Assembly: GCA_048884785.1 (NCBI GenBank)
Contig: JBHLQM010000010.1
Coordinates: 1-64,000, forward strand
Source of the DNA: Candidatus Thorarchaeota archaeon
GTDB lineage: Archaea; Asgardarchaeota; Thorarchaeia; Thorarchaeales; Thorarchaeaceae
Direction: 5' to 3'
DNA: 64,000 nucleotides
How positions within the stretch are numbered: the first letter of the stretch is position 1; every line of letters begins with the position of its first letter. The position numbers and the translations under genes are program-made. Under the pieces are notes generated by a model that was not told the DNA's origin, did no database searches, and saw nothing but the letters and a program-made list of their open reading frames with translations. This document shows positions 1-64,000 of this stretch, in pieces.

Positions 1-1490
1 TTTCCGAAAATAATGAGATAGTCTATTTGTCTGCTTTCCAAATAGTCTCGTAATTCAAATGAAGAAAAGTTCCCATGAGTGATATCAGGAGTAACTAGAC
101 CACAGATGTCAACAATAGTACGATTTGAAATGAATCTAATTGCTCCAACATCACACATCGCGATTGTAGCATTCTCAGGAGTGTTTTCTTTCACCCAATA
201 TCCAATATCAACTTGCATCTCATTGATATTCTTGGCTGCTATGCCAAAAACCTCAGATTGACGCATATAGAGGGGAATCGATGGAATAATGACGATTACA
301 ATGATTACGGCAGCAAGTGTGTATCTAAAAATGCGGGGTTTCTTGGGTGGCTTTGAAGTCATGATTTCATTATAGAATATCGCGAATCCTGCAATGCAGG
401 TTACTGCGAGAAAGGCAAAGATTGGGGTTAAGTATCTACTGTTGTTTATCAGAGCTTGATAAGGCATGGTAAATCGATATAGTAGAGTTAGGGCAATCCC
501 AAAAATCCAAACATACGGTTTCTGCTTCAAGAGTGTCAATACGCCCAAAAGCATACCCATAATCAAGAATGGCATTGTCCCGATAAATATGCTCCAAAAG
601 ATATTCCATGCCTCAACCTCAAAGGCAGTGACTGCATGAACTTTAGCATAGAATGTATCTGGCAATGGATAACCTGTGACTGAGTAGCAGTAGAGAATCC
701 ATGGAAGCACTACCAGACCAGCGGATACAATCATCAACGTTAATGATAAAAGAATTCGTCGGTTGATTTCTCTCCTTGAAATATGCTGAGCAATTCGTAT
801 TGGGAAAGCAATCAGTGCCAAGAGAATTCCTTCCGGTCGAGCCAGGAATGTAAGACCGGCAACGATTCCAAGAATGACATCAAACTGAGGTTCAGGTCTA
901 TCTAGAATGTACAGAGGTAGCAGCAGAAGGAATAGAAACAAAGGGTACTCCATTCCTGAAAGAATCAGCCATGTATTTGATGGAACAATGGCAAAGACCA
1001 CCATCGCAACATATCCAAAGATCTCCTTTCCTGAGAGCTTCATCACAAACCAGCCGATTATGTAGGAAGAAAGTACATAGAAAACCAATGAAACTATCAT
1101 TACTCCCCAAACAAGTGCAACAGTTTCAGATGTGAAAAAGAATAGACCAGACAAAACAATCGACCAAAGTGGACTTGTTGACCCTGTAGATGGGTACCCA
1201 TGAGAGTATTGCCAAGGCCGCCCTTCAAAAACAGAACGTGCATATTCCAGATGAATCCATGAGTCATCCAGTGTAAATCCAATGGTTGTGTAGCCTAGTT
1301 GCACAATTATGTAATGGATGCAGGTAGCCGATGTAGTAATGATTGCCCCAATGAAGAGCAGAATTTTGTCCCTGTTTTCAGTGACCTTCGATTTCCAGAT
1401 GCTTGCTGAGCCATCAGCCTTGTCATTACTAGAAGATTCATCTGATTTGCTTGATTCTTGATTTATGGATGCGTCTTTCTCCGAACTCAT
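1..1490 (-). CDS. GT-C fold integral membrane glycosyltransferase (PMT/ArnT-like), runs off the window edge
   Basis: Not in the ORF track because no stop lies in the window. Hand translation from ATG 1490 gives MSSEKD...GFTLDDSWIHLEYARSVFEGRPWQYSHGYPSTGSTSPLW (DD..I...YA and G.TSPLW motifs) followed by many hydrophobic segments. Confidence 0.7.
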   Translation of the reverse strand, partial: MSSEKDASINQESSKSDESSSNDKADGSASIWKSKVTENRDKILLFIGAIITTSATCIHYIIVQLGYTTIGFTLDDSWIHLEYARSVFEGRPWQYSHGYPSTGSTSPLWSIVLSGLFFFTSETVALVWGVMIVSLVFYVLSSYIIGWFVMKLSGKEIFGYVAMVVFAIVPSNTWLILSGMEYPLFLFLLLLPLYILDRPEPQFDVILGIVAGLTFLARPEGILLALIAFPIRIAQHISRREINRRILLSLTLMIVSAGLVVLPWILYCYSVTGYPLPDTFYAKVHAVTAFEVEAWNIFWSIFIGTMPFLIMGMLLGVLTLLKQKPYVWIFGIALTLLYRFTMPYQALINNSRYLTPIFAFLAVTCIAGFAIFYNEIMTSKPPKKPRIFRYTLAAVIIVIVIIPSIPLYMRQSEVFGIAAKNINEMQVDIGYWVKENTPENATIAMCDVGAIRFISNRTIVDICGLVTPDITHGNFSSFELRDYLESRQIDYLIIFG

Positions 1491-1725
1491 TTGCTCTCAT
1501 TCCAGTGCATCGAGTTACCTGATATAGGTCTATTCCTCGAAGAAATCGAATTTGCAAAAAACATGAGTTCTCGGAAACCAAATCAACCCGAATTTAGAAG
1601 CAAATTTACTTTCGGATAACTCTCTCCAGAACGGTAGTGTGCACTCAATCCCACACATATGCAAGAAAACTTCCAAAGCCATTCCTGAGATTCATTCCAT
1701 GGGACTAAAGTCCAGGGTGGATGCA

Positions 1726-2880
1726 ATGTCAACTGGCCAAACGACAATTACTCAGCTGCAGCTGGGGGATGCAGTTCGATCTAAAGACCTCTTAATGTAC
1801 AGCCCGCCAGGCATCACAGTAGAGACTGCTAAGTATCCCATCTTAATGGCTGGTGTACTAGCATCAACTCAACCACATGAGTTCCTCTCTATCTATGACC
1901 ACCCCACAGCCTGGAGAGGTCTTGACCGGGAGGCTATCTTCTCAATGCGTAGAAATCTCTACCGCTTGCTGATTCCCGCGGATGCTAGATCTTTAATCCC
2001 GCAGCACGCGATTGAAACCCTGCAGACAATCGCTCTCTCCGTTAGTCCCGTCGCTTTAGGCGTGGAGGCTGCCACCCTGCCCCCACGCCGTCTTCATACT
2101 TCTGGAGGAGATTTACCTGCCAGTCCATCTGTCATCATCAAATCATTGGAGATACTCTCAGATCCTGAGATAAGCAGAGTTGCTGAGAGAATAACTCAGA
2201 AGGATATCACTGCATCAGAAGCAATCATCCAGCTTTTCGAGTATGATTATGCACTCGAGCAGATAGTCCGAATGCTAGCCATAGGACTCCTCGGAAGGAA
2301 AGAGCACCGAAGACTTGTCCCCACCAAGAATGCGTTCAAAGTCGTTATCGACTCATTCATCGACAAAACGTTACTTGACTTATCCGAGCAACCATTCTCA
2401 ACTTCTATTAGTCTGCAAAAGTCTGAGCTTTTTGGTGATTCATTCATTATTGTTTCCATCCCCGGAGAAGCAAGAGTAGACTATTTCCGTGTAGAGATTG
2501 CTCCTGACAGAACAACACAAGGGTATAGCCTTGAGAGTAGGCAGCAGATTGCCTCTGACCCAAAGACCGCCCTCTTTGCATCCCATGCAAGATTTCCAGT
2601 TTATTCAGAGCTAAAATTGCGGAATGAGAATAGCCATAATATTATCTTTCATCTGAATCGAGATGGGAGGAATAATGCCATGGGACCCTGGCTACCGCGT
2701 GCTGGCGTGGAAAAGGCTCTCTGTGAGGAACCGGTAGTTCTTGATTCTACAAGCAACATGATTTCAATTCTCGAGTCACTAGTCTATCCTAATCTTGAAT
2801 TCTGGGCAAGGAATACACCATTAATGACTCGGCTTGGTATTTCTGCACCGAATCAAATTGAAACGCCAATAACAAGATAA
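1726..2880 (+). CDS. Divergent Nre-family (DUF650/DUF651) archaeal DNA repair protein
   Basis: SPPGITVETAKYP, YDHPTAW, IFSMRRNL and GLLG...RRLVPT resemble NreA motifs (SPPSVFVG..GYP, D.PE.W, RRLVPTRW). ORF 1639..2880; likely ATG 1726 after GGTGG. Confidence 0.65.
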   Translation: MSTGQTTITQLQLGDAVRSKDLLMYSPPGITVETAKYPILMAGVLASTQPHEFLSIYDHPTAWRGLDREAIFSMRRNLYRLLIPADARSLIPQHAIETLQTIALSVSPVALGVEAATLPPRRLHTSGGDLPASPSVIIKSLEILSDPEISRVAERITQKDITASEAIIQLFEYDYALEQIVRMLAIGLLGRKEHRRLVPTKNAFKVVIDSFIDKTLLDLSEQPFSTSISLQKSELFGDSFIIVSIPGEARVDYFRVEIAPDRTTQGYSLESRQQIASDPKTALFASHARFPVYSELKLRNENSHNIIFHLNRDGRNNAMGPWLPRAGVEKALCEEPVVLDSTSNMISILESLVYPNLEFWARNTPLMTRLGISAPNQIETPITR

Positions 2881-2889
2881 AGAAAGAAA

Positions 2890-2905
2890 GGGGGTTGCTA
2901 CCCCC
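2890..2905. terminator. Hairpin between convergent genes
   Basis: GGGGGT-TGCT-ACCCCC stem with an A-rich flank that reads as a U tract on the minus strand. Confidence 0.5.
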
Positions 2906-2912
2906 CATTTCT

Positions 2913-3881
2913 CTAAACTTTCTCCTTTGCTTCTTTTCTCGAGATGCCCTTGTACAACAAAGCTAGCCCAAGTATTGATAGAAGCCCACCGGAAACTAGT
3001 CCTCCAGCAGGAAGTAGGGTTATTCCAAGCACTCCAAGAGCGAGTGTGATCAGCCCAATACCTGCAAGAAGAAGTATTAATCCAAATCCAACTCCTGCTG
3101 CTCGAAATGCCATGGACCGTGGATACTTGCTTTCGATGACATAACCAGTGGATGCTGCCACTGAGGCCTTGTACTTGCCATTGCCATAACGATACTCGAG
3201 TTCCCAAACTGGGACATGAATCAGGAAGGTTTCTCCGACATTGATGTTGTCGTTTCTTGACTCGACCTTATCGACCTCCTGCATTATGAGATTGGTCTGT
3301 AGATCTATGGCACGTTGTCGAGCCATTGTCCTTGCTTGGTCCTCAGAAATCTGGCTGTGGAGAACCTGCCCGCCAAATTCCTCTGCATGCGCATGACTGA
3401 AGTATTCTTTTGCACGCGTCGGAATCGGATGAGCTTGGATATCAGGATCAACATTGGATACTGCAGCCGTCCTTACTTCATGACGGCGAGTAAAGCGTCC
3501 AGACTCGGGTTTCCAGAAGAAGTCGATTCTCTTGTATGCACCTCTTCTCTGGGGCCACTCGTCATAGAAGTTCGCATCTTTTCCAAGGCCACTGTACGTA
3601 CTGTCCGCGTCAACACGGCTTATCCAGAAAGGATACCAAATCTGCTTGTACCCGACAAATCTTGCCTTTGCAGATAGATCATCAGGAGCTCCTAATTGCT
3701 TGGAGCACCAGTCAAGCAGTGTGACCTGGGATTCTGATTGATCGAAATGAACCCGTATCATATAATGGTCCTTGAACTTGGCACCCTCAATTGTCTGGGC
3801 AGTACCACAATAAGGACACACTAGTAGAAGGTCTCCGGGTCCGGCTTCAAAACTCGCATCACAAAATGCACATTTAGCCAT
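2913..3881 (-). CDS. Zn-ribbon membrane protein (YdjG-like)
   Basis: N-terminal CAFC...CPYCG, conserved YPFW and HVPVW...Y.Y motifs, two C-terminal TM helices. Confidence 0.65.
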   Translation of the reverse strand: MAKCAFCDASFEAGPGDLLLVCPYCGTAQTIEGAKFKDHYMIRVHFDQSESQVTLLDWCSKQLGAPDDLSAKARFVGYKQIWYPFWISRVDADSTYSGLGKDANFYDEWPQRRGAYKRIDFFWKPESGRFTRRHEVRTAAVSNVDPDIQAHPIPTRAKEYFSHAHAEEFGGQVLHSQISEDQARTMARQRAIDLQTNLIMQEVDKVESRNDNINVGETFLIHVPVWELEYRYGNGKYKASVAASTGYVIESKYPRSMAFRAAGVGFGLILLLAGIGLITLALGVLGITLLPAGGLVSGGLLSILGLALLYKGISRKEAKEKV

Positions 3882-3885
3882 GATA

Positions 3886-4917
3886 TCACCCCTTCTTCTC
3901 CCGCTGAGTCATCAGCAATACTCTGAACCCGAAGAAGGCCATGAGTATTCCAATGAGAGCTGCTGCACCTCCTCCAATAATGAATGTAACAGCATCCTCC
4001 AGTTCCATTCCGTATGCTAGAATCTCGGCACCTACACCAGCGAGAATGATACCTATTAGACCTACGAGGGCCCACATTGCTCGTTGACCCTTGGTGATTG
4101 GGATTTCTCCCAACACAACTTTGCCTGTGTGGCCATCAATGGCGCATTTGTAAAGATCACCCTGAAACTTGTACCTGACAAGAGAGAAAGGTGACTGCAG
4201 GTATGTGGTGCCTCGCACGTTAGTGGTTGTTCGGCAGTCAAAGAGTTCGGCAAGACCACTTCTTGCCTGACTACGATGACGGTCTGCAACCTTTCCATGC
4301 ACTGCTTTCTCATACTCTTCCATTCCAATCTCTGCGTTTAGTATCGCAGGTTCTAAATCTTTGATTTTCGAGAAGTTGTAGGGCTCCGTTCGCTTGAGAT
4401 CTATCTTCTCGAGATATTCCTCCAGACCATAAAGCCTGGCTCCTTTCCGTGCAAGCATTGGCTCATTAGTATCCGTGTGGATTTCATCCTGCACTGGAAC
4501 ATATCCTGTTTCATACTCCGTTACAGTTCTGGTCTGTGTATTTCCTTCACTGTCACGATATGTTTCCTGTCGTTGGACAGGAACTTGAACAGTCTTGTAG
4601 CCTTTATACCATGAGTCAGCTTTTACCTTAGCGGTCCAGACCGGCACATAGATGAGTCTGTTCTCGACGACTTGAGCTCCTTTAACAAGGGATTTGTTGA
4701 GGCCCTTATTTTTGTCTAGGAACCCGCGGAAATTTTGTAGACGCTCGTCGGCATCTACAGCAGATTCCATCAAGTGGTCGCCAATATCCTTGCCTTCAAT
4801 TGTGGTAGTATTTCCACAATAATTGCAAGTTATAACAACATCATCCGGACCGGTCTTTACATTGCCATTGCAGACCGGACACTTGAACATGTCCGCTGCT
4901 TGTGCCTCCGATCCCAT
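3886..4917 (-). CDS. Zn-ribbon membrane protein (YdjG-like), tandem paralog
   Basis: CPVC...CNYCG, YVPVW, IDGHTGKV..GE.P and two C-terminal TMs. Likely ATG 4917 after AGGAG. Confidence 0.65.
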   Translation of the reverse strand: MGSEAQAADMFKCPVCNGNVKTGPDDVVITCNYCGNTTTIEGKDIGDHLMESAVDADERLQNFRGFLDKNKGLNKSLVKGAQVVENRLIYVPVWTAKVKADSWYKGYKTVQVPVQRQETYRDSEGNTQTRTVTEYETGYVPVQDEIHTDTNEPMLARKGARLYGLEEYLEKIDLKRTEPYNFSKIKDLEPAILNAEIGMEEYEKAVHGKVADRHRSQARSGLAELFDCRTTTNVRGTTYLQSPFSLVRYKFQGDLYKCAIDGHTGKVVLGEIPITKGQRAMWALVGLIGIILAGVGAEILAYGMELEDAVTFIIGGGAAALIGILMAFFGFRVLLMTQREKKG

Positions 4918-5018
4918 AATTGATAACTCCTGAATGTGAGTCGATGCCATCTGCTCAGGAATTCTATTTAGCATTGTGGTGATTAATACTAGAAACATGC
5001 TTGCCTGAAGTCTGAGGT

Positions 5019-8000
5019 TCATGAGTCCCATTCAACAGATAGTGAATCTATACTTCCTTTTAGCTTCCTTCGAAGAATCAGACCAATGACTCCAAGCACT
5101 GCTCCTCCGCTGACAACTGGAAATGTACCTACATCCATCTCAAGTGAGGTCAGTAGTACTGAAATCATAATGTCTTTTGATGCATTTGTCATACCAATAA
5201 TAGGGATTTGCTCAACAAAGGCAAGTATCCTATAGAGGCCTTCACTATTTGGGGTGAAATACACTTCTTTGGATGATACGGCAGATACTCCTGCTTGAAC
5301 TGTCTTCGATACTTCTCCATAGGGATCTATGATTTGGATAATGAGTGTTCCAATCCAGTCATATCGTGCTCCTTGAATATCAATAGCAACGATTATTGAT
5401 CCATTAACTCCAACGTATAATGACTTGCCAATTGAGATATCTACAACAGGAGAAGGTTCAATGATAAAATACAGAGTTCGAGTGCTGGCTGCATATCTCT
5501 CGTTTCCAGCATAGGAGACTACTACTGTGTAATTACCAGCAAACTCAGGAACAATGTCAATTTGAGCCAATCCTCGGATATCTGTAACGAGCGAGTATGA
5601 ATTTGCCTCAAGACTATTCAGATATAGCAGCACCACTAGTGATGCACCAGAAACCTTGCCTAGGCCCCCGGATAGAGTGACCATCAATCTAAGACTATGA
5701 GGGTATACGCTTCCTTCTGGAAGGGTGATATCCATGTTAGTTTCATATCTTGTTAGTACTATCAATGAAAGATTGGAATAGCCCCTGAATGCATCCTCCT
5801 CAAATTCAATAAACAGAGAGTAGTTGCCTACCATGGATGGTATCCAAGAAACAGAAACAGACCCCGTTTTGGCAATAACTAGTGTTCTCGTTGTTAGGAT
5901 ATTTCCATACACTTCCTTCCCACTCGGATCATAGAGACTGATATACACGTGTGCGTCTTCTATTGAAGTCCCAAGTGAATCGACTATCATTAGATCTATA
6001 CTATGAAGTTGACCAATAAGACCATTCAAACCACTCTCGATAATGTCTATCTTGGTTGTTGCTGTTATATTGAAAGAGAAGACTCTAGTGGTTCCAAGCC
6101 TACCCACCGTAGTCGGCAGCGTTGCGTTTAGTTCGTATTCACCGACCTGAAGTCCAAGAATAGATAGTTTCAGTTTATCACTGGAGATTACCAAACGGCT
6201 ACCAATCTCTATGGAAACACCATTTCGTAGCAAATCTAGAATAATATTTGCCGGGGTGAGGATTGAGTCAAGCTCGTCAAGAATGAAAATGGTAATATTT
6301 TGATTTAGAGACCTATCAATTGAAACATCTCCGGCAATTGAGATTGCACTTGTTCCCATGACAAAAACCGAAAGAGCGGTTGATGATGGATGGTAGTGTA
6401 CGGTGCCAGCAAATGAGAACAGAATTGTATAATTGCCATACCTATCAAGCGTTATCTCCAGAATCTCAGGAGTCTGTCCAATTTGAACAAAAGAGTCCTG
6501 ATACAATAGACCATGAGAATCATGATACACTTGATAGCGAACGGTCCTACCTTCCAGTGGAGTCCCGCCTGTGTCCTCTAGGAGCACAGCAACTGCTAGA
6601 GGAGTAACTCCTGCTACCAGAGTTTCATTAGTGATACGTGAAACGAATATTTGAGTCCCGTAGCGGACATCTACATCCTCAGTTATTGTCGCTGGTAGGT
6701 AAACTCCAACGCCATCAAAGTGTGCCGAAATTTGCCAAAGCCCCTCTTGGTCCACTGCTGGTGTCCACTCAACATGACCTGTGGAATTCGTTATCAAATC
6801 CACGGGTCCTAAAATCGTACCCAAGGATAATGTCACTGTTCGACCGATTAGAGGATCTCCGTAGTAGTTGGACAACAATACTACTACTTTGAGATTCTCT
6901 CCTACTTCAAGATCATTGACTATGCTAACAAACTCAAGACTAGTAGGATTGTGAACAATGTGGTAAGCTTCGTAATAGAAGGAGTGTACAGCAATGTTGC
7001 CAGACGATTCAACTATGACTTGATATGACCCAGAGTATTGAGGTGTGAATTCAATCTTGGCAATACCATTCACTGTGGTCAGGGCTACCCAATTTGTAAA
7101 TGTTCCAAGTTTTACGGGCTGACCAAGATAATTAAGATAGACACGTACCTGCAAACCATCAATAGGACCACCCAAGTCATCAATGCATTCTATACTGATG
7201 TTCAAATTGCCTCCGAGAGAGGCCGGTGCTGGCTCTAATTCTACGGCAAGTGTGCAGTGTGTTTTGACAACAATCTCTTCCTGAGTTTCACCGCCAATCA
7301 GGAGTTGGTCTTCAGAAGGCGCGACTCGAATTGTAAGAACTCCAATCACGTCTGTGGGAGTATAAGAACTAACTGCGAATCCAGATGTATTCGTGAAAGC
7401 CACCTGCGACCAAATCGAAACTAGGTCTACATCAAGGACCTCGAATAGGACTTCAATACCTGAAGGGCTCGTCGAGGAAGTTATTTGGTAAATGAAGACA
7501 GAGGTATTCCCAAGGTCCAAGACATCGGGCTGAATTTGCAAAACCCCGCTAACTTGCTCCATTATTGAAATCGATGATTGAATCAAGCCTGCAAGAACAT
7601 ATGAATCTCCTGAGTAGCTTAACTCAACTATAGCGATTCCTCGTTGATTAGGAGTCCAGTGGATTGTCGACAAACCAGTAGTAGAAGGCAAAAGGGATTC
7701 AAAAACGGTGTTTCCATCAACGGAAATCACAATCCGGAGATTCCTGCCCGAAAGCCATTGATCTAGCCCATCAAGTATTCCTATTTGAATAGTGACCTGT
7801 GAGCCGAGTAGGGCTGTAGGAGATAGGGTGAGTATTAGCACAGGATCTGTTAGCACTCTTTGAACAACTTGACTACTGGTTGAGTTGTTCAATCCTGTAC
7901 CCTGATAGATTACAAGAATAATGAAATCACCCAGATTGTTGAATGTATAGGCAAATGCACAGGTCCCATCATATCCAGTTGTACGAGTTCCTGACAAGAT

Positions 8001-11000
8001 TATGGTTCCATTTGATATCTTCACAAAGTATTGGATAGTTGCTCCATTCATAGGTGTGGAATTCCAATCTACAAGAAATGCCTGGAATCCTACAGTTGTA
8101 CCTTGATCAACAGGGAGACCATTAAAATCAATGCTAATCGTTGTTCTTCCCAAAACACTGTATAGGCGCTGAGTATCACACGCAAGGATCCATCCCTGAG
8201 CGGCAATGGATACTTGAATTGATAATATACCTGGTGAGTTCAGATTAGTTGAGTGGAGTACAATACCATTTGATGGTGTAGTGTTGTATTTATCAATTAT
8301 AATCAATCCATCAAGCAAAACAAGGGTATAAACATCTATACCCTCGATTGGATTTGCTGTTGTATCAACAACTGCAACTGAAATTGCACTGGTTGATGGG
8401 GCAATTGCATCATCGAGAAGCTGAATTGAAACGATTACGGCTTCATACACTCCGATGTAGCACAAACACAATGCACTGGAATAAATCGGAGTCTGCTGAC
8501 TGGAGAGGCTAATGCTATTTTGCCCTCTAACTGTTGGTATCCAGGAAATGTTAAGAAAACCTCCGGCCGTATTGCCAGATGTTGAGAAAACAATACTCCC
8601 TTGCGGGTCTCTGACCACAAACATGATCTGAAGACCACTAACTCCTGCTCCCAGATGATTACTAGCCTGTATCAGGCTCCATCCTCCAGCGCCCACTTCA
8701 TACCCGGAAGAACCAGCAATAGAGAGAGTAACAGGTACCCGGAGAAAACTCTGCATGGAGTCTTGAACAGATTGTCTTGAAGAAGAACCAGCATATTCCA
8801 GCAGTATTTGATAGGAACCAGGACTTGCGGCCTTCCACTGGTAGGAGCAACCCCCAGTTGTGTTCGTCGTCAGAGTTGTATCAATAATTGTTGTTGATGG
8901 AACGTAAACAATTCTCAAAGATACAGGCACACCAATAACAGGTGCTCCCTCAGAGTCTTGAAGAATTGCCCAGATAGTCCAAGTGGTGTTGATTAGGCCA
9001 TCTGATGGAATTCCTCCAGATGATAGAGTGCTGGAGGACCAGGAAATGACAATAACGCTGGTTGAAGTTTCAATCAGATATCCTGAGCCATAGAAAGTTG
9101 CATTGAAGAGATAATTTCCATTCTCGCTCAGGAGAATATACAAGGATATCTGTCCTGTGCTATTTGATACGAGGAAGCCATCATACAATACACTCATTGA
9201 TGGAGATAAAACACGTACATGCAAATTCAGATTTGCGAGATATTCTCCATTCGGTGTCGATATAGATGAGCTGAATTTTACAGTGTCATATTGACTATAC
9301 AGTCCAGCAACATCCCAGTGAATTTCAGTATTCTCAAATACACCAATAGATCCAATAAATGAAGAACTCTCCAATGTGCCATTTCTTTGAAATATGAGCC
9401 TGAATGAATAGTTGCCTCTAGCTGAGGGAATCCATTGAAATTCTCCGCCTAGTGAAGTTGAGATCAGGGTATCAGTATGGATTATTTGATGGGACGAATC
9501 TTCTACCAGCAGTCCCACACTTTGGCCGGGAATCAATGTTCCATTCTCTTGGAAATGGAGAGACCATGAGATATTCACATAATTGTCAACAGTACCAATG
9601 AGCGCTTCAGTGGCGGTGATGTAGGTTAGATACGCCGCCTGAATGGAAACAGGTTTCTGCAATTCCAAAATGTCACATAACGAGTTGTTAAGATATACGG
9701 TGATGTTGTGGTCTCCAGAACTGAAATCATCTGTAGGTATAGAGAAGGAGAACGGACTTGAAACATAGTATGTCCATTGCTGATATTGAGAAAGATCGCC
9801 GAGTCGAATAATCACCTGTGTGGTTCCAGCATCAGCTCCCGATTCGAGATTCCATGTTGCCGTCCCATTTATCTGGTCACCCTGAAACACGCTGAGAGTT
9901 TCGAGTGAAAGACTTCCTACGAGCACTCCCTCGATGACCAACATCGCACGGTCATATGACCTGGATGAGCTTCGATCCCAGACCATCAGGGAAATATTAT
10001 GAGGCCCTAGAACCGAAAATCCACCTGGAATTTCCAGAGATATTGTGTCGGTATTCGCTACATTCTTGAACTCGGTCCATTCATCGAAGGCCCACACGTA
10101 GACAGTATGCATTGCCAACGGTGATGATATGGAAATGAAAATATCCGCTAGAGTACCTTCTTCAGTCGTTGGATTCACTGATGCATTAATTATTGAGCCA
10201 TCAGGTGCAAACAGGGCAGGTCGGAGACCAAGGATTGAAAGCATTTCCAATACACCTGCTGTGTAAATTGGCTGCCAGAGCGGAGTGGAGTTTAGCCAGC
10301 CATCTGAAAATGGCGCAGGACCTAGAGCATCAAGAATCTGCTGTCTATCTATAATTTCAAGACTTATGGGATACGAAGTGTTTAGAAGTGCAAGGGCTGC
10401 AACATCCCTACTCAGAGCCCATAGATCATCATATTGGATTCTCGAAGCAATAGTTGCGCCAATCTCAGAAGCCATCATAGAATCAATGATTCCAAGGCGG
10501 AGAGCGGCTCTCGTACTCAGCCAGTCTATTGAAGACTTGTCCGCAGCAAATGGAAGAACAGTCCATCCAGATGAATCCCAAGTACCGGAGGAGTACTCTG
10601 AGAGCAATGCCGTCTCTAATGCACTTCGATACTGTATCGTATCGAGAGAGCCTATTAGATAGAGGGCTTCGATTGCAGCAACACTACTTTGCATGTGGGC
10701 TGTACCACCAAGCGATGCTGGCTTATAGTGGCCTGAGATTTGCTGACATTGAGCCAAGTAGCTCACTGCATCTCCAATGACATCGCCTGAGATTGTACTG
10801 CCTGTAGATGACAATGCTGACAAACCAAAATAATGCGACCATACTCCTTTTGCATTGTACTGATCAATCCAATACTCACGTGCCAAATAGGCTGAAAGAT
10901 TATTCCACAGAGGATACTGAGCCCAGGAAGAAAAAAGCGACAAGTACAACTCAACAGCTTGGTTATCTACAATACTTCCACCATGTGACCACCTTGATAT

Positions 11001-12830
11001 TTCAGACATCCAGCTACTCCACATCAAAGAAGGCGTGATCTCCATTCCTTCAAATCCAACTGGTGTTTCTATTGACTGAACATAGGAGGCAATGCCTACT
11101 GGAAGCAATCCCTCGGATATTTCTAGAATTTCCATACTTAGCGCAACTGCACTTGTTTCTTCGGTTTTGCCAATAATATCACTTACTGCTGAATCAAAAC
11201 CAAAACCTCCAGAGGGAAGCTGATTCTGAAGAAGCCAATTCAGGCCATTGGTTCGATTCTCTGAACTAAGAGTTCCAAGCATCTCAAGAGTCAGTAATGC
11301 AGAGGCTGTTCCAAGCAATGGCTCCGAACCAGCCAATATTGAGTTATCAAAAGACCCATCCGCATTGGAGGTACGAGACAGAATCCAACTAGTTAGCTTT
11401 GCAGGATCATCATGTATTTCGCCAAGATAATCCAGTGCAAGGACATACTTCGCGGCATAGGAATTCATCGGAGCCGCTGACGATGGGTTAAACGAAACTC
11501 CGCCCCATAAGTCAGGATTGGATGTGTCACTTAGCGTTACAACACATTCTCGTAGCCAGTTTTCTAGATTGACAGTATTGATGCCTGACAGAGAGCCTGA
11601 TAGGCTTAAGGCTTCGATAGCATAGTACGTTGAGGTCAGGCTGTTTTCAAACCCCCCCTCTGGGGCTTGTCTTGAAGTGATATAGGAAACAACTTCCGTC
11701 TTGCTGAATGACGAGCTTAGCCCAAATGCCTCCATAATCCAAAGACCCTGAGCTGTACTCTTCAATGATATTACGCCTTGTGATGCAAGGTTCATGAATC
11801 CTGCCTCACTTCCGAGATCTTGATACAGGCTACCTAAGAGATCTAGAACTAGTGTGCTATGTGATGATGACCAAGTTAGCCATGCTGATACATTTAGAAT
11901 AGCTTTCATGGAGCGAATTGCATCATATGCAATATCTAGAGAAGGTTCGTGAAAATACTCGAAACCTCCAGTGAGGACACCTTGAGATTGTGCCTGAGAG
12001 ATTGCATCTAGGGTAGGAGTTTCACGCAGAGTTGTTGCATATGAAATTGTATTTACAAAAAGGGCTTTCCCTGAGGAAGTCCACATGTTTGGATCTTCAG
12101 GACCAAAGAGGAGCAAATCTAATGGCCATGAATCATAACGCAGTGGAGATATATCCAGAGATTGTGCACTTCCGATGAGATCTACGATTCGTGATTTTTC
12201 TGATTGAATCTTGGTAACTGGCAACGAAACAGACTCAGTTGTAAGAAGAGTCCCGTTTGAGATTAAATAGGGCATTGAAAGGAAGACCGCTCCGGTGAAC
12301 GCGGGTGTGGTGAAGAGATAATGTGACGCCGGAGCGGTCAAAAGGGGTGAATTCTCGCCTTTTAGAATAGGAAGTAACCAAGCTGATTGTCCAACCAAAA
12401 TAACGGGTTTATCGATTTGTACTAAGTAGGACAGAAATGTACTGGAGACTAGAGAACCATTTTCAGAGCCTAGACTACCATCGATTATCACAGCAATCGC
12501 ATCATCCAGCGGCGTAGGATTCAGCAAAAGCTCGGAAACTTCGTGCAGCTCCGCAACAATTCCTTCTGATTTGCAGAGTTGCAAAAGTGCCTCACCATGC
12601 GCCTCCACGCTCTGACCAGAATACTGAATGATGATGTACGTGCCTAACGAAACATGCACTCCAGAAGTGGCAGAAGTCGCAAAAGGAGCCGACATTGGGG
12701 ACATGGTGTTATCGAGTGGTATTGTGCCGGCACTTCCGATGCTATTAGTTGGTGAGACTGAGAATGACAAAAGAATTGTCATGAAGACCACCAATGCAAC
12801 AATATGAGCACTCCTCATTTGCATTTTCAC
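5019..12830 (-). CDS. Giant secreted, membrane-anchored protein: prenyltransferase/squalene-cyclase-like repeats followed by many Ig-like repeats
   Basis: Signal peptide; QAPEGGF, NADGSF and QLPSGGFG repeats in the first ~870 aa; repeated L.D..G.P+.G...T+.TG...G.Y.+...+.G units; C-terminal TM plus RRK. Confidence 0.8.
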   Translation of the reverse strand: MKMQMRSAHIVALVVFMTILLSFSVSPTNSIGSAGTIPLDNTMSPMSAPFATSATSGVHVSLGTYIIIQYSGQSVEAHGEALLQLCKSEGIVAELHEVSELLLNPTPLDDAIAVIIDGSLGSENGSLVSSTFLSYLVQIDKPVILVGQSAWLLPILKGENSPLLTAPASHYLFTTPAFTGAVFLSMPYLISNGTLLTTESVSLPVTKIQSEKSRIVDLIGSAQSLDISPLRYDSWPLDLLLFGPEDPNMWTSSGKALFVNTISYATTLRETPTLDAISQAQSQGVLTGGFEYFHEPSLDIAYDAIRSMKAILNVSAWLTWSSSHSTLVLDLLGSLYQDLGSEAGFMNLASQGVISLKSTAQGLWIMEAFGLSSSFSKTEVVSYITSRQAPEGGFENSLTSTYYAIEALSLSGSLSGINTVNLENWLRECVVTLSDTSNPDLWGGVSFNPSSAAPMNSYAAKYVLALDYLGEIHDDPAKLTSWILSRTSNADGSFDNSILAGSEPLLGTASALLTLEMLGTLSSENRTNGLNWLLQNQLPSGGFGFDSAVSDIIGKTEETSAVALSMEILEISEGLLPVGIASYVQSIETPVGFEGMEITPSLMWSSWMSEISRWSHGGSIVDNQAVELYLSLFSSWAQYPLWNNLSAYLAREYWIDQYNAKGVWSHYFGLSALSSTGSTISGDVIGDAVSYLAQCQQISGHYKPASLGGTAHMQSSVAAIEALYLIGSLDTIQYRSALETALLSEYSSGTWDSSGWTVLPFAADKSSIDWLSTRAALRLGIIDSMMASEIGATIASRIQYDDLWALSRDVAALALLNTSYPISLEIIDRQQILDALGPAPFSDGWLNSTPLWQPIYTAGVLEMLSILGLRPALFAPDGSIINASVNPTTEEGTLADIFISISSPLAMHTVYVWAFDEWTEFKNVANTDTISLEIPGGFSVLGPHNISLMVWDRSSSRSYDRAMLVIEGVLVGSLSLETLSVFQGDQINGTATWNLESGADAGTTQVIIRLGDLSQYQQWTYYVSSPFSFSIPTDDFSSGDHNITVYLNNSLCDILELQKPVSIQAAYLTYITATEALIGTVDNYVNISWSLHFQENGTLIPGQSVGLLVEDSSHQIIHTDTLISTSLGGEFQWIPSARGNYSFRLIFQRNGTLESSSFIGSIGVFENTEIHWDVAGLYSQYDTVKFSSSISTPNGEYLANLNLHVRVLSPSMSVLYDGFLVSNSTGQISLYILLSENGNYLFNATFYGSGYLIETSTSVIVISWSSSTLSSGGIPSDGLINTTWTIWAILQDSEGAPVIGVPVSLRIVYVPSTTIIDTTLTTNTTGGCSYQWKAASPGSYQILLEYAGSSSRQSVQDSMQSFLRVPVTLSIAGSSGYEVGAGGWSLIQASNHLGAGVSGLQIMFVVRDPQGSIVFSTSGNTAGGFLNISWIPTVRGQNSISLSSQQTPIYSSALCLCYIGVYEAVIVSIQLLDDAIAPSTSAISVAVVDTTANPIEGIDVYTLVLLDGLIIIDKYNTTPSNGIVLHSTNLNSPGILSIQVSIAAQGWILACDTQRLYSVLGRTTISIDFNGLPVDQGTTVGFQAFLVDWNSTPMNGATIQYFVKISNGTIILSGTRTTGYDGTCAFAYTFNNLGDFIILVIYQGTGLNNSTSSQVVQRVLTDPVLILTLSPTALLGSQVTIQIGILDGLDQWLSGRNLRIVISVDGNTVFESLLPSTTGLSTIHWTPNQRGIAIVELSYSGDSYVLAGLIQSSISIMEQVSGVLQIQPDVLDLGNTSVFIYQITSSTSPSGIEVLFEVLDVDLVSIWSQVAFTNTSGFAVSSYTPTDVIGVLTIRVAPSEDQLLIGGETQEEIVVKTHCTLAVELEPAPASLGGNLNISIECIDDLGGPIDGLQVRVYLNYLGQPVKLGTFTNWVALTTVNGIAKIEFTPQYSGSYQVIVESSGNIAVHSFYYEAYHIVHNPTSLEFVSIVNDLEVGENLKVVVLLSNYYGDPLIGRTVTLSLGTILGPVDLITNSTGHVEWTPAVDQEGLWQISAHFDGVGVYLPATITEDVDVRYGTQIFVSRITNETLVAGVTPLAVAVLLEDTGGTPLEGRTVRYQVYHDSHGLLYQDSFVQIGQTPEILEITLDRYGNYTILFSFAGTVHYHPSSTALSVFVMGTSAISIAGDVSIDRSLNQNITIFILDELDSILTPANIILDLLRNGVSIEIGSRLVISSDKLKLSILGLQVGEYELNATLPTTVGRLGTTRVFSFNITATTKIDIIESGLNGLIGQLHSIDLMIVDSLGTSIEDAHVYISLYDPSGKEVYGNILTTRTLVIAKTGSVSVSWIPSMVGNYSLFIEFEEDAFRGYSNLSLIVLTRYETNMDITLPEGSVYPHSLRLMVTLSGGLGKVSGASLVVLLYLNSLEANSYSLVTDIRGLAQIDIVPEFAGNYTVVVSYAGNERYAASTRTLYFIIEPSPVVDISIGKSLYVGVNGSIIVAIDIQGARYDWIGTLIIQIIDPYGEVSKTVQAGVSAVSSKEVYFTPNSEGLYRILAFVEQIPIIGMTNASKDIMISVLLTSLEMDVGTFPVVSGGAVLGVIGLILRRKLKGSIDSLSVEWDS

Positions 12831-12844
12831 ACTCCTGAGGGGTT

Positions 12845-12941
12845 CCCGGCCTTGGGCGGAGAACGGGCGTCTGCATTAGATTGACACTGTTGGCATGCAT
12901 CAACGTCGGGGGATGCTCCAACCCAGGCCGGGCTCTTTTTT
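12845..12941. ncRNA. Candidate structured RNA / long GC-rich stem-loop
   Basis: CCCGGCCTTGGGCGGAG (12845-12861) pairs with CTCCAACCCAGGCCGGG (12916-12932), followed by a T tract on the plus strand. Confidence 0.4.
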
Positions 12942-12945
12942 GACC

Positions 12946-13554
12946 TCACAGGAATCCCCCCATTAGTTGCCAGTATATGATTGCAAAGCCTGCAACCACC
13001 AATACCAGCTCAAGTGATCCACTTCTAGGACGCTGCTTTAGGGCTGACAGTACCAATCCAGCATCGCCACTACGCAGAGAGCTATTGTAGAAAACTCCAC
13101 ACGCCACGTAAATGCAAATTGCTGTCCATGCAAGGTCAAGTATTAATGCAAATGGAAGTATCAGCAGTGTTAGGGCCACAAAAACTGAGAGTACAACATT
13201 TGCATAAAGCGCGAGGATAAGAACAGATACTCTTGGGGGATGCTCCACCTGAATAAACAAGTTTAGCTCTCCATATGTTGTAGAGCCGCTAATGCGGTCG
13301 ATCTTGATTCCTGCAATCCGAGATACTGCATAGCGAATCCCCGTATAGATTAGAGTACCTGGGAGAAATACTACAGATAGAAAGGTCATCAGAGGATTTC
13401 TGAACCAGTCTTCAAATTCCCTCTTCTGACCTTTTAATAGTAACAGACCCCGTATTAGCGTGACAATCACCAGAATTGGCGGTGTCCACTGTACAGCAAA
13501 GTAAAGGTTCCCTATCACTAGTGTTACTATATCAATCTGCATCCCTTTGTTCAC
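12946..13554 (-). CDS. Membrane protein resembling membrane zincin metalloproteases but lacking HExxH
   Basis: About 5 TM segments. FLPGTLIYTGIRYAVSRIAGIKI aligns with the typical FPGT++HE..H....+.G+K+ pattern. Confidence 0.5.
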   Translation of the reverse strand: MNKGMQIDIVTLVIGNLYFAVQWTPPILVIVTLIRGLLLLKGQKREFEDWFRNPLMTFLSVVFLPGTLIYTGIRYAVSRIAGIKIDRISGSTTYGELNLFIQVEHPPRVSVLILALYANVVLSVFVALTLLILPFALILDLAWTAICIYVACGVFYNSSLRSGDAGLVLSALKQRPRSGSLELVLVVAGFAIIYWQLMGGFL

Positions 13555-13558
13555 CTCG

Positions 13559-13579
13559 GGGATGAAAGGATTTCATCCC
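13559..13579. promoter_or_regulatory. Perfect 9-bp inverted repeat just upstream of the RBS/start of 12946..13554
   Basis: GGGATGAAA-GGA-TTTCATCCC. Confidence 0.45.
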
Positions 13580-13737
13580 TCTATGACATCGCTCACTATC
13601 TACAACTCCATCAGTGTAAAACTAGGTTTCTTATGCTAGGTTTGAGAAGATAGAATCATTGAAATCGATTATAAAGGTCTATAATTGCTTCTTGCACAAA
13701 TTAAAGCATAATAATAACCTTTTTTACATATGATAAA

Positions 13738-13755
13738 GTTATAAGCCATTATAAC
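13738..13755. promoter_or_regulatory. Palindrome in AT-rich divergent promoter region
   Basis: GTTATAA-GCCA-TTATAAC. Confidence 0.45.
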
Positions 13756-13795
13756 ATGTTAATATACTATCAAGTTGGTGCAGTGAGCAGATATA

Positions 13796-15424
13796 GTGTT
13801 GACAAAAATGGGGAAATCAGTAGAGAGCTACCTCAATATGAAGAGTAGATATTTCACTGACGAACATATCATCAAGAATCTCATCGGCAGCAAAACTGCA
13901 AAGCCACCAAAACTCGACATCCTGAAACTGGAGAAACGCGTAGGCCTTCCGGCTATACCAAAAGGAGCTGCGCGTGAGAGTGACATTTCAAGAGGACTCG
14001 GAAACCCATCTGCCGTTGGACTGACCTTGAGCGATTCGACTTTCCATGGCCAGGTAAAATCCCTGATTCCGGAGTTTCTTTCTGAGTTTGAATCTAGTCT
14101 TGTCTATTTCGCCAAACGAGCCATCTTGGGAAACCTACCAAGGAGCGCATCGTGGCTCACGAACCAACAAGACATTGATTATCTGACCGCTGCATTATTC
14201 GTGATTCATATGATCGGAATAGGCACAGACAACAGAGTAGATTGGATAAGACTAATGCATGAGCCAAGAGAGGGCCCTACAGGTCGTACTCGTTTTGAAA
14301 GACTCATACCTAGAGTAGATTCATCTCTGATACCGGACAATCCTCCATTTGTAAGTCATTCTAAAGAAAGAATTATGGCATTGAATTATGCTCCGCTTGT
14401 TGAGATTTGCAGAGCGCTCTCTTCTCACACGAAGCCTCATCTATTAACCAGAGTCGAAGTTTCAAAGATACTCAATATGCCATGGAATACTGCAAGATAC
14501 CGAATAGCTCTCATAGATCTGTTGCTCTCTGAGAATTTCATACCTGTATATAGGAATCTGGGATTGAAACGCAGATGGATTCTAACTCGGGAACGGAAGA
14601 AGCTGGATGCTTCTCCAGGGCTTCTTCAGAGATTGAAGTTAAGATATGGCGAGTTTGGGGCAGCATTTGTGTATGCGGAAAAGGATGAATCAGAAGGACC
14701 TTGGCGTTTGTCCCTTGGAGCGAAACAATACGTGACTGAGAATGAAACCATTTCATTTAGAATGGACTTATACAATCAGAAAGAGCGACATTGGATTTTC
14801 AGGCCATGGGAGAATCCTGAAAGTTGGATGAAAAAGCCAAACATTTGGAATGGTGACAACACAAAGTGGTTGGTCAGAAAAACTGATGTGATCACCAAAA
14901 ATGGGGATCTTTTGAAACCTCAAAAGATGCGCTTATTTTCATCATTACTGGCAAATCGAGGTTCTTTGACCTATAGAAAAATGCTTCTCGGACTTCTTGG
15001 ATCTAAGAGCACAACCATGAAGCAAAGAACTGACACCCTTTGTTCAGAAGGAGCACTAACTGTTCTATATCACCCTTCGCTTGATTATGCAGGACTACCT
15101 GAAGGAATCCTTGTGGCGATCTCCGGACTCGAGAAGAAATCATTGAGTGCCATTTCAAAATGGTTCATGGGATCGATGCCTTACTTGCATATGTTCGATG
15201 GGCAGAAGGGAGACTTCCTAGCAATAATTCGACTCCCTGAATTCAGCACAGGAATTACCATTAGTTTTCTGAATGAGTTTCTTCAAAGCAAGGAGCTGGG
15301 CTTCCGAATTGAAACTCCATTTCACATCAACTCAATTGAAGAGTCAAGAACATATGATTTGACAATGACGAGCAAACTGTTCGATGAAAAAAAGAGAGTT
15401 TGGCTTGATTCCTGGAAACATTGA
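13796..15424 (+). CDS. Hypothetical basic protein, probably with tandem degenerate HTH/Lrp-like modules
   Basis: TRVEVSKILNMPWNTARYRI is HTH-like; the P.Y..LGL / PSLDYAGL repeats resemble Lrp/AsnC-like regulators. Confidence 0.45.
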   Translation: MLTKMGKSVESYLNMKSRYFTDEHIIKNLIGSKTAKPPKLDILKLEKRVGLPAIPKGAARESDISRGLGNPSAVGLTLSDSTFHGQVKSLIPEFLSEFESSLVYFAKRAILGNLPRSASWLTNQQDIDYLTAALFVIHMIGIGTDNRVDWIRLMHEPREGPTGRTRFERLIPRVDSSLIPDNPPFVSHSKERIMALNYAPLVEICRALSSHTKPHLLTRVEVSKILNMPWNTARYRIALIDLLLSENFIPVYRNLGLKRRWILTRERKKLDASPGLLQRLKLRYGEFGAAFVYAEKDESEGPWRLSLGAKQYVTENETISFRMDLYNQKERHWIFRPWENPESWMKKPNIWNGDNTKWLVRKTDVITKNGDLLKPQKMRLFSSLLANRGSLTYRKMLLGLLGSKSTTMKQRTDTLCSEGALTVLYHPSLDYAGLPEGILVAISGLEKKSLSAISKWFMGSMPYLHMFDGQKGDFLAIIRLPEFSTGITISFLNEFLQSKELGFRIETPFHINSIEESRTYDLTMTSKLFDEKKRVWLDSWKH

Positions 15425-15577
15425 TTATTTCCCTTTTTCCGATGATGAACGAAGTTGCTGAATATACCTTAGCCAGACAAGCCTTCTGCTGCACATCCCT
15501 CTAGAGCATCCATAATACGTGTAGTCTTGACATTCAATACAGGGGAACTCAGGTAGGCTCTTCAGAGTTCTAGCCAT
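15425..15577 (-). CDS. Small Cys-rich (putative Zn-binding) protein, last gene of the operon
   Basis: ATG 15577 lies just after the FEN1-like stop; CIEC...C....C. Confidence 0.5.
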   Translation of the reverse strand: MARTLKSLPEFPCIECQDYTYYGCSRGMCSRRLVWLRYIQQLRSSSEKGK

Positions 15578-15581
15578 TTTA

Positions 15582-16574
15582 TCACACCCACTGCTCAAGA
15601 GTTGTTTGCTCCTTTCCAAAATCCTTCCATAATTTCAAAATATGATTTGACTGCCTTTCTGCGTTCTCTTGGCCTATAATAGGTTCCAATAGGTGAATCA
15701 GTTTCGGAACCAAAGGAGGATTCAGATTGGTGATTACTCCATTTAATGAAATATAATTTGCTTCTTCAAACATAGATCTTGCATTGACATAGCCTTCAAT
15801 TTCAGATTTTGAATATCCCTTTGAGCGAAGTAGGCCAACTAAACCACCATATCTCTGAAGAAGTACCACTCCTTTACGAGGGCCGACACCTTTGACTCCA
15901 TCTCTATGAAAATCACACCCACAGATAATTGCCAAATCCCGAAGATAATCCAAGGGCAGATCAACTGATTCCTGGAGATCCTTGAGCGTACATCTCTCAA
16001 TCAATCCGTTACCAAACTGAATGGTTCGAGTAACATGAGGACTTCCGAAGAGAAGAGCATCTAAATCATTTGAAAGAACTGTACCTACTAGACTCTCTCG
16101 ACACATAACCGCCGCCATCATTTCTGCTTCAGATGGCGCAGTGACCTGCGGAACGCCGATTGCATTGCATAGATCCTTGAGATAGTTCACCGCGAAGTAC
16201 CATCGAAGCGCTCTACTCTCCACCAACTGTTCTGCAATTCTAGCGTCATTGATATTGTGGGACTCTGAGAATTGATGATACAATAGGGAAGCTGCTTGAA
16301 GTAAGGAAGGATTTGAGGGTCTCTTCAAATTCTCCGGAGGACCATCGAAAACGAATACTGGTAGTATCTTCATGGCAAGGCTGGATCGAATAGTACTAAA
16401 TGCAAGAGAGATTTGAGCGGTAGGAATTCTCTCAATACTCAGCTTTGCCTGATACTCGAATGCCTGTACTCTTCTTGTCAGGTAATTAGGCGCATCTATT
16501 GCCATGCTACGAGGCCGAAATTCATCATATGGTACCCATCGCCACGGTACGAAATCCCAATTTTTCACACCCAC
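15582..16574 (-). CDS. FEN1/XPG-family 5' structure-specific nuclease with C-terminal PIP box
   Basis: MGVK start (GTG 16574), IDA, PVFVFDG, APSEAE, SNDLDALLFG, CGCDF, H2TH GVKGVGPRKG, C-terminal QTTLEQWV. Confidence 0.9.
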   Translation of the reverse strand: MGVKNWDFVPWRWVPYDEFRPRSMAIDAPNYLTRRVQAFEYQAKLSIERIPTAQISLAFSTIRSSLAMKILPVFVFDGPPENLKRPSNPSLLQAASLLYHQFSESHNINDARIAEQLVESRALRWYFAVNYLKDLCNAIGVPQVTAPSEAEMMAAVMCRESLVGTVLSNDLDALLFGSPHVTRTIQFGNGLIERCTLKDLQESVDLPLDYLRDLAIICGCDFHRDGVKGVGPRKGVVLLQRYGGLVGLLRSKGYSKSEIEGYVNARSMFEEANYISLNGVITNLNPPLVPKLIHLLEPIIGQENAERQSNHILKLWKDFGKEQTTLEQWV

Positions 16575-16586
16575 TAGTGTCACAAC

Positions 16587-17318
16587 CTAGGCTGCCTTCA
16601 AAGAACGAATTCCCCTGTGTCCTAGCCGTACAATAACACCACCGGGATTAGGTATGATAGGTGTCCTCTCCACACATACCTTGACACCCTCATTAATTTC
16701 ACTAAGGGTACTTACACCTATTACCGTATCAACAGCATGTTCAATCACATTCCCCCCAATAGGGCGTGATTCACCTGTTAACCAATTACGAGCTGAATGG
16801 TCAGTCAGCATCATATGTATATTAGTATCAAGCACTACGCCTCTAACGACTTCCAGAGTCCTAAAGAGTTCTCTCTGGCGTTCCTTCGTTCCAGGGGGCC
16901 TACTCATGTTTAGCACGCTAGTTAGACTATCTAGCACAATCACTGCAATACTATCGATCCCTTGGCTTTGGACCACCAAATCTTCAACATCCGTTAGGTT
17001 GAACACAGATCCAATCTTGATTCTATGAAGGCTTTGATTCGAGTCGGTGCCGCACAGAACTCGTCCAAGCTGTGGGCTGAAATTTGATCCAGAATCGAGA
17101 TAGATAGCGTTTCTGTTTGCCATAGCGGCACCGATGACAACTGAATGTGCAATTGCAGTAAGCGGAAAGCGTTCTTCTCCATGAACGACGCTCATCTGAC
17201 CTGGAAGTATGATGCGTCCAATGATATTATCAAGAACTCTGGGTTTCAATTTAAATAAGGGAGCTGAGCTCACTTCGATTTCGTCTAGACTCTTTGATTC
17301 AATTGGCAGCCTGCTCAC
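16587..17318 (-). CDS. Rad51/RadB-like RecA-fold paralog with degenerate Walker A
   Basis: YLDSGSNFSP, VIVLDSLT, ERQRELF and RPIGGNVIEH motifs; the Walker A position reads HGEERFPLT (no GKT). Confidence 0.75.
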   Translation of the reverse strand: MSRLPIESKSLDEIEVSSAPLFKLKPRVLDNIIGRIILPGQMSVVHGEERFPLTAIAHSVVIGAAMANRNAIYLDSGSNFSPQLGRVLCGTDSNQSLHRIKIGSVFNLTDVEDLVVQSQGIDSIAVIVLDSLTSVLNMSRPPGTKERQRELFRTLEVVRGVVLDTNIHMMLTDHSARNWLTGESRPIGGNVIEHAVDTVIGVSTLSEINEGVKVCVERTPIIPNPGGVIVRLGHRGIRSLKAA

Positions 17319-18279
17319 CCCCTGCTTGAGACAGCATTAATGAAATAGTTCCAAGGTCACGTCCCAATATGATGCGTTCGAGGAATTCTGAGGGAATGTC
17401 TTTTGCCTCAATACCCGGAACACTTTCACGTCTAGTAACTGCACGTAATCCATCCGGATGAGGAAATATCATCAAACGCTCTGGTTGCTGTTTAAGCAGA
17501 ACTTCAACTGATTTCTCATTAACCGCCAAAACATAGTCAGACATTTCCAGACCATCATGAACATCGAGAAGAGGCATTAATAGGACAGCCTTCCTCAATA
17601 AAGGTGAAGTCTGTTCAATCTCACTTACACCTGCATCAGCCAAGACCTTTTTGACTTGCTGGCTCAATCCGATGCCTCCCTTCTCTCTTATTATTAATAC
17701 ATCGATGAATTCGAAGTGTGAGAGGATAGCTGGTAGTAGAGGCCTGTCGCGTAATACGGAAACTACTTTGCCAAAAGAACCTCTTGGCAACAGAAGGACA
17801 TCCAGCTTCTGACGTGTTATAAATGCCCACATAGCCAAGTCGTAATCTAGACCAGTTCGAAGCCCATTACTCCTGAAGGCAACAGCCAAATCCGCTGCAA
17901 GGTGCAAGCGTTCTTTGAGCTCAGTTGGATCTCTAACAATCATGCAGCCAAGAACCGAAAAGCCCGCACCCGCCAGTGAGATTAAGAGTCCGTAGGGAAG
18001 AAGTCCGACTAATAGTACGAAGAAAAGATACACCACCGTGCCCCATGCTGTCACATCTAAGAGAGTTTCAATGATAGGAGACTTTGGATTATAGAGTGAC
18101 ACAACTCGCTGCATTACCAGTGTGACTCCCACCACTGCAAGGAAAGGCATTACATTACCCAATCGCATGCTTACAACAACCCAGCTGACAGAGCCTAGGA
18201 TTTGTGATGCCATTATTATAGCCACACCGGCGATTATCCCATAGCTAAATAGACGAAAGAATGTCCCTCTGAACATCAT
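17299..18279 (-). CDS. Membrane protein (4 N-terminal TMs plus soluble domain)
   Basis: Hydrophobic first ~115 aa; overlaps both neighbours. Confidence 0.7.
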   Translation of the reverse strand: MMFRGTFFRLFSYGIIAGVAIIMASQILGSVSWVVVSMRLGNVMPFLAVVGVTLVMQRVVSLYNPKSPIIETLLDVTAWGTVVYLFFVLLVGLLPYGLLISLAGAGFSVLGCMIVRDPTELKERLHLAADLAVAFRSNGLRTGLDYDLAMWAFITRQKLDVLLLPRGSFGKVVSVLRDRPLLPAILSHFEFIDVLIIREKGGIGLSQQVKKVLADAGVSEIEQTSPLLRKAVLLMPLLDVHDGLEMSDYVLAVNEKSVEVLLKQQPERLMIFPHPDGLRAVTRRESVPGIEAKDIPSEFLERIILGRDLGTISLMLSQAGGEQAAN

Positions 18280-18950
18280 GAAGCCTCCATTGATACCCTT
18301 GATATACTGAATGATACCCCACCTGATGAAGAAAGGTGAAGATTGCCAATATGCTCACGGGGTGACCCATCTGCACTTGCAGTATAGATTTGGGAGACCT
18401 GACTTCCAGATCTTCTTTCCAGTATTAGATTAATATCTGCCCAGGAATCCAGCTTCTCATGATATACCGCCCGAACACCCATCTCTGATTCTCTGGTTTC
18501 GCTAATGAGCAAAATGCATAGATTCTTGGTCATACATAATCCGGCTAGAGTAGGCAGAGCTTCTTCAAACAATGACTGACCCCAAAGTATCTTTTCCTTG
18601 CGTGACATATCTAAAACTCTTGTAATCGAATCTATCACTACCATTCCGGTATTATTCCGGAGTCTACGGGCTGTGTCCAATATCGCGGATTTTGTTTCAG
18701 ATGCATTGGCTACTTGAGTGATAGTTAGATTAGATTCTATTCCTCCGTAGTACGCCATATTGTTTTTCAGATGTACAAGGAAACCAATCTTACCATCTGT
18801 AGAGAGCCAGTCAATGTGACGAGTCCTTGACCTGGAAGAAGCCAATGCAGCGGCAAATAGAGTCTTCCCTGACCCAGGACTTCCGGCAACGTGTATTATG
18901 CCGTTTGTATTGGCAAGTGTAGCAATATATTCATCAGTCAGATGTAGCAT
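18276..18950 (-). CDS. Rad51/RadB-like RecA-fold ATPase (core only)
   Basis: Walker A GSPGSGKT, Walker B VVIDSI, LLISE, ADINLILER. ORF extends to 19007; likely ATG 18950. Confidence 0.75.
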   Translation of the reverse strand: MLHLTDEYIATLANTNGIIHVAGSPGSGKTLFAAALASSRSRTRHIDWLSTDGKIGFLVHLKNNMAYYGGIESNLTITQVANASETKSAILDTARRLRNNTGMVVIDSITRVLDMSRKEKILWGQSLFEEALPTLAGLCMTKNLCILLISETRESEMGVRAVYHEKLDSWADINLILERRSGSQVSQIYTASADGSPREHIGNLHLSSSGGVSFSISRVSMEAS

Positions 18951-20583
18951 CCTCCTCAACTTGCCTGTGCTTTGAGAGAGCTTCAGTGCTGGAGTGTGAT
19001 TCAGCAATGCTGGCTAGTACATCCAACGCAGTAGGTTCCACATCGCCCTTCCTGGAATCACCTCGAACGATCTCAGATAGCTCATCCAATTGATTGGCAA
19101 CTGAGATAGTGTCATCCTCAACGCCATCGTACTCTTCAGTTGGGCGGGTTTTCGCCTCTATCTCTGGGATTTCATCTAACACATGTTCTGCGTCAGCAGT
19201 CGAGATTTCTTGGACAAGCCAATCATCTTCCTCTGGATCGTTCTGGATTTCGCCGGCGGGATGCTCACTTATCTCTCTATCAAGAAATTTGAGGTTCTCC
19301 TTCATTGCTCTGGAATTCATCAGATCATCTATCCGATCCTTTACAGAAGGTCTTAGAATTCCTGAATTGTATAGGGTGTCTGTAAGCATAGTTGAGTGCT
19401 TCAGAATTTCATCTTCAGTTAATGGCGATAATATGTGATTGCTAAAAGCGACGTAAGAGATGGCTAGTTCAGATTCGTCCAATTCAGTTCCAAGTGAGTT
19501 GAAGAGTCCTGCAAATTTGGATAGACCATCATCACCCAAGGATTCCACTCTACTTGTAGAATGTCGAACGCATTCATCTAAAACAAGACACGCGGCACTC
19601 ACTGCGCTGTCATAATCGCCTACAGAAATTGAACCGGCAACAGATGCCATGAGAGGCGAAACTACAAAACTCAGATCCTGCTGTGTGCGTAGTTTTTCCT
19701 TGTTTATCTCAATGCTTTGGTTAATTCTATGCCCATCCCCGACTTTGTTAACCTTGATGGTTTCTGTTTGAATAATATCCAGGAATTCATCTAGCCTCCT
19801 CCGAGAACTAAAGAGCAACCATGCTCCAGCCGCAATTCCAAGTATGCTAGCTCCAATTGGCAATACCATGGAACCCTCACCTTGAAACAAAACACCAAGA
19901 ATAGAAACCGCTCCAATAATGGATAGCATGGTGGCAAGAATCCCAAACCACGCCTGTTTCATGCTCTCATCAAGAATATCCCATTTTTCACGTATGACAC
20001 GATTCTGCATCTCCGAGAGAGAAGCCCTCATATCACTGCGCCGTGCCAAGAGAAAATCATCAGCATTTAAAATCCGGCTTGATTCGGTTAGCCAAGTCAA
20101 ATCAACACCGGGGCGAGTTTCACTCACAATGACATAGACAGTTTTGGTTAGATGAATAAGAGAGCCCTTATGATTAGGTCCTGCTCGCAGCATTTGCAGA
20201 CTGATTCGTCCTTTGCTTGTGAGTTTAGTGACTTCTTTGACACTGTCATCCAAATGAACGTCTTTGAGAGCAGACACAATGGTGCGATTGAGAGTTTCTA
20301 GGACGGCTGCTTGCATAGCAATAGTTGCCTTGCCAAATGATGCTCGTCTCAGATCAAGTACATATGCCAAATCCAAATGTACTCCTCTTCTATCGGGGAT
20401 TCCCTCCGTTAGAACACCTAAGACAATGCCATTAGGATACGTTGAAATCCTATGACCAGTTGCACTTAGAGCCCTGACTATGTCGTAGTCTTCTGTACCG
20501 CCAATAGTGGCGGTGCCTTCTCTTTCCAAAGTGTCTTCGTTTTTCTCAACCGTGGAGGTTTCATCAGTTATTACCATCATCAT
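18934..20583 (-). CDS. Membrane protein with two central TM helices and acidic C-terminal tail
   Basis: Two TM segments (WFGILATML...; MVLPIGASIL...), helical C-terminal half; start overlaps the helicase stop. Confidence 0.7.
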   Translation of the reverse strand: MMMVITDETSTVEKNEDTLEREGTATIGGTEDYDIVRALSATGHRISTYPNGIVLGVLTEGIPDRRGVHLDLAYVLDLRRASFGKATIAMQAAVLETLNRTIVSALKDVHLDDSVKEVTKLTSKGRISLQMLRAGPNHKGSLIHLTKTVYVIVSETRPGVDLTWLTESSRILNADDFLLARRSDMRASLSEMQNRVIREKWDILDESMKQAWFGILATMLSIIGAVSILGVLFQGEGSMVLPIGASILGIAAGAWLLFSSRRRLDEFLDIIQTETIKVNKVGDGHRINQSIEINKEKLRTQQDLSFVVSPLMASVAGSISVGDYDSAVSAACLVLDECVRHSTSRVESLGDDGLSKFAGLFNSLGTELDESELAISYVAFSNHILSPLTEDEILKHSTMLTDTLYNSGILRPSVKDRIDDLMNSRAMKENLKFLDREISEHPAGEIQNDPEEDDWLVQEISTADAEHVLDEIPEIEAKTRPTEEYDGVEDDTISVANQLDELSEIVRGDSRKGDVEPTALDVLASIAESHSSTEALSKHRQVEEDATSD

Positions 20584-22759
20584 CACCTGCAAAACGTGTA
20601 TCTAATTCCTCCCAGAGGGATTGCGCCTGGCCAGCCACAAAAGACAGGTTTCCCTCTCTGGCAATTGCAGCAATTGCACTCAACAGCCAACGGGCCTTCT
20701 CCAATAGAGATAGCAGATCTCCTATGGGGAGTCCGAGCTGCTCCGCCATATCCTGTGTATGTATTCGTGTTGTGGCTGCCATTGCAACCATAAAGTCGAA
20801 TTGCTCATCTAAGGCCAAGTTGCCTTCTATCGACACAAGATGCCTTAGCAGAGAGAGTAATGTAGTTGTATCATCAACAAAAGGAATCATTGCAAGTAGC
20901 TCCCTTGCTGTTCGAATGCGAAGGTATAGCCTGCTTACTAATCGCCCCAACCGGGTGACACGAACCTTGCCACCATCTGCCCCTTCAATGAATGCAAGTC
21001 GCCTAAGAACCCCTGACGGACTTGACTCGCTGAGTGACAGTGGTATGACATGATCTGCGTAGATCTTATGCTCAGTAATTGCGGCTATCCCAAGGATGAC
21101 TAAGTGCGAACACAAGACCCCATTTTCATCAAGAGGTCTTCCGCAGGAGCACATTGGACCCTCAATAGCACCGCTTCTCTGGCTCCTCGAGGAAAAGCGG
21201 CAAGTAGCATTATCCCCACCCTTTTGGGTCACAATGCCTCCTATTACAGAATCGTGTGCCTCTCTGATACGAACTGTTCCAAGGACGCCTGCTCTAGCGG
21301 CTCTTAGTGAATCTGATAATGAATGCTTCTCAAGTACTGAAATTGCATCTATGTCCCCGAGATGAACGAGTCTCATCGGTGATCCTGAATTTCTAACTGC
21401 CTGGTGAATAAGAAAGGTATCAGCCAGAAATCCATCTTCAATATCCTGAAGACTTGCTTCACCAAGTAAATCTAGAGCAACTAGGAGCTGTTCCTGCACA
21501 GATTCGGAATCCGAAAGAGCACTCCTTAGGATTTCGTACCTCGGTTCAAGAATCTCCCGACCTGTTGACTCATCATGGTGTGTATAGAAGCATCTTTGTT
21601 TTATCTCGATTGCCTGCCCTTTATTATCTGCTACAATGATTCCAAATCCCTTTGCATCAAGTCCAGGTCGACCTGCTCGCCCCAACATTTGATGTATTTG
21701 ATTTGATGATAGAAGTTCCTTATAATCTACAGGAGATCTAGGGTTCGCAATGATAACACTTCGAGCTGGGAGGTTCATCCCTGATGAAAGCGTAGTTGTT
21801 GCACATATCACTCTAATTTGCCCCTGTCTGAAAAGCCCTTCAATCAACCGTCTGGCAGATATTCCAAGACCTGCATGGTGGTATGCAATTCCTTCGTGAA
21901 GTACCTCTCTCAAATCCTTGGGGAGCGCAACCCCCCAATGTTCCACTGATGATAACTCAGATTGAAGGAATGCCCTCTCATTTGAAGTCAGTTGCTTTCC
22001 GACATGCGGAGCCAGCCTTTTTGCTTCAGCTTCTGCCTCTCTTCTAGTTCTCTGAAATACAATGACTTGTCCATTTTTCTGCACTGTAGTCATGGTATAG
22101 AGCTGCACTGCCTCATCGCGATGAACCTTGGGAACAACTGAGCAGATCAGAGGTATCGGTCTCTCAGAAGATTCTATTAGTTCGCAACCTAGCCATTCAC
22201 TTAGCTGTTCAGGCATTCCGATTGTAGCTGAAAGAGCAACAATCTGCAAATTTTCAACAATCTTGCGAAGACGTATAATGACTGATTCAAGTCGCGCACC
22301 CCTGACGGGTTCTGAGATGGACTGCACCTCATCTATTACAATGGTTCCAATCTCTTCAATCCATTTTACTCGGTGACGAAGAAGAGAGTCTGTCCTTTCA
22401 TAGGTAGTAACGAGTATATCATATTCAGAGAGGTCTTCACTTTCCGAAAAACAGTCACCAGTACTCAGTCCTACTCGAATATTCTTTGGCTCATACCTGC
22501 TCTTTAGGACTTCATAGATTTGACTGGCTAAGGCACGTAATGGGACAATGTATAGCCCTCTCTTTCCTGCAGAGATTGACCTTAGAAGGGCCATCTCTCC
22601 GATGAGTGTTTTTCCGGAACCTGTTGGGCTGGAGATAAGAATACTCTGCCCCTCCAGGAGACCTTTGTCCACAGCGTCTCTTTGAATACCTCTGGGTTGC
22701 AATCCAATGTGATCAAGAATCTTATGCACCCGAGCAGAAATATCCATATAGCTTGTCAT
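20564..22759 (-). CDS. Ski2-like/Hel308-type SF2 helicase with inserted SWIM zinc finger
   Basis: SPTGSGKT, VPLRALA, DEVQ, SAT, HHAGL, GMNLPA, QMLGRAGR; CSC-x10-CSH SWIM motif precedes TRLGRLVSRLYL. Confidence 0.88.
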   Translation of the reverse strand: MTSYMDISARVHKILDHIGLQPRGIQRDAVDKGLLEGQSILISSPTGSGKTLIGEMALLRSISAGKRGLYIVPLRALASQIYEVLKSRYEPKNIRVGLSTGDCFSESEDLSEYDILVTTYERTDSLLRHRVKWIEEIGTIVIDEVQSISEPVRGARLESVIIRLRKIVENLQIVALSATIGMPEQLSEWLGCELIESSERPIPLICSVVPKVHRDEAVQLYTMTTVQKNGQVIVFQRTRREAEAEAKRLAPHVGKQLTSNERAFLQSELSSVEHWGVALPKDLREVLHEGIAYHHAGLGISARRLIEGLFRQGQIRVICATTTLSSGMNLPARSVIIANPRSPVDYKELLSSNQIHQMLGRAGRPGLDAKGFGIIVADNKGQAIEIKQRCFYTHHDESTGREILEPRYEILRSALSDSESVQEQLLVALDLLGEASLQDIEDGFLADTFLIHQAVRNSGSPMRLVHLGDIDAISVLEKHSLSDSLRAARAGVLGTVRIREAHDSVIGGIVTQKGGDNATCRFSSRSQRSGAIEGPMCSCGRPLDENGVLCSHLVILGIAAITEHKIYADHVIPLSLSESSPSGVLRRLAFIEGADGGKVRVTRLGRLVSRLYLRIRTARELLAMIPFVDDTTTLLSLLRHLVSIEGNLALDEQFDFMVAMAATTRIHTQDMAEQLGLPIGDLLSLLEKARWLLSAIAAIAREGNLSFVAGQAQSLWEELDTRFAGDDDGNN

Positions 22760-25071
22760 TTTCCTGCACTCACCTCTCGATCTTTCTGTCTGAGAGCCAT
22801 AGTACCTTTCATGGTTAGGCGGTAATTCTTGTATGAAACACCACTATGTTGTTCGTGACCTTCAAGTATGAAACTAGCGTCCTTCAGACGGATTAGAATA
22901 CCTTCAACATCACCTTCTCCGCCACTAGCCGATATGAATCGTCTGACAGCTTCCTCTGTCAATGGCTCATACCTCTCTAGAAGTCTGAGAACTCTTAGGT
23001 TCAAATCAGAGGCTTCAGTACCATCATTGGTTGAAGGTATAGCCTGTTCCTTTTGAGAAGAAATACGAGAAATTCGCGACCTGCTCTCTTCAGGAGATAT
23101 TGGTCTTAGCTCTGGTACATCCGCCAATCGGAATGGTTGAGCAGTTTCCAGTTCATTATGAACAAGCAATGCAACGCCATCCTCCATTGTCCGAAGAAAA
23201 GAGGATTCTCGGGCCGACCATCGCGCTTTGCTATGTAATCCAGTACCTATTACGCTCAGAGCAAGTCGTGATGATACTACGGCGATATCTTTCTCATCCC
23301 TCAGTCTGAATGATATGCAGGAGCTCAATAGATTCTTGACTCCTGATGATAGCATATGAGGCTGGTCGATGCTTATAATAACGGAACTCACTTTGGAGAG
23401 ATTGCGAATAAGAGAATCAGTCCAAAGTGCCCTGCGTGAATACTCTGTATTTGATGTTCTAAGATTATCAGGATCATCAATGATAATTACTAAATCCCTG
23501 TCAGGTTTGCGTCCGGCTAGTTTCATGAGCATAAGATCAAAGGCAAAGAAGTCAAGCGGTGCAGAACCCAAGGACATAGAAACCACGCAAATTGGTATCG
23601 ACCCCAATTTTTCGACTGAAACGGTTTGGGTTCCATAGAAAGCTCTTGCTCCAGATCCTTGGTGTAATCTCCTTAGAGCTTCAATACCAAGTAGTGATGC
23701 CTTGCTCGTGGAATTTAATTGAACAGCTGAGTCCGTCGCCTGGAGATCGGCATCATTCTCAATCCTCACATCTGCAACTGTTCGGTTTCCCAACGCAACG
23801 GCTCTTCCTAGGGCGAGTTCAAAGTCGGCTGCACTCGTGAGCGATGCGCCACTCAGACTTTCCAACGCTCTCATTAGCTGTGGAACAAATTCAGTTCGCG
23901 GGACATTATCGGAGTCGACAGGATTCAGAACCAGGTCCTTGCCCAAAGTCATTCCTATTGCGCCATCATGAAGACTTGCTAATTGAAGTGCATCATGGTG
24001 TGAGCTGAGTACAAGAACGCGCTTTCCTGAACTAAGTAGTCGTGCTGAAAGAAGCGATAGCAAATCCAGTCGATTTTGCCAACTTCCCCCGCAAACAAGA
24101 ACACCATCAGATATATCTTGAAACGATAGTCCGGTAATTGGGCCTTCTTGGAGGGTGTCAGGATTCAAGACCTTTCCGAGAGGTAGGTCACTTTCTCTGG
24201 TTCGGATGTTTATTACGAATTGCCCAGGGACATTAGTTCCAACCTCTGACGACAATTCAGACCTTAATTGAACTAGCCATTCGGATAGCTCAACTCCGGT
24301 AGCGAAGTACAATGGCAAACCGTGTCCGCCTTTCATGCTAGCGAGCTTCTCATGCAAACGAGCTGCGTCGATGCGCTTCCATCCTTTTGCAGGAATCGCT
24401 CCACGGACTGCAGATTCATGAAAGCGAACATCATTGGCATCTCTTACTAATCCAATAATAGAAACATTAACGCCCCATAGACCGGAGCGATACTCCATAT
24501 AGGTATGCAACTCGTCTCCGGAAAGTCCTTTGAGATATGTTTCAATCGAGGATGCAAGGTTGCGATTCTCTAAAATCCTTCCCGGATTCATTGATTCCAT
24601 CGATACTGTGAGAGTGAAACCATCAGAAGTTGGCAGAGCTCTGACAAGAGAAGCAATAGTACCTTGAAGCTTTGCTCCTGCGCTCCTCAATTCTAGCCCT
24701 GTAGCAGAATACGGAATTTCACCAAGTCGTCGCAAATGACTATTGTCTCCAACGAGCGAAGGAAAGATGTAGAGCTGTTCCTTCCATGCACTCTGTGGAT
24801 TGACATATTCGTGATTTGATAGATATCTTGGAATAAGCCAAAGCATTACAGACAGGAGAATGGTCAAAGCAATTACAGCGATAGGAAATGAAAGGACTGC
24901 AATGAAAGAGAGAATAACTATGGCAATAGACGATGTCCACGAATCTCGAATCTCTCTACTTGTCCATCGAACTTCACTGCTACTCGCTGGCTTTAAAGTG
25001 GATTCCTTCATCTCAGAGAGTGGATCTTGAGGAGGCTGGGAGCCCATTACAAACCCTTTACCCTTAGCCAA
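22756..25071 (-). CDS. Membrane-anchored HerA/FtsK/VirB4-like protein with degenerate ATPase motifs and C-terminal winged helix
   Basis: N-terminal TMs; VLVCGGSWQNR (Walker A site), GKRVLVL, LGKDLVLNP, LVIIIDDPDNL (Walker B site), DQPHMLS...SFRL, LRTMEDGVALL, YRLTMKG. ORF extends to 25158; likely start TTG 25071 or ATG 25047. Confidence 0.65.
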   Translation of the reverse strand: MAKGKGFVMGSQPPQDPLSEMKESTLKPASSSEVRWTSREIRDSWTSSIAIVILSFIAVLSFPIAVIALTILLSVMLWLIPRYLSNHEYVNPQSAWKEQLYIFPSLVGDNSHLRRLGEIPYSATGLELRSAGAKLQGTIASLVRALPTSDGFTLTVSMESMNPGRILENRNLASSIETYLKGLSGDELHTYMEYRSGLWGVNVSIIGLVRDANDVRFHESAVRGAIPAKGWKRIDAARLHEKLASMKGGHGLPLYFATGVELSEWLVQLRSELSSEVGTNVPGQFVINIRTRESDLPLGKVLNPDTLQEGPITGLSFQDISDGVLVCGGSWQNRLDLLSLLSARLLSSGKRVLVLSSHHDALQLASLHDGAIGMTLGKDLVLNPVDSDNVPRTEFVPQLMRALESLSGASLTSAADFELALGRAVALGNRTVADVRIENDADLQATDSAVQLNSTSKASLLGIEALRRLHQGSGARAFYGTQTVSVEKLGSIPICVVSMSLGSAPLDFFAFDLMLMKLAGRKPDRDLVIIIDDPDNLRTSNTEYSRRALWTDSLIRNLSKVSSVIISIDQPHMLSSGVKNLLSSCISFRLRDEKDIAVVSSRLALSVIGTGLHSKARWSARESSFLRTMEDGVALLVHNELETAQPFRLADVPELRPISPEESRSRISRISSQKEQAIPSTNDGTEASDLNLRVLRLLERYEPLTEEAVRRFISASGGEGDVEGILIRLKDASFILEGHEQHSGVSYKNYRLTMKGTMALRQKDREVSAGK

Positions 25072-25351
25072 TGGAACCACCTTCTGCAATCTGATAATGC
25101 TGGGAGAGAGCCTGAAGCATTCTTCGGAATCTTTCAGAGTACTCTTCCTTGCCTTCAAAGAGGAGCATTCGACCTATGATAAGCACTTCAGGGAGATCTC
25201 CTGGAGGTGGATTTCCATGAGCCCATAGTTTTGGATACTCGGTCAATCGAGTCCAAACATATCCATGACCAATCTCGAGGTTGTTCATTAGTTCCTCTAT
25301 CTTCAGATTCCCAGGAATTGCGAGCATGGAAGTGCCACTAAGCCTTTGCAT
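25064..25351 (-). CDS. Hypothetical protein (95 aa), operon member
   Basis: Coupled to both neighbours with RBS-like GAGGT/GGTGG. Confidence 0.6.
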   Translation of the reverse strand: MQRLSGTSMLAIPGNLKIEELMNNLEIGHGYVWTRLTEYPKLWAHGNPPPGDLPEVLIIGRMLLFEGKEEYSERFRRMLQALSQHYQIAEGGSIG

Positions 25352-25937
25352 CGACCTCTATACCTCCTCTTCGAATAAGCTGAATATCAGGAACATCGGC
25401 TGTAGAAATGGGAGTGTGGGGATAGGCGGCCCGCATTGCACTCTCAAGGACGAACGCATCCTCAAGCACTTTGTCAGCCAAATCCTCAACTCTGTGAATC
25501 CCATTTGGTAGTCGAAGACTACGCCTTGATACAATGAATCCAACTCTAGTGACTGAGTTGCCCAAAGGTCTGCATAGCACAAATTCAAGCCTCCCTCCTG
25601 GTTCATTATCGTACCTGGTTGCCATTGCTGAGAACACCTTTTTCGCGGAGTGGCTCAGGTCGATTCCCAGGGGAACACTTCGAATAAGACGCAATGAACA
25701 AACCTCAACATTCCATCCTCTGATAATTCCCAAAACGCCCCGATTCCCATCCCAAAGAAGATTTGGAGTTTTGTCAATTCTTCTTACACTGAATAGCAGC
25801 AATAGAAGAGAAAGCATGCCGGCAATCGCAATTATGAGGTGATTCATATTCTGCTGAATTGATAGGCTCATGCCCCACGCAGCAGCGATAGCAGCCACCA
25901 AAATCCAATGCACGGATGAGGACTCCTTGGAAATCAT
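25338..25937 (-). CDS. Membrane protein (2 N-terminal TMs plus alpha/beta domain)
   Basis: Two hydrophobic helices; ATGA overlap with the upstream gene. Confidence 0.7.
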   Translation of the reverse strand: MISKESSSVHWILVAAIAAAWGMSLSIQQNMNHLIIAIAGMLSLLLLLFSVRRIDKTPNLLWDGNRGVLGIIRGWNVEVCSLRLIRSVPLGIDLSHSAKKVFSAMATRYDNEPGGRLEFVLCRPLGNSVTRVGFIVSRRSLRLPNGIHRVEDLADKVLEDAFVLESAMRAAYPHTPISTADVPDIQLIRRGGIEVDAKA

Positions 25938-26128
25938 ACGACCTCCCTCTCAAGAATACTTAGACATGGAGAGATATCTTCAACAGGCTCCGCATCGATG
26001 GCACACCAAACCGTAAATAGCATCCAAGAAATTGCTGAAACACCCAAAGCTGTTGCAGAAACTAGTAAACCAATTCCAACCGCGAGCCATGCTAGCATTG
26101 CAGCGAGAAATAGAGCTACAGTTTTCAT
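25934..26128 (-). CDS. Small 2-TM hydrophobic protein (64 aa)
   Basis: First 45 aa almost entirely hydrophobic; coupled by ATGA overlap. Confidence 0.6.
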   Translation of the reverse strand: MKTVALFLAAMLAWLAVGIGLLVSATALGVSAISWMLFTVWCAIDAEPVEDISPCLSILEREVV

Positions 26129-26135
26129 ATTCAGT

Positions 26136-28100
26136 TTAACCCACTCTCCTTAAATCAAGAAACATTGTGATTGCCTTCTTCATTTCCTCAACACTATGAT
26201 ATGGCCAAAGATCAGAAACGATGTCATCTCCAAAGATTGAGATATGTCGTTCAAATCTATGGTCAAGAAGTACGACCACTCCCCAGTCTTCTGGAGACCT
26301 TCGTAGGCGCCCAACAAGTTGAACCACTTTGCGGACAGAAGGAATAACTGAGGAATAATAATATCCAGAGCCTTCTCCAAAACGTCGCTCATACCAGTCC
26401 TGCAATGCCCTTTGATAGCTGGTAGGCGGACTGAATGGTATCCCCACTCCGATAATCAGATCTACAAGCGACTGACCATCAATGACCAAGTCTACTCCCT
26501 CACTGAATTTTCCGCCATAGACGAGGAATACAGCCTTTGGACCTTGGTGCACTTGGTCCTGCAAATCTTCTATCCTTGCATCTCGATTCTCGACGATTCT
26601 ATCTCTATATCCACAATCAATATTGTAGCTTAGAACCTGGTCCATCACATCATAACTTGGAAAAGCCACGAGAGCCGATTTCTCTGCAGGCATCGTGACA
26701 AGAGCAGCTTCAATGCGCTTGCTCAGGCCGCGCCATAGCTCAGGTCCTCTTACTGAATACTTCGTAGAAACTTCACGATCCAAAAGAACAAGTCGTGAGT
26801 TCCTTGGATATGGACTTCCCAAATCTTCTGTCAATGAGCCTCTGATACCCATAAGACTCGCATAGAGATTTGTAGGCCTGAACGTGCCAGACATAAGCAA
26901 AGCAGCTCTTGCACTGCGGAGGATTGGGGCAATCAGGCCTGCAGCATTTAAGGGGCGTATTCGGAGAATGCCATCGACCAAACGAACTTCACTTGCCCAA
27001 GAGGGATTGAGCTCAGCTGTGACATGCCAATCATCACTATCAGATGCTCGGAGTCCGGCGAATAGAAAATCAACCAATCTATCCAAAGGTGTTTCCGTTG
27101 GAACAGATTCATCACCATCAAGGATTCGTGTCTGGTCCATAAGAACGTGAATGAGTTCAGGATCTACAAACCTAGGAAGGATTTGCCATCGGTCAATCTC
27201 GAGTTCACCCTTTTTCCTTCCAATTTTGTCAAGCGAAACCATCAAGGATTCCCAGAGGAAATCTATCACTTCGGAAATCCAGGATACCCCTGTTTCCTTC
27301 TTGACAGATGCCTTATTGTCCCTGAGCCACTGCAAATCCTCCCCGCTGAGACTAGCCGCCTCGGAAGAAAGAACATGTTCTGGAAGATTGTGCGCCTCAT
27401 CAACCAGTAGATCTGCATCCAAGAGACTATAACTCAAACTGGACAGAAGGGCGTTTCGAACACGTTCCTTGAAGAAGTAGGAATAAGGTCCAATTATGAC
27501 TCTGCTTTGTCTTGCTGACCATCTGAGAACTTCGTAGGGGCAAACACCTGACTCCTCAGCACTATGCTCAGCTGTTTCTCGAGCAACAACACCAGAAGAA
27601 AGCAATTCATTAACTAGTGATCTGGCGGGCTCACGTATCACTGGTGTCCCTTCATCTCCTTGACGTCTGTAGAATTGCCAATAGTGAGTGCACCGCCCAG
27701 TTCTGATCATCATGGCGCAACCGCGCATGAAACCCATTGCTGAATCAGTATCCATCTCGTGACGTATAGGGCAGATGTGCTTTCTAGAAACCATACTTGT
27801 AGTCGTGATTTGGTTTCCATGCCCAAGCGCATTTCTACGAAGTAGTTCAAGTTCTTCTTCAAAAACTCTTGACTGTGAGTGAGTTCTGGTAAGAATAAAC
27901 AGTCTCGAAGTAGAATCATCCGCTCTTACCGCCAAATATCCTGCTAGAGAGGCAATTGTTTTGCCGACACCGCATTCAGCAGATAGCATACCCACTATTC
28001 CCCGCGCATATGTTTCAGCGGCTATTGTTACGGCCCTATCCTGTTGTGGACGTGGCGTGTAGGGGAACCATGCAAGTGGATTCGCTATGCTTTCTCCCAA
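26136..28100 (-). CDS. XPD/Rad3/DinG-family 4Fe-4S SF2 DNA helicase
   Basis: FPYTPRPQQ Q-motif, AECGVGKT, TRTHSQ, four FeS Cys (HICP, GC, RC, CPYE), DEAHNL, SGT, GGKFSEGVD, QLVGRLRR. Confidence 0.92.
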   Translation of the reverse strand: MGESIANPLAWFPYTPRPQQDRAVTIAAETYARGIVGMLSAECGVGKTIASLAGYLAVRADDSTSRLFILTRTHSQSRVFEEELELLRRNALGHGNQITTTSMVSRKHICPIRHEMDTDSAMGFMRGCAMMIRTGRCTHYWQFYRRQGDEGTPVIREPARSLVNELLSSGVVARETAEHSAEESGVCPYEVLRWSARQSRVIIGPYSYFFKERVRNALLSSLSYSLLDADLLVDEAHNLPEHVLSSEAASLSGEDLQWLRDNKASVKKETGVSWISEVIDFLWESLMVSLDKIGRKKGELEIDRWQILPRFVDPELIHVLMDQTRILDGDESVPTETPLDRLVDFLFAGLRASDSDDWHVTAELNPSWASEVRLVDGILRIRPLNAAGLIAPILRSARAALLMSGTFRPTNLYASLMGIRGSLTEDLGSPYPRNSRLVLLDREVSTKYSVRGPELWRGLSKRIEAALVTMPAEKSALVAFPSYDVMDQVLSYNIDCGYRDRIVENRDARIEDLQDQVHQGPKAVFLVYGGKFSEGVDLVIDGQSLVDLIIGVGIPFSPPTSYQRALQDWYERRFGEGSGYYYSSVIPSVRKVVQLVGRLRRSPEDWGVVVLLDHRFERHISIFGDDIVSDLWPYHSVEEMKKAITMFLDLRRVG

Positions 28101-28702
28101 TTCGTTTCCTCCACCTGCAACATCGACTCTGCTGTGTGTATTCTAAATCTGATTGAGAAGTACCGATACATTAGGTCATGGAATCTCTGCACATTAGCTG
28201 AGGAGTCAAAGCCCTTTGTGTTCGAAGCCATTCTCTCGACAATCTCGGGACTGAATCCACGTTTCATAGCTATTGACCAAAAAGTCGCTTCGACCTCTTT
28301 TGCGGTACTCAACACAAAATCGCAGATGTTCTCCACCAATTCTCGTAGAAATCTGACAGCCTCTCGCGGCAACGCTGGTATCTGGGAGGCATAAGTCGAT
28401 GTAGGGACATAGAGTTGAAGACCTTCATCGCTATCCAAGTATACCTTACTTGGAACACCTCGCGTACCTCTCATGGTCTCCAGGAAAGATAGTATCCTTG
28501 GGAGCTGTGGGAGTATCGGTTTCTCCAAATCCCTCCAGTCTATTGACATGAGTACGAATAGTTCAGGATCTGGTTCTATTTCTGCCATCCTTATTACAGT
28601 GATTCGAGTTGGGGTATGACGCATGATTAGATTCACGAGTGCAATTGAATTCCGATTTGGCACGCCATGAGGAATTTGCATATGCGAGGCACTTGTTGTC
28701 AT
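28085..28702 (-). CDS. Hypothetical protein, operon member
   Basis: 205-aa ORF overlapping both neighbours. Confidence 0.7.
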   Translation of the reverse strand: MTTSASHMQIPHGVPNRNSIALVNLIMRHTPTRITVIRMAEIEPDPELFVLMSIDWRDLEKPILPQLPRILSFLETMRGTRGVPSKVYLDSDEGLQLYVPTSTYASQIPALPREAVRFLRELVENICDFVLSTAKEVEATFWSIAMKRGFSPEIVERMASNTKGFDSSANVQRFHDLMYRYFSIRFRIHTAESMLQVEETNWEKA

Positions 28703-29145
28703 CCCAATGAACCTCCCTCAATAATGAATAGATTACCAGAATGCTCAACCAACGCACCTTCACGTTTCAGAACATCCACAAAATGGCGGGCTCGTTCTAA
28801 GTCAATTCCAGCTTCTGAACATTCGCGAAGTACTTCCGTGTAGGAGGCAGGCTGCCCCCTATTGATTTCAATTAGTGCCTCAATTATATTCAACACGCGC
28901 TTCTTTAAACCCAAGCCACGTGAAGCCCCTGTCTTTCTTTCATCCAATCTGGAAGTCAATACGAGATCCGTGAGTATGTCCTTTGCTTCATCAATAGTAG
29001 CAGCGTACAGAGTACCTTTTTCATGGAGAATTAGTCCATTACATAGGCTGCATCGGGCGTCATCCTCTTCGTTGTTTACTGCAGCAAAGCCAGAGTTTCT
29101 GCATCTTCTGCATTGATAGATTCTGAACATACCCCGGGCTTTCAA
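28699..29145 (-). CDS. Zn-ribbon plus C-terminal winged-helix protein (DUF1922/DUF5817-like)
   Basis: CRRC...CSLC; the C-terminus VLNIIEAL...AGIDLERARHFVDVLKREG resembles the MCM C-terminal winged helix. Confidence 0.6.
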   Translation of the reverse strand: MKARGMFRIYQCRRCRNSGFAAVNNEEDDARCSLCNGLILHEKGTLYAATIDEAKDILTDLVLTSRLDERKTGASRGLGLKKRVLNIIEALIEINRGQPASYTEVLRECSEAGIDLERARHFVDVLKREGALVEHSGNLFIIEGGSLG

Positions 29146-30218
29146 ACAGCTTCAACCTCCACTTCTTCGGAATCATCATCAGAACCCTCTTCGACGTCAA
29201 CTTTGGCTTCACCAAATCCAGGTCTACCTGATTTCTCAAGGACTTCAAGAACTCGAGAGCCAACATCTTTCTTCTCCTTTGCATCCTCATAGAAGCCGCC
29301 CCAACCAATTTTCAGCGACACGTCAAACTCTGGCACGCCAGCATTATCTTGAAGGGTAATTCGTCTCTCGTCATCCTTGATTCGTCTCACATAGAATCTG
29401 TAGTCGCTGGCATGACTCAGTACATGACCTCCAACAGGTGCATTTGGATTTCCGCCATAGGAGGAAATATTGGCCATCACCTGGTTTGTATAGGCAAATA
29501 CAGTGCCTGTCGCAGCTGCCGTTCGCCGCATCTGATTCAGGATATTGTTCATATCCTGCTGCCTTAGTTTCAATTGTTCAAGCCCAGTATATTCTGCTCT
29601 AAAGAGACCTGTGAAAGAATCAAGTACAACAAATTTGTAGTTCTGCTCTGCACACATCTGCGGAATGCTTTCAAAAATCTCGGTGATTTGGCCTGAGAGA
29701 ATGATCTCTGCCCTTCCGATATTCCCCAAAGTAACATCAGGATCCAACCCGAAACGGATGGCATTTGCCCGTATTACCCACGGTTTGAATGAAGACTCAC
29801 TGTCAAGCCAAAGAACTCTGCCTCCAAAGCCGCCCTCCTCTACAGGAAGTTGAGCTCTCACCGCAAGAAATGAACACCATTGCGTTTTACCTCCTCTGGC
29901 AGGACCATAGAACTCTATAATAGAGCCCTCCTCAATCCCACCGAGAAGCGCCTCATCAAGTTTGGAGATGCCACTCTTCAAACGAGGTTTGGTCTCCATC
30001 TCATGCTCCACATCAAGTCCGGATTTAAAGCCGAACATCCCTGTGAGCATCCGCGCATTCTTAATCAACTTGGAAATTGTACCTTCTCCAAGCTTGGTCT
30101 TTTCCTGAAGCTCAACTGGATTCTGAACTGCAAGCAGCTCTGCTGTTGTGACGAAGACCTCTCTGAGCTTCTTTGCTGCTGCAGGTCCTACACCACTTAC
30201 TGCCTCAAGATCAGTCAA
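29142..30218 (-). CDS. radA: Divergent full-length RadA/Rad51-family recombinase
   Basis: HhH N-terminal domain (GVGPAAAKKL), GFKSG linker, LDEALLGGIE, GPARGGKTQ, VVLDSFTGLFRAEY, RQQ, TNQV, PVGGHVLSHA. Probably a paralog of the housekeeping radA. Confidence 0.88.
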   Translation of the reverse strand: MTDLEAVSGVGPAAAKKLREVFVTTAELLAVQNPVELQEKTKLGEGTISKLIKNARMLTGMFGFKSGLDVEHEMETKPRLKSGISKLDEALLGGIEEGSIIEFYGPARGGKTQWCSFLAVRAQLPVEEGGFGGRVLWLDSESSFKPWVIRANAIRFGLDPDVTLGNIGRAEIILSGQITEIFESIPQMCAEQNYKFVVLDSFTGLFRAEYTGLEQLKLRQQDMNNILNQMRRTAAATGTVFAYTNQVMANISSYGGNPNAPVGGHVLSHASDYRFYVRRIKDDERRITLQDNAGVPEFDVSLKIGWGGFYEDAKEKKDVGSRVLEVLEKSGRPGFGEAKVDVEEGSDDDSEEVEVEAV

Positions 30219-30669
30219 CTTTGAGAACCTCCTTCACCTGAGTTTCCACGGGGCCCCTAAGGGGAACCAACCGCATGAATCTGGATATCTCAGAAGGAGG
30301 AATCACAATCATTCCGCCAAGGAACACTGTCCGTACTCCAGCCAATTGCAGCTGTACAGCTGATGCATCTGGCGATGAGATTGGAAACAGTATACCCTGT
30401 TCAGTCACTCTCCCTGTGATGCTGATATACCCGCCAAGAGAGTCAAGAACAGAACCGTCTTCTGGAGTCTGTCCAGGCGCAATTGGTGTGATATCCAACA
30501 GCATGTCCGCAGTGTCCAAGACATCTGATAGGAACGGAGCCCAGAGATATTCTGGCTCCCAATACCTAGGCAGCCCAAGTCCAGCAATTGCTCCTGCCAA
30601 CCATGTGGTATCAGTAATGTCAGACACAACAGGGAGTATCCGTCCATTCAGGTCAATAGTGTAACTCAT
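30211..30669 (-). CDS. Hypothetical protein, operon member
   Basis: 152 aa; ATGA overlap upstream, carries the RBS for the radA-like gene. Confidence 0.7.
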   Translation of the reverse strand: MSYTIDLNGRILPVVSDITDTTWLAGAIAGLGLPRYWEPEYLWAPFLSDVLDTADMLLDITPIAPGQTPEDGSVLDSLGGYISITGRVTEQGILFPISSPDASAVQLQLAGVRTVFLGGMIVIPPSEISRFMRLVPLRGPVETQVKEVLKVD

Positions 30670-31391
30670 ACTACTTCCTCCTGTGCTATAATATTGAATG
30701 TTCCAACCACTTCATTCTGGGGTTGCATATCGTCGAGCCAGTTGAGAATTTCCTGAACGAGATGCTTCTCAAACTGCGTACGGCTCAGAACAGATTGCAA
30801 TAGCGCCTTTGATGCTAGCCGGACCCTATCGATAGCCCTTGAGCGTGTTTCGTAATCAAGCGGTCTATACCAATCCATGGTCACATAGCCACTCTCGCCA
30901 GCAAGAAACTCTCGCCAGTCAATATTGAATGGAAGGTCCTTCTCAAGTATGTTCAGAAGAACACGAGTCCATGTAGCCCATCGGTCCATGAATCTCCAGA
31001 TGTTTCTTCCCAGTTCCTCAATACTTGAGCCTTCGAAGATGAGAATGATACGTGTTGCGTCGTCACGTTCTATCGCCGATGCCGAAATCATCCGATTCTG
31101 CTGCTCAACAAGTAGTGCAATTGCTGGTATGAGTCCAGGAATGTCACATTGTCGATATGATCCATTTTGACCTTCTTTGTATCGAGGGAAGGGAGATAGA
31201 ATCTCACTTCGCAATCCTGCGATCACAACCATAGACCCATCCTGTTGAAGGGTTGCCCTGGCAATGTGACGATCACTACTCTCAAACATCATTTGCATGT
31301 ACAATGTCACGTCAATGTCGTGCTTGTCCTTAACACTCTCATATTGACGTGCCAAACCTGCCTCGAAGTTCCTGCATGACATCAAATTCAC
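30666..31391 (-). CDS. Hypothetical protein, first gene of the operon
   Basis: 241-aa ORF downstream of the TATA/repeat region. Confidence 0.7.
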   Translation of the reverse strand: MNLMSCRNFEAGLARQYESVKDKHDIDVTLYMQMMFESSDRHIARATLQQDGSMVVIAGLRSEILSPFPRYKEGQNGSYRQCDIPGLIPAIALLVEQQNRMISASAIERDDATRIILIFEGSSIEELGRNIWRFMDRWATWTRVLLNILEKDLPFNIDWREFLAGESGYVTMDWYRPLDYETRSRAIDRVRLASKALLQSVLSRTQFEKHLVQEILNWLDDMQPQNEVVGTFNIIAQEEVV

Positions 31392-31448
31392 TCAAGGAGA
31401 ATTAGTGAAGAACAAGAAAGAAAGGTGTGTTGTAACTTCACGTGGTTT

Positions 31449-31488
31449 AGCTATATGAACTCAAATGAGCTATATGAACTCAAATGAG
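31449..31488. repeat. Perfect tandem 19-bp direct repeat (operator-like) upstream of the operon
   Basis: (AGCTATATGAACTCAAATG)x2 + AG; contains ACTCA-AA-TGAG(C/T) dyads. Confidence 0.85.
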
Positions 31489-31507
31489 TCTGCTGCGTGA
31501 ATTATGG

Positions 31508-31520
31508 GTTTTATATATCC
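31508..31520 (-). promoter_or_regulatory. Putative TATA box of the operon
   Basis: Minus strand GGATATATAAAAC, about 25 nt upstream of the tandem repeat. Confidence 0.45.
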
Positions 31521-31610
31521 AATAAATCAAAAATGGACTACCATAATCCTCTATTTGCATTCAATATTTGAAAAATGGTTCAACGCATTCAAGTGAACTA
31601 TCAAAAAACG

Positions 31611-32258
31611 CTAATATTCGTTCTTGGAGCCGCGCGTAATGTGATATATTCCTCCATACAGAGAGACCTGTTCGTATGAGATTTCAAGATTCATACGTCG
31701 GAGACCTTCACAGAGTTCATTAGCTACAAAGTAATGCTCATCCTCATCCCATAGACCTTGAAGGTTCTTGCGTGCGGTATCATGGTCCTCTAGAGTCGTG
31801 AATGAAACGTCCCCAATAAGAATGAAACCATCCGGAGTCAGATAATTCACCATTCGCGGAATCAGTTTCAAGTTTGTCTGCAAATCAAAGTGATGAAGAA
31901 CATAGGCAGAAACGATTCGATCAAATCTGGTCGCTATCCTTGATGACCAGTCAGATCTTAAATCTAGATTAACCAACGTGGCCATTGGAATTCTTCTTGC
32001 AGCATGTTCAAGCATCCTTGAAGAATAATCCAGCCCCCAAATTACACAACCTGATTCGGCAAACCGACTTGCGAGAGAACCTGTGCCAATCCCAACATCC
32101 AGCACCGTCATCTCTGGGTTGGGAGATGCAATCTCATGAATTCTATCCAATAGTGCTTCATATCCAAGGAATGGAAAACCAGAGGACCAACTCTTGATAA
32201 TGTCATCATATGTATCGGCCCATGCATCAAAAAGCTCGGGAGTTCTTTCGGGATTCAT
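31611..32258 (-). CDS. Class I SAM-dependent methyltransferase
   Basis: FDAWADTYD, VLDVGIGTG, GLDYS..ML, AYVLHH, LTPDG; likely ATG 32258. Confidence 0.88.
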   Translation of the reverse strand: MNPERTPELFDAWADTYDDIIKSWSSGFPFLGYEALLDRIHEIASPNPEMTVLDVGIGTGSLASRFAESGCVIWGLDYSSRMLEHAARRIPMATLVNLDLRSDWSSRIATRFDRIVSAYVLHHFDLQTNLKLIPRMVNYLTPDGFILIGDVSFTTLEDHDTARKNLQGLWDEDEHYFVANELCEGLRRMNLEISYEQVSLYGGIYHITRGSKNEY

Positions 32259-32385
32259 CGTCTTCTGGCGTCCATGATTCAAGTTATCTCTTTTCATTAA
32301 TGATAATATTGCTAACAAGAGCAAGAATATTATATGTGATATCTCTGTAATCTCTAATAGGAGTTGCTCACTATTCAGCAACGAG

Positions 32386-32613
32386 ATGTTGACAAGCTAC
32401 GAGGAATTTGAGGAGCTGCTTTACAGTTGGGTTATGGAGAGCAGTTTCTCTATCCACAAACATGAGATTGTAAATCTAAATGAAGAGATAGTTGCCTGGA
32501 GTATGACTCTGGGTTCAGGTATTGCAGCAGCGGTAATCCTACTTCTCGCATTAATGCTGCTATTGAAAGGCGTCAAACCGTTGATGAATGAGATAGACAT
32601 AACGTTTGGATAA
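32386..32613 (+). CDS. Small single-TM hypothetical protein
   Basis: 75 aa with one hydrophobic helix. Confidence 0.35.
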   Translation: MLTSYEEFEELLYSWVMESSFSIHKHEIVNLNEEIVAWSMTLGSGIAAAVILLLALMLLLKGVKPLMNEIDITFG

Positions 32614-32653
32614 AAAGGAGATTGGCCGCGTACTGCGGCCATCCTTTTCCGTA

Positions 32654-33886
32654 CTAAATCGATTTTAGTTTTGCACGTTGATAGATAACTGCTAATAGAA
32701 CTGGAACTACCAGAATCCCTGCAACACTGACATTGACGAGTGCTTCTGTAGTATCTTCTGTTGACGAACCTCGGACAGCAGGAAGGATATAGTTTAACAT
32801 GAACGAATCTGTCGGGTGAGGATCCGCATCAGCGATATTGGCAGTAAAAACAACCACCAAATCATCCTCCGGTACAACATAGATTTTCTGTTCATAATGT
32901 CCATTAGCTTCATAGAATCCAAATTCTGGGAATAACCACCATTGGTAGCCGTAGTTCATATGACCTGAGACTTCCACATCAGAGTGAGTAGCCTCATATA
33001 CCCAATCATATGACACTATCTCAGTGCCATTCCAAGTTCCGTTGTTCAACATCAAGTATCCAAGTCTTGCCATGTTTCTTGAGCTTAGATAGAGACCTCC
33101 ATCCGTATGCAATACATTGCTCATAGGCATTGCATACCAATCATAGGAATCAATACCAATAGGACCAAACAAATACTCCTCTGCGAACTCGGTTACAGGC
33201 ATGCCAGTCACTTTTTCAAGAACTGCTCCAAGTAAGACAGACATACCCGAATTATATCGCCACTGAGCACCAGGATCTCTGACCATAGGTTGGTCAAGGA
33301 TATGTTGGATCGGATCAGTAGTATGCCACATCTGCTTCAGAGTGTTTCTATCATCAGTATAAGGATAATCCAGTTCTGTCCAATACATACCCTCTGTCAT
33401 TGTGAGCATGTGATACAATGTGATGTTCTCCTTTCGAGAATCCAGATTGTCAATGGTACGATCAGGGAAGAAGTCAATCATCCTCTGGTTTACATTATCA
33501 AGGAATCCTTCATGCAATGCTATCCCTATTAGTGTCGAGGTGAAACTTTTAGTGACTGACTGCAGCATGTGTTTCCTTGCAGGACTGTAAATATCGTTGG
33601 GATATTCCTCCCAGACTATGTATCCACCTCGTACGACAATCACTGAGTGAATGTTGTGAGGTGTTTCTTCAATAGTCGTCATCATTGCATCTAGATAAGA
33701 AACATCTAAACCGTGATCGATGGGATCACCGGTTTGCCACTCCTCGGTTGGCCAATAATCACGGTCTAAACTTAGGAAATACTTGCTATGATTGTTTCCT
33801 TTTGCCATGGAAGGAGTTGTGAAACTCAGTAACAGCATCAGCAAGACGACTGTTAAAACAAGGAGTTTTGGATATTCATTTTTCAT
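32654..33886 (-). CDS. Membrane-anchored serine hydrolase, beta-lactamase class C/NylB-like
   Basis: Signal peptide, SVTKS (SxxK), YNS, GLYLSSRNMARLG, YGYQWW, C-terminal TM; ATG 33886 after GAGGTG. Confidence 0.88.
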   Translation of the reverse strand: MKNEYPKLLVLTVVLLMLLLSFTTPSMAKGNNHSKYFLSLDRDYWPTEEWQTGDPIDHGLDVSYLDAMMTTIEETPHNIHSVIVVRGGYIVWEEYPNDIYSPARKHMLQSVTKSFTSTLIGIALHEGFLDNVNQRMIDFFPDRTIDNLDSRKENITLYHMLTMTEGMYWTELDYPYTDDRNTLKQMWHTTDPIQHILDQPMVRDPGAQWRYNSGMSVLLGAVLEKVTGMPVTEFAEEYLFGPIGIDSYDWYAMPMSNVLHTDGGLYLSSRNMARLGYLMLNNGTWNGTEIVSYDWVYEATHSDVEVSGHMNYGYQWWLFPEFGFYEANGHYEQKIYVVPEDDLVVVFTANIADADPHPTDSFMLNYILPAVRGSSTEDTTEALVNVSVAGILVVPVLLAVIYQRAKLKSI

Positions 33887-33900
33887 TATTGTCCACCTCA

Positions 33901-34845
33901 CTAAATCACTATTGCCAGTATGAAACTTAGCCAATACAGTACTATCGTGTTTGCAACGAATATCCACTTACCTTTCTTTGAGGTATTGTAATGATTCTGT
34001 GCAAGCTTATAGCTGATTCCTAGATAGACTAGAAAAACAACAAAGATCAATGGCATCAAGACTCCAATGACTTGTGATGGTAATCCATTCAAATCAGCTG
34101 CGCCGACAGTATACTCCCCAAAAGTAATTGGATTTGATAGAATGGCTAGTTTGAAGGCTTCAGCAAAGCAGTTGAAGAGAGTACTTGCTAAGATAAGCAT
34201 GGACACATGTAGGTGTAATAGAGAAGGGAGGAATGCCTCTCTTACTGATTTCCTTGCAAGTGGTATCAAGATAACAATGCAGAAGACTAGTGGTATGATA
34301 ATCAAATCCTCAGCAACACCCTCGAAGAAGTAGGGATTGCCGGTAACTAATGCAGATGTATGAAATATCCAATTCCATGATTCATGGTATGTTTCAGGAT
34401 ATGATAAAGGCCAGAGACCATTTCCGTACCACGGAAATGTACCAGTCCAGCCTCCAGAGAAGGGTGTAGTATAGACTATTGCAGACCATAATCTAATCTC
34501 TTCTTCACCGTAGTTACTAATAGTTTGTAGAACATCGCCCATGACATGATAGTAGATTCCAATGATATTACTAAGAATGAATATACCAATAACTAGATAG
34601 ATTGCCACAAGCCGGAGAGTGACTTCTCTGGATATATATCCAGACCGACCTTCTTCCGGAATTTGTTCTATGGAACCTTTTGAGAGAGACTTGAGTTCTA
34701 CTGGACTTCGTGCTGAATGGAACCATCTTCTTACCCTACTGGGAGAATTCTCATCTGAGTATTTTACTATCAAAAAGGATAGAACATACATAACAACAGG
34801 GATGAGAAGGAAAAGCACTATTGCGAATAATTGGGGAACAATCAT
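33901..34845 (-). CDS. Multi-pass membrane protein
   Basis: About 6 TM segments. Confidence 0.7.
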   Translation of the reverse strand: MIVPQLFAIVLFLLIPVVMYVLSFLIVKYSDENSPSRVRRWFHSARSPVELKSLSKGSIEQIPEEGRSGYISREVTLRLVAIYLVIGIFILSNIIGIYYHVMGDVLQTISNYGEEEIRLWSAIVYTTPFSGGWTGTFPWYGNGLWPLSYPETYHESWNWIFHTSALVTGNPYFFEGVAEDLIIIPLVFCIVILIPLARKSVREAFLPSLLHLHVSMLILASTLFNCFAEAFKLAILSNPITFGEYTVGAADLNGLPSQVIGVLMPLIFVVFLVYLGISYKLAQNHYNTSKKGKWIFVANTIVLYWLSFILAIVI

Positions 34846-35242
34846 TTTAAATCAACCAGTGATTACGTTTGAATGTTGCCAAACGTTAAACAGTATTTAA
34901 ACTTCTTATAAACGTAAGTTCTGAAAAGAGCTCTTTCTGGTACAAATAGAGCCGCAAAATGCCGCTGAGAATGAGAAAGTATGTTGCAATTAGTCACACT
35001 TGGTTGATTCTGCTATTCTAGCCTACCAACTAACAGAAATTGCATTCACTGGACAGACATCAATACATCTCAGACATCTTGTGCATTGGGATATATAGAC
35101 AGGAGTCACCGGAGTCACCTATCGTGCATCGTCAAGAGCAAAACGAACTCCTCCTACCACGATGAGGAACGCCCTTTCTAGAGAATCAGTTTCTGTCATA
35201 GAGTTTACAGAAACTTTATGACCTAAACACAATCCAAAGAAA

Positions 35243-35485
35243 TTGATCTCAATGACTTGCTATTTTTCACATTCACGAGTGCAGGAGTTATTTGATGGTC
35301 TCGGAATTGAAGTGACTAAAGAGAACAGGAAAATTATTGATGAGAAACTCCATGAGTGGCTAAGTGTAGAATATCCAAACTGCGCAGCGACCTGGAAGCT
35401 TATCAGAAAGAAGCTCAAAGAAGACGGCCCAGGGTTCAAGGCAAGGCTTCGTGAGGTACTAACCCCATTCATGACACAGGGCTAG
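35243..35485 (+). CDS. Small hypothetical protein
   Basis: MTCYF...LGIEVTKENRKIID...CAATWK; protein-like composition. Confidence 0.6.
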   Translation: MISMTCYFSHSRVQELFDGLGIEVTKENRKIIDEKLHEWLSVEYPNCAATWKLIRKKLKEDGPGFKARLREVLTPFMTQG

Positions 35486-36647
35486 CAAACTGCTGAACAA
35501 GCCACCAGATGTATTTCTTCAGCGAGCATGAAACATGAGAAGGATAAGAAACTGCTTCATTTTTGACCACTTTGATAGTGAAACCACTATTCTCTAGAAG
35601 GTTCATGATTTTCTCAACTCCCGTTTTGTCGGTAGTGAAACCCATTTTGAGTGCCCTAAGGATTTCAAAGCCGTAGGCAGTGAGCCAAAGACCTCTGAGG
35701 TCATACTCGCCGCCGAAAAAGGAAATTTCGACATTTTCCATCTCCTGCTGTCGTAAATGAAGAACAGCATCAAGCCGGGATGCCAAATCTCCATATTGAG
35801 TACAGTGTTCAATATCTAGACCGATAGTGGAACCTCCACTGTCAATGATACCCACCAACTTCTCTACAATTGCAGATGCAATCAATGCGGTAGCCTCTCT
35901 GACAGTTATCTCATTTGAGAGGCCATCAAAACATGCTCTCAGATCGGAGTCGATGTAACCAAGATGTCGTAGACCTATGGCATCTAGAAGTCCATATTGC
36001 AGTATCCGATACTCGGAGTCCCGTAGAGAAATCCTCATCAGCTTCGCAATTGGGGTCCAATCCCACCCGGGTTCCAATGGTAGTCGCCGAATTTCGTCTG
36101 AAATTGATGGCAGTGTGGGATACATAAAGGTTTGAAGGTCAAGAGTAGCATCAACGCTCAAGTAGCTATTATGTTTTAAAGATGGAAAGAGAGGAGTCAA
36201 ATCGAGTTCCTTTATGTTATTTCCACCCAAATGCATCTCCTTAATTCTGGTACATAGACTCAGGGGAATGAGGTCGAGTTTTTCGAGGGAATTGAATGAA
36301 AGATCAAGAATCTCTAGCTTTGTACAAGAAGAGAGTGGTGAGAGATCAATCTGCTTTAGTTTGTTATGTTGAAGGTAGATTTCACGAAGGTTTCTCATTT
36401 TGTGAAGTGGGCTTAGATCAATTGATGCAATTCCTTTTGCAGCCAGTGACAATTCATTGCCAGTATTTGATAATTCATGAACAAATTCATGTTCATTAAT
36501 GGTATAACTAATTCTAGCCTTCAAATCCCCGCCTCTGAAGAGATGCATTGAATATGCTCCATAGTGTTTGCGTGAGAGAATAAAGACTGCACATCTTTTG
36601 TATACCAAGTTACAAGTTCTACTGCACCAACTTACAATCATTTTCAA
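35469..36647 (-). CDS. Leucine-rich repeat protein
   Basis: Repeated IDLSPL....LR.IYL..N.L units; the true start is probably ~36524. Confidence 0.82.
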   Translation of the reverse strand: MKMIVSWCSRTCNLVYKRCAVFILSRKHYGAYSMHLFRGGDLKARISYTINEHEFVHELSNTGNELSLAAKGIASIDLSPLHKMRNLREIYLQHNKLKQIDLSPLSSCTKLEILDLSFNSLEKLDLIPLSLCTRIKEMHLGGNNIKELDLTPLFPSLKHNSYLSVDATLDLQTFMYPTLPSISDEIRRLPLEPGWDWTPIAKLMRISLRDSEYRILQYGLLDAIGLRHLGYIDSDLRACFDGLSNEITVREATALIASAIVEKLVGIIDSGGSTIGLDIEHCTQYGDLASRLDAVLHLRQQEMENVEISFFGGEYDLRGLWLTAYGFEILRALKMGFTTDKTGVEKIMNLLENSGFTIKVVKNEAVSYPSHVSCSLKKYIWWLVQQFASPVS

Positions 36648-36837
36648 ACGTAATATACTTTAGAATGCCCCATTTTTTCAAAAGAAGATTTATGAACTCT
36701 TAATTTGAGCATAAAGTATTATGAACCCCAATTGTTTAATTTTTTGGCAATTAGAGAAGGAGAATATTTCGTTGGGGAAATTTATGGCCAACTACAACCA
36801 TCAATAATCTCAGGACTTACCAGTCCCTGGCAGGGAA

Positions 36838-38418
36838 ATGGGACTGAGTGGGGTGCTACAGATGTCAATCATGAGACGACTAATTGGCGTCGTTGTGAAG
36901 AAGAGGATGAAGCTCATCAAGGAGATCATGGAGAATCCAATAGCATTGGCTGACTCCACACTGATGTCCACACTAAAGGCGAACCGGGACACTGTCTTTG
37001 GGCGCCAGTTTGGCTTTGATACGATATCTTCACCCGACGAATATCGAGCGCGAGTCCCTTTGATGGACTCGACGAAGCAAAAGGAATACTGGGAGCAAAT
37101 CTACGCGAATCCGAATGGGAAGATACTCACAGCGGATCCCGTTGTTTGGTATGTTGAGAGCTCAGGGACCACAGGGAAGCCAAAGCGCTTACCGTTGACC
37201 AAGACAGGATTGAAGATGGTTGCCAAAGGCTCAATGCTCGGATTCATGGCCTTCATGGCGCAAGATCCAGAGAACACAAAACTGGTTGAGGGTGATATGG
37301 TCACTCTGGGTGCACCCGCTGTAATGGATCACATAAATGGTGTACCAGTCGGATATGCTACCGGTGTCTATTCAGAACATCAAAACCCAATCTTTGCAAG
37401 GCTCATGAAGCCTGGTGCGGCTGTGTATAACATCACAGACATGGATGAGAAGATGTGGACATACGCAAAATACCTTGTTGAGAATGATGCGACAGCCATT
37501 ATGGGAATCTCTACCCTGAATATGGCGTTAATCAGGAGACTCTCTGAACAATATGGTCCTGATCTCCTTGAAGAGTATAAGGGCACAAAGTATGAGAAGA
37601 AAATAAGGGACAATCTAAGAGAAGATGGTTCGCTTGATGTCGCGGGACTGTGTCCTAACATAAAGCTCTTTGTTGCAACAGGTATCAATACGGATCCATA
37701 CAAGAAATGGATTCGAAAGATGCTACCAAATGCCACGATATGGGAGATGTATGGAGGTTCTGAAGGATTTCACGGAACACAGTTGACCGAAGAACCTGAT
37801 GTCTACCTTACACCTCATCTAACATACTATGAATTCATACCGATTGAGGAGGTCGATAGTGAGAATCCGACAGTGATTCCTCTCTCAGAGGTAAAGGTCG
37901 GAGAAAGGTATGAGATGGTTATCAGCAATATTCAGGGATACTATCGATATCGGCTTGGAGACCTTGTGACATTCACCAGTGTTGAACCCTATGCGATTAG
38001 GGATATTGCACGAAAAGGGAATGTTGTGAATCTCTCAGGTGAAAAACTCAGTGAGGCGCATGTCCAGAATGCTATGGCATATGCATCAGAAGTGACGGAT
38101 ACACGAATAACTGATTATTCAGTAGTGGGAGAAACTGACGAGATAGCTGGGAGGGGCCATTATACTATTGCAGCACTTGTTAATGGCGAAATTGACTCCG
38201 AGGCTTTTGTAAAAGCCTTTGAAGAACATATCAAACGCAACAATGAGGAGTTTAGAATTGTTCGCGATATGGAAAGTCTTGGTCGTACACAGCTGCGGAT
38301 ATTAAGGCAGTCACCTGTAGAAGTCAGAGCCTCTGAATTTCATATACAATCAAAACCGGTTCCCTTGACAACAGACCTTTCAGTACTTCAACTCTGTGAA
38401 GCAGAGGCCGCAGCATGA
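36838..38418 (+). CDS. GH3-family (auxin-responsive GH3-like) acyl-adenylate/amido ligase
   Basis: SSGTTGKPK, YGGSEG, YYEFIP, YRYRLGD, GEKLSE. Confidence 0.85.
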   Translation: MGLSGVLQMSIMRRLIGVVVKKRMKLIKEIMENPIALADSTLMSTLKANRDTVFGRQFGFDTISSPDEYRARVPLMDSTKQKEYWEQIYANPNGKILTADPVVWYVESSGTTGKPKRLPLTKTGLKMVAKGSMLGFMAFMAQDPENTKLVEGDMVTLGAPAVMDHINGVPVGYATGVYSEHQNPIFARLMKPGAAVYNITDMDEKMWTYAKYLVENDATAIMGISTLNMALIRRLSEQYGPDLLEEYKGTKYEKKIRDNLREDGSLDVAGLCPNIKLFVATGINTDPYKKWIRKMLPNATIWEMYGGSEGFHGTQLTEEPDVYLTPHLTYYEFIPIEEVDSENPTVIPLSEVKVGERYEMVISNIQGYYRYRLGDLVTFTSVEPYAIRDIARKGNVVNLSGEKLSEAHVQNAMAYASEVTDTRITDYSVVGETDEIAGRGHYTIAALVNGEIDSEAFVKAFEEHIKRNNEEFRIVRDMESLGRTQLRILRQSPVEVRASEFHIQSKPVPLTTDLSVLQLCEAEAAA

Positions 38419-38470
38419 AACACCTGGACTCACTGAATTAGCACTCAATGAGTTTTAAAAAATACTTGAA

Positions 38471-38508
38471 CGTCAAGGCTGGATCGAAGCCTTGACGCAT
38501 TCTTTTTT
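38471..38508. terminator. Stem-loop terminator between convergent genes
   Basis: CGTCAAGGCT-7nt-AGCCTTGACG followed by a T tract. Confidence 0.7.
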
Positions 38509-38509
38509 C

Positions 38510-39187
38510 CTACGCATAAATTTCCTGCGAGGGAGGGGGTTCTGCTTTGACTACCTTCTTCCATGGATTTGCGACAGCCAATACAATCAGAACTGTACCA
38601 ACTACTGTTGCAGTATCTGCTATGAAAGCAAGGCCAAGAGCCATTAGTGATACCTTTGATAACTGACTGAAAGCCATGAATGCCATAGCAATCAGGATAA
38701 GCCCACTGCGAACTTCCTTCAGTCGATTCGTTTTATAGGTAACAGCAAATGTAAATATCATTCCAAACATCACTACCATCATTATTGGTAGCACCATGAC
38801 CATAATCATTGATGCTGACGTTCCGATTATTGTGGCGATTGTCCAGTATGCAATCAATATTGCAAGCAAGTACTTGAAGTACTTACTAAACTTGGACACC
38901 CAGATATGCAAAATGATAGTGAGGAATGGGAATACAGATCCTCCAATCACAAATGTCCGCATTTTGAATACTTCCAAGGTGTCCGGAAGAATCCCTGCAT
39001 TCATTGATGATAGCATGAACATGTTAACACCTTGAAGTATAAAGGAGAATGCGAACACTAATGGCAGGTCTGTCAACAAACGAGTGGATTGCTTATACCA
39101 AATGTGTGCCAGGTAGATTCCACCAATAATGGAGATTATACCGGCGAGTATACCAGACCAATAGGTCAATTCGATTACAAGTTGCAT
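38510..39187 (-). CDS. 7-TM membrane protein
   Basis: Seven hydrophobic segments in 225 aa. Confidence 0.7.
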   Translation of the reverse strand: MQLVIELTYWSGILAGIISIIGGIYLAHIWYKQSTRLLTDLPLVFAFSFILQGVNMFMLSSMNAGILPDTLEVFKMRTFVIGGSVFPFLTIILHIWVSKFSKYFKYLLAILIAYWTIATIIGTSASMIMVMVLPIMMVVMFGMIFTFAVTYKTNRLKEVRSGLILIAMAFMAFSQLSKVSLMALGLAFIADTATVVGTVLIVLAVANPWKKVVKAEPPPSQEIYA

Positions 39188-39191
39188 TTTA

Positions 39192-40169
39192 TTAGTTCTC
39201 TCCTTTAGTTTGATTATTCTCCTTGTTCCCCATTGTGGCTGAAAGATAGCCTTTCACTCTCGTACCTAGTGTTTCTGCTTGCTCCACTCTATACTTTGAT
39301 GAAAATGCGAAATAGAAAGACATCATTCCAAAAAAGATCAGCATAGAGATTAAGAGGAAAATTGGGTCATTAAACACGAAATCAGGTCCTTGTGTTGAAG
39401 CATCCGGCCCGATTTTGAAATGCTCATTCAGGAAGTTAATCAGGGTATGGCATGTGATAGTTCCAATTAGTGTCTTGCCTCCTGAGAATTTTTCATAGAA
39501 GACACCCAGGAATGCACCAAGTATTCCTGATAGGAGAACCATTGATGCAAATTCAGTAAATGGTGCTCCATTTATCACGGGCCAGACTGCATGCCAAACA
39601 CCAAAAATCGCTGCCGAAAGAAGAATAGCCTTACCTACTGTAACTTTTGTTTTGAAAGTGTTCTGAAGCAGGCCTCTGAACAGACTTTCTTCAAAAACTG
39701 CATTTACAAAGAAGAATATGAATGCATACCAGAGAATGTTTGGTGTGACAATGGTAAGAGTCAGGTCATATGAAGGATTGAATAGAAAGGTGTAAACCAC
39801 TGAACCGATGATGTCAATGCAAAGATAGAAAGACACTCCCAATACTAGTCCGATGATTAGTTGTGCACGAAAGTGTGAATTCACAAGACCGAGCAATTTC
39901 TGCATAGATCCTCTATCATAGACTTTCCAAAGAACAAAAATCATGACCAAGAGAGGTCCTAGCTTTGATGGAAATATATTCAGCCATGTATCGCCCAAAC
40001 CTAATACAAAAACATCTACAAGTCGCCAAATCAAGGCGATGGTGAACATTGCCGCTGCGAGAGGCCACAGATGGATAAATGCCCGTTCTGAGGATTTTTC
40101 CTCAGATTGCTTTACTTCTTCAACTACGATTGTCATTGGAGTATGCTCCTTCCTAGAATCTTCGAGCAT
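39192..40169 (-). CDS. CPBP/Abi (CAAX protease-like) intramembrane glutamic endopeptidase
   Basis: FEESLFRG, FGVWH and CHTLIN motifs. Confidence 0.88.
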   Translation of the reverse strand: MLEDSRKEHTPMTIVVEEVKQSEEKSSERAFIHLWPLAAAMFTIALIWRLVDVFVLGLGDTWLNIFPSKLGPLLVMIFVLWKVYDRGSMQKLLGLVNSHFRAQLIIGLVLGVSFYLCIDIIGSVVYTFLFNPSYDLTLTIVTPNILWYAFIFFFVNAVFEESLFRGLLQNTFKTKVTVGKAILLSAAIFGVWHAVWPVINGAPFTEFASMVLLSGILGAFLGVFYEKFSGGKTLIGTITCHTLINFLNEHFKIGPDASTQGPDFVFNDPIFLLISMLIFFGMMSFYFAFSSKYRVEQAETLGTRVKGYLSATMGNKENNQTKGEN

Positions 40170-40262
40170 CGTAGTGTATATGACTACTCAATTTAAAGTC
40201 AGAAGCAATTCCGATTTCATATGGCTTCAAGATTTCATAGAGAATTCAGGAAGGCATTTTCT

Positions 40263-40718
40263 TCAAGACCACTTTCCAAGCATTATTGCATCAACAAACA
40301 TCTCAAGCAGAGGCCCTTCCTTTGGATATGTTACAGGCGCAAGCGTTCGAGTCCCATTCTTGAATGTTACAGATATGTCTCTCTCAGAGCAAACAATGAG
40401 GGCGGCTTTTACAGCAAGACGATTCCATGATGTCACATCCAAGGTACCTGGTTTAAGAGTAGATACTAGAAGATCAGTAAACCGATGATAGGAATCATTG
40501 GTTAGTGCACTTGCCATCAACTGGACTAATTCCAGCCGCCGTTCCTGACTGGCAGATTCCCACTCTAGTATGAGCTCGTTGGCTCTATCCCCGTCATCAC
40601 TCATTGGTCCGCACTCCATTACACACAATTGGATTTTAATCATGTGCTCATGTTGTTCTACGAACGTGGATTCAAGAGATTCAATATAGCCGGAGGTTTT
40701 CTGACCGAAAATAGGCAC
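40263..40718 (-). CDS. Hypothetical protein
   Basis: ORF directly downstream of trpS; the real start may be ATG 40604. Confidence 0.5.
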   Translation of the reverse strand: MPIFGQKTSGYIESLESTFVEQHEHMIKIQLCVMECGPMSDDGDRANELILEWESASQERRLELVQLMASALTNDSYHRFTDLLVSTLKPGTLDVTSWNRLAVKAALIVCSERDISVTFKNGTRTLAPVTYPKEGPLLEMFVDAIMLGKWS

Positions 40719-41867
40719 TCATCTTTTGAGGTCTTCTCGAAGCCTACTGGCTGAGAATTCATGGAGTCGCTCCTTTGCCTCCTCGCGTTTCTCTTGATGT
40801 TTCTCTAGAAACTCCATTACACGAGGTGCAAGAATCTGCTTGCATTCGCCGCAGAGAATCTCCCCAGATCTGCACTTCTTTTCAAGATCAGCAAGTTCTT
40901 TGTCATCAGGCATGAAGAGCATGTGATAATACTTGAAGACCGAACATATTTCTGGATTTGCACCCTTCTCTCTCTGCTCCTCCGCAGTTTCTCGACCTCC
41001 TGTGAATGCAGCCATCACCTTCTTACGAGCCTGCTTGGGTGTATCAGTAGTATAGATTGCTGACATCGGATTTGAGGATGACATCTTGCCGCCTTCCTGC
41101 AAACCTGGAAGAAACTTGTTTTGTATCGATGCCGGCTTATAGTATCCTAGTTTCTCTGCAACATCACGCGTTACTCTCCAGTGAGGGTCCTGATCTATTG
41201 CACAAGGGATGATACAGGGAGTCTTGGTTCCGTATAGCCATGAATGTAAAAACGCTGGAACAGCCTGCATTGATGGGTAGAATATCCCACCAATATTCAT
41301 GCTGTTCTCAAATCCGAACACAGCCCTAGCTGTTGAGAATGTCACTTTCTTTGCGACTTGGACAGCAAGTTCATACATTAGGTCGATGTGCTCGATATCT
41401 TGAAGTATGAATGTGTTCTCTGGTTCAAATCCAACTGCGATGACATCAATTGCATTTTGATAGGTAAGGCGCTTCACATCGTCGAATGTCAAATCCTGTT
41501 CAAACCAGAACTTCTCGTCATTTGTCAGCTGGAAGTATAGACGTGTATCGAATTTCTCCTGCCACCATTTGGTGAATATCCAAGGAACAAGATGACCAAT
41601 GTGGACATCGCCACTCGGACCTCTTCCAGTGTAAATAATGAATTTGTTCTTCTTATCATATTCATTCAGAATCCAATCAAGGTCTCTGTGAGAGAAGAAT
41701 AGTTCACGCTCTAGCATTACATGTTTTTCTCCAGTGATCTTGTAGATCCTTTTCCTGAGTTTCTCATCAATTCGTTGCGTACCAAACTCTTCGATGAGTC
41801 TGTCATAGTCGATCTTCCCCCGGACCTCCCAGGGAGTCACGACCATTTCCTCGTTGTCTTTAGACAT
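40719..41867 (-). CDS. trpS: Tryptophan--tRNA ligase (archaeal/eukaryotic type)
   Basis: VTPWEV, YTGRGPS, HIGH, IPCAIDQDPH, KMSSS, AFTGGR, CGECK. Confidence 0.97.
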   Translation of the reverse strand: MSKDNEEMVVTPWEVRGKIDYDRLIEEFGTQRIDEKLRKRIYKITGEKHVMLERELFFSHRDLDWILNEYDKKNKFIIYTGRGPSGDVHIGHLVPWIFTKWWQEKFDTRLYFQLTNDEKFWFEQDLTFDDVKRLTYQNAIDVIAVGFEPENTFILQDIEHIDLMYELAVQVAKKVTFSTARAVFGFENSMNIGGIFYPSMQAVPAFLHSWLYGTKTPCIIPCAIDQDPHWRVTRDVAEKLGYYKPASIQNKFLPGLQEGGKMSSSNPMSAIYTTDTPKQARKKVMAAFTGGRETAEEQREKGANPEICSVFKYYHMLFMPDDKELADLEKKCRSGEILCGECKQILAPRVMEFLEKHQEKREEAKERLHEFSASRLREDLKR

Positions 41868-42000
41868 TGGATATTCCTCTATTCATGTGGTAGCTCTGAA
41901 GCTCAAGAGGTGTAAACCAATTAAGCATGATGGTTGTTTTTGATTGTGTCAAGAATCATATCCAACATCTGTGACTAGCATCAAACCATTACTTAATTGA

Positions 42001-42323
42001 ATAAAATCTGGATACTTAACTGGAGAAGTAATAGCTCAACCTCTTGGGTTCCTTTCGCCTGGAGAGTATAATATTACAACAATAATTAGAGATGGAGTCA
42101 GGTATGTCGAATCTCTTCAACATCATATTAGTGCAGTTTCTCAATAGGTTCAGACGATTTATTTTTGCTCTCAATGATAATTAGTGTGGGAATCTTTGCG
42201 AGTGTCATCGTAATACTACCTCTGGATTACCTTCGAAGGAAAAGGAAGATTGAGAAGACCGATGAGATAGATAAAGAGAAGGAGGAAGAGTGGGATTTCG
42301 ATCTATCCGAGCTCCTAGAATAA
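42001..42323 (+). pseudogene. Frameshifted remnant of the C-terminus (Ig-like strand + TM + charged tail) of a NosD-type surface protein
   Basis: Frame from 42001 reads KSGYLTGEVIAQPLGFLSPGEYNITTIIRDG, colinear with RRGYLVWNKLETSLSTLSRGEHNFTLNVRDG in 44342..45526. After a frameshift: LFLLSMIISVGIFASVIVILPLDYLRRKRK...LLE*. No start codon. Confidence 0.65.
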
Positions 42324-42450
42324 GTAAAAGGAATATTGTTTATTGTGATGTTCATTTGTTTGACTTCGTGAAGAGTTAAATCCTTTCAGTTTGATTGCAA
42401 GATATCGAATTATTATTGGTCTGTGACCAACGATAGGGGGAAGAGAATCG

Positions 42451-44316
42451 ATGAGAGGATTTGTATTTGCTGCATTATCAGTGCTTTTTATTGCGGCGAT
42501 GGCTTCACCGCGAATCCCAATAGTAGTTACGGATAATGTTGAATCAGACCACATAGAAAGTATAGTTGAGTTTGAATACGCTCAGAGCTATACACCGATG
42601 GCTCCAATGAACATTTCCTCAAACAATGGTTTCGTGTCTTTAGGATGGAATGGGAGCGGAACTCAAGCGGATCCTTATACAATCGAGAATGTGGAAATTA
42701 CTGGGGAATATTTAGCGCTTGGAATTGCTAATACAACTGCACACTTTTCTATTCGAAATTGTAGTTTTAAATCTCAAACCCATCTCCTTGCAGAAGGGAT
42801 AATCCTGACTAATCTCACAGATGGTGAAATTAGCGGGTGTATATTTTCTTCATTTGATGAAGCAGTTGGTTTTAGCAACTCTCACAATACTAGTTTTTCA
42901 GGCAATATAGTACGCAATTGCTCAATAGGAGTAGGGGTTTGGATGTCATCAGGTTTAGAAATTTCACGAAATACAATTAGCAATTGCTCGACGGGCGGCT
43001 ATTTCTCATACATGATAGATTCTGTTATCACAGACAATATAGTCTTTGATATGTTCTTCAATGGATTTTCATGTAGCTTCGATGGGAATGGAACGGTCTT
43101 TTCAGACAATCTATTCTATGATATCAGTACAGACATCTGGATGATGCCAGCTATTGACATTGGTTTCGCATCCTTCTGGAGAATTGAACATAATACAGTT
43201 TACAACTCCTATGTGGGAATCAGCTCGATTTGGGGTGCATCCCACTGTGTAGTCAATTCTAACAATCTAACAAACAACAATGTAGGAATTGAAATTTCGA
43301 TGGCCAGTGATATGGAAGTTTCTGATAATATTGTCACCGGAGGTTATTCAGGAATTACATTGTATCAAAACGAAGCCATTGAAGTTGATAACAACACCAT
43401 AGATTCAACGAGTTTCAGGGGCATTGCAATATCTTGGTCAACGAATTGTATAGTAACATCAAATCACATTTACTCACATGGACTATACATTCAAGGAATG
43501 GCACCATCAGAGTATCTTCATACTGTTTCCGGAAATCTGAATGAAGATGGAAAGCAAGTGGGTTACTTTGTAGGTCATGTGAATGAAACCATTGATGCAA
43601 CAGAGTATTTCCAACTATACCTAATCAATTGCTTAAATGTAATTGTTGAGAATGGCCTCTTCAGAGATACCCAGATAGGAGTCGTCTTTGCATTCTCTGA
43701 CAGTTGTACACTTCAACACAGCAATATTACTGAGAATTCGATCTCAGGGATTGAGTTCTTCTACACAACGAACTCTGAGATTTCTGATTGTGGAATTACA
43801 GATAATGGGAACCTATGGGGCAGTTGCGGAATACAGCTCTTTTTCACGAACAATACGAGAATAACTAGAAATATGATTTATAGAAATAATGGAAGTGGTA
43901 TTGTACTCTACATGGGAGTTTCAAGCTTCTGCTTTATCTATAACAATTTGATTTCAAACAACACCGCCTATGGTATAGTGATTCATAGTGGAAGCAACCA
44001 GAACACAATCTATGGGAATGCAATAGGTTGGAATGACGAAGGCAACGCATTGGATGATGGAGGAAATAATAAATGGGATGATGGCGTTTCGAGTGGTAAT
44101 TGGTGGAGTGACTACAATGGCACGGGAGTCTATGAGATTGATGGCTCCGCTAACTCAGTTGACAACTATCCGCTTCAATTTGAATCATGGACTGCAAAGC
44201 TTCCCATCGAAGACTCTACAGAACTGGGCATTGAGATTATCCTTGTATCCATCGGATTAGTAGGAATAGTCATTGTGATTTCGTTAATTATCCTAAAGCG
44301 TAGAAATGTAGCATAG
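42451..44316 (+). CDS. NosD-like right-handed parallel beta-helix surface protein
   Basis: GSGTQADPYTIEN, repeated N.I..N...GI units, GNWWSDYNG, D.YP, C-terminal TM. Confidence 0.88.
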   Translation: MRGFVFAALSVLFIAAMASPRIPIVVTDNVESDHIESIVEFEYAQSYTPMAPMNISSNNGFVSLGWNGSGTQADPYTIENVEITGEYLALGIANTTAHFSIRNCSFKSQTHLLAEGIILTNLTDGEISGCIFSSFDEAVGFSNSHNTSFSGNIVRNCSIGVGVWMSSGLEISRNTISNCSTGGYFSYMIDSVITDNIVFDMFFNGFSCSFDGNGTVFSDNLFYDISTDIWMMPAIDIGFASFWRIEHNTVYNSYVGISSIWGASHCVVNSNNLTNNNVGIEISMASDMEVSDNIVTGGYSGITLYQNEAIEVDNNTIDSTSFRGIAISWSTNCIVTSNHIYSHGLYIQGMAPSEYLHTVSGNLNEDGKQVGYFVGHVNETIDATEYFQLYLINCLNVIVENGLFRDTQIGVVFAFSDSCTLQHSNITENSISGIEFFYTTNSEISDCGITDNGNLWGSCGIQLFFTNNTRITRNMIYRNNGSGIVLYMGVSSFCFIYNNLISNNTAYGIVIHSGSNQNTIYGNAIGWNDEGNALDDGGNNKWDDGVSSGNWWSDYNGTGVYEIDGSANSVDNYPLQFESWTAKLPIEDSTELGIEIILVSIGLVGIVIVISLIILKRRNVA

Positions 44317-44341
44317 CTGAATGTATTGTGAGAGGATTGAA

Positions 44342-45526
44342 ATGAAAAATCCGATACTCGTAGCATTTCTAATCCTCTTCACTCTCACTCCAATCGCTGC
44401 ACTAGGTCCATACTACATGACAGAAACATCCCTTGATAGAATTTCGAGTAACCAATACTTGGAGCACCTTCCAATATACATTGTAGATGACAATGACTTT
44501 TCGCTACTAGGTTTTGTCGGCTCTGGTACTGAGGCAGATCCGTACATTATTGAGAGATTTAATATATCAAATGCACCGAATGGAATTTCAATCAGTGGCA
44601 CGTCAGTATACTTTGTCATCCGCGATTGCATAATCTCAGGTACGGCATCATCGGGTGCTGGAATTAGGCTTGATAGTATTGGACATGGTCGTGTTGAAAG
44701 CTGTGTGATTCAGGGCGGACAGTTTGGAGTTGAACTCCAAAATTGTGACCATATAACTGTCGTGAATAACACAATTGTTGCTTCAGGAGATTATGGATTG
44801 CGTACAAGTAACGGAGAATTTGTGAATATAAGTTCCAACAGGTTATTCGCCAACGATATTGGAATTGGGGTTAGCAGCACAGACAATTCAACTATTAAAT
44901 CGAACTTGGTTTATACGAATTCCAGGATTGGTATAGAAATTGGACCCTACTCCATGTTTAATGAAATTTATTGGAATTCAATAGGATGGAACATAGGGCT
45001 CCTTAGCTTGACCGGGGAAAGAAATGCGGAAGACGATGGAGCTAACAATACATGGTATGAGAATCGATGGAGTGACCATCCACCTTTTGTTTCAGAATTA
45101 TATCATATATCTGGAGATGCTAATGCAATTGATGGACGTGCTATGACTCTTCATGATGATATTGAGCCTTTGTTGTATTCAGATGTGTCGGAAACAATAG
45201 TGCAGGGGAATACAAGCGCGTTCTTAACTTGGACATTTGTGGAGAATTTTCCATTTTCTTACGAGTTGTATCACGACGGAGCTTTAGTGAGGAGAGGATA
45301 TCTGGTATGGAATAAATTAGAAACCTCTCTTAGCACATTGTCTCGTGGAGAGCATAATTTCACACTAAATGTGCGTGATGGATATGGAAATTCAAATACC
45401 TCTACGAGGATATTGAATATATCGCAGCCAATAATTCTTGATTCCTATCTATTAGCTGGGTTGAGTCTTGGGTCGATACTCCTAGTATTTGTGATTTGGG
45501 AAAAGAAATTCCGCAAGTCTGTATAA
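44342..45526 (+). CDS. NosD-like beta-helix surface protein with C-terminal Ig-like domain and TM
   Basis: GSGTEADPYIIE, beta-helix repeats, NRWSD, C-terminal TM. Confidence 0.85.
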   Translation: MKNPILVAFLILFTLTPIAALGPYYMTETSLDRISSNQYLEHLPIYIVDDNDFSLLGFVGSGTEADPYIIERFNISNAPNGISISGTSVYFVIRDCIISGTASSGAGIRLDSIGHGRVESCVIQGGQFGVELQNCDHITVVNNTIVASGDYGLRTSNGEFVNISSNRLFANDIGIGVSSTDNSTIKSNLVYTNSRIGIEIGPYSMFNEIYWNSIGWNIGLLSLTGERNAEDDGANNTWYENRWSDHPPFVSELYHISGDANAIDGRAMTLHDDIEPLLYSDVSETIVQGNTSAFLTWTFVENFPFSYELYHDGALVRRGYLVWNKLETSLSTLSRGEHNFTLNVRDGYGNSNTSTRILNISQPIILDSYLLAGLSLGSILLVFVIWEKKFRKSV

Positions 45527-45757
45527 TTAGTCAATCTCTGATAACATCATCGAATGGAATAGATGAATTTGATTTTGTCACAAATTAAATACAAGCTCTG
45601 TGGCCACCAAAAGCTAGCTGGAATCAGAATAAATCGTTTGGAGAAGAAGCCATTGGTTTAAAGGAAAACTTAAGAAGAACACATTAAAGCCCAAGAGCTA
45701 CCCTAAAAAGGGTCTTTCTATGATTTTATCGAATTGTAATCCCAGCGGTGCGGAAAA

Positions 45758-46021
45758 ATGCGAATTGAAGATTATGAGTATGAGGAGGAAAAAACTCTCG
45801 CAAATCTCGCTCAACTTCTTGAGGAAATTGCTGAGCAGTTTAGAAATGGCAGGAAATTGGAGTTACCAATGCCAAGTTTGAAGGATGGGAAGATGGAACT
45901 CCCAATTGGTGAGCCAGTCGAAACTGGTATTGAAGTTGGGATACGCAAGCACTACATCCACGTGACGCTTGCCCTGTCTTGGCCACGACCAGAAAAGGAG
46001 GAAGCGGAAAATAGTGAGTGA
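45758..46021 (+). CDS. amphi-Trp domain protein
   Basis: LAQLLEEIAEQFRNG...IEV...LALSW pattern. Confidence 0.65.
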   Translation: MRIEDYEYEEEKTLANLAQLLEEIAEQFRNGRKLELPMPSLKDGKMELPIGEPVETGIEVGIRKHYIHVTLALSWPRPEKEEAENSE

Positions 46022-46640
46022 TGAGAAGGTTTTCAAGAGGGAACAAATGATTCAAGGCATAGTCAGTGTAATAGAGCTGCTGGAAACCGTGAGCTCATTT
46101 GTGGCAAAGCGATTATGTGAAGATTGTGAAACGGCGGAGGAAGAATGGGCAGAGAAAAAGAGCCAAATTCTGAAGCAGCTCAGGAATCTAATTGGAAAGT
46201 ATGATTTTGCACGATATCTCCCAAAAGATGAAAGCGGAATTTCTGCTCAAGCCATTCTGCATCAGTTAATCAAAATTCAATATACATTCTCACAAATAGT
46301 GGTCCTGATTGATATGATTCGTGGGGAACCATTTGGGGATGTATATCTTGACTCTATAACCTCCATATCCTCAAAAATGAATCAGCAGTTGGTTGCAATA
46401 AAGAACCTTGCTAAGGAAAGCATCTCAAACAAAGAAGCTGCAATTGTAGCACTTCGCGCAGTTGAACGTCTTGAGCGCGAAATAGATGAAGATAATATTG
46501 TTATCTGCAGACAGATTTCAGTAGCAAGTGTGGATGGCGAAACCGACTTTACTTGCTACATTATGCGAAAAATAGTAAGTGAAATGGAACACATCTCGGA
46601 TTATATCAAGGCAGCCGCTGAAATACTCGTGGATATCTGA
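46014..46640 (+). CDS. PhoU/DUF47-like helical-bundle protein
   Basis: VERLEREID and EHISDYIK motifs; likely GTG 46014. Confidence 0.6.
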   Translation: MSDEKVFKREQMIQGIVSVIELLETVSSFVAKRLCEDCETAEEEWAEKKSQILKQLRNLIGKYDFARYLPKDESGISAQAILHQLIKIQYTFSQIVVLIDMIRGEPFGDVYLDSITSISSKMNQQLVAIKNLAKESISNKEAAIVALRAVERLEREIDEDNIVICRQISVASVDGETDFTCYIMRKIVSEMEHISDYIKAAAEILVDI

Positions 46641-46651
46641 GGTGCTACGTC

Positions 46652-48349
46652 TTGGCCGTAGAACTCTATCTGATTGCCGCAGTGCTAATAGGTGGCGCAG
46701 CTCTAGCCAAAGTTGCAGAGGAGTATAGATTTCCCTATCCAATCCCCCTCATCATAGCGGGACTTATTCTCGGACAAGCATTCACTGATTCAATCCTCCC
46801 TGAAGAATTTGGAGTGGATTTCATTGCACAGCTAACTTTGGCAACTGTCTTGTTCTATGCTGGATTGACAATGAATCTGAGAGAAACACGCCGTGCCAGG
46901 ACTACGATTATTCTACTGGCAACACTAGGAGTTTTACTGACATCTTTGATATCAGGTGTCACCATGTTCTTTTTAGTTCCATCTACCGGCATATTTCTAG
47001 TACTCACTTTGCTGATTGGAGCAATTGTATCACCAACAGATCCAGCAGCATTGTTCTCTGTCCTTGAGAGTGGTGGAGTAAGTGTTAAGCGAAAACTATT
47101 CACACTACTGGAAGGAGAGGCTGTCTTCAATGATGCCACAGCAGTTATTCTTGTGACTTCAGTATTAGAGCCCTTGATTGTGCCTGGACTGTATGGCGAA
47201 GGTCCTCTTGAGTGGTACGTGATTCTACTTGATTTTGGGCTGAGCATGGGATTGGGTGTCGTAATTGCCTTCGTGGTTGCATTCAGTATTGGCAGAATTA
47301 TTCACTCAAGCGGAGAAGACACGAATATTTCAATACTGACAGCAACCACTCCAATTCTTGCCTACGGTATTGGAGAAGCCATTGCCATCATTATTCCAGG
47401 AGTGCATCCAGGAGCTCTCTCATGTGTTTTTGCAGGCATATTCATGGCAAACTCAAAAATGGTTGGAATATCATTTCTTCCTCAAAAATCAATGAGAATG
47501 GTCATGAAAAATGTCTCATTCGTATTTGAGATAGCAGTTTTCATTCTTCTTGGATTGACGCTTAATATAGCTGCCTTGGTTGCTAGACCAGATCTCATAA
47601 TTGCAGGTCTTGTGATGGGATTCCTGGTCATTTTCTTTGCCAGACCTGTTTCAGTTTTTGCAGTGACTCTAGGAGATAGGTCAGTTGGCATCAGAGATAG
47701 AATTGTATTAAGCTGGGCGGGAGTGAAAGGAGTTGCAAGTGCCGCACTCGCAGCCATTGCAGTTTCTGTAATTACAGACCCTATTCATTCCACGGACATT
47801 GAAACACTTTTTGGATTGCCTCCTGGAGGCGCTCAAGAGATTGGGCTTACTATTACATCGATTGTGTTTATTGTTATTCTGATGAGTTTGTCCATTCAAG
47901 GTCTGTCTACCCCAATTTTGATAACTAGGCTTGGCCTAGTCGAAGGAAAAGATAGGGCGCAAGAAATAACAGCAGAGAGAAATGCTGTGCGTCAGTCATT
48001 GCTGCATCTTGTTGATCAGTATACTGAAGGAAGGGTAGATTCCAAGTTGTATGGCCTTCTAAAAATGGAGCTTGAAGAGCAGATATTCAATTTGGAAGAT
48101 GAGCTTAAGAAGTTGGTTGCTGAGAGAAGGGCAAAAATGCGGGAGTTGGAAATCCGTCAAAACCTTGCCCAGAAGAAATTAGAATTCTATACAACAGAAT
48201 ATGAAGCAGGCAAGATTTCTGATGTGACCTATCAGGATGTTAAATTAGATTTGGATGCGGAAATTGATGAGATTGCAACGAGATTGAAGGCGGCAAGTGC
48301 ATCGGGTCGAAAGAAATCCGATGAAAAGCCCTCAGAATCAGGTCCATAG
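46652..48349 (+). CDS. CPA1 (NhaP-type) cation:proton antiporter with coiled-coil C-terminus
   Basis: SPTDPAA, LEGEAVFNDA, ARP, WAGVKG. Confidence 0.9.
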   Translation: MAVELYLIAAVLIGGAALAKVAEEYRFPYPIPLIIAGLILGQAFTDSILPEEFGVDFIAQLTLATVLFYAGLTMNLRETRRARTTIILLATLGVLLTSLISGVTMFFLVPSTGIFLVLTLLIGAIVSPTDPAALFSVLESGGVSVKRKLFTLLEGEAVFNDATAVILVTSVLEPLIVPGLYGEGPLEWYVILLDFGLSMGLGVVIAFVVAFSIGRIIHSSGEDTNISILTATTPILAYGIGEAIAIIIPGVHPGALSCVFAGIFMANSKMVGISFLPQKSMRMVMKNVSFVFEIAVFILLGLTLNIAALVARPDLIIAGLVMGFLVIFFARPVSVFAVTLGDRSVGIRDRIVLSWAGVKGVASAALAAIAVSVITDPIHSTDIETLFGLPPGGAQEIGLTITSIVFIVILMSLSIQGLSTPILITRLGLVEGKDRAQEITAERNAVRQSLLHLVDQYTEGRVDSKLYGLLKMELEEQIFNLEDELKKLVAERRAKMRELEIRQNLAQKKLEFYTTEYEAGKISDVTYQDVKLDLDAEIDEIATRLKAASASGRKKSDEKPSESGP

Positions 48350-48438
48350 AAGTAAAGTGAGGTTCTTGATTGATAAACCAGTGTATATAGGGCATGGTTC
48401 ATATCTTGGTTTTGCAATCAGTCCTAGCTGGTGAGCAT

Positions 48439-49827
48439 ATGAGTCAGCCAAAGAAGCATTTCAAAAAGCGGAAGCCAACTCCAAGAACTATCGTACGAAC
48501 AATTAGACCATTCCGCGAGTTTCTTCGTCTTGAAGCATCAGGTGGTATTCTTCTTATCATATGCATCATTGTTGCACTTGTCTGGGCGAATTCTCCACTA
48601 GGCTGGACATATGAGTCACTATGGAACTCATTAATCATAATCGGAATTCCAGATGCCATCTTGTCTCAACCACTCAACTTTTGGATTTCTGACCTCTTGA
48701 TGGTTCTATTTTTCTTTCTAATCGGACTTGAGATAAAGAGAGAGCTAATCATAGGATGGCTTTCTTCCATCCAGCAAGCGATACTCCCTGTCATTGCGGC
48801 GATTGGAGGTATGATTGTCCCTGCCATGATTTTTAGCGTACTAAATCCACCAGGGTCATTCGGTGCATCTGGATGGGCAATTCCGACAGCTACGGATATC
48901 GCAATTGTTCTTGGAATTCTAGGATTATTCGGAAACAAAATTCCAACACCATTGAAAGTCTTTGTTGCAACACTTGCAATTGTCGATGACATTGGGGGTG
49001 TGCTACTCATTTCGCTTGTCTATTCTCATGGTCTAGAGATAATGTATCTTGCAGCCGCGGCAGGCATTATGGTCATACTTCTGATATTGAACAATTTAGA
49101 GGTAAGGAGAAAAATTGCCTATGGAATGCTTGGTATTCTTCTTTGGATTTGCCTCTATTTTGGGGGGATTCATCCAACAATTGCAGGTATTCTCTTGGCG
49201 ATGACAATTCCGGCAACCCGTTCAATCGATTACAAAGAGTTCATTGACATATCAGATCAATTGATAGAGCGCCTTCATAAAATAGTAGGCCCAACATCTG
49301 ATGAAACAGATCCGAAGGCGTTTCTCAACACGACTCAGACTCTTGAAATCTCATGTCAAGAGGCACAGGCTCCACTGCAAAGACTAGAACACGATTTAAC
49401 GCAATGGGTAGTGTTCGTCATAGTGCCACTATTTACTTTAGCAAATGCAGGGTTGATATTCTCCTCAGACACTCTAAATGCATTGGCAACTCCAATGTCA
49501 ATTGGGATAATACTTGCTTTGGTTTTTGGGAAGCCTATTGGCATCCTGGGAGCATTGTTCATATCTGATAAACTAGGGCTTATCAAGATGCCAACTACAT
49601 TCTCAAGAAATATGTTGATAGGCTCATCCTTGCTTTGTGGTATTGGCTTTACAATTGCTATATTCATTTCATCGCTAGCATTTGCCGATCCCGTTCTGTT
49701 GGATGGGGCGAAGGGAGCTATATTATTGGCCTCCACAATATCAGCAATAATTGGTATACTATTCCTACGGTGGGAGATAAAAAGGGAGGCGGAGAAGCAA
49801 AAAATTGAGAACTATCAGGGATTCTAA
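48439..49827 (+). CDS. nhaA: Na+/H+ antiporter NhaA
   Basis: FFFLIGLEIKRE, GGMIVPA, GWAIPTATDIA, LAIVDD, GIHPTIAG, GKPIG, CGIGFT. Confidence 0.93.
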   Translation: MSQPKKHFKKRKPTPRTIVRTIRPFREFLRLEASGGILLIICIIVALVWANSPLGWTYESLWNSLIIIGIPDAILSQPLNFWISDLLMVLFFFLIGLEIKRELIIGWLSSIQQAILPVIAAIGGMIVPAMIFSVLNPPGSFGASGWAIPTATDIAIVLGILGLFGNKIPTPLKVFVATLAIVDDIGGVLLISLVYSHGLEIMYLAAAAGIMVILLILNNLEVRRKIAYGMLGILLWICLYFGGIHPTIAGILLAMTIPATRSIDYKEFIDISDQLIERLHKIVGPTSDETDPKAFLNTTQTLEISCQEAQAPLQRLEHDLTQWVVFVIVPLFTLANAGLIFSSDTLNALATPMSIGIILALVFGKPIGILGALFISDKLGLIKMPTTFSRNMLIGSSLLCGIGFTIAIFISSLAFADPVLLDGAKGAILLASTISAIIGILFLRWEIKREAEKQKIENYQGF

Positions 49828-50480
49828 TATGACACTTTCTTATAGACATCAGGAATTCTTAGACCTGTCTTGCCATTGAATACTTCTCTCAAGAGGTCAA
49901 AGTGGTCATCAAGCTCCTTCAGCATTTTCTCAAGTTCATTTGTCTCTATATTTGGTTCTGCAGTCCAGATTGTGAGATAATTGCTGATAACCCCGATTTC
50001 AACAGCACCTTCTTCAAGGTCTCGGAAAATCGTTATTTTGATGAGAAATTCTGCTTCAAACATATTCAATATATCATGAACACTAAGAATAATCAAATCT
50101 AGAAAGCCTACCAAGTCCTCGAGGTCAGGTGACTCAGGAAGGCTACCTCTGAGGGACTCGGTAAATGTCTGAATTGTAGAAGCACGTTGACGCAGGGTTT
50201 CAAACATTTTCATTAATTTTACAAAGTCCTTGATGCTGGTTTCTAGTGATGGTACAAGTCTATCAAAAAGAATGACAAGTAGTTTGCCCTTAGTATTTTC
50301 TCTAATGTTTTGGTAACCATCTAATTTGCCAAGTGGACCATCGAGGTGTTCCAACTGAACAAGGGTGTTTGTAACAGCTTGAATCGATTTAACGGAATTC
50401 CGTTGTATCTTGCCCCATCGCTCGACAAAGCTGTCAATGCCATCACGAAGGTCTTCAAGGGTGTCGAGTTCTTTAGACAA
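49824..50480 (-). CDS. Helical protein resembling the eukaryotic CINP / C1orf109 (AIRIM) family
   Basis: N-terminal W...Q...+.N...QL and C-terminal HDILNMFEAEFLIK...YLTIWTAEPNIE match my recollection of CINP (HKLLEMYRKELLLK...YLSMWLHQPYVE). Confidence 0.55.
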   Translation of the reverse strand: MSKELDTLEDLRDGIDSFVERWGKIQRNSVKSIQAVTNTLVQLEHLDGPLGKLDGYQNIRENTKGKLLVILFDRLVPSLETSIKDFVKLMKMFETLRQRASTIQTFTESLRGSLPESPDLEDLVGFLDLIILSVHDILNMFEAEFLIKITIFRDLEEGAVEIGVISNYLTIWTAEPNIETNELEKMLKELDDHFDLLREVFNGKTGLRIPDVYKKVSY

Positions 50481-50554
50481 CTTGACAATCTACTCCGATG
50501 TAGTTCTTCATTTCAGCGTATATAACTCATTCTCAGGGGGCACATATTTGTTTC

Positions 50555-53047
50555 TCAAGAAATTTTTGAGGTGTCAACCTTTCTTGTTCGCCCAAAAGCT
50601 ACTTTCAATGCATCAACGCTACTGGTGGCAAGACCAACTATATCTCCAGTGAAAAGAGAGAAGAGAACAGAAGCAGCTTTCGCTGGAGCATCAGTACGCT
50701 TTTGTATCTCCTCGACTTCTGAAGAGAATCTATGCCAAAGCCCATCAATGGTTCCTCTCTCCATTATTCCTTCTTCTTCAAGTGCTTTCACAAGATTCCG
50801 TCCAACCATTCCCTCTCGGCTGAACTGGCAAACCAAATCAAGTGTTTCTCGTGCCTCTTTGCTGTCTTTAGATCGTTCAAGAAGACTCACGAAGGAAGAG
50901 GTTGTATGTTGTACTGTTTCTAGGAGTTCTATCAACCTAGTTTTCTGCAAAGGCGTTAGGTTAGACAAAAGCGCTTCATCAATTGACTTTTCAATCTGAC
51001 CAAAGTCTACAAAAGACAGATCCTTGAACTTGAGCTTCTCATCTCCCCACTCGTATCCTTCAAGCAGCAGATTTCGAATGGAATCAGATGATGCAATTCT
51101 AAGAAGTGCTTCAAGTGAATCTTCAGTAGCAAGCCCGGCAATTGGCAGATTTCGTAGCAAACCATCAATAAATGACGTAAAAGATGTAAAGAGCATTCTT
51201 AGTTCTACCCTGAGTCTATCTCTGCTCTTCTTTGTAGTGAGCGGTATCTTGGTGTCAAGCGAATTAGACTTCACCAGTATAGAGTATTCTATCGCCTTTC
51301 GCCAGGACGCTTCCAAATCCGTGTCTATGATTGAGCAAGTGAGCGATGAAGAATGCGTTCGGAGGTATTCATCCTGCACATCCTGAGCCAAAGGAACCTC
51401 ATCACTCTTGGAGTACTCCAATTGAGACAGAGTGTAGTTCATCAGCAAAAGAACATCCATATCATTAGGCGCTTGTTTAGAGGACTGTAATATATTCAAG
51501 CCATCAATAATTAGCTGAGCCGCATTGTATGAAATACCGGATTGAAAAGCCAATTGTCCCAAGCTTGTTAGAATGAATTGTCCTGAACCATTTTTTGAAA
51601 TGAAGGGCTGTGTGCCTTGCATCATCTTCTTGATTAATGCGGTTGTTGAGCCTTTCTTAAAGAATGCATCAAGAGCGGAAGAGAGGGATGCACGGTCAGT
51701 ATCATTACGCAAAAGGCCGTGGCCAATCATACCTATCACCAAATTCGAGAGATTTGATTCATCAATGAATCTAATTGGCAATCGAGGAGAATTGTAGACT
51801 CTGCGAAGCTCGCTTGCATCCTCAATTGTCTTGGTGAAAACAGTGCAAGCACCAGGTCGGATTCTACCACGACGCAACCGGACGGCTCTAGCCATCATTG
51901 ATTGCCTAAAGACCTCATCCATGCCTGGAGACTCCATTACGACATGTGAAACAGGCGCGGTAATTCCATAGGCCAGTGCTTCAGTACCAAAAATGAATCT
52001 TAGATATCCGCGTCTGATAAGCCACTCAATAAACCATCTTTGAGCGTTTGATAGAATACCATGGTACACCCCAATACCGTCACTAAGAAGCTTGGCTTGT
52101 GGATAGCCAATAGCACCAATGATGCCGCTTACCCTGCTCAATCGTTCCTTGATGAGATGATCAATATCGAATGAAACTGCGGTCCCCAAACCAGAGCCTT
52201 CTTTTTCCAAGAATGAATTGATATTGTCAATCGATTTCATATATACAAGGGTTCGAATTCCATCATCAGCCAAGTCTTGGAGTAAACTGAGAAGGTCGTC
52301 GGCTTTTTCTTTGGCCTTTGAATATCTTGTCATAGTGATCTCGGGCGGCTCATAGCTTCGCTCATCGAGAATTAGCTTCACACCAAAATACGATTCGAGT
52401 CGCTCGGGTTCTTCAAACTCCGCCGAGAGCACAAGTCTACGTGGAGGAGAGCTAGGAATACTCCTTAGAAATTCACTCACTTCAAGAAGACGAAGCCCGC
52501 GTTTCGGATCATGGAGGATAGAATGAACATCATCGAAGACTGTCGATACGATGTTGCGGGATAGAAGCCAGTTACGAGTTGTTTCGTATCGTATGAATTC
52601 CAGAAAGGCATCAGGAGTTGCTACTATAATATTAGGAGGTGCTCCCTTACTTAGCCGAATAACAATGTCAGATTCATCAACCCCTCTAAAGAGAACCAGC
52701 GGACGGAGGAACCATCCAAAATATCGTGATATCATTGATGTGGTTTCACGAGCTGATGCATGAAAAGGAGCGATGAAGATCGAAAGAGAAGTATCATCCG
52801 TTTTCGTGGAGCATATTGATTGATACATAGTGTTGGCGGCAAATAGAAGTCCAGCAAATGTCTTGCCAGTTCGAGACTGAGACATGAGGGCAAAATCCCC
52901 TTTTTTGTTATAGAGACCTGCCTTCTCTGCCAGTTTCTGCACTTCGTTGAGTTCAGTTATTCCCAGTGCATTCAAAATGCGTGCCAGCGATGGATCTATA
53001 GTTTTCAACAAGGACACCTCTGCAACAATTGATGGCAATGAAAACAC
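50555..53047 (-). CDS. Degenerate Ski2/Hel308-like helicase with long helical C-terminus
   Basis: SQSRTGKT, ATPD, DDVH, SAE, YHGIL, TEALAYGI, MARAVR, LTSLG; likely start ~53011. Confidence 0.72.
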   Translation of the reverse strand: MFSLPSIVAEVSLLKTIDPSLARILNALGITELNEVQKLAEKAGLYNKKGDFALMSQSRTGKTFAGLLFAANTMYQSICSTKTDDTSLSIFIAPFHASARETTSMISRYFGWFLRPLVLFRGVDESDIVIRLSKGAPPNIIVATPDAFLEFIRYETTRNWLLSRNIVSTVFDDVHSILHDPKRGLRLLEVSEFLRSIPSSPPRRLVLSAEFEEPERLESYFGVKLILDERSYEPPEITMTRYSKAKEKADDLLSLLQDLADDGIRTLVYMKSIDNINSFLEKEGSGLGTAVSFDIDHLIKERLSRVSGIIGAIGYPQAKLLSDGIGVYHGILSNAQRWFIEWLIRRGYLRFIFGTEALAYGITAPVSHVVMESPGMDEVFRQSMMARAVRLRRGRIRPGACTVFTKTIEDASELRRVYNSPRLPIRFIDESNLSNLVIGMIGHGLLRNDTDRASLSSALDAFFKKGSTTALIKKMMQGTQPFISKNGSGQFILTSLGQLAFQSGISYNAAQLIIDGLNILQSSKQAPNDMDVLLLMNYTLSQLEYSKSDEVPLAQDVQDEYLRTHSSSLTCSIIDTDLEASWRKAIEYSILVKSNSLDTKIPLTTKKSRDRLRVELRMLFTSFTSFIDGLLRNLPIAGLATEDSLEALLRIASSDSIRNLLLEGYEWGDEKLKFKDLSFVDFGQIEKSIDEALLSNLTPLQKTRLIELLETVQHTTSSFVSLLERSKDSKEARETLDLVCQFSREGMVGRNLVKALEEEGIMERGTIDGLWHRFSSEVEEIQKRTDAPAKAASVLFSLFTGDIVGLATSSVDALKVAFGRTRKVDTSKIS

Positions 53048-53065
53048 TGTAATAAAGCTAGACTG

Positions 53066-53620
53066 CTACAGGACCAAAACGCCATTTCGAAATCGATTCA
53101 GCAAGTCCACACTTGTGATTATTCCACTTAGTCTACCTTGTTTCTGAATTATCACTGCCGGATGGATCTGAAGCAACGGGATTATCTTTGCGATGGGCGT
53201 GTTCTCCGTCATCATGGGTACACCCTCTGGATTCATTATCGCCTCAACTGTCATTTCTTTTAGGTTGAGATGTATGTTTCTAATGACATCGCTTGCAGTA
53301 ACACATCCAACAAGACGGGTTCCTCGGACAACTGGGAGTTGTGAATAATTTCCTTGTCGCATCTTTGATAGGGCAAGGTAAACTGAGTCTCTTGCATCTA
53401 CTATTTCAACATCTGTGACCATAATGTCAGAGCATACAGTTCCACGTGTCCCACCTAGATATCGAATAATGGATTCCACAATGGAGAGTTTCGGATCAAG
53501 GGTACCTTTCTCAACTCTTGCAATGTATGCCTGTGATACTCCAATCTCATCCGCAAGATCAGACTGACTGACACCAGCTTCCAATCTCAGCCTTCTCAGT
53601 TCTTCAACTGTAGTAGTCAA
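53066..53620 (-). CDS. XRE-HTH plus CBS-pair transcriptional regulator
   Basis: LRLEAGVSQSDLA...SQAYIARVEKGTLDP, YSQLPVV, GIITSVDLL. Confidence 0.9.
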   Translation of the reverse strand: MTTTVEELRRLRLEAGVSQSDLADEIGVSQAYIARVEKGTLDPKLSIVESIIRYLGGTRGTVCSDIMVTDVEIVDARDSVYLALSKMRQGNYSQLPVVRGTRLVGCVTASDVIRNIHLNLKEMTVEAIMNPEGVPMMTENTPIAKIIPLLQIHPAVIIQKQGRLSGIITSVDLLNRFRNGVLVL

Positions 53621-53644
53621 TATTATTCCTCTGCGTAATATAAT

Positions 53645-53659
53645 ATTACCACAGGTAAT
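53645..53659. promoter_or_regulatory. Palindromic operator candidate between the regulator and mat
   Basis: ATTACC-ACA-GGTAAT with degenerate neighbouring copies. Confidence 0.5.
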
Positions 53660-53715
53660 TACTCATGACAAGTTATATAAGTATCTAAAAGGTCGCGAGG
53701 GGCTAAAAGTACGAG

Positions 53716-54924
53716 TTGATAATAATGGACTTACGAGTAACTCGAGGCGCTGGCCCACCTGTTTCGAGCCAGCAAGTTGAAATTGTTGAGAGGAAGGGCA
53801 AAGGACACCCTGATACTCTTTGTGATAAGGCAGCAGAGGAACTATCTGTGCGTCTTAGTGAGTTTTACATTGAAACCTTCAACAGGGTTCAACATCATAA
53901 TGTCGACAAGGTCCTCCTTGTTGGCGGTCAATCAAATGCACGATTCGGTGGCGGGGATGTCATCGAGCCGATTTATCTACTTCTAAGTGGAAGAGCCGTT
54001 GATGTAGTTGACAAGAATTACGAGAAGCAAGTCCCTGTTGGTAAGTTTGCCGTTGAGCATACACGTGAATGGCTTCACAAGGACCTCCCCCATCTCGATG
54101 TCAATTCCGACATCATCATAGACTACAAAATCAGAGCAGGAAGTACTGATCTGGTAGGCAATTTTGACGTTGGTCAAGAAGTCCCGCGAGCCAATGACAC
54201 CAGCTTTGGAGTAGCATACGCTCCCCTGAGTGATACTGAGACGATAGTGCTTGAATCCGAGAGACTTCTGAACAGTGCCAAAGTAAAGAAGCAATGGCCA
54301 CAAATTGGCGAAGATGTGAAAATCATGGGCACCCGAGTAGGAAACAAGCTGCATGTTCAGGTTGCCTCGGCAATTATCTCAACAGAAACAAAGGATGCAG
54401 ATGAATACGCCAACGTAATGGAAGGCATTAGGGATTTGGTCCTTGACCATGCTGTCAAGGTGACCGATCTGGATACAGAGGTTGCCGTGAACACAGCAGA
54501 CTCTCCAAAAGATAATCTCTATTATCTGACAGTCACAGGCACATCAGCCGAGCATGGTGATGATGGCCAAGTCGGAAGAGGCAACCGTGCAAACGGATTG
54601 ATCACACCCTACCGTCCAATGACCTTAGAGGCTGCAGCCGGCAAGAATCCTGTTTCTCACGTTGGTAAGACCTACAATGTTGCGGCACGAGAGATTGTCC
54701 AACGTGTTGTTAATGAGCATCCAGATATCAGTCAGGTCTACTGCTACATGGTCAGCAAGATTGGTGCTCCTATCACAGACCCGCAGGCTGTGAATATTGA
54801 GCTCTATGGCGATTGCGATATTGATGCGGTTAGATCCTCTGTTGAGAGCATCTCCAATGAAGTGATTGCCAAGCTACCTGATGTCTGGAAGGGATTTGTC
54901 AAGCGAGAGTATCAACTCTGGTAG
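53716..54924 (+). CDS. mat: Archaeal methionine adenosyltransferase (SAM synthetase)
   Basis: ERKGKGHPDTLCD, HHNVDK, ANDTSFG, GEDVKIMG, GTSAEHGDDGQVGRGNR, GKNPVSHVGK. Confidence 0.96.
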   Translation: MIIMDLRVTRGAGPPVSSQQVEIVERKGKGHPDTLCDKAAEELSVRLSEFYIETFNRVQHHNVDKVLLVGGQSNARFGGGDVIEPIYLLLSGRAVDVVDKNYEKQVPVGKFAVEHTREWLHKDLPHLDVNSDIIIDYKIRAGSTDLVGNFDVGQEVPRANDTSFGVAYAPLSDTETIVLESERLLNSAKVKKQWPQIGEDVKIMGTRVGNKLHVQVASAIISTETKDADEYANVMEGIRDLVLDHAVKVTDLDTEVAVNTADSPKDNLYYLTVTGTSAEHGDDGQVGRGNRANGLITPYRPMTLEAAAGKNPVSHVGKTYNVAAREIVQRVVNEHPDISQVYCYMVSKIGAPITDPQAVNIELYGDCDIDAVRSSVESISNEVIAKLPDVWKGFVKREYQLW

Positions 54925-54956
54925 ATTTGCAGCAGAGATGTGGAAATCATAAACTC

Positions 54957-55202
54957 TTAGGAGTTTTCCTGCAGCTTGTGATTTCCATCATCTGCTCTGT
55001 TTTTTCTTGATTCGGTTTCCAGTTTGTAGAATGCTATCCAAAAAGCAAGCGCAATAATGAAGATCAAAAATCCAACAATTGAATTGTATTCTATTCCTGC
55101 ATTGAATCGAATATATAGAAGTGGGAGAATAGACACAGCAAATAAGAGCCCACTAATTGCTTTGAGTGCAGTTCTAACTACCCAAGTATTCCAGCCCGGC
55201 AA
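54957..55202 (-). CDS. Small 2-TM membrane protein
   Basis: Two hydrophobic helices; the frame stays open upstream. Confidence 0.55.
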   Translation of the reverse strand: MPGWNTWVVRTALKAISGLLFAVSILPLLYIRFNAGIEYNSIVGFLIFIIALAFWIAFYKLETESRKNRADDGNHKLQENS

Positions 55203-55426
55203 TTCTGACTCTTCATACCATTCCTGAACTTTGATGGGCTGAGAATCGTCAGAAGTGTTGTTTGTCAGCCAATGAGCCCTCCTGTGAATGATTGAGATTG
55301 CGGGAGTTATTAGTCTTTAGTTTCAAGATGTGCGTAACATCTTTTATTAGGACTCACGTATACACCCAATCCAGAACAATCCACCATAATTAGGATGGGT
55401 TGCGATATTTCAGGAGATATCATAGC

Positions 55427-55987
55427 ATGGGTAAGATAGATGACCCAATTGCCAAGCGAATCAGGCAAAAGGCAGCCAAAGACATCAAGGGTGGTTTCTT
55501 TGGAAAAATCACTCATTACATCCCTGGATGGCATGGCTATCAGGAAAAAGAAGAGCGCCGTTCAGCCGATAAGGTGCTTAGAGAATTCCTTGCCGACCAG
55601 CTTAGGTTAGTTAAACAGGACCTAGAGAAGCTCCAAATGATGGTTGTGGACTATAACCTGACCAAGACTTGGGAAACCTTCGATAGGATGCTTGCGCTGA
55701 CAGATAAGATGGAGTCTGCAATCAGATATGCTGATTATGGCTACGCTGCATGGGGCTCCAAAGAGAAGATCAATGAGAAAGAACTCGATAAGGTGTACCA
55801 GTTTGATACGGTCATCATTGATGATATCGGCAACATCAATGACGTTGTTGAGGAGTTCCAAGATAATATGAATCAAGGCAAGTTCGACGACGCATGGAAT
55901 TACACCTATCGAATGTGGACGATTATGCAGCGCCTAGAAGAGAAGTGGAACCAGCGTGAAGGTTTCATGAAGGGCTATCAAGACTAG
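55427..55987 (+). CDS. Conserved-looking helical hypothetical protein
   Basis: IPGWHGYQEKEERRSADK.LR...IRYADYGYA...LDKVYQFD; ATG after AGGAG. Confidence 0.75.
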   Translation: MGKIDDPIAKRIRQKAAKDIKGGFFGKITHYIPGWHGYQEKEERRSADKVLREFLADQLRLVKQDLEKLQMMVVDYNLTKTWETFDRMLALTDKMESAIRYADYGYAAWGSKEKINEKELDKVYQFDTVIIDDIGNINDVVEEFQDNMNQGKFDDAWNYTYRMWTIMQRLEEKWNQREGFMKGYQD

Positions 55988-56000
55988 TTTTTCATTGTAG

Positions 56001-56021
56001 TCTGGGGGATTTTCCCCCAGA
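56001..56021. terminator. Hairpin between convergent genes
   Basis: TCTGGGGGA-TTT-TCCCCCAGA. Confidence 0.65.
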
Positions 56022-56105
56022 TTCATATTCTACATACATCAATTACCTCTTGATGCGACTTGCCATATTGATAGCCAAGAAGGGCAAGAGCTAAAGCACG
56101 AATTA

Positions 56106-56372
56106 CTAAAGGTCGTTCCTTGTCACTTTAACAAGTCTGAAGTGAACCAGCTTCTGGCATTGAGGACAAGTGAAATGACTTGGACCATACCATTCCAGAA
56201 TAGAATTGAAATCTAAAGTAACCCCGCATCTTGGGCATGATACTCTATGTTGACTAGGCAGGTTGTTTAGGGATTCCGAAAATTCTGGAAAACCCTTAAT
56301 GGAAAGGCTTGATTTCTGAGGCGCAATCTCATATTGAAATTGTACTGGCTCGATTCTATTTCGCTCTTTCAA
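56106..56372 (-). CDS. Small Zn-ribbon protein (paralog A)
   Basis: CPRCG..LDFN..LEWYGP.HF.CPQC...HFR; likely TTG 56372. Confidence 0.7.
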   Translation of the reverse strand: MKERNRIEPVQFQYEIAPQKSSLSIKGFPEFSESLNNLPSQHRVSCPRCGVTLDFNSILEWYGPSHFTCPQCQKLVHFRLVKVTRNDL

Positions 56373-56447
56373 TCTACTTCCCTCTAGTAGAAGGATATGA
56401 GCGATTTTCATCTATAAGACCGTGCAATACAAAGCAGAAACATAAGC

Positions 56448-56906
56448 TTAGAATTCTTCGTCTATAAAATCTGACAGCATCTCATCCAATCGCTTCCTTG
56501 CCTTTTCCTGATGTTTTGGATCTGCTGTTGCTCTTAATTCGTCAATGTTCAATATGCTGATTTTCAGATCTGGCGATTCACTAGTCGCAATCTCAACCGT
56601 TTTTAGTATCTCTGAAGGGCTCTCCTTGAGAATATCAGCAAGTTCCTTCTGTAATTCATGGTGCCATGTTCCAATACTGACTGGACCAGTCGCCTCTTCA
56701 AACCAATCCCAAAGATCAAACATTGCATTTCCAAGTGGAGTGTCGCCATGGCCTATAGTGGAGAGTGCCCTACTCACATTGTTGACAATTGAGCGATATA
56801 TATCTCCGTTCCACTCGCCCTTCGTCCAACCTTGAACCAAATCATAGAAGGTCTCGACCAAAGGTAACACCACGCTTTGCCTTGGTTGATTAGTAGGAAT
56901 TTGCAA
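56448..56906 (-). CDS. Hypothetical protein
   Basis: 152-aa acidic helical ORF. Confidence 0.6.
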   Translation of the reverse strand: MQIPTNQPRQSVVLPLVETFYDLVQGWTKGEWNGDIYRSIVNNVSRALSTIGHGDTPLGNAMFDLWDWFEEATGPVSIGTWHHELQKELADILKESPSEILKTVEIATSESPDLKISILNIDELRATADPKHQEKARKRLDEMLSDFIDEEF

Positions 56907-56963
56907 AAAAGTATATGCATCAAAAAAGAAGAGAGAGGCTGAATAATCTCAGCCCCTGCTAGT

Positions 56964-58025
56964 TCAACCATATTTGATTCGCGGATCCAAGACCCCATAC
57001 AGTAGGTCTGCAACGAAATTTGCCAAAACTGCTGTAATGGCAATTATCATGAAGATTGCCTGAACAACTGGATAGTCAGATATCATCAGGCTTTCAAAAA
57101 TAAGTCGACCAAGTCCATACCAATTAAACACGGTTTCAACGAGAGTTGAGCCATTGATAAGAAAGCCAAAAGTCAATGCAATAACTGTCACCATTGGTAG
57201 GATGGCATTCTTTAACCCATGTTTGTAGAGCACTTGTTGTTCATCCAGTCCTTTGGCACGTGCAGTTAGAATGTAGTCCTCAGTCATAACATCAATGAGA
57301 TTGTTGCGCATGTACATGAAATAGCCGCCATAACTGCCTACTCCGAGAGCCATCATTGGGAGGAAAAGGTGATGGATAATATTTCCTGCAACTATTAGAG
57401 CACCAAACGGACTGTCCTTTGCTGCAACCCAGACCTGATAATCAAGAGTGCCACCCATAGGGAAGCTGATTAGACCACTTGTAGCAGAAGGAAGATAGAC
57501 TGAGAAGATCATCAGCAGAACCATACCTAGCCAGAAGATTGGTAACGCATAGAGAAACAGCGATATGGTGACAGCACTCACATCCTTTCTGGAACCTGGC
57601 TCAGAAGCCACTCTTACACCAGTCCAAACTCCGAGGAGAATTGCCACAATTGAAGAGGTCCCCATCAAGAGGAGTGTGTTGGGTAATCTGGCCATAATCT
57701 CATCCATGACTGGCTTCTGGCTGACAAAGGATACACCAAAGTTGCCTGTAAACATATTCACAATGTATCGCCAGAACATGTAGATCCAGTCAAAAATATC
57801 TGGATCAGGCACGAGGCCAAATCTCAAATAGAGCTGCTCTATTGCGTCACGTGTTAGACTTCGACGCAGCTCTTCACTAATCATCAAATCTACTGGACTC
57901 ACGCCTAGGATAATGGTTGGAAGTCTGAAGAGAAAGAAATTGAAGCATACTACAGCTATAATCAGTACGAACATGTAGATGCTTCTTCTGATAACATATT
58001 CACGAAGCCCGATTGTTATCACCAA
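56964..58025 (-). CDS. Peptide/oligopeptide ABC transporter permease (DppB/OppB-like)
   Basis: GNFGVSF, RLPNTL, DYILTARAKGL, HGLKNA, VETVFNWYGLG, DYPVVQ, LDPRI. Confidence 0.93.
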   Translation of the reverse strand: MVITIGLREYVIRRSIYMFVLIIAVVCFNFFLFRLPTIILGVSPVDLMISEELRRSLTRDAIEQLYLRFGLVPDPDIFDWIYMFWRYIVNMFTGNFGVSFVSQKPVMDEIMARLPNTLLLMGTSSIVAILLGVWTGVRVASEPGSRKDVSAVTISLFLYALPIFWLGMVLLMIFSVYLPSATSGLISFPMGGTLDYQVWVAAKDSPFGALIVAGNIIHHLFLPMMALGVGSYGGYFMYMRNNLIDVMTEDYILTARAKGLDEQQVLYKHGLKNAILPMVTVIALTFGFLINGSTLVETVFNWYGLGRLIFESLMISDYPVVQAIFMIIAITAVLANFVADLLYGVLDPRIKYG

Positions 58026-58194
58026 GAAAAAAGATAGGCTTTCAAGGACTATTAAGGCAGGAGTTCAATGAAGAGCAAATCGATTTTCAGATTCAATTTG
58101 CCTAGAAGATGTGCCAATCGATAACCTTTTGAGAAACAGCTTTGGGCGACGCTTCTTCTAAATCAAGCTTTTGCACACAACTATCATCCAGTGG

Positions 58195-58455
58195 TCAATC
58201 ATTCATTATCCTCACAGACCTAAAATGAATGATGCATGAGCAATTACTGCATGCGAAATGGTGTGGACCATACCATTCCAGATATCCATTGAAGTCCACG
58301 AGGTTGCCGCATTTTGGACAAGAAACCATATCGTATTTTGATAGTTCAGATAGTTTCTTTGTAATCGATATGAATTGGACTTCTGGGAACTTCGCATTCT
58401 CGTAATCTAGACTTGATTGAAGCAACCGTGGCGTCGGCTCTTTTTCGCGTTTCAT
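58195..58455 (-). CDS. Small Zn-ribbon protein (paralog B)
   Basis: CPKCG..VDFN..LEWYGP.HF.CSNC...HFR. Confidence 0.7.
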   Translation of the reverse strand: MKREKEPTPRLLQSSLDYENAKFPEVQFISITKKLSELSKYDMVSCPKCGNLVDFNGYLEWYGPHHFACSNCSCIIHFRSVRIMND

Positions 58456-58985
58456 TAAACTTACCTCTTGAACATCAAGTATGATGCATATTGAAGTCTA
58501 TAAGAGCTAGCAATACCTCTGAGAAAGCGTGAACCACACAAGAAGACGGGGGTGCTTCCTCCTTCTTGGCCACCAACACTGTTTATATCGCTGGCTTCAC
58601 AGTGTCTTCTTCATTTAGAGGTTGAACCTAGATTACGAGTAGAGGGGTATTTTGACGAAACCCTTGTTTATTCCGAAATGGTGGATTTTCGTGCTCTTAA
58701 CAATGGAAGCATCCAAGTACTCGTAGTCTTCTCAAGTTCTATTGTCCCGATCATCTATTTCACAGGCGTCCTCCTCATGCGGTAGATCTTGGTCTTGCGC
58801 ATCAGATAAGAAAACATAGCCTGTCGCAAACACACCAAGAAGCAGGATACCATGTGCAAGAGATGCATGGCGGCGTTTCATCATTGGAATTCGACTTAGG
58901 TTACATTCTGTAACTCTTAAGAGTTTGCGAAAATAATGTCGGGTAATATATATTATAGAAAACCTACAATCAAGCAGGTAATCTC

Positions 58986-59321
58986 ATGCGAATAGATATC
59001 AATCAAGACCATGAGTACTTTCGACAGCCAAAGCTCAATAGAATCCGAGTAATCGTCAAGGACTTCACTGACGCATTGAGAATTGGTGTACCTACATCAA
59101 GCCTGATCACTATGCATGCTGAGTTGATGTTTGCTCTTGACTCGCTTTGGTTGAATGCCATCGAAGGCTCAATTCATGTCAAGTCTATAGCATTGCTAAG
59201 GGCGCTTCGTCGTGTGATTTGTCCTGACGTTGGCGACCTCTTGATGCAACCTGTGCGTGATAATAGAAGGATTGAGAGAGACGTATTTCTTATAGTAAAC
59301 ACAATTGAACAATTAATCTGA
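58986..59321 (+). CDS. Hypothetical protein
   Basis: 111-aa ORF with GCAGGT RBS-like sequence. Confidence 0.55.
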   Translation: MRIDINQDHEYFRQPKLNRIRVIVKDFTDALRIGVPTSSLITMHAELMFALDSLWLNAIEGSIHVKSIALLRALRRVICPDVGDLLMQPVRDNRRIERDVFLIVNTIEQLI

Positions 59322-59375
59322 TTTGCTGATTGAAGATAAAACTGATATCAGACACCGTATGCACTATGGATTGTT

Positions 59376-60131
59376 ATGAAAGTCACATTGCTTGGAACAG
59401 GCACATCAGTTCCGGATCCAGAACGAGTACAATCAGGGATTATGATTGAATGCCGTGGACAACTTACACTGTTCGATATTGGTTCAGGAGTGCTCCACAG
59501 ACTTATGCAGGCTGGCATTGATTTTAGATCTATTAATGGTATCTTCATCAGTCACTTTCACATAGACCATTGTTCGGATTTCATCACTCTGATTCAAACA
59601 CTCTGGCTAGAGGGATATGAAAGCAAGCTACCTGTCTATGGACCGCCTCCGCTGACGGATTTTATTAGGGGTCTTTTCGAAGTTGCGCTCCCTTTCTACA
59701 GAGACAAAGTGATTCTAGACCCGATTATATTGAAAGAGCGTGATGCAGTACACTGCGGTGATTTGAGTGTATCATCCTGTTCAACGCTCCACAGCAAGCA
59801 CGATACAAGAGCCTTTAGAGTTGAGCACAAGAAGAGGTCAATGGTCTATTCTTCCGACACTGCTTTTTGTAGAGATGTTGTGGACCTTGCAAAGGACACC
59901 GATCTTCTCATACATGAATGCAATTGGCTTGATGGCCCACATCCTGAAGGCGTTCATTCAGCACCGAGTGATGTGATGCGAGTTGCTGAGGAGTCGAATC
60001 CAAAGAAAGTTGTAGTTACGCACATGATGCCTGAGGTTGCAAGAGAGAAAGGAAAGGTCCTCTCTACGGTCAGAAGAAGGACAGAAGCCGACGTCTCACT
60101 CGGTAGAGACCTTCTCGAGATCAATCTTTGA
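59376..60131 (+). CDS. Metallo-beta-lactamase fold hydrolase, RNase Z/AtsA-like
   Basis: LLGTG, FDIGSG, SHFHIDH, YSSDT, LLIHEC, HSAP, VTH. Confidence 0.85.
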   Translation: MKVTLLGTGTSVPDPERVQSGIMIECRGQLTLFDIGSGVLHRLMQAGIDFRSINGIFISHFHIDHCSDFITLIQTLWLEGYESKLPVYGPPPLTDFIRGLFEVALPFYRDKVILDPIILKERDAVHCGDLSVSSCSTLHSKHDTRAFRVEHKKRSMVYSSDTAFCRDVVDLAKDTDLLIHECNWLDGPHPEGVHSAPSDVMRVAEESNPKKVVVTHMMPEVAREKGKVLSTVRRRTEADVSLGRDLLEINL

Positions 60132-60132
60132 T

Positions 60133-60612
60133 TCATAGTCCCAATTCAGAACTCTTCCGCTTCCGGACAAGATCATCAGATGGGGAATACATCTTTATGA
60201 TATTCTTGGAGCCAAATGCAGCCATCAATACAAAGAGCGGCGCAGTCGTGGTAAGGCTGTCCAATTCCGGCAGAATGAGGGGAACTCCAAATTGAATGAT
60301 GTAAAATACGTTAATAGCCAGCACTGCAAACCAAGCAGTAGCATGTATTGCGTTGAAGACCGACGCTTTTCTTGCAAATCCATATGAATAGTAGTCCAGG
60401 ATAAACCGAGTGTCTCTAAAGATAAGAACAAGAAATGCCAGCGTTGTAATGAGGAGAAATTCAATGCCAAGCAGGTAGTATGCCGCATATGTGATAAAGA
60501 TCCCAACTGCAAATTCAACATAGGTTCTCATCGGATTAAATGGGCGGCGATGGTCATCAGCTGCTTCTTGCTTTTGAGGTTCAGGAGGTCTCGAATGTGT
60601 GTCTTCACTCAT
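60133..60612 (-). CDS. Membrane protein (~4 TM)
   Basis: Hydrophobic segments throughout. Confidence 0.65.
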   Translation of the reverse strand: MSEDTHSRPPEPQKQEAADDHRRPFNPMRTYVEFAVGIFITYAAYYLLGIEFLLITTLAFLVLIFRDTRFILDYYSYGFARKASVFNAIHATAWFAVLAINVFYIIQFGVPLILPELDSLTTTAPLFVLMAAFGSKNIIKMYSPSDDLVRKRKSSELGL

Positions 60613-60768
60613 ATGGATTCACACACAATTGAGACTTTTTTCCCTTTTAACTCAGGAGCTAGCAGCAAATAACGAGTAGAAAGTGACTTTTCTATATCAT
60701 GTGAATCTTTAAAACCAATGAAGCATCACGTACTAACAGAACTCGACTTACGTACGGGTGTATTTAGC

Positions 60769-61650
60769 ATGGCTGATGCGATCGAATGGACTAACGCTGG
60801 ACCAGACACAATCGTCTGGCGTTATCCAGATAACCGAATTAGTTGGGGTTCCCAGCTTATAGTAATGGAGAACCAAGCTGCAATCTTTTACAGAGATGGA
60901 AAAGCCCTAGACACGTTTCTAGCAGGCCGACATAAATTGACGACTAGCAGCATGCCTGGTCTTGTTGGATGGCTTCAGAAGGCAGTCAAAGGTGACGTTT
61001 TTGAGGCGACATGTATCTTCTTGTCCAGAGGACAATTCCAAGGCAAATTTGGTGGAAGGGGTCAGACAAGCGATCTGGCACCATTGATGTTTCATGGTAA
61101 CTTTTGGTTCCGAATCAAGGAACCCAAGATTTTCACCAATGAAGTAGTTGGCAATCAGAATGCCTTTGATACGAGGAAGATCAACGACTTCCTGCGGTCG
61201 TTCATGAACGAACGGATCATCGATGAGTTCGCTCATTATGATATGCAGGCGGTCTTTACTCAACTTGATGAAACCTCGTTGAAGGTCAAGACCCAGGTGC
61301 GCATGAATTTTGAGCGTATAGGACTCGAACTAGTTGACCTGAAGTTTGAGGGCATCGATACCACCGAGAAATATCGTGAGAGACTCTTCTGGCTAAGAAC
61401 TGGTGGAGTCGGTGGTCAGCAGCTCGCTGGCATGGAAACCATGAAGGACGCAGCCGAGTCACTCGGCAAGAGCCCCGGTGCTGGTTTTGGCGCTGGTATG
61501 GGATTCATGGGCGCGATGGCTGGAGCGACACAGGGCGGTGGCGGTGGAGGACCTACACCAACTCCTGCTGGCGCCAAGTTTTGCAGCAATTGTGGTACGG
61601 CTCTTAGTGGCGCTAAATTCTGTCCGAATTGCGGCTCTAAAGTAGGATAA
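60769..61650 (+). CDS. SPFH/band-7-like (YdjI-type) protein with C-terminal double Zn ribbon
   Basis: IVWRYP, GSQLIVMENQAAIFYRDGK, GAGMGFMG linker, FCSNCG...FCPNCG. Confidence 0.85.
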   Translation: MADAIEWTNAGPDTIVWRYPDNRISWGSQLIVMENQAAIFYRDGKALDTFLAGRHKLTTSSMPGLVGWLQKAVKGDVFEATCIFLSRGQFQGKFGGRGQTSDLAPLMFHGNFWFRIKEPKIFTNEVVGNQNAFDTRKINDFLRSFMNERIIDEFAHYDMQAVFTQLDETSLKVKTQVRMNFERIGLELVDLKFEGIDTTEKYRERLFWLRTGGVGGQQLAGMETMKDAAESLGKSPGAGFGAGMGFMGAMAGATQGGGGGGPTPTPAGAKFCSNCGTALSGAKFCPNCGSKVG

Positions 61651-61661
61651 TGGAAACCTGA

Positions 61662-61697
61662 GTGGACGGGTCACTCCGTCCACGCTGTTGTTTTTTC
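61662..61697 (+). terminator. Intrinsic terminator-like hairpin
   Basis: GTGGACGG-6nt-CCGTCCAC followed by a T tract. Confidence 0.65.
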
Positions 61698-61735
61698 TTG
61701 ATTCTCGTAATGGTTATAGCAGGAGAGAGTCTATT

Positions 61736-62035
61736 CTAATCCTTTTTGGGGGTAGTGAAAGCAAGGTAGATCTTCTGATCAGTCTCATCAGTTATGGACC
61801 TGTAGTTGATATCACCTATTTCTGCCATCTTGATTTTTAGTTCATCAATTGCAGCATCATTTTCAGGCCGAAGCCGTAGATATTCCTTCAAGAAATCAAG
61901 CTGGATGGCATCATCAGTATCCCTGATTTTGTCAATAATCTCCCTGAATCTTTGCATTGATTCCATATCTAGAGTCACATTCTTCTCATGAATGATAGGC
62001 ACCTTTTTCGTATATTTCTTCCAATCCACTGACAT
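61736..62035 (-). CDS. Hypothetical protein
   Basis: 99 aa with strong AGGAGG RBS. Confidence 0.65.
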   Translation of the reverse strand: MSVDWKKYTKKVPIIHEKNVTLDMESMQRFREIIDKIRDTDDAIQLDFLKEYLRLRPENDAAIDELKIKMAEIGDINYRSITDETDQKIYLAFTTPKKD

Positions 62036-62146
62036 ATCCTCCTAATCACAAACATCGTGAATTATCGTATAGCAATATCTTAGCAACCCTTTGACTTAAG
62101 TTTTGACATGCATTGGTGAGCCTAGTCAATTATCATATAGATTCAA

Positions 62147-63964
62147 ATGGATGTTGCCAACCTCTCTCTAACGGAGCTGAATTCAGACTTGAACAAGTCC
62201 GTGCTTGGGGATAGTAACAAATCGACTGGGAGTTACTATACACCTCAAGTAGTGGCGGATTTTATTGTAAGGAAATCAGCTATCCAATGGCTGAAAAGAA
62301 AATGTGGACTGGATTCCGAAACAGGCCTCACGAATTCTCAGAAGCTTGCCGTTCTCCTCAATCTCAAAAATGTTAGAATACTAGACCCTTCTGTAGGTGA
62401 CGGCGCCTTTCTAATTGCAATAGCTGAATGGTTGTTCGAAACAAGAATCAGATTTGGTGATAATACTCCACATTGGAAAATCAAGGAAGAAATAGTCCGT
62501 AGCAACCTCTATGGTGTTGACATACAGAGCAAAGCACTGAATGAATGTAGAAGGCGACTTGCCAAATGGACATCACACAATGTATCATCCCAAGGCGATG
62601 CGCCCAATATTAAACGCGGTAACAGCCTTATTGGAGAAATAAGATTTGAAGGACAGGGGGCTGTTGAAGAGTATTCCCATTCAAGGAAATTAAAACCATT
62701 TCATTGGGAAATCGAATTTCCTGAAGTCCTTCTAGATAATGGTGGGTTTGATATCATTATAGGCAATCCTCCATATGGAAACCTGGTAACTCAGGATGAG
62801 AAGGCCATTATTTCTCAGACATATCCGAATGACATAATGAATGGCCGTAGAGGAACATGGAATATTGCGCCACTGTTCATAGTAAGAAGCAATCAGCTTC
62901 TAAATGAAACAGGAGAACTCGCACTTCTTGTTCCAAATAGCATTCTCAGAGTTGGGCAATTCTCAAAAACACGCGAATTCCTTAGGGATAAGCTGAATGT
63001 ATGGTGCATTGCAGATGAGGGCAATCCATTCAGTGATGTTACTCTAGAGATGGTATCCATATTCTGTAATCAGGAAATCCCAAAATCCAGGCACCGCATT
63101 GAGATCATTTCCAAGAGACCCGAGCTTGGCGAGAGTCATAGTATACCACGCAAAGCATTGTCTTCAAATCGAATTTTCCCTTTATACTATGACTCTATTT
63201 TCGAAGAACTCCTGAAGAAGGGAGAAAGGGGTACAATATCGGCCTCAAGAGGTCGAGATATTCCTTCAGCACATGTAAGGAATAGAGAGAAAGGAGAGTT
63301 CAATATCCCATATATCACAAAGGGCAGAAGTATAACGCGCTATCTGATAAGTGAGCCGCATTTGAGATACGCTGACGACTGGTTTCTGTCAGATTCCGGA
63401 TTAAGACAATCTTATGAGAACACATTGCTTGTCGCTACCAAGAATTACCCGTTTCCCAGATGTGTTCTGAAGCCAAGAGGAATCATTCATGGTGGAGGTA
63501 TCGTTAACATCCAACCACACAGGGAAGGCACTGACCTGGCATTCCTTGGATTAGTTCTGAATTCTAGGCTTGTGCGGTATACATGTATCCGATATTTGAC
63601 GAACTACGCTAGATTAACTACATGTATGAACACAGGGATCATGGAGGAAATCCCAATATTATATCCTGATGATCCAGGCGTATATTCCGATTTATTCCAT
63701 GCACTTCAACAAGGTTACTCGGAAAGACTGGAGTATGGCAAACTAATGGCCATTGAACGGATTGCTGATGCTTTAGTGTATTCAATATATTTCAATTTGA
63801 ACGACTCTTCTTTCAGCATTCAAGACCTTGCCTCCACAACTGATATGCATGATCAGGGTAGATGGTCAGAACTATCAAATGAATCCGAAATGAATAAACT
63901 CGTAAACCAAATTCTAGACCACCCTATCGTCAAGAGTATCGAGTCTTCTCCAAGAATGAACTGA
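62147..63964 (+). CDS. N6-adenine DNA methyltransferase (TaqI/Eco57I-like, with C-terminal target recognition domain)
   Basis: GSYYTP, ILDPSVGDGAFL, LYGVDI, FHWEIEFPEV, FDIIIGNPPY, VLNSRL. Confidence 0.9.
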   Translation: MDVANLSLTELNSDLNKSVLGDSNKSTGSYYTPQVVADFIVRKSAIQWLKRKCGLDSETGLTNSQKLAVLLNLKNVRILDPSVGDGAFLIAIAEWLFETRIRFGDNTPHWKIKEEIVRSNLYGVDIQSKALNECRRRLAKWTSHNVSSQGDAPNIKRGNSLIGEIRFEGQGAVEEYSHSRKLKPFHWEIEFPEVLLDNGGFDIIIGNPPYGNLVTQDEKAIISQTYPNDIMNGRRGTWNIAPLFIVRSNQLLNETGELALLVPNSILRVGQFSKTREFLRDKLNVWCIADEGNPFSDVTLEMVSIFCNQEIPKSRHRIEIISKRPELGESHSIPRKALSSNRIFPLYYDSIFEELLKKGERGTISASRGRDIPSAHVRNREKGEFNIPYITKGRSITRYLISEPHLRYADDWFLSDSGLRQSYENTLLVATKNYPFPRCVLKPRGIIHGGGIVNIQPHREGTDLAFLGLVLNSRLVRYTCIRYLTNYARLTTCMNTGIMEEIPILYPDDPGVYSDLFHALQQGYSERLEYGKLMAIERIADALVYSIYFNLNDSSFSIQDLASTTDMHDQGRWSELSNESEMNKLVNQILDHPIVKSIESSPRMN

Positions 63965-64000
63965 TTCTTCTCAAACGCTGAGGCTTAAATAGAGTGAGTT

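Follow-up and report, generated by a model that had tools for sequence, protein, structure and literature searches.

What would an archaeon do with recombination enzymes and membrane proteins that are encoded in one operon? This question is raised by a locus in the window analyzed here, the whole stretch of 64,000 nucleotides from a Candidatus Thorarchaeota archaeon (contig JBHLQM010000010.1). Thorarchaeota are archaea related to eukaryotes. The locus runs from 31391 down to 15425 and comprises 17 open reading frames (ORFs), all on the minus strand. A sequence-only reading had described 16 same-strand genes; the single strand stood and the count did not, the difference being explained by how the 64-aa g07 and g17 are counted. 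Its five ATGA overlaps (30666-9, 28699-702, 25934-7, 22756-9 and 18276-9) proved exact, each coinciding with ORF ends and ATG starts. Using the likely starts of g10 (25071) and g13 (18950), all remaining junctions are overlaps or gaps of at most 16 nt.

Upstream of g01 we found one candidate regulatory stretch.

Candidate promoter, 31451..31517, minus strand: TATATAAAA at 31509-31517 and, about 25 nt downstream, a perfect 19-nt tandem repeat, CTCATTTGAGTTCATATAG in two copies, at 31451-31488

Its regulatory role is unproven, because no 8-mer motif upstream of g01 was shared among the 14 relatives examined, mostly from other genera. The following products have no assigned function.

g01, 30666..31391, minus strand: 241 aa, soluble; orthologs in 14 loci
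g02, 30211..30669, minus strand: 152 aa, acidic; orthologs in 11 loci
g05, 28085..28702, minus strand: 205 aa; also present in G025, from the other family of the order
g09, 25064..25351, minus strand: 95 aa; orthologs in 13 loci
g17, 15425..15619, minus strand: 64 aa, Cys-rich (five Cys), weakly conserved

Searches of Pfam, PADLOC and PDB profiles gave no match for g01, and neither g02 nor g09 matched any Pfam family; g05 could not be assigned to any known family. g17 was seen in three loci only, with a paralog on contig C1.

The recombination genes and their housekeeping counterparts

The enzymes that the sequence-only reading had named, i.e. a RadA, two core-only paralogs, an FeS XPD-type helicase, a Hel308-type helicase and a FEN1-like nuclease, were confirmed by Pfam, PDB and hhalign comparisons.

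g03, 29142..30218, minus strand: second full-length RadA, HhH N-domain and ATPase core
g04, 28699..29145, minus strand: Zn ribbon (CxxC..CxxC) followed by a C-terminal winged helix
g06, 26136..28100, minus strand: XPD-type SF2 helicase with a 4-Cys FeS cluster; Pfam DEAD_2 and Helicase_C_2
g11, 20564..22759, minus strand: Hel308-type Ski2-like helicase with a CxC-x9-10-CxH (SWIM-like) insert; Pfam DEAD and Helicase_C
g13, 18276..18950, minus strand: core-only RecA-fold paralog, RadB-like, Walker A/B intact
g15, 16587..17318, minus strand: core-only RecA-fold paralog, Walker A missing in all orthologs
g16, 15582..16583, minus strand: FEN1/XPG-family nuclease with a C-terminal PIP-like QxTLExW; Pfam XPG_N and XPG_I

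g03 matched Pfam Rad51 with 179 bits, in addition to HHH_5, and its Walker A, Walker B and polymerization-type F-x-[ST]-[GA] motifs are kept in 15 orthologs. Both paralogs are related to it by hhalign. For g13 (probability 96.9%), Pfam gave weak AAA_25/KaiC matches only, and the motifs GxxGxGKT and hhhhD are conserved among orthologs; for g15 (probability 99%), Pfam Rad51 scored 31 bits and the P-loop is replaced by HG.ER.PLT in 12 orthologs. Walker A, DEAH and the four Cys are kept in 14 g06 orthologs, as are the acidic site residues and the PIP-like tail in 11 orthologs of g16. The top PDB matches of g11 are Hel308 structures (2va8, 261 bits across residues 15-393), and its orthologs conserve Walker A, DE[VI]Q and the Cys/His motif, which is also found in seven of eight remote Asgard orthologs. 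Regarding its earlier label of Hel308-SWIM helicase, the Hel308 type and the CxC..CxH motif held, but Pfam SWIM gave no match at E <= 0.01. In g04, residues C12, C15, C32 and C35 are invariant, and its profile weakly matched the C-terminal winged helix of MCM (2m45, E 0.012). Together, these genes encode what are predicted to be a filament-forming RadA2, a pair of RadB-like mediators (one active, one dead), 5'-3' XPD-type and 3'-5' Hel308-type helicases and a PCNA-tethered flap nuclease.

The proposal of a dedicated second recombination set was supported by the rest of the genome. Genes for radA, fen1, xpd and Hel308-like proteins with better scores lie on other contigs, so the operon enzymes constitute a second set. 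Identity to the housekeeping protein is 39% for g03 (RadA, contig C5), 23% for g06 (XPD, contig C49) and 30% for g16 (FEN1, contig C30). Between the same pairs of genomes, g03 shows 55-73% identity versus 84-90% for housekeeping RadA, and g16 44-53% versus 67-72% for FEN1. The rate of divergence is about twice as high in the operon set as in the housekeeping one, with catalytic motifs of the former intact in 11-15 orthologs. g03 is placed outside the housekeeping Asgard RadA clade; this clade is well supported (97/98), and second RadAs fall outside it. The toolkit had also been called eukaryote-like, which is not special to the operon: against human RAD51, the housekeeping RadA scores 300 bits and g03 only 160. 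According to Matsuo et al. (2025), RadA forms two clades in Heimdall-, Njord-, Gerd- and, less robustly, Lokiarchaea; their text is silent on Thorarchaeota, operons and gene neighborhoods (PMC12722695). The operon-linked RadA is a candidate counterpart of the second of these clades.

At least 15 other Thorarchaeota genomes carry the complete gene order, flanks included, at 35-86% protein identity, which is far beyond chance. The coupling of enzymes and membrane proteins that had been put forward is thus strictly conserved in relatives, where the membrane genes accompany the helicases and recombinases. g10 is present in 53 of the 85 family genomes, and the operon keeps a fixed chromosomal place with a vertical pattern over at least 16 genera. 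In other Asgard families we found a smaller core (g10-like, g11-like helicase, second RadA, RadB-like and FEN1-like); most of these loci carry only part of it, and G148 has a compact same-strand operon. The g11-like helicases at these loci score 400-508 bits, versus 238 for the best paralog from the own genome. The assembly yielded no tyrosine integrase and the region no relaxase or replication protein by Pfam, and there was no match in viral contigs. In line with the earlier remark that it does not resemble an ordinary conjugative element, the locus does not look like a mobile element and is best read as a vertically inherited cellular operon.

Membrane proteins and conserved neighbors

Hydropathy places transmembrane (TM) segments in five of the products.

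g07, 25934..26128, minus strand: 64-aa hydrophobic ORF with a TM segment, lineage-specific
g08, 25338..25937, minus strand: N-terminal TM hairpin and a 150-aa domain without family assignment
g10, 22756..25071, minus strand: 771 aa; TM hairpin, VirB4-like N and C domains, C-terminal winged helix
g12, 18934..20592, minus strand: 552 aa; alpha/beta N-domain, TM hairpin, helical domain, acidic tail
g14, 17299..18279, minus strand: about four N-terminal TM helices and a 210-aa C-terminal domain without family assignment

The longest ORF of g10 starts at 25158 and would encode 800 aa. Pfam gave no match for it, nor did the DUF87/HerA model; the genome has five canonical HerA-type genes at other loci, and CagE_TrbE_VirB, the Pfam model of the VirB4 N-domain, had zero matches in the whole genome. 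For its AF2 model (pLDDT 71), the top structural match is the VirB4 C-domain 4ag6 (VIA, Z 28.4, rmsd 2.7 across 323 residues), followed by DndH-C and HerA (4d2i) with Z 25.5 each and TrwB with Z 21. Full-length TrwK/VirB4 aligns to model residues 131-695, N-domain included (VIA). The P-loop is a degenerate CGGSxxxR without GK[ST] in every Thor ortholog, and the Walker A lysine is also missing from the remote homologs in Asgard archaea and from almost every library relative alignable at the P-loop; the family numbers 197 representatives in 1.84 billion proteins. Lacking this lysine, g10 cannot act as a CedB-like motor nor power transport as CedB and VirB4 do. Of the TM-anchored HerA/VirB4-like protein first described, the fold and the TM hairpin remain. 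No known fold was found for g12, whose AF2 model (pLDDT 76, above 85 for residues 40-430) had no Foldseek match and only helical-hairpin matches by VIA (Z ~10).

A Ced-like membrane set, with which the sequence-only reading had drawn a comparison, was not supported. No VirB6/CedA-like channel was recognized, the operon encodes no 6-7 TM protein, and no conserved pilin was found: only 5 of 13 loci have an ORF comparable to the small two-helix g07, g06 abutting g08 in the rest. Hydropathy predicts a TM hairpin in each of g08, g10 and g12, where 0-12 aa with few or no Lys/Arg are looped outside; the loops of g14 are short, and no outside loop of an operon membrane protein exceeds 12 aa. With outside loops this short, the operon products are predicted to expose almost nothing outside the cell, and the membrane proteins look almost wholly cytoplasmic.

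Three neighbors are conserved and possibly associated with the operon.

542-aa soluble protein, 13796..15424, plus strand: convergent; adjoins g16 in at least nine relatives
202-aa four-TM protein, 12946..13554, minus strand: conserved downstream neighbor
2603-aa surface protein, 5019..12830, minus strand: conserved downstream neighbor

The 542-aa protein matched nothing in Pfam or PADLOC. The four-TM protein is present in five of six downstream stretches, adjoins the operon in L019 for G017, and directly follows a g12-like gene in G025. The giant protein has a signal peptide, Ig-like and alpha-2-macroglobulin-like domains and a C-terminal TM anchor (Pfam Big_1, Big_3_5, Filamin, MG2 and a Prenyltrans toroid), and was found in G025 and in all six of the Thor relatives checked. 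In several Asgard lineages, the core again has surface and polytopic membrane proteins next to it.

Possible handling of DNA at the membrane

Bacterial natural competence (ComEC, ComFA, DprA, RadA/ComM) offers a comparison by analogy only, with no claim of homology to ComEC, ComFA or DprA: a helicase draws single-stranded DNA in at the membrane and mediators pass it to the recombinase. The eukaryotic network of RAD51, its paralogs, HELQ and SWIM proteins (Shu, SWS1) likewise combines a recombinase, active and inactive RecA-fold paralogs, a Hel308/HELQ-type helicase and a CxC..CxH motif. There is no specific sequence affinity to it, however, the zinc motif lies inside the Thor helicase and not in a separate protein, and we know of no eukaryotic counterpart of the membrane anchoring. 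With the HerA-NurA/Mre11-Rad50 operon the locus shares a HerA-superfamily fold and an operon link to recombination, but it lacks NurA, Mre11 and Rad50, and g10 is ATP-dead and membrane-anchored. Compared with bacterial T4SS, g10 matches the ATPase-fold C-terminal domain and the N-terminal domain of VirB4 and has an N-terminal TM hairpin, but its P-loop is degenerate (GG[ST]xxxR), it bears an extra C-terminal winged helix, and no VirB6, VirB8 or VirB10 partners were recognized. VirB4-like ATPases are a signature of T4SS and of the Ced and Ted import systems; Ted loci additionally hold HerA and Rad50 (PMC9905601). Like Ced (Sulfolobales) and Ted (Thermoproteales), which are domesticated type IV secretion systems importing DNA (PMC9905601), the operon is chromosomal, vertically kept and linked to homologous recombination, with a membrane-associated VirB4-fold protein and small membrane proteins nearby. 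Unlike them, it lies in Asgard archaea, has a VirB4-like protein without the Walker A lysine, lacks a conserved VirB2/CedA1-like pilin and a recognizable 7-TM VirB6/CedA-like channel, and itself holds the complete recombinase, mediator, helicase and flap-nuclease set.

The best explanation is that the operon assembles a specialized second homologous-recombination set at the membrane, on its cytoplasmic side. The set shares the operon with five membrane proteins, including one with the VirB4 fold but without the ATP-binding lysine. g10 would form a TM-anchored ring or dock holding DNA at the membrane without ATP hydrolysis, and the two helicases, g06 and g11, would act as the motor. RadA2 and its mediators would then pair the held single strand with the chromosome, and the flap nuclease with PCNA-dependent synthesis would complete the joint, while the four-TM neighbor and the giant surface protein may supply outer parts. 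As the leading reading, we tentatively propose that the system acts on DNA that comes in or is exchanged at the envelope, by Ced/Ted-like import or by cell-cell exchange coupled to recombination. The modeled g10 points this way, with VirB4 as its best fold match and the N-domain aligning too, as do the four-TM and signal-peptide surface proteins downstream in six of six relatives and after the g12-like gene in G025; general synteny between related genomes may be all that lies behind the adjacency of the giant protein.

A close rival, which we rate only somewhat lower, is membrane-tethered repair of the own chromosome, where broken, cross-linked or stalled replicating DNA would be handled on a platform of g10, g08, g12 and g14 to repair interstrand crosslinks or forks or to allow gene conversion between copies of the genome. 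What argues against import argues for this: the ATP-dead g10 is likelier a scaffold than a pump, all large membrane-protein domains are predicted by hydropathy to lie in the cytoplasm, with little exposed outside, and there is no conserved pilin, 6-7 TM protein or recognized channel. The retained PIP-like tail of g16 implies PCNA, and together with the XPD-type helicase it is no less suited to repair of the own DNA during replication than to import. Helicases of the XPD and Hel308/HELQ types serve in excision repair and in the repair of crosslinks and forks, and HELQ binds the RAD51 paralog complex BCDX2 (PMC13623763). Yet ordinary repair is already served by the housekeeping set, the anchor is structurally nearest a secretion ATPase and not a repair protein, and surface and polytopic membrane proteins adjoin the core in several Asgard lineages. 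We also know of no precedent in archaea for membrane-anchored recombination repair.

Defense, with g10 as a dead VirB4-like sensor or decoy detecting viral or conjugative DNA for destruction by the helicases and flap nuclease, is improbable. HerA-fold proteins and Ski2/Hel308-like and DinG/XPD-like helicases are known in defense systems, the operon helicases matched PADLOC models (HamB up to 139 bits, type IV DinG 261 bits), and evolution is faster in the operon genes than in the housekeeping paralogs. However, PADLOC gave neither a system-level match nor any effector partner, be it HamA, SIR2, DUF4297 or another, the locus is no variable island, and a full-length strand-exchange recombinase with two mediators has no known defense role. 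Even less probable is descent from an ancient conjugative or integrative element, domesticated with its DNA-processing module kept and its original export function lost or altered. The VirB4 fold with its TM hairpin recalls the VirB3-VirB4 fusions of T4SS, and Ced/Ted set a precedent for domestication (PMC9905601), but the region has none of the mobile-element genes sought and viral contigs hold no relatives. The 197-member family being nearly all ATP-dead where alignable, any capture would predate diversification across the sampled Asgard lineages.

A literature search found no published description of this operon. A spare, catalytically intact recombination set, encoded with membrane proteins around an ATP-dead relative of VirB4, suggests a machine, so far undescribed, for handling DNA at the membrane.

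Operon layout and the second set of recombination genes

The operon consists of 17 minus-strand ORFs, from g01 (30666-31391) to g17 (15425-15619), within window positions 15425-31391. Using likely starts at 25071 for g10 (which gives a 771-aa product, also proposed by gene callers) and at 18950 for g13, the widest intergenic gap is at most 16 nt. The sequence-only reading had pointed to five ATGA overlaps, and each of them indeed combines an ORF end with an ATG start. Ahead of g01 we found two features:

31509-31517, minus strand: TATA-like box TATATAAAA, upstream of g01
31451-31488: perfect 19-nt tandem repeat, about 25 nt past TATATAAAA, ahead of g01

Among the 14 relatives examined, mostly from other genera, the tandem repeat was absent upstream of g01 and no common motif was detected there. 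A promoter and terminator scan, of the sigma-70 type and unsuited to archaea, gave background levels.

The same reading proposed that these genes form a dedicated second recombination set, and the rest of the assembly (3.6 Mb, 91% complete) bears this out: separate, better-scoring genes lie on other contigs. The RadA encoded on contig C5 scores 323 bits against the Pfam Rad51 model, compared to about 180 for the operon RadA2 (g03), and better-scoring copies were also found for FEN1 (contig C30), XPD (C49) and Ski2/Hel308-like helicases (C1 and C9). Identities between the operon proteins and these housekeeping copies are 39% for RadA, 30% for FEN1, 23% for XPD and 25-30% for the Ski2/Hel308-like helicases. 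The helicase on C9 (locus L042:197-2467, minus strand, 756 aa, 25% identity to g11) also carries a SWIM-like CxC..CxH motif. On C49 (locus L001:6184-10230), the better-scoring XPD is followed by a same-strand Rad51-family ORF of 308 aa and a 197-aa ORF. We considered a paralogous cluster at this site and rejected it, as there is no second operon but only an XPD beside a Rad51-family ORF.

We compared identities over one set of five genome pairs. They amount to 84-90% for the housekeeping RadA and 55-73% for g03, and the corresponding values for FEN1 and the operon nuclease g16 are 67-72% and 44-53%. The toolkit had also been described as eukaryote-like, and this did not hold. Taking bit scores against PDB entries as a proxy for affinity to eukaryotic Rad51, the housekeeping RadA matches Pyrococcus RadA at 391 bits, human RAD51 at 300 and DMC1 at 257, whereas g03 reaches 183, 160 and 130, respectively. 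By these sequence comparisons, g03 is more divergent, not more eukaryote-like.

We examined the motifs of each enzyme in 11-15 orthologs. g03 matches Pfam Rad51 at 179 bits (cut-off 22), with an N-terminal HhH region slightly under the cut-off (HHH_5, 26.6 versus 27), and its Walker A, Walker B and F-x-[ST]-[GA] polymerisation-type motifs are conserved, as predicted for a RadA/Rad51 recombinase. Regarding g06, it matches DEAD_2 and Helicase_C_2 and conserves Walker A, DEAH and four FeS cysteines, features that identify it as an XPD/Rad3-type helicase. g16 exceeds the Pfam cut-offs for XPG_I (60 bits) and XPG_N (31 bits), and its orthologs share the acidic metal ligands and a C-terminal PIP-like QxTLExW tail; it can be assigned to the FEN1/XPG nucleases, with a predicted link to PCNA. 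g11 is the protein that had been read as 'Hel308-SWIM'. It has DEAD and Helicase_C matches in Pfam, and over residues 15-393, its core, it aligns with crystal structures of Hel308 at 253-261 bits. Its orthologs conserve Walker A, DE[VI]Q and CxC-x9-10-CxH, the SWIM-like motif being present in 13 Thorarchaeota orthologs and in seven of eight remote ones. The Pfam SWIM model, in turn, gave no match at E <= 0.01. A full Hel308/HELQ helicase also has a winged helix, a ratchet and a C-terminal HhH domain 5, and residues 400-731 of g11 had no sequence match.

Two further operon proteins are RecA-fold paralogs. g13 gives only weak P-loop Pfam matches and is related to g03 (96.9% probability) and g15 (93.3%) by profile comparison, with Walker A and B conserved among its orthologs. 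g15 matches Pfam Rad51 at 31 bits, and its P-loop is lost in every ortholog. The g03/g13/g15 relationship was the only one detected by hhalign among all operon families; a short ES-A-x-R-x-A-x-P motif common to g08 and the N-terminal part of g10 was not significant. g04 carries an invariant CxxC..CxxC and, in its C-terminal part, a weak likeness to the MCM winged helix (E 0.012). PDB profile searches with g01, g05 and g08 returned nothing meaningful. That the operon encodes a second recombination set with intact catalytic motifs is solid.

The VirB4-like protein and the other membrane proteins

No Pfam model matches g10. Its AF2 model (pLDDT 71) has as top structural match the C-domain of VirB4 (4ag6, Z 28.4, rmsd 2.7 over 323 residues), followed by DndH-C and HerA (Z 25.5 each) and TrwB (Z 21). 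Full-length TrwK/VirB4 aligns to residues 131-695 of the model, so that the N-domain is VirB4-like too, and residues 714-800 form a winged helix. At the P-loop position we observed CGGSxxxR instead of GK[ST] in all 14 Thorarchaeota sequences and in 15 remote Asgard homologs, and the same loss in nearly all of about 85 library representatives aligned at that position. A search of 1.84 billion proteins yielded only 197 representatives of the whole family (E <= 0.001), and an ATP-competent GTTGSGKT was confined to the weakest hits. A pattern-limited scan of IMG/VR viral contigs revealed no g10 relatives. A g10 fragment with 49% identity occurs on a 2.1-kb contig of a Desulfuromonadales MAG (locus L106, MAXT01000013.1), and is probably a misbinned piece of Thorarchaeota DNA.

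Hydropathy indicates TM segments in g07, g08, g10, g12 and g14, with no operon protein having more than about four. In g08, g10 and g12 the hairpin loop spans 0-12 aa, is nearly or entirely free of Lys/Arg and usually has basic flanks, and g14 has about four TM helices joined by short loops. By simple hydropathy and the positive-inside rule, essentially all the mass of g08, g10, g12 and g14 would be cytoplasmic. The AF2 model of g12 exceeds pLDDT 85 over residues 40-430. Foldseek gave no match for it at E <= 0.001, and a wide VIA search returned only generic helical hairpins (Z about 10, under the trusted level for helical models) besides weak HEPN-like helical-bundle rows at Z 9, these comparisons bearing mainly on parts other than the N-domain.

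To place these proteins in context, we compared them with known systems. The proposed CedB counterpart was confirmed in its VirB4 fold and failed in its active site: the VirB4/CedB ATPase of Ced/Ted hydrolyses ATP, whereas g10 lacks the Walker A GK[ST]. The Ced/Ted pilin (VirB2/CedA1/TedC) has as sole operon candidate the hydrophobic 64-aa g07, comparable ORFs occurring in 5 of 13 loci, and the channel (VirB6/CedA/TedA) has about seven TM segments, more than any operon protein. Ted loci carry HerA and Rad50 (PMC9905601). HerA-NurA systems need a DUF87 HerA plus NurA; the DUF87/HerA model matched five canonical HerA-type genes elsewhere in the genome and not g10, and the operon has no NurA-like Pfam match. 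The Pfam model of the VirB4 N-domain had no match anywhere in the genome.

Conservation in Thorarchaeota and in other Asgard families

g10 is present in 24 of 41 relatives (the source genome counted), with 18 of the 24 family genomes having it, and in a wider sample in 53 of 85 family genomes, many of those without a match being incomplete. The order g01-g16 is kept in 14 family loci, whole or to the contig limit, and the membrane genes travel along with the enzymes, as the sequence-only reading required. A genome from another family of the same order (G025) has a reduced set: g03, g04, g05, g06, g10, g11 and a g12-like gene. We regard it as solid that the operon is vertically inherited and translationally coupled.

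On the downstream side, a convergent 542-aa gene adjoins g16 in at least nine loci, and two further genes recur:

5019-12830, minus strand: 2603-aa surface protein with a signal peptide and a C-terminal TM anchor
12946-13554, minus strand: 202-aa four-TM protein without a Pfam match

The giant protein combines Ig-like (Big_1, Big_3_5, Filamin) with alpha-2-macroglobulin-like domains (MG2, prenyltransferase toroid), and lies downstream of the operon in all six Thorarchaeota relatives checked and in G025. The 202-aa protein was found in the same six out of six (in G017 the match adjoins the operon), always beside the giant one; in G025 both homologs directly follow the g12-like gene. Farther away, 12 kb downstream, window 1639-2880 (plus strand) encodes an archaeal Nre (Nre_N, 133 bits; associated with DNA repair) that is kept in two close relatives. 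On the upstream side, a leucine-rich-repeat protein, a SAM methyltransferase and a beta-lactamase-fold protein (31611-33967 and 35469-36647, minus strand) separate the operon from a GH3-family gene (36838-38418). Since this gene lies directly upstream in several relatives, the intervening ones look like a local insertion.

By profile search, several further Asgard families also have g10-like genes. Many of these are divided in two, with about 290 aa in the TM-bearing N-part and about 530 aa in the C-part, or belong to fusions of 1250-1400 aa. Most of these remote loci contain, within about 10 kb, some of a g11-like helicase, RadA, RadB-like and FEN1-like proteins and more membrane proteins, and in G148 they form a compact same-strand operon. 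The linked g11-like helicase scores 400-508 bits versus 238 for the top own-genome paralog. The linked RadA is the lower-scoring copy in four genomes (G149, G148, G030 and G160), with 170-252 versus 333-351 bits (Pfam). In a RadA tree that left out the truncated G017 housekeeping ORF and had very long outgroup branches (g13 and g15), housekeeping Asgard RadAs formed one supported clade (97/98), with all linked RadAs outside it. A topology holding all non-housekeeping RadAs together was not rejected by an AU test (p = 0.21), so a single ancient RadA duplication is possible, albeit unproven. Two Asgard RadA clades have been reported, without genomic context (PMC12722695). That the operon core is older than Thorarchaeota is solid.

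In three genomes from two other Asgard families (loci L027, L037 and L028 of G149, G151 and G130), the split VirB4-like gene is directly preceded by genes for a homologous protein of 880-1016 aa and a multi-TM protein of 150-175 aa. The larger one starts with a hydrophobic segment and has several TM segments. BLAST detected no similarity of either to the Thorarchaeota membrane proteins, nor of the Thorarchaeota giant and 202-aa proteins to the large and small core-adjacent membrane proteins of other Asgard families.

Candidate functions of the operon

It is solid that a second recombination set is encoded together with membrane-anchored proteins around an ATP-dead protein of VirB4 fold. We found no published description of this operon in the literature searched. 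Its substrate may be incoming or exchanged DNA at the envelope, a leading reading that we put forward tentatively and in which the helicases would act as the motor. In its favour are the VirB4 fold, the precedent of Ced/Ted, and the surface and polytopic proteins that recur as neighbours. One could argue instead for a membrane platform on which the cell repairs its own DNA. Such repair would fit the inactive P-loop of g10, the absence from the operon of a conserved pilin or of any channel that we recognised, the predicted cytoplasmic topology of its membrane proteins and a nuclease putatively tied to PCNA by its PIP-like tail. We rate it only slightly below the envelope reading.

A role in defence seems highly unlikely: PADLOC matched only the generic DinG and HamB helicase models, on g06 and g11, with no partner proteins, and no full protein set of a known anti-phage system was found, such as HamA with HamB for Hachiman, or SIR2 or DUF4297 with HerA for SIR2-HerA. 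Descent from an old mobile element is the most improbable of these explanations. The sequence-only reading had seen no integrase, relaxase or replicon, and we agree: the assembly lacks a tyrosine integrase, the window contains no tRNA, and Pfam matched neither a relaxase nor a replication protein.

A broader version of the envelope-DNA reading would be an ancient, Asgard-wide, membrane-anchored machine in which an ATP-dead ring derived from VirB4 docks DNA at the membrane, and a dedicated set of RadA2, the Rad51-paralog-like pair, the Hel308-SWIM helicase and FEN1 recombines it. Its purpose would be a parasexual cycle, with cells exchanging genomes in a programmed way, in those archaea that are closest to eukaryotes. 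It would then prefigure, in a prokaryote, a second and specialised pathway of recombination beside the general one, and we judge it distinctly unlikely.

With its duplicated recombinase coupled to a membrane platform, a helicase of HELQ type and paralogs resembling mediators, this conserved operon is a concrete, testable candidate for a dedicated gene-exchange or specialised repair route. If import or exchange is true, it would extend domesticated T4SS-like transfer, as in Ced/Ted, to Asgards, driven by helicases instead of VirB4; if membrane repair of the cell's own DNA is true, it would represent a new principle for prokaryotic recombination. Under either reading, g01, g02, g05, g08, g09, g12 and g14 are protein families without known relatives, and g10 defines an ancient branch of pseudo-ATPases within the VirB4/HerA superfamily.

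Follow-up and report, generated by a model that had tools for sequence, protein, structure and literature searches.

A Hel308-like helicase with a predicted SWIM module inserted in its winged helix, encoded among second-copy recombination genes in Thorarchaeota

The arch of the Ski2-like helicases Mtr4 and Ski2 is a docking site for adaptors and works as a functional adaptor platform. According to the available part of a survey of archaeal Ski2-like helicases, it is inserted in the winged helix of these proteins (PMC10946056). Hel308 and HELQ are presented as a conserved controller of recombination in the available sections of a survey devoted to them, where domain 5 of Hel308 is viewed as a brake and annealing element (PMC13623763). 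In those parts, neither survey mentions any zinc finger in Hel308, and a search of the literature on SWIM domains in connection with Hel308, Asgard archaea or helicases found no description of a SWIM insertion.

The gene analyzed here comes from Thorarchaeota (an Asgard archaeon). It lies in a stretch of 64,000 nucleotides (contig JBHLQM010000010.1), called the window, to which all coordinates refer. A preliminary description had proposed a Hel308-type helicase fused to a SWIM zinc finger, which would partner the Rad51 paralogues encoded just downstream. The features of the locus are collected in Table 1.

Table 1. Window positions of the helicase gene, its domains and the genes of the surrounding operon
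Feature	Position	Strand	Remarks
Upstream half of the operon, g01-g08, including XPD-like helicase and second RadA	25064..31391	(-)	
g01 (241 aa), g02 (152 aa), g05 (205 aa), g07 (199 aa), g08 (95 aa)	within 25064..31391	(-)	
Second RadA	29142-30218	(-)	
g04, Zn-ribbon and winged-helix protein	28699-29145	(-)	
XPD-like helicase	26136-28100	(-)	
g09, membrane-anchored HerA-like protein	22756..25158	(-)	degenerate Walker A; directly upstream of helicase
Gene for Hel308-like helicase with predicted SWIM insert (P0001)	20564..22759	(-)	product 731 aa
RecA1 domain, residues ~1-200	22160..22759	(-)	Pfam DEAD E 2.6e-32
Walker A SPTGSGKT (RecA1)	22607-22630	(-)	GSGKT intact
Motif II DEVQ, residues 143-146 (RecA1)	22322-22333	(-)	
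RecA2 domain, residues ~201-395	21575..22159	(-)	Pfam Helicase_C
Motif VI QMLGRAGRPG (RecA2)	21662-21691	(-)	columns 356-365 invariant
Winged-helix domain 3, N-terminal part, residues ~396-465	21365..21574	(-)	ungapped relative to canonical Hel308
Inserted module, residues 466-578 (~113 residues)	21026..21364	(-)	absent from canonical Hel308
Predicted SWIM signature C537-S-C539-x10-C550-S-H552, residues 537-552	21104..21151	(-)	invariant in all alignments
Winged helix, C-terminal part (third helix, wing, start of TRLGRLVSRLYL), residues ~579-612	20924..21025	(-)	
Ratchet domain 4, residues ~613-725	20585..20923	(-)	protein ends here; weak Pfam Helicase_dom4_arc match 668-706
g11, central membrane helices, acidic tail	18934..20592	(-)	up to 552 aa; directly downstream, overlaps helicase gene
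g12, RadB-like paralogue A, core-only	18276..19007	(-)	Walker A GSGKT intact; neighbour in f1, f14, f16, f18, f19
g13, membrane protein between the two paralogues	17299..18279	(-)	326 aa; no known family
g14, RadB-like paralogue B	16587..17318	(-)	Pfam Rad51 E 1.7e-7
g15, second, divergent FEN1-like nuclease	15582..16583	(-)	114-115 bits vs cut-off 352

Motor domains and C-terminal end of the helicase

Residues 5-395 matched Hel308 models best, with 363 bits for PRK02362 and 311 bits for Hel308 (NCBIfam NF040935), values below the respective equivalog cut-offs of 887 and 1200 bits. The sequences of Hel308/Hjm proteins in the PDB matched the helicase at E-values of 1e-68 to 1e-76. A structure model (pLDDT 86.5) could be aligned, over residues 4-729, with Hel308 2p6r_A (1-645), Hjm 2zj5 (5-654) and 2va8_B (4-658) at Z-scores of 32-34, and the alignment covers both the winged-helix domain 3 and the ratchet domain 4, the domains that build the Hel308 ring around ssDNA. 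The protein is, as had been proposed, a Hel308/Hjm-like SF2 helicase, and its motor motifs are intact: K50, T51, D143, E144 and Q146 are invariant in an alignment of 26 Thor-type homologues. Motif II reads DEVQ, as first described, with Q for the H of DExH. This replacement, which could alter nucleotide or substrate handling, was found only in copies from the Thor and f2 groups. It was rejected as a hallmark of the family, Q being present in just 12 of the 40 SWIM-bearing rows and H in the rest.

The structural alignment with Hel308/Hjm stops at the end of domain 4 (chain residues 645-658), and representatives of canonical Hel308 run 26-52 residues past the C-terminus of the helicase. No helix-hairpin-helix (HhH) match was produced by Pfam in the 731 residues. 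Since the ratchet domain is the end of the protein, HhH domain 5 is absent, in agreement with the preliminary description. Among SWIM-bearing relatives, Pfam HHH_5 was found in the long forms and not in the short ones. The possibility that the gene is simply the ordinary Hel308 of the genome was discarded, given the scores below the equivalog cut-offs, the missing domain 5 and the location in an operon of paralogues.

The insert in the winged helix

More than 80% of the canonical Hel308 rows are gapped across residues 466-578. In the model, the N-terminal part of the winged-helix domain contains helices at 418-432, 437-447 and 449-456. The insert, composed in order of two helices, a four-stranded sheet, a zinc knuckle and two more helices, is placed between helices two and three of the domain; it is therefore located in the winged helix, and not merely before it. 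The four strands (494-501, 505-512, 517-526 and 532-537 in the model) correspond to the beta-rich segment that had been noticed ahead of the CSC-x10-CSH motif, and the motif itself lies within the approximate stretch 21100-21155 that had been reported. The TRLGRLVSRLYL segment, at residues 602-613, is C-terminal to the signature, and its T602 and G605 are almost invariant across the wide family.

The ligands C537, C539, C550 and H552 are invariant in the 26 Thor-type homologues, in 24 C-terminal halves with a mean identity of ~20%, and in an alignment of 35 inserts, for an overall total of about 58 homologues with identities down to ~20%; the motif can therefore not be ascribed to chance. Pfam SWIM (PF04434) matched 15 of the 35 homologous inserts, with a best E-value of 1.5e-7, and the L033 insert reached 15.9 bits against a Pfam cut-off of 19.6. 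The copy in the window gave no match to Pfam SWIM even at E 10; a sub-threshold metallothionein match was the sole Pfam result for it.

When the model of residues 466-590 taken in isolation (pLDDT 89) was compared with known structures, the top match, and the sole one to stand out, was ZSWIM8 (PDB 9rwz, residues 114-214), with a moderate Z of 6.5 and an rmsd of 3.8 over 89 residues, followed by a next match at Z 3.9. ZSWIM8 was also the best PDB profile match, weak at E 1.5, and Foldseek returned no match of the isolated insert to the PDB at E 0.001 or better. No Shu2/SWS1 chain was among the PDB profile matches with E up to 10, nor among the top 50 of a wide structural search. Sequence comparison and modelling together identify the Cys/His cluster as a SWIM finger, predicted to bind zinc, as had been suggested.

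Besides the ligands, a single Leu is the sole position of the insert invariant across the clade (35-row alignment), and for this reason no single conserved partner surface is evident. The inserts carry net charges between -8 and +10, most Thor-type copies having values near 0 or below it, and the charge analysis of the aligned inserts revealed no conserved basic column or patch.

Operon and distribution among Asgard archaea

The helicase belongs to an operon of 15 genes, whose order is almost fully conserved in 18-19 of the 20 Thorarchaeaceae genomes sampled. Its members include a second RadA, an XPD-like helicase, the HerA-like membrane protein, the SWIM helicase, two RadB-like paralogues and a second FEN. 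Genes are tightly packed around the helicase: its ATG shares an ATGA with the stop of the upstream gene, and the following gene overlaps its 3' end by 14-29 nt. The canonical RadA of the genome lies outside the operon and its canonical FEN1 on contig C30, so the operon copies are extras. The profile of g09 matched HerA ATPases weakly in the PDB (E 0.0075-0.2), and Pfam gave no match in 16 members of the g09 family. By Pfam and related searches no recognisable family was found for g01, g02, g05, g07, g08, g11 and g13; g11 occurs in f1 and f2. The start of g12 is likely at 18950. In the alignment of g14, the Walker A is lost and a conserved HGxERxPLT stands in its place.

The co-occurrence with Rad51 paralogues, anticipated by the preliminary description, was observed. 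The helicase is followed by both RadB-like paralogues, in the same order, in 18-19 of the 20 Thorarchaeaceae genomes, and RadB-like A lies within 10 kb of the helicase in four other families (f14, f16, f18 and f19). RadB-like B was detected in Thorarchaeaceae only. Members of the sub-clade without domain 5 have recombination genes beside them in seven or more Asgard families, the f32 copy being domain-5-bearing. Short forms in f2, f14, f16, f18 and f19 have RadA2-, RadB-like-, FEN-, HerA- or XPD-like genes within 10 kb, and the f32 form, too, is less than 10 kb from genes of these kinds.

The insert profile matched 271 of 400 Asgard genomes. In a tree calculated without the insert columns, 40 SWIM-bearing rows were separated from 18 canonical Hel308 rows with an SH-aLRT support of 100. 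All short forms fell within one sub-clade of 22 rows, with a support of 91, which is below the star level of the tool in this quick search (LG+G4). As judged from these sequences, the SWIM-bearing helicases of the 400 surveyed Asgard genomes make up an Asgard-only clade apart from canonical Hel308, and the Thorarchaeota protein is assigned to the sub-clade without domain 5. The insert is found also in long forms, provided with domain 5 and not lying beside the paralogues (L010, L011 and f22 loci), and is present alike in active and dead paralogues, whether long or short.

Possible roles and comparison with known systems

Together with the observed domain build, invariant ligands, missing domain 5, clade structure and conserved operon, we favour, with a probability slightly better than even (about 0.55), the reading of the protein as a predicted active Hel308-type (Ski2-like SF2) translocase, with a SWIM insert and without domain 5, working as the motor of an accessory recombination or repair module. 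Paralogy is what suggests such an accessory role for the operon. The module, probably membrane-associated and devoted to homologous recombination or repair, would consist of the helicase, RadA2, the two RadB-like paralogues, the FEN-like nuclease, the XPD-like helicase and the HerA-like membrane protein, and the helicase would have been inherited jointly with these second, divergent copies of recombination genes. The SWIM module may serve for docking or regulation, and a protein is a likelier ligand of it than DNA, given its near-neutral charge, the lack of a conserved basic patch and the adaptor docking at the arch of Mtr4/Ski2. In the absence of the domain-5 brake, proteins from the same operon would regulate the motor in trans.

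A more specific proposal, in line with the Shu-like logic of the preliminary description, is that the SWIM module docks the RadB-like A/B pair, forming one mediator complex on RadA2 filaments. The conserved order of helicase and paralogues in Thorarchaeaceae speaks for it, as does RadB-like A near short helicases in four further families, and a pair with one Walker A intact and one lost resembles eukaryotic paralogue heterodimers. Moreover, Shu2 of the Shu complex makes contact with the Rad51-like Shu1 through its SWIM domain (PMC5727457), and BCDX2 is bound by HELQ, according to the available sections of the Hel308/HELQ survey (PMC13623763). However, the ligands of the insert are no less invariant in long forms without neighbouring paralogues, and the insert therefore either predates the operon or is independent of it. 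Also, RadB-like B is restricted to Thorarchaeaceae, the profile and structure searches retrieved no Shu2/SWS1 chain, and none of the surface residues is conserved throughout the clade. The co-occurrence with paralogues stands, specific similarity to Shu2/SWS1 was not detected in these searches, and we consider this proposal rather unlikely. A prediction of the complex between the C-terminal half of the helicase and RadB-like A and B gave a score of 0.00, which, obtained from 20-row alignments and without controls, counts neither way. The module could instead sense DNA structure, by binding a branch point or a ss/ds junction and replacing, in short forms, the ssDNA sensing of domain 5. It sits within the winged helix, which is the substrate-recognition domain of Hel308 (PMC13623763, available sections), and the original prediction for SWIM domains was that they bind DNA or proteins (PMC5727457). 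The mostly neutral or negative charge of Thor-type inserts, with no conserved basic column, makes such a sensor improbable; long forms, in addition, keep both SWIM and domain 5, so that the former is not a replacement for the latter.

That the zinc module just stabilises the winged helix, its genomic adjacency reflecting co-regulation without physical partnership, would fit both its few invariant positions and its presence in paralogues of every kind. Yet an independently folding domain of 113 residues that all paralogues retain, across 271 of 400 genomes, suggests a function beyond stability, and the equivalent site of Mtr4/Ski2 is a functional platform for adaptors; we hold this explanation for very unlikely. 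The combination of a helicase with a HerA-like ATPase and a nuclease might also recall a Hachiman-like HamB or another anti-virus system, and indeed PADLOC HamB models match the RecA domains at 116-139 bits, the candidate model PDC-M23B does so at 144 bits, and g09 weakly resembles, by profile, the HerA of Sir2-HerA-type systems. These scores are far below the 363 bits of Hel308 and reflect the generic motor only; no HamA or other defence partner was found, the operon giving otherwise only generic DinG and mad8 PADLOC matches. Defence islands are usually patchy, whereas this operon occurs in nearly all genomes of its family (84 of 85 in f1) and agrees with vertical descent, the tree following taxonomy, which renders a defence or mobile-element helicase extremely unlikely.

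Many Asgard Hel308-like helicases carry a SWIM module in their substrate-recognition domain, and one sub-clade, which has lost the brake, is accompanied by a second RadA, a pair of RadB-like paralogues and another FEN. They offer a tractable set of proteins with which to trace the origin, before the rise of eukaryotes, of the cooperation between helicases and Rad51 paralogues, and also a route to what SWIM domains bind. As a long shot, the SWIM module of the whole Asgard Hel308-like clade could be a docking site for pairs of RadB-like paralogues. The enzymes of the clade would then represent, in a single chain, the counterpart of two eukaryotic arrangements, HELQ-RAD51 paralogue and SWS1/Shu2-RAD51 paralogue, and might be their evolutionary precursor; the Thorarchaeota operon would amount to a second recombination machine, self-contained and based on SWIM-paralogue docking.

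Among known systems, Hel308/Hjm (2p6r, 2va8, 2zj2/2zj5) and the helicase domains of HELQ and POLQ share motor motifs I, II and VI and domains 3 and 4 with the protein described here. Hel308/Hjm is the best-scoring family by sequence and aligns structurally over ~570-590 residues. In contrast to it, the Thorarchaeota helicase has 113 residues of predicted SWIM module in domain 3, no HhH domain 5 and DEVQ in place of DExH; it also falls in a clade separate from canonical Hel308, with scores far below the equivalog cut-offs. With SWIM zinc fingers (PF04434, e.g. ZSWIM8) the insert has in common the CxC-x10-CxH pattern, the beta strands before it and the helix after it. Unlike the usual SWIM, which is terminal or free-standing, it lies inside a helicase domain and has two extra helices on each side, and the window's own copy is below Pfam detection, whereas homologous inserts match.

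In the yeast Shu complex (Shu2; PDB entry in PMC5727457) and in human SWS1-SWSAP1, a SWIM protein is genetically tied to core-only Rad51 paralogues, and the likeness extends to one of the paralogues being catalytically degenerate; here, however, specific similarity of sequence or fold is not detectable, the putative SWIM is part of a helicase, and the tie is one of gene order alone. The arch/KOW of Mtr4/Ski2 is, like this module, an accessory domain inside the winged helix of a Ski2-like helicase (PMC10946056, available part). The idea of a fused HELQ-SWIM should be modified accordingly: a SWIM module in a Hel308-type helicase is retained, but as an insert within one of its domains, placed where Mtr4 and Ski2 have their arch, and not as a fusion. 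The inserted fold differs, being SWIM and not stalk plus KOW, and so does the context, since Mtr4 and Ski2 belong to the exosome pathway as RNA helicases, whereas the Thorarchaeota helicase is found in a setting of DNA recombination.

Hel308-type motor and C-terminal half

The names carried by close homologues assign the window to Thorarchaeota, an Asgard lineage. The ATG of the helicase gene shares an ATGA with the stop of the upstream gene, and at its 3' end the helicase gene runs 14-29 nt into the next one. RecA domains were identified by Pfam (DEAD, E 2.6e-32, and Helicase_C), and among NCBIfam models the Hel308 equivalogs score best: PRK02362 (363 bits) and Hel308 (311 bits) match residues 5-395 only, and their cut-offs (887 and 1200 bits) lie far above these scores. 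Hel308/Hjm PDB chains match residues 15-393 with E from 1e-68 to 1e-76. Walker A (SPTGSGKT), motif II (DEVQ, as already read in the preliminary description) and motif VI (QMLGRAGRPG) are all present, and invariant in 26 Thor-type homologues. The Q of motif II is confined to the Thor/f2 lineage (12 of 40 SWIM-bearing rows); elsewhere H prevails (25 rows), along with three other residues.

The predicted structure (pLDDT 86.5, modelled from 26 homologues) was compared with known ones by using VIA-align: residues 4-729 superpose on Hel308 2p6r_A 1-645, Hjm 2zj5 5-654 and 2va8_B 4-658 (Z 32-34, about 570-590 residues aligned), so that the helicase has the winged-helix and ratchet domains and terminates with domain 4. 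When aligned with 18 canonical Hel308 representatives, all canonical rows but one run 26-52 residues past its C-terminus. Both the Hel308 type and the absence of the C-terminal HhH domain, as originally claimed, are thus upheld. Residues 466-578 are gapped in over 80% of the same canonical rows. This insert had been placed in the winged-helix region before TRLGRLVSRLYL; it does lie in the winged helix, between its second and third helices, and TRLGRLVSRLYL corresponds to the conserved wing-to-ratchet transition.

Features of the helicase locus and related genes of the same genome (L, locus handles; C, contigs)
Feature	Position	Strand	Description
Helicase gene	window 20564-22759	-	single open frame of 731 codons
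SWIM signature	window 21104-21151		C537-S-C539-x10-C550-S-H552
Operon	window 15582-31391	-	15 tightly packed or overlapping genes, including the helicase
g04	window 28699-29145	-	148 aa; N-terminal CxxC..CxxC zinc ribbon, C-terminal winged helix
g09, HerA-like	window 22756-25158	-	800 aa; N-terminal membrane segment, degenerate Walker A; upstream of helicase
Second SWIM-bearing Hel308-like paralogue	L003:733-3003 = C9, about 38600-40870	-	756 aa; 25% identical, same build, CTC..CKH motif
Divergent Ski2/Hel308-like helicase	window 50555-53047 (L005:205-2697)	-	830 aa; SRTGKTF, DDVH, without SWIM
Hel308-like protein	C9, L004:394-3087	-	897 aa; N-terminal PadR-like winged helix, motif II DELS, without SWIM
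Rad51/RadB-family gene	C51:22631-23221		61 bits
Rad51/RadB-family gene	C49:18948-19547		48 bits
Giant open frame	window 5019-12830	-	2603 codons; just downstream of operon region

Identity and spread of the insert

The four Cys/His residues of the CxC-x10-CxH signature are invariant in the 26 Thor-type homologues, in 24 C-terminal halves sharing about 20% mean identity, and in all 35 rows of an insert-only alignment. Pfam SWIM does not match the helicase's own insert even at E 10, but does match 15 of the homologous inserts in the 35-row alignment (best E 1.5e-7). The best PDB match of the insert profile is weak (E 1.5) and falls on the SWIM region of ZSWIM8. Folded alone (residues 466-590), the insert reaches a pLDDT of 89; Foldseek found nothing with this model, and in an exhaustive structural comparison ZSWIM8 residues 114-214 stand apart (Z 6.5, rmsd 3.8, 89 residues aligned) from a runner-up at Z 3.9. 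The earlier assignment of the CSC-x10-CSH cluster is accordingly retained, the insert being accepted as a SWIM domain with four putative zinc ligands. Full-text literature searches turned up no account of Hel308-like helicases carrying a SWIM insert, and the retrieved passages of PMC10946056 and PMC13623763 do not mention one.

When 1.84 billion representatives were searched exhaustively with HMMER, about 25 clusters aligned over the full helicase length, those named being Thor-, Loki/Prometh-, Hermod-, Baldr- and Hodarchaeota. The insert profile matches 271 of 400 Asgard genomes (70/90 high-quality genomes, 59/85 genera), many of which carry two or three SWIM-bearing copies; among Asgard families, denoted by f codes, it is almost universal in Thorarchaeaceae (f1, 84/85) and f22 (129/135), with few or no matches in f8, f10, f11 and f13. 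In a quick LG+G4 tree, built after removal of the insert columns, the 40 SWIM-bearing rows split from the 18 canonical ones (SH-aLRT 100). We firmly conclude that the insert defines an architectural variant of Hel308 specific to Asgard archaea.

Forms of about 710-745 residues, helicase included, fall into one 22-row sub-clade (support 91). Pfam HHH_5 is present in long forms outside it (f4, f31, f32, Baldr) and was not found in the short ones. The existence of a SWIM-bearing sub-clade lacking domain 5 is firm; that the short forms constitute a single one is only suggested by this level of support from a quick tree search. Some short-clade members (L036:8635-11295 (+), P0115) carry about 150 extra C-terminal residues.

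In the second SWIM-bearing paralogue of this genome, Walker A (MTYDYEEAYD) and motif II (IDRLD) are both destroyed, which marks it as a motor-dead copy; no operon genes lie near it. Since most Thorarchaeaceae genomes have two matches to the insert profile, the pair appears conserved. The 830-aa helicase is barely matched by PRK02362 (44 bits), and a C-terminal stretch of the 897-aa protein resembles an HhH tail.

Operon and conserved neighbours

According to tblastn on 20-kb neighbourhoods, nearly all 15 operon genes are kept, in order, in 18-19 of 20 Thorarchaeaceae genomes. The helicase is always followed there by membrane protein g11, RadB-like A (Walker A intact), membrane protein g13, RadB-like B (with HGxERxPLT in place of Walker A) and a FEN-like nuclease, in agreement with the two downstream Rad51 paralogues initially noticed. 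Canonical RadA (contig C5, 323 bits) and FEN1 (contig C30, 440 bits) are encoded elsewhere and the operon copies score only 180 and 114 bits; the operon thus holds second, divergent repair paralogues. Counting the canonical RadA, the three copies in the operon and the two further Rad51/RadB-family genes, there are at least six RecA-fold recombinase relatives in this genome. The giant open frame has a syntenic counterpart at locus L008, whose 2610-aa product carries Big/MG2/filamin-like repeats.

HMMs of the operon proteins were also searched around helicases of other families. Related genes (RadA2-like, RadB-like A, FEN-like, HerA-like and/or XPD-like, in rearranged order) occur within 10 kb of short helicases in f2, f14, f16, f18 and f19, and of one domain-5-bearing form in f32. 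The long forms (Loki-type, Baldr, Hod) have no RadA, RadB or FEN neighbours. Inheritance of the sub-clade lacking domain 5 together with recombination paralogues is considered firm. Weak but repeated matches place a g04-like small gene 0.5-3 kb from SWIM helicases in f2, f4, f14, f16 and most f22 loci; no other neighbour recurs as persistently from one Asgard family to another. No Pfam family matches g09, whose profile (16 rows) gives weak hits to defence-system HerA ATPases (8j4u, E 0.0075; 8xau, E 0.061); a defence role for the whole operon is unlikely.

Possible role of the insert

A Shu-like arrangement, in which the SWIM helicase partners the RadB-like paralogues, had been proposed, and the parallels are real: Shu2's SWIM contacts a Rad51-like subunit of the Shu complex (PMC5727457) and HELQ binds BCDX2 (PMC13623763). 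However, the insert predates the link with the paralogues and is more widespread, and profile and structure searches revealed no specific likeness to Shu2/SWS1, which makes a Shu-like partnership the less likely reading. The insert could act as a protein-docking or regulatory surface, which we infer to be somewhat more likely than DNA binding because its charge is near-neutral, with no conserved basic patch. Domain 5 of Hel308 is described as a brake that restrains ATPase and helicase alike (PMC13623763), and its loss here suggests that the motor may be controlled in trans. The insert occupies a position corresponding to that of the arch of Mtr4/Ski2, itself a winged-helix insertion (PMC10946056).

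Follow-up and report, generated by a model that had tools for sequence, protein, structure and literature searches.

RadA2, a candidate second RadA/Rad51-family recombinase of Thorarchaeia encoded in a conserved DNA-processing operon

The window, meaning the whole analysed stretch of 64,000 nucleotides of contig JBHLQM010000010.1 from Candidatus Thorarchaeota (GCA_048884785.1), carries the gene of a RadA/Rad51-family protein, here termed RadA2, on its reverse strand (Table 1). RadA2 points to a DNA-processing operon of 14 genes (~16 kb). The TTG codon of RadA2 is preceded, 9 nt upstream, by a Shine-Dalgarno-like box (GGAGG). RadA2 overlaps both of its neighbours: its start codon shares nucleotides with the stop codon of its upstream neighbour (TTGACTGA), and its stop codon with the start codon of its downstream neighbour (TTGA).

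Table 1. Features of the RadA2 gene and of its operon in the window
Feature	Position	Strand	Description or basis
RadA2 (P0001)	29142..30218	(-)	358-aa full-length Rad51/RadA-family paralogue; TTG start, stop included
N-terminal helix-hairpin-helix (HhH) domain (residues 1-60)	30039..30218	(-)	Pfam HHH_5 26.6 bits; model alignment
Polymerisation motif GFKSG (F64-x-S66-G67), FxxA variant	30018..30032	(-)	Sequence, family alignment
Walker A GPARGGKT (intact GxxxxGKT)	29883..29906	(-)	K111, T112 invariant
LDSESSFKPWVI with catalytic Glu141	29772..29807	(-)	E141 in 117/117
Walker B FVVLDS	29616..29633	(-)	D200 invariant
L1 loop FRAEYTGLEQLKLRQ	29559..29603	(-)	Human-R235 equivalent is Leu213; R241 equivalent R219 retained
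L2 loop TNQVMANISSYGGNPNAPVGGHVLSH	29412..29489	(-)	Ile251-Ser252 vs Pro-Asp in the genome's own RadA; Q246, H265, H269 retained
C-terminal extension past the RecA fold (residues 311-358, 48 aa)	29145..29288	(-)	Lys-rich helix, then acidic helix/tail
241-aa gene	30666-31391	(-)	Upstream of RadA2
152-aa gene	30211-30669	(-)	Upstream of RadA2, translationally coupled
148-aa Zn-ribbon + winged-helix-like protein	28699-29145	(-)	Downstream of RadA2, order conserved
205-aa gene	28085-28702	(-)	Downstream of RadA2, order conserved
XPD2, XPD/Rad3-like FeS helicase paralogue, 654 aa	26136..28100	(-)	Pfam DEAD_2 + Helicase_C_2
Rest of co-directional operon	15582..25937	(-)	199 aa; 800 aa; Hel308-like DEAD helicase 731 aa; 552 aa; KaiC/RecA-like 243 aa; 326 aa; core-only Rad51 paralogue 243 aa; XPG/FEN-like nuclease 333 aa

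The Pfam Rad51 model (PF08423) matched RadA2 over residues 80-308 at 1e-52 (179.3 bits, cut-off 22), and the best sequence match in the PDB was 1PZN, the Rad51/RadA of Pyrococcus furiosus (183 bits). Scores below the respective cut-offs were obtained with NCBIfam RadA NF003301 (244.4 bits, cut-off 259), the RadA equivalog TIGR02236 (223.6, cut-off 361.15), RadB TIGR02237 (70.4, cut-off 172.4) and a second RadB model (48.5, cut-off 278), and scores far below them with the RAD51 equivalog TIGR02239 (186.9, cut-off 478) and the DMC1 equivalog TIGR02238 (179.9, cut-off 448). Going by these scores, RadA2 is a member of the Rad51/RadA/Dmc1 superfamily outside canonical RadA; literature searches found no description of the paralogue or of its operon. 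The reading frame is not a chance one, since it has 286 database homologues, all of them from Ca. Thorarchaeota where named, and its AlphaFold model superposes on RAD51 protomers.

The same genome also encodes a canonical RadA of 340 aa on contig C5 (Pfam Rad51, 323 bits), to which RadA2 is 39% identical. In six related genomes the two genes share a contig at a distance of 33-78 kb, and a binning artefact behind the two RadA genes was ruled out by these same-contig pairs. The RadA2 family was present in 56 of 87 Thorarchaeia species genomes, and the best matches in 313 other Asgard genomes were at the level of canonical RadA (209 bits or less), so the family is, as far as these searches reach, restricted to Thorarchaeia. 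RadA2 is dispensable, as it is missing from about one third of the Thorarchaeia species, including the closed genome G058. The gene is under purifying selection, with dN of 0.12-0.22 and saturated synonymous sites, and evolves about 4-5 times as fast as canonical RadA, the identities over the same genome pairs being 55% for RadA2 vs 91% for RadA and 47% vs 80%. Several divergent copies were observed in some MAGs (three in G054, several distant paralogues in G039 and G042), and one relative of 41% identity lies among IS605/TnpB genes, outside the operon.

Residue conservation was counted in 117 core RadA2 members against 71 canonical and 17 eukaryotic representatives. The preliminary description had read this frame as a full-length Rad51/RadA paralogue that keeps an HhH domain, an FxxG-type linker, Walker A/B and the L1/L2 loops, departs from canonical RadA at GPARGGKT, in the LDSESSFKPWVI region and at the L1 arginine, and ends in an acidic tail. 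Every motif that it quoted was found, and the observation was confirmed. The HhH domain lies 0.4 bits below the HHH_5 cut-off of 27, with G9, G11, P12, L18, E27 and L29 conserved across the family, and the AF2 model aligns with full-length RAD51 from about residue 1, indicating that the N-terminal domain is present. K111, E141, D200, R219, H265 and the trans-acting H269 were found in 117/117 core members, and Q246 in 114/117. In the polymerisation motif, F64 was found in 116/117, the serine in 113/117 and the glycine in 116/117, whereas canonical RadA and eukaryotes mostly have F-x-T-A at this site (Gly in 20/71 canonical representatives) and the host canonical RadA has F-E-T-A. The arginine of the 'PER' motif (R148 of canonical RadA, in 68/71 representatives) is replaced by V, I, T, H or N.

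The L1 and L2 loops showed the following changes. At L1 position 213, 99 of the 117 core members have Leu and 18 have Ile, whereas 61/71 canonical representatives and 15/17 eukaryotes have Arg at the equivalent residue. Two departures went beyond those described before: Ile-Ser for Pro-Asp in L2, where the pairwise alignment with the host RadA contains no gaps, and D-N-A-G-x-P-E-F in the ATP-cap region vs D-S-P-x-L-P-E in canonical RadA. Within the L2 loop of the family, I251 is conserved at 97%, S252 at 78%, and H265 and H269 at 100%. In Rad51 an inter-protomer salt bridge, R235-D274, joins L1 to L2 and is lost in Dmc1, and the first L2 position of archaeal RadA is Pro in 96% and Val in 0.2% (10.1101/2025.02.19.639135). 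Since both the L1 Arg and the L2 Asp are replaced, the bridge would be gone from both sides in RadA2, which is no bar to superfamily membership because Dmc1, a bona fide member, is also without it. In more distant sister groups of RadA2, E141, Q246 or R219 is lost; together with the fast evolution, these losses show that the RadA2 lineage tends to decay.

The AF2 model of RadA2 had a pLDDT of 92.9 and a pTM of 0.91. Its best Foldseek matches were protomers of presynaptic, postsynaptic and D-loop RAD51 filaments (TM 0.91-0.94, rmsd 1.7-2.1 A), with 313 aligned columns and TM 0.94 for full-length RAD51 chains, and superposition on RAD51 and Dmc1 filament protomers gave TM 0.89-0.94. A complex prediction with two RadA2 copies (alignment A1) returned 'no answer' (score 0.03). 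Past the RecA fold, two helices were predicted at residues 313-330 (pLDDT >90) and 335-351, and across 111 family members the median tail is 48 aa long, its distal part having a median net charge of -8. This family-specific extension probably modulates DNA binding or partner docking. In bacterial RecA, the C-terminal acidic tail restrains DNA binding; it is likewise negatively charged and follows the ATPase core. However, there is no homology between the two tails, that of RadA2 consisting of two predicted helices on a Rad51-type core, and a RecA-like role for it would be conjecture.

Since the catalytic and polymerisation residues are conserved in the 117 members and the predicted fold is that of a RAD51 protomer, an active, filament-forming enzyme is a reasonable reading. 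We consider it fairly probable that RadA2 is a functional second Rad51/RadA-family recombinase, restricted to Thorarchaeia, which works beside the housekeeping RadA and serves an accessory repair/recombination operon. RadA2 is predicted to bind ATP at the intact P-loop and to assemble on DNA, by head-to-tail contacts through Phe64 of the GF[KR]SG linker, into a helical filament of the Rad51 type, with Glu141 and the trans-acting His269 serving ATP hydrolysis. The surface used for DNA pairing would be rebuilt, with Leu213 and Ser252 in place of the salt-bridge pair of Rad51 and most RadA and the aliphatic Ile251 in place of the L2 proline, so that pairing and strand exchange, in stringency and intermediate stability, should differ from those of canonical RadA. 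The L1 arginine is a DNA-contacting residue in Rad51, and its loss could also mean that DNA pairing by RadA2 is impaired, not retuned.

That arginine is missing in 117/117 members along with the 'PER' arginine, and together with the four- to fivefold faster evolution and the scores below the RadA equivalog cut-offs this would also fit a mediator or regulator of canonical RadA, which caps, nucleates or remodels its filaments as do RAD51 paralogues, Rad55-Rad57 or RadB/aRadC, without performing strand exchange itself. The top Foldseek list contains RAD51 protomers from paralogue-capped filament complexes, which illustrate the build of such a role, the matched chains being RAD51 itself. We regard this role as rather unlikely, because RadA2 is complete in architecture, as known mediators are not: it has the N-terminal HhH domain, R219, every ATPase residue, the Phe of the polymerisation motif and L2 in full length. 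The two core-only RecA-fold proteins of the same operon are also better suited to mediation. Moreover, the family has a fixed F-x-S-G, unlike the F-E-T-A of the host RadA, which would point to self-assembly over co-assembly. Core-only paralogues such as RadB, aRadC/KaiC-like proteins and the eukaryotic RAD51 paralogues are likewise RecA-fold companions of a main recombinase, but RadA2 differs from them in its N-terminal domain, polymerisation motif and full L1/L2. The genome encodes three such short core-only RecA-fold paralogues, two of them in the RadA2 operon.

The gene order 241 aa-152 aa-RadA2-148 aa-205 aa-XPD-like helicase was kept in all 29 Thorarchaeia loci checked, with a count of 28-29 of 29 for the two genes upstream of RadA2, and also around RadA2 homologues of only 44-47% identity, and this fixed context supports a specialised role for RadA2. 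The 241-aa and 152-aa proteins, whose genes are both translationally coupled to RadA2, had no match in Pfam, NCBIfam, PADLOC or PHROG, and atlas searches with the 152-aa protein found nothing. For the 148-aa protein, atlas searches gave, as leads only, a DUF1922/DUF5817 Zn-ribbon and an MCM-type/Crp-type winged helix. XPD2 is only 26-27% identical to the canonical XPD of related genomes, and a separate, higher-scoring XPD of the same genome lies on contig C49. Both RadA2 and XPD2 are present in 51 genomes and neither in 25; the 11 genomes with only one of them are mostly incomplete MAGs. The genes of the remaining operon also lie downstream of RadA2 homologues in three loci (L018, L038 and L039) and are present in G010, a closed genome in which the operon is kept from the 148-aa to the FEN-like gene and RadA2 and the two upstream genes are missing, indicating that the operon is able to exist without RadA2. 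RadA2 is a product of this translationally coupled operon, as are second, divergent enzymes of the XPD, Hel308 and FEN1/XPG types and two RecA-fold proteins that consist of the core only. In that accessory pathway of DNA repair/recombination, RadA2 would most likely carry out strand pairing.

The distribution of RadA2 is patchy even inside genera; this, the fast sequence evolution, the divergent extra copies and the relative among IS605/TnpB genes could also be expected if RadA2 and its operon belonged to a mobile element, or to an island for defence against viruses or plasmids, instead of a cellular repair pathway. The two operon helicases have PADLOC matches in the same direction (type IV-associated DinG, 261 bits; HamB helicase cores, ~140 bits), although these span generic SF2/XPD cores. 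PADLOC-DB 2.0 contained no match for RadA2 or for the operon proteins without a family, which counts against defence, and membership of RadA2 in a defence system was ruled out on that result. No tRNA gene was found in the window, and a scan of the operon together with two genes flanking it gave no integrase, both of which count against a mobile element, as do the stable position of RadA2 at 33-78 kb from canonical RadA in the six genomes and the GH3 gene situated upstream in three distant genomes. An element or island is thus judged to be quite unlikely. A virus-borne origin was also rejected, as IMG/VR contained no close relative, its clade-profile scan giving a single RadA-like gene of 24% identity.

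In the IQ-TREE analysis (LG+C20), a branch with support of 100/98 separated 41 canonical and eukaryotic rows from 27 RadA2-type rows. The eukaryotic Rad51/Dmc1 clade, verified with the RAD51/DMC1 equivalog models, fell inside the canonical RadA group in the FastTree tree and in the quick and careful IQ-TREE (LG+C20) trees. Because RadA2 is placed outside the canonical RadA and Rad51/Dmc1 group, it is no orthologue of Rad51 or Dmc1 in these trees. The AU tests, run with LG+F+G4 and fast constrained searches and therefore indicative only, did not reject an origin of RadA2 from Thorarchaeia RadA (p = 0.069) or a tree in which RadA2-type sequences were forced together with eukaryotes (p = 0.146, delta lnL 35.6). 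They fit more than one deep origin, and the attachment point of RadA2 may reflect its history or long-branch attraction.

The second AU result would accommodate a true orthologue of Rad51 or Dmc1 derived from a pre-eukaryotic duplication, as would the salt-bridge loss in common with Dmc1 and the aliphatic first L2 residue in common with Rad51. Such descent is hardly credible to us in view of the 100/98 branch between RadA2 and the canonical group that holds the eukaryotes, the scores far under the RAD51 (187 vs 478) and DMC1 (180 vs 448) cut-offs, and an identity to eukaryotic representatives of 30-37%, vs 45-47% for the host canonical RadA. The Arg side of the salt bridge, too, is lost in RadA2 and kept in Dmc1, and the family is confined to Thorarchaeia, whereas the Asgard lineage placed nearest eukaryotes is Heimdall (PMC12722695; 10.1101/2025.02.19.639135). 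The Rad51/Dmc1 split has been dated after the eukaryotes had separated from the sampled Asgard archaea, and the functional difference between the two traced to L1/L2 (PMC12722695; 10.1101/2025.02.19.639135).

A functionally specialised second recombinase, conceptually like DMC1 beside RAD51, had been proposed before this analysis. The specialised second recombinase is supported by the canonical RadA on contig C5, the separate clade and the fixed operon: RadA2 is neither the only full-length copy in the genome nor placed within canonical RadA. The comparison with DMC1 holds as an analogy but fails as kinship, RadA2 representing an independent, Thorarchaeia-restricted lineage. As in the RAD51/DMC1 pair, two full-length paralogues are found per genome that differ chiefly in the L1/L2 loops, and RadA2 resembles DMC1 in being without the L1-L2 salt bridge and RAD51 in its aliphatic first L2 position. 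The differences are that DMC1 keeps the bridge Arg while RadA2 loses both partners, and that RadA2 forms a separate lineage without a link to meiosis and shares its operon with helicases and a nuclease. Compared with canonical archaeal RadA (1PZN; Saccharolobus solfataricus RadA, 2BKE), RadA2 has the same HhH domain, linker Phe and RecA-fold ATPase with L1 and L2, and Walker A/B, the catalytic Glu, the Gln and the trans-acting His are the same in kind. It differs in its separate clade, in L1 (Arg to Leu), L2 (Pro-Asp to Ile-Ser), the linker (FxxA to FxSG) and the ATP cap (D-S-P to D-N-A), in ~48 extra C-terminal residues with an acidic end, and in being accessory, operon-bound and fast evolving.

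A two-recombinase system thus appears to have arisen in Thorarchaeia, separately from the RAD51/DMC1 of eukaryotes. How and why one recombinase comes to divide into a general and a specialised form is central to understanding how meiosis arose, and RadA2 may offer a natural, independent parallel in Asgard archaea, in which the same loop contacts are rewritten in dozens of species alongside a set of helicases and a nuclease. Thorarchaeota RadA and RadA2 would be a tractable pair for how salt-bridge loss alters pairing stringency. A more specific version of the independent system, which we hold to be improbable, is that RadA2 is the lower-stringency pairing enzyme for non-identical DNA, such as DNA exchanged between cells or diverged chromosome copies, acting with the XPD-, Hel308- and FEN-like enzymes of the operon and with its membrane-associated proteins. 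If true, the closest prokaryotic relatives of eukaryotes would possess, in RadA2, an archaeal counterpart in function to the meiotic recombinase.

A second full-length RadA clade has been described in Heimdall-, Gerd-, Njord- (and Loki-) archaea (Matsuo et al. 2025, PMC12722695), which like RadA2 represents a full-length RadA duplicated inside Asgard archaea. Thorarchaeia are not among the two-clade lineages named there, though genomes of this class, for instance AB_25 and SMTZ-45, were sampled (PMC12722695). Orthology of RadA2 with that clade was ruled out by the phylum-wide search and the trees. The duplicates of family f30 (G394, G395) formed a sister pair within the canonical RadA group.

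RadA2, the product of the third gene in a cluster of the window, is a full-length RadA-family paralogue that is restricted to Thorarchaeia and maintained by selection. The existence of its open reading frame was confirmed, and every motif string quoted in the preliminary description was found at the expected position. The RadA2 start codon overlaps the stop codon of the upstream 152-aa gene (TTGACTGA), and its own stop codon is likewise overlapped by the start of the 148-aa gene that follows (TTGA). Pfam Rad51 matched RadA2 with 179-180 bits and the N-terminal HHH_5 match was 0.4 bits short of its cut-off; the two NCBIfam RadA models gave 244 bits (cut-off 259) and 224 bits (cut-off 361), and the RAD51, DMC1 and RadB models all scored far under theirs. 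RadA2 thus belongs to the Rad51/RadA family, under the threshold of each named subfamily.

A Pfam Rad51 search over the entire assembly (3.6 Mb in 158 contigs, completeness 91%) returned five loci, three of which are short core-only paralogues, one of them within the window. RadA2 is not the only full-length copy, since a canonical RadA (323 bits; motifs GSFRSGKTQ, TEGTFRPERL and YTGRGTLAARQQ), 39% identical to RadA2, is present on contig C5. This canonical RadA carries a strongly acidic N-terminal extension of ~30 residues (MDEDFDYEDFDDPEKEDEE...), and its Walker A is GSFRSGKT, not GEFGSGKT. A binning artefact as the source of two RadA genes was ruled out, because both lie on one contig, 33-78 kb apart, in six genomes (G003, G052, G023, G025, G026 and G011).

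To place RadA2, 3,947 relatives were collected in an exhaustive representative search, and among the best 150 are Rad51 and Dmc1-like sequences from eukaryotes, verified with the NCBIfam RAD51 and DMC1 models. Three trees (FastTree, 121 rows; quick IQ-TREE under LG+C20, 104 rows; careful IQ-TREE with ultrafast bootstrap and SH-aLRT, 68 rows) were concordant on its placement. A 100/98 branch splits RadA2 off from canonical RadA: on one side is the RadA2 core (99/97) along with several paralogue groups of greater divergence that appear limited to Thorarchaeia, and on the other the eukaryotic clade and every canonical RadA, be it from Thorarchaeia, from other Asgard families or among the diverse representatives; eukaryotes did not group with RadA2 in any of the three trees. 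The earlier reading of RadA2 as a specialised recombinase, conceptually like DMC1 beside RAD51, is therefore supported, and RadA2 with canonical RadA is an analogue, not a homologue, of the eukaryotic pair. In AU tests (LG+F+G4, fast constrained searches), grouping RadA2 with Thorarchaeia RadA (p = 0.069), with all sampled Asgard RadA (p = 0.063) or with eukaryotes (p = 0.146) was not rejected. Given the confinement of the family to a single class, the simplest history is one in which the gene was duplicated in the Thorarchaeia stem and then evolved faster; alternatively, RadA2 may have been acquired from an unsampled source.

A word-indexed search returned 286 RadA2 homologues, and the best 120 are 58-100% identical to RadA2, the named ones being almost all Candidatus Thorarchaeota. 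A pattern scan of species genomes gave 44 loci from named Thorarchaeota, including AB_25, SMTZ1-45 and OWC2/3/5, with a few under the generic labels Promethearchaeota or Hermodarchaeota. Among the 87 Thorarchaeia genomes similarity to RadA2 was bimodal, 56 having a match with 43% identity and 270 bits or more, and canonical RadA standing separately at 35-40% identity and 170-220 bits; no match above 209 bits was found in 313 further Asgard genomes. RadA2 is an accessory gene: G010 and G058, each closed in a single contig, lack it, as do several MAGs >90% complete. In the same genome pairs, canonical RadA was 90.6% and 80.3% identical and RadA2 55.4% and 46.7%, and against the closest RadA2 orthologues (73-85% amino-acid identity) dN was 0.12-0.22 with saturated synonymous sites, indicating that RadA2 evolves fast and is clearly under purifying selection.

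Further copies were observed in some genomes. At L060 and L061, a third full-length RadA-like gene of 32-33% identity and very long branch stands in tandem with RadA2. Other full-length paralogue groups in some MAGs (G039, G042, G084, G085, G038, G020, G077 and G079) are 27-38% identical to RadA2 and cluster with it, not with canonical RadA; several such extra groups lack the catalytic Glu, the Gln or the equivalent of L1 Arg219. The three RadA2-type copies of G054 may reflect a strain mixture.

The ATPase apparatus of RadA2 is intact, as its polymerisation apparatus appears to be; its L1/L2 contacts are rewritten and its acidic C-terminal extension is new. Residues were counted in 117 RadA2 core members and compared with 71 canonical representatives and 17 eukaryotes. 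The core keeps Walker A G-P-A-R-G-G-K-T (K111 and T112 100%), catalytic E141 (100%), Walker B D200 (100%), Q246 (97%), H265 and H269 (100%), R219 (equivalent to human R241, 100%) and polymerisation F64 (99%), with FxxA changed to F-x-S-G (S 97%, G 99%). The family has also lost the 'PER' arginine, and its ATP-cap stretch reads D-N-A-G-x-P-E-F. The absence of the usual L1 arginine, proposed in the preliminary description, was borne out: the position of human R235 is Leu in 99 and Ile in 18 core members and never Arg, which occurs there in 61/71 canonical representatives and 15/17 eukaryotes. In a gap-free alignment with host RadA, the L2 Pro-Asp is replaced by Ile251 (97%) and Ser252 (78%). In Rad51, R235 and D274 form a conserved inter-protomer salt bridge, which Dmc1 has lost by replacement of the Asp, and the neighbouring L2 position is Pro in 96% and Val in 0.2% of archaeal RadA (10.1101/2025.02.19.639135). 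With Leu/Ile for the L1 Arg and Ser252 for the L2 Asp, the bridge is gone on both sides in RadA2; Rad51 has Val at the first L2 position, where RadA2 is also aliphatic. This combination was not found in the literature.

The AlphaFold2 model of RadA2 (91-row alignment; pLDDT 92.9, pTM 0.91) had as closest Foldseek matches RAD51 and Dmc1 protomers, human and yeast, taken from filaments in presynaptic, postsynaptic and D-loop states (TM by target 0.89-0.94; about 313 columns aligned at rmsd 1.7-2.6 A), and the best PDB sequence match was P. furiosus Rad51/RadA (1PZN). In the model, residues 313-351 add two helices beyond the Rad51 fold. Across 111 family members, the extension that includes the acidic tail noticed earlier has a median length of 48 residues, and its distal part a median net charge of -8. 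RadA2 would make its own filaments and pair DNA with altered properties.

RadA2 is locked into a conserved, co-directional and tightly packed operon of paralogous DNA-processing enzymes, whose pathway it would serve. The six-gene order around RadA2 held in 29/29 Thorarchaeia loci examined, and the longer operon is retained around homologues of 73%, 47% and 44% identity. XPD2, the XPD/Rad3-like helicase of the operon, is only 26-27% identical to canonical Thorarchaeia XPD, which speaks against a recent copy of the housekeeping gene; a better-scoring XPD is encoded on another contig. XPD2 is present in 57/87 class genomes; XPD2 and RadA2 occur together in 51, neither occurs in 25, and the remaining 11, mostly incomplete MAGs, have one without the other.

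Coordinates of the RadA2 cluster and related loci
Feature	Position	Strand	Description
Cluster	window 15582-31391	minus	14 ORFs of at least 110 aa, about 16 kb, conserved across Thorarchaeia
Gene 1		minus	241 aa
Gene 2		minus	152 aa
Gene 3, RadA2	window 29142-30218	minus	358 aa, TTG start, GGAGG 9 nt 5' of start
Gene 4		minus	148 aa, Zn-ribbon/winged-helix lead
Gene 5		minus	205 aa
Gene 6, XPD2	window 26136-28100	minus	XPD-like helicase
Gene 7		minus	199 aa
Gene 8		minus	800 aa
Gene 9		minus	Hel308-like helicase
Gene 10		minus	552 aa
Gene 11		minus	KaiC/RecA-like protein, 243 aa
Gene 12		minus	326 aa
Gene 13		minus	core-only Rad51 paralogue, 243 aa
Gene 14		minus	XPG/FEN-like nuclease
Canonical RadA, contig C5	L001:1495-2517	minus	340 aa
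Canonical-type XPD and L004	contig C49, about 16384-19547		~2 kb apart
L060	G073:C15:35700-38600		tandem RadA-like gene
L061	G074:C7:19200-22100		tandem RadA-like gene
L080	G010:C1:84000-102000		operon of closed Thorarchaeia genome
L081	L081:8001-8993 (IMGVR_UViG_3300021590_000001)		45-kb IMG/VR contig

Second, divergent enzymes of the XPD, Hel308 and FEN1/XPG types are encoded in the cluster, along with two core-only RecA-fold proteins and a number of proteins without known family. XPD2 matched the PADLOC model 'type IV-A CRISPR-associated DinG' at full length (261 bits), more strongly than NCBIfam Rad3 (158 bits). The canonical-type XPD on C49 lies near a short RadB/KaiC-like Rad51 paralogue (L004), so that an XPD and RecA-fold pairing is present twice in this genome. 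A mobile or defence origin of RadA2 is opposed by the lack of a tRNA gene in the 64-kb window, of a PADLOC match for RadA2 or the operon proteins without known family, and of a close relative in IMG/VR. L081 encodes a full-length RadA-like protein that is only distantly related (24% identity across residues 1-316).

Two RadA clades were described in Heimdall-, Gerd- and Njord-archaea, less robustly in Loki-, and the Rad51/Dmc1 split was placed after the divergence of eukaryotes; Thorarchaeia genomes were sampled there, 'highly divergent' sequences were removed and no paralogue from Thorarchaeia was discussed (Matsuo et al. 2025, PMC12722695). Asgard recombinases were also sorted into 18 groups, the RadA2 group not being described (10.1101/2025.02.19.639135), and our literature search found no paper on the paralogue or its operon.

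In G010, the operon is kept at L080 from the 148-aa gene to the FEN-like gene, and RadA2 and both genes upstream of it are absent. The joint lack of the 241-aa gene, the 152-aa gene and RadA2 indicates that these three form a separable sub-module, and G010 offers a natural deletion in which the contribution of RadA2 can be examined. The G010 version of the 148-aa gene is shortened to 111 aa. At L037 (JGI 3300009788, Ga0114923_10000076), a RadA2-type gene of 41% identity stands apart from the operon, adjoining a 1591-aa protein without known family, with IS605 OrfB/TnpB-like genes flanking.
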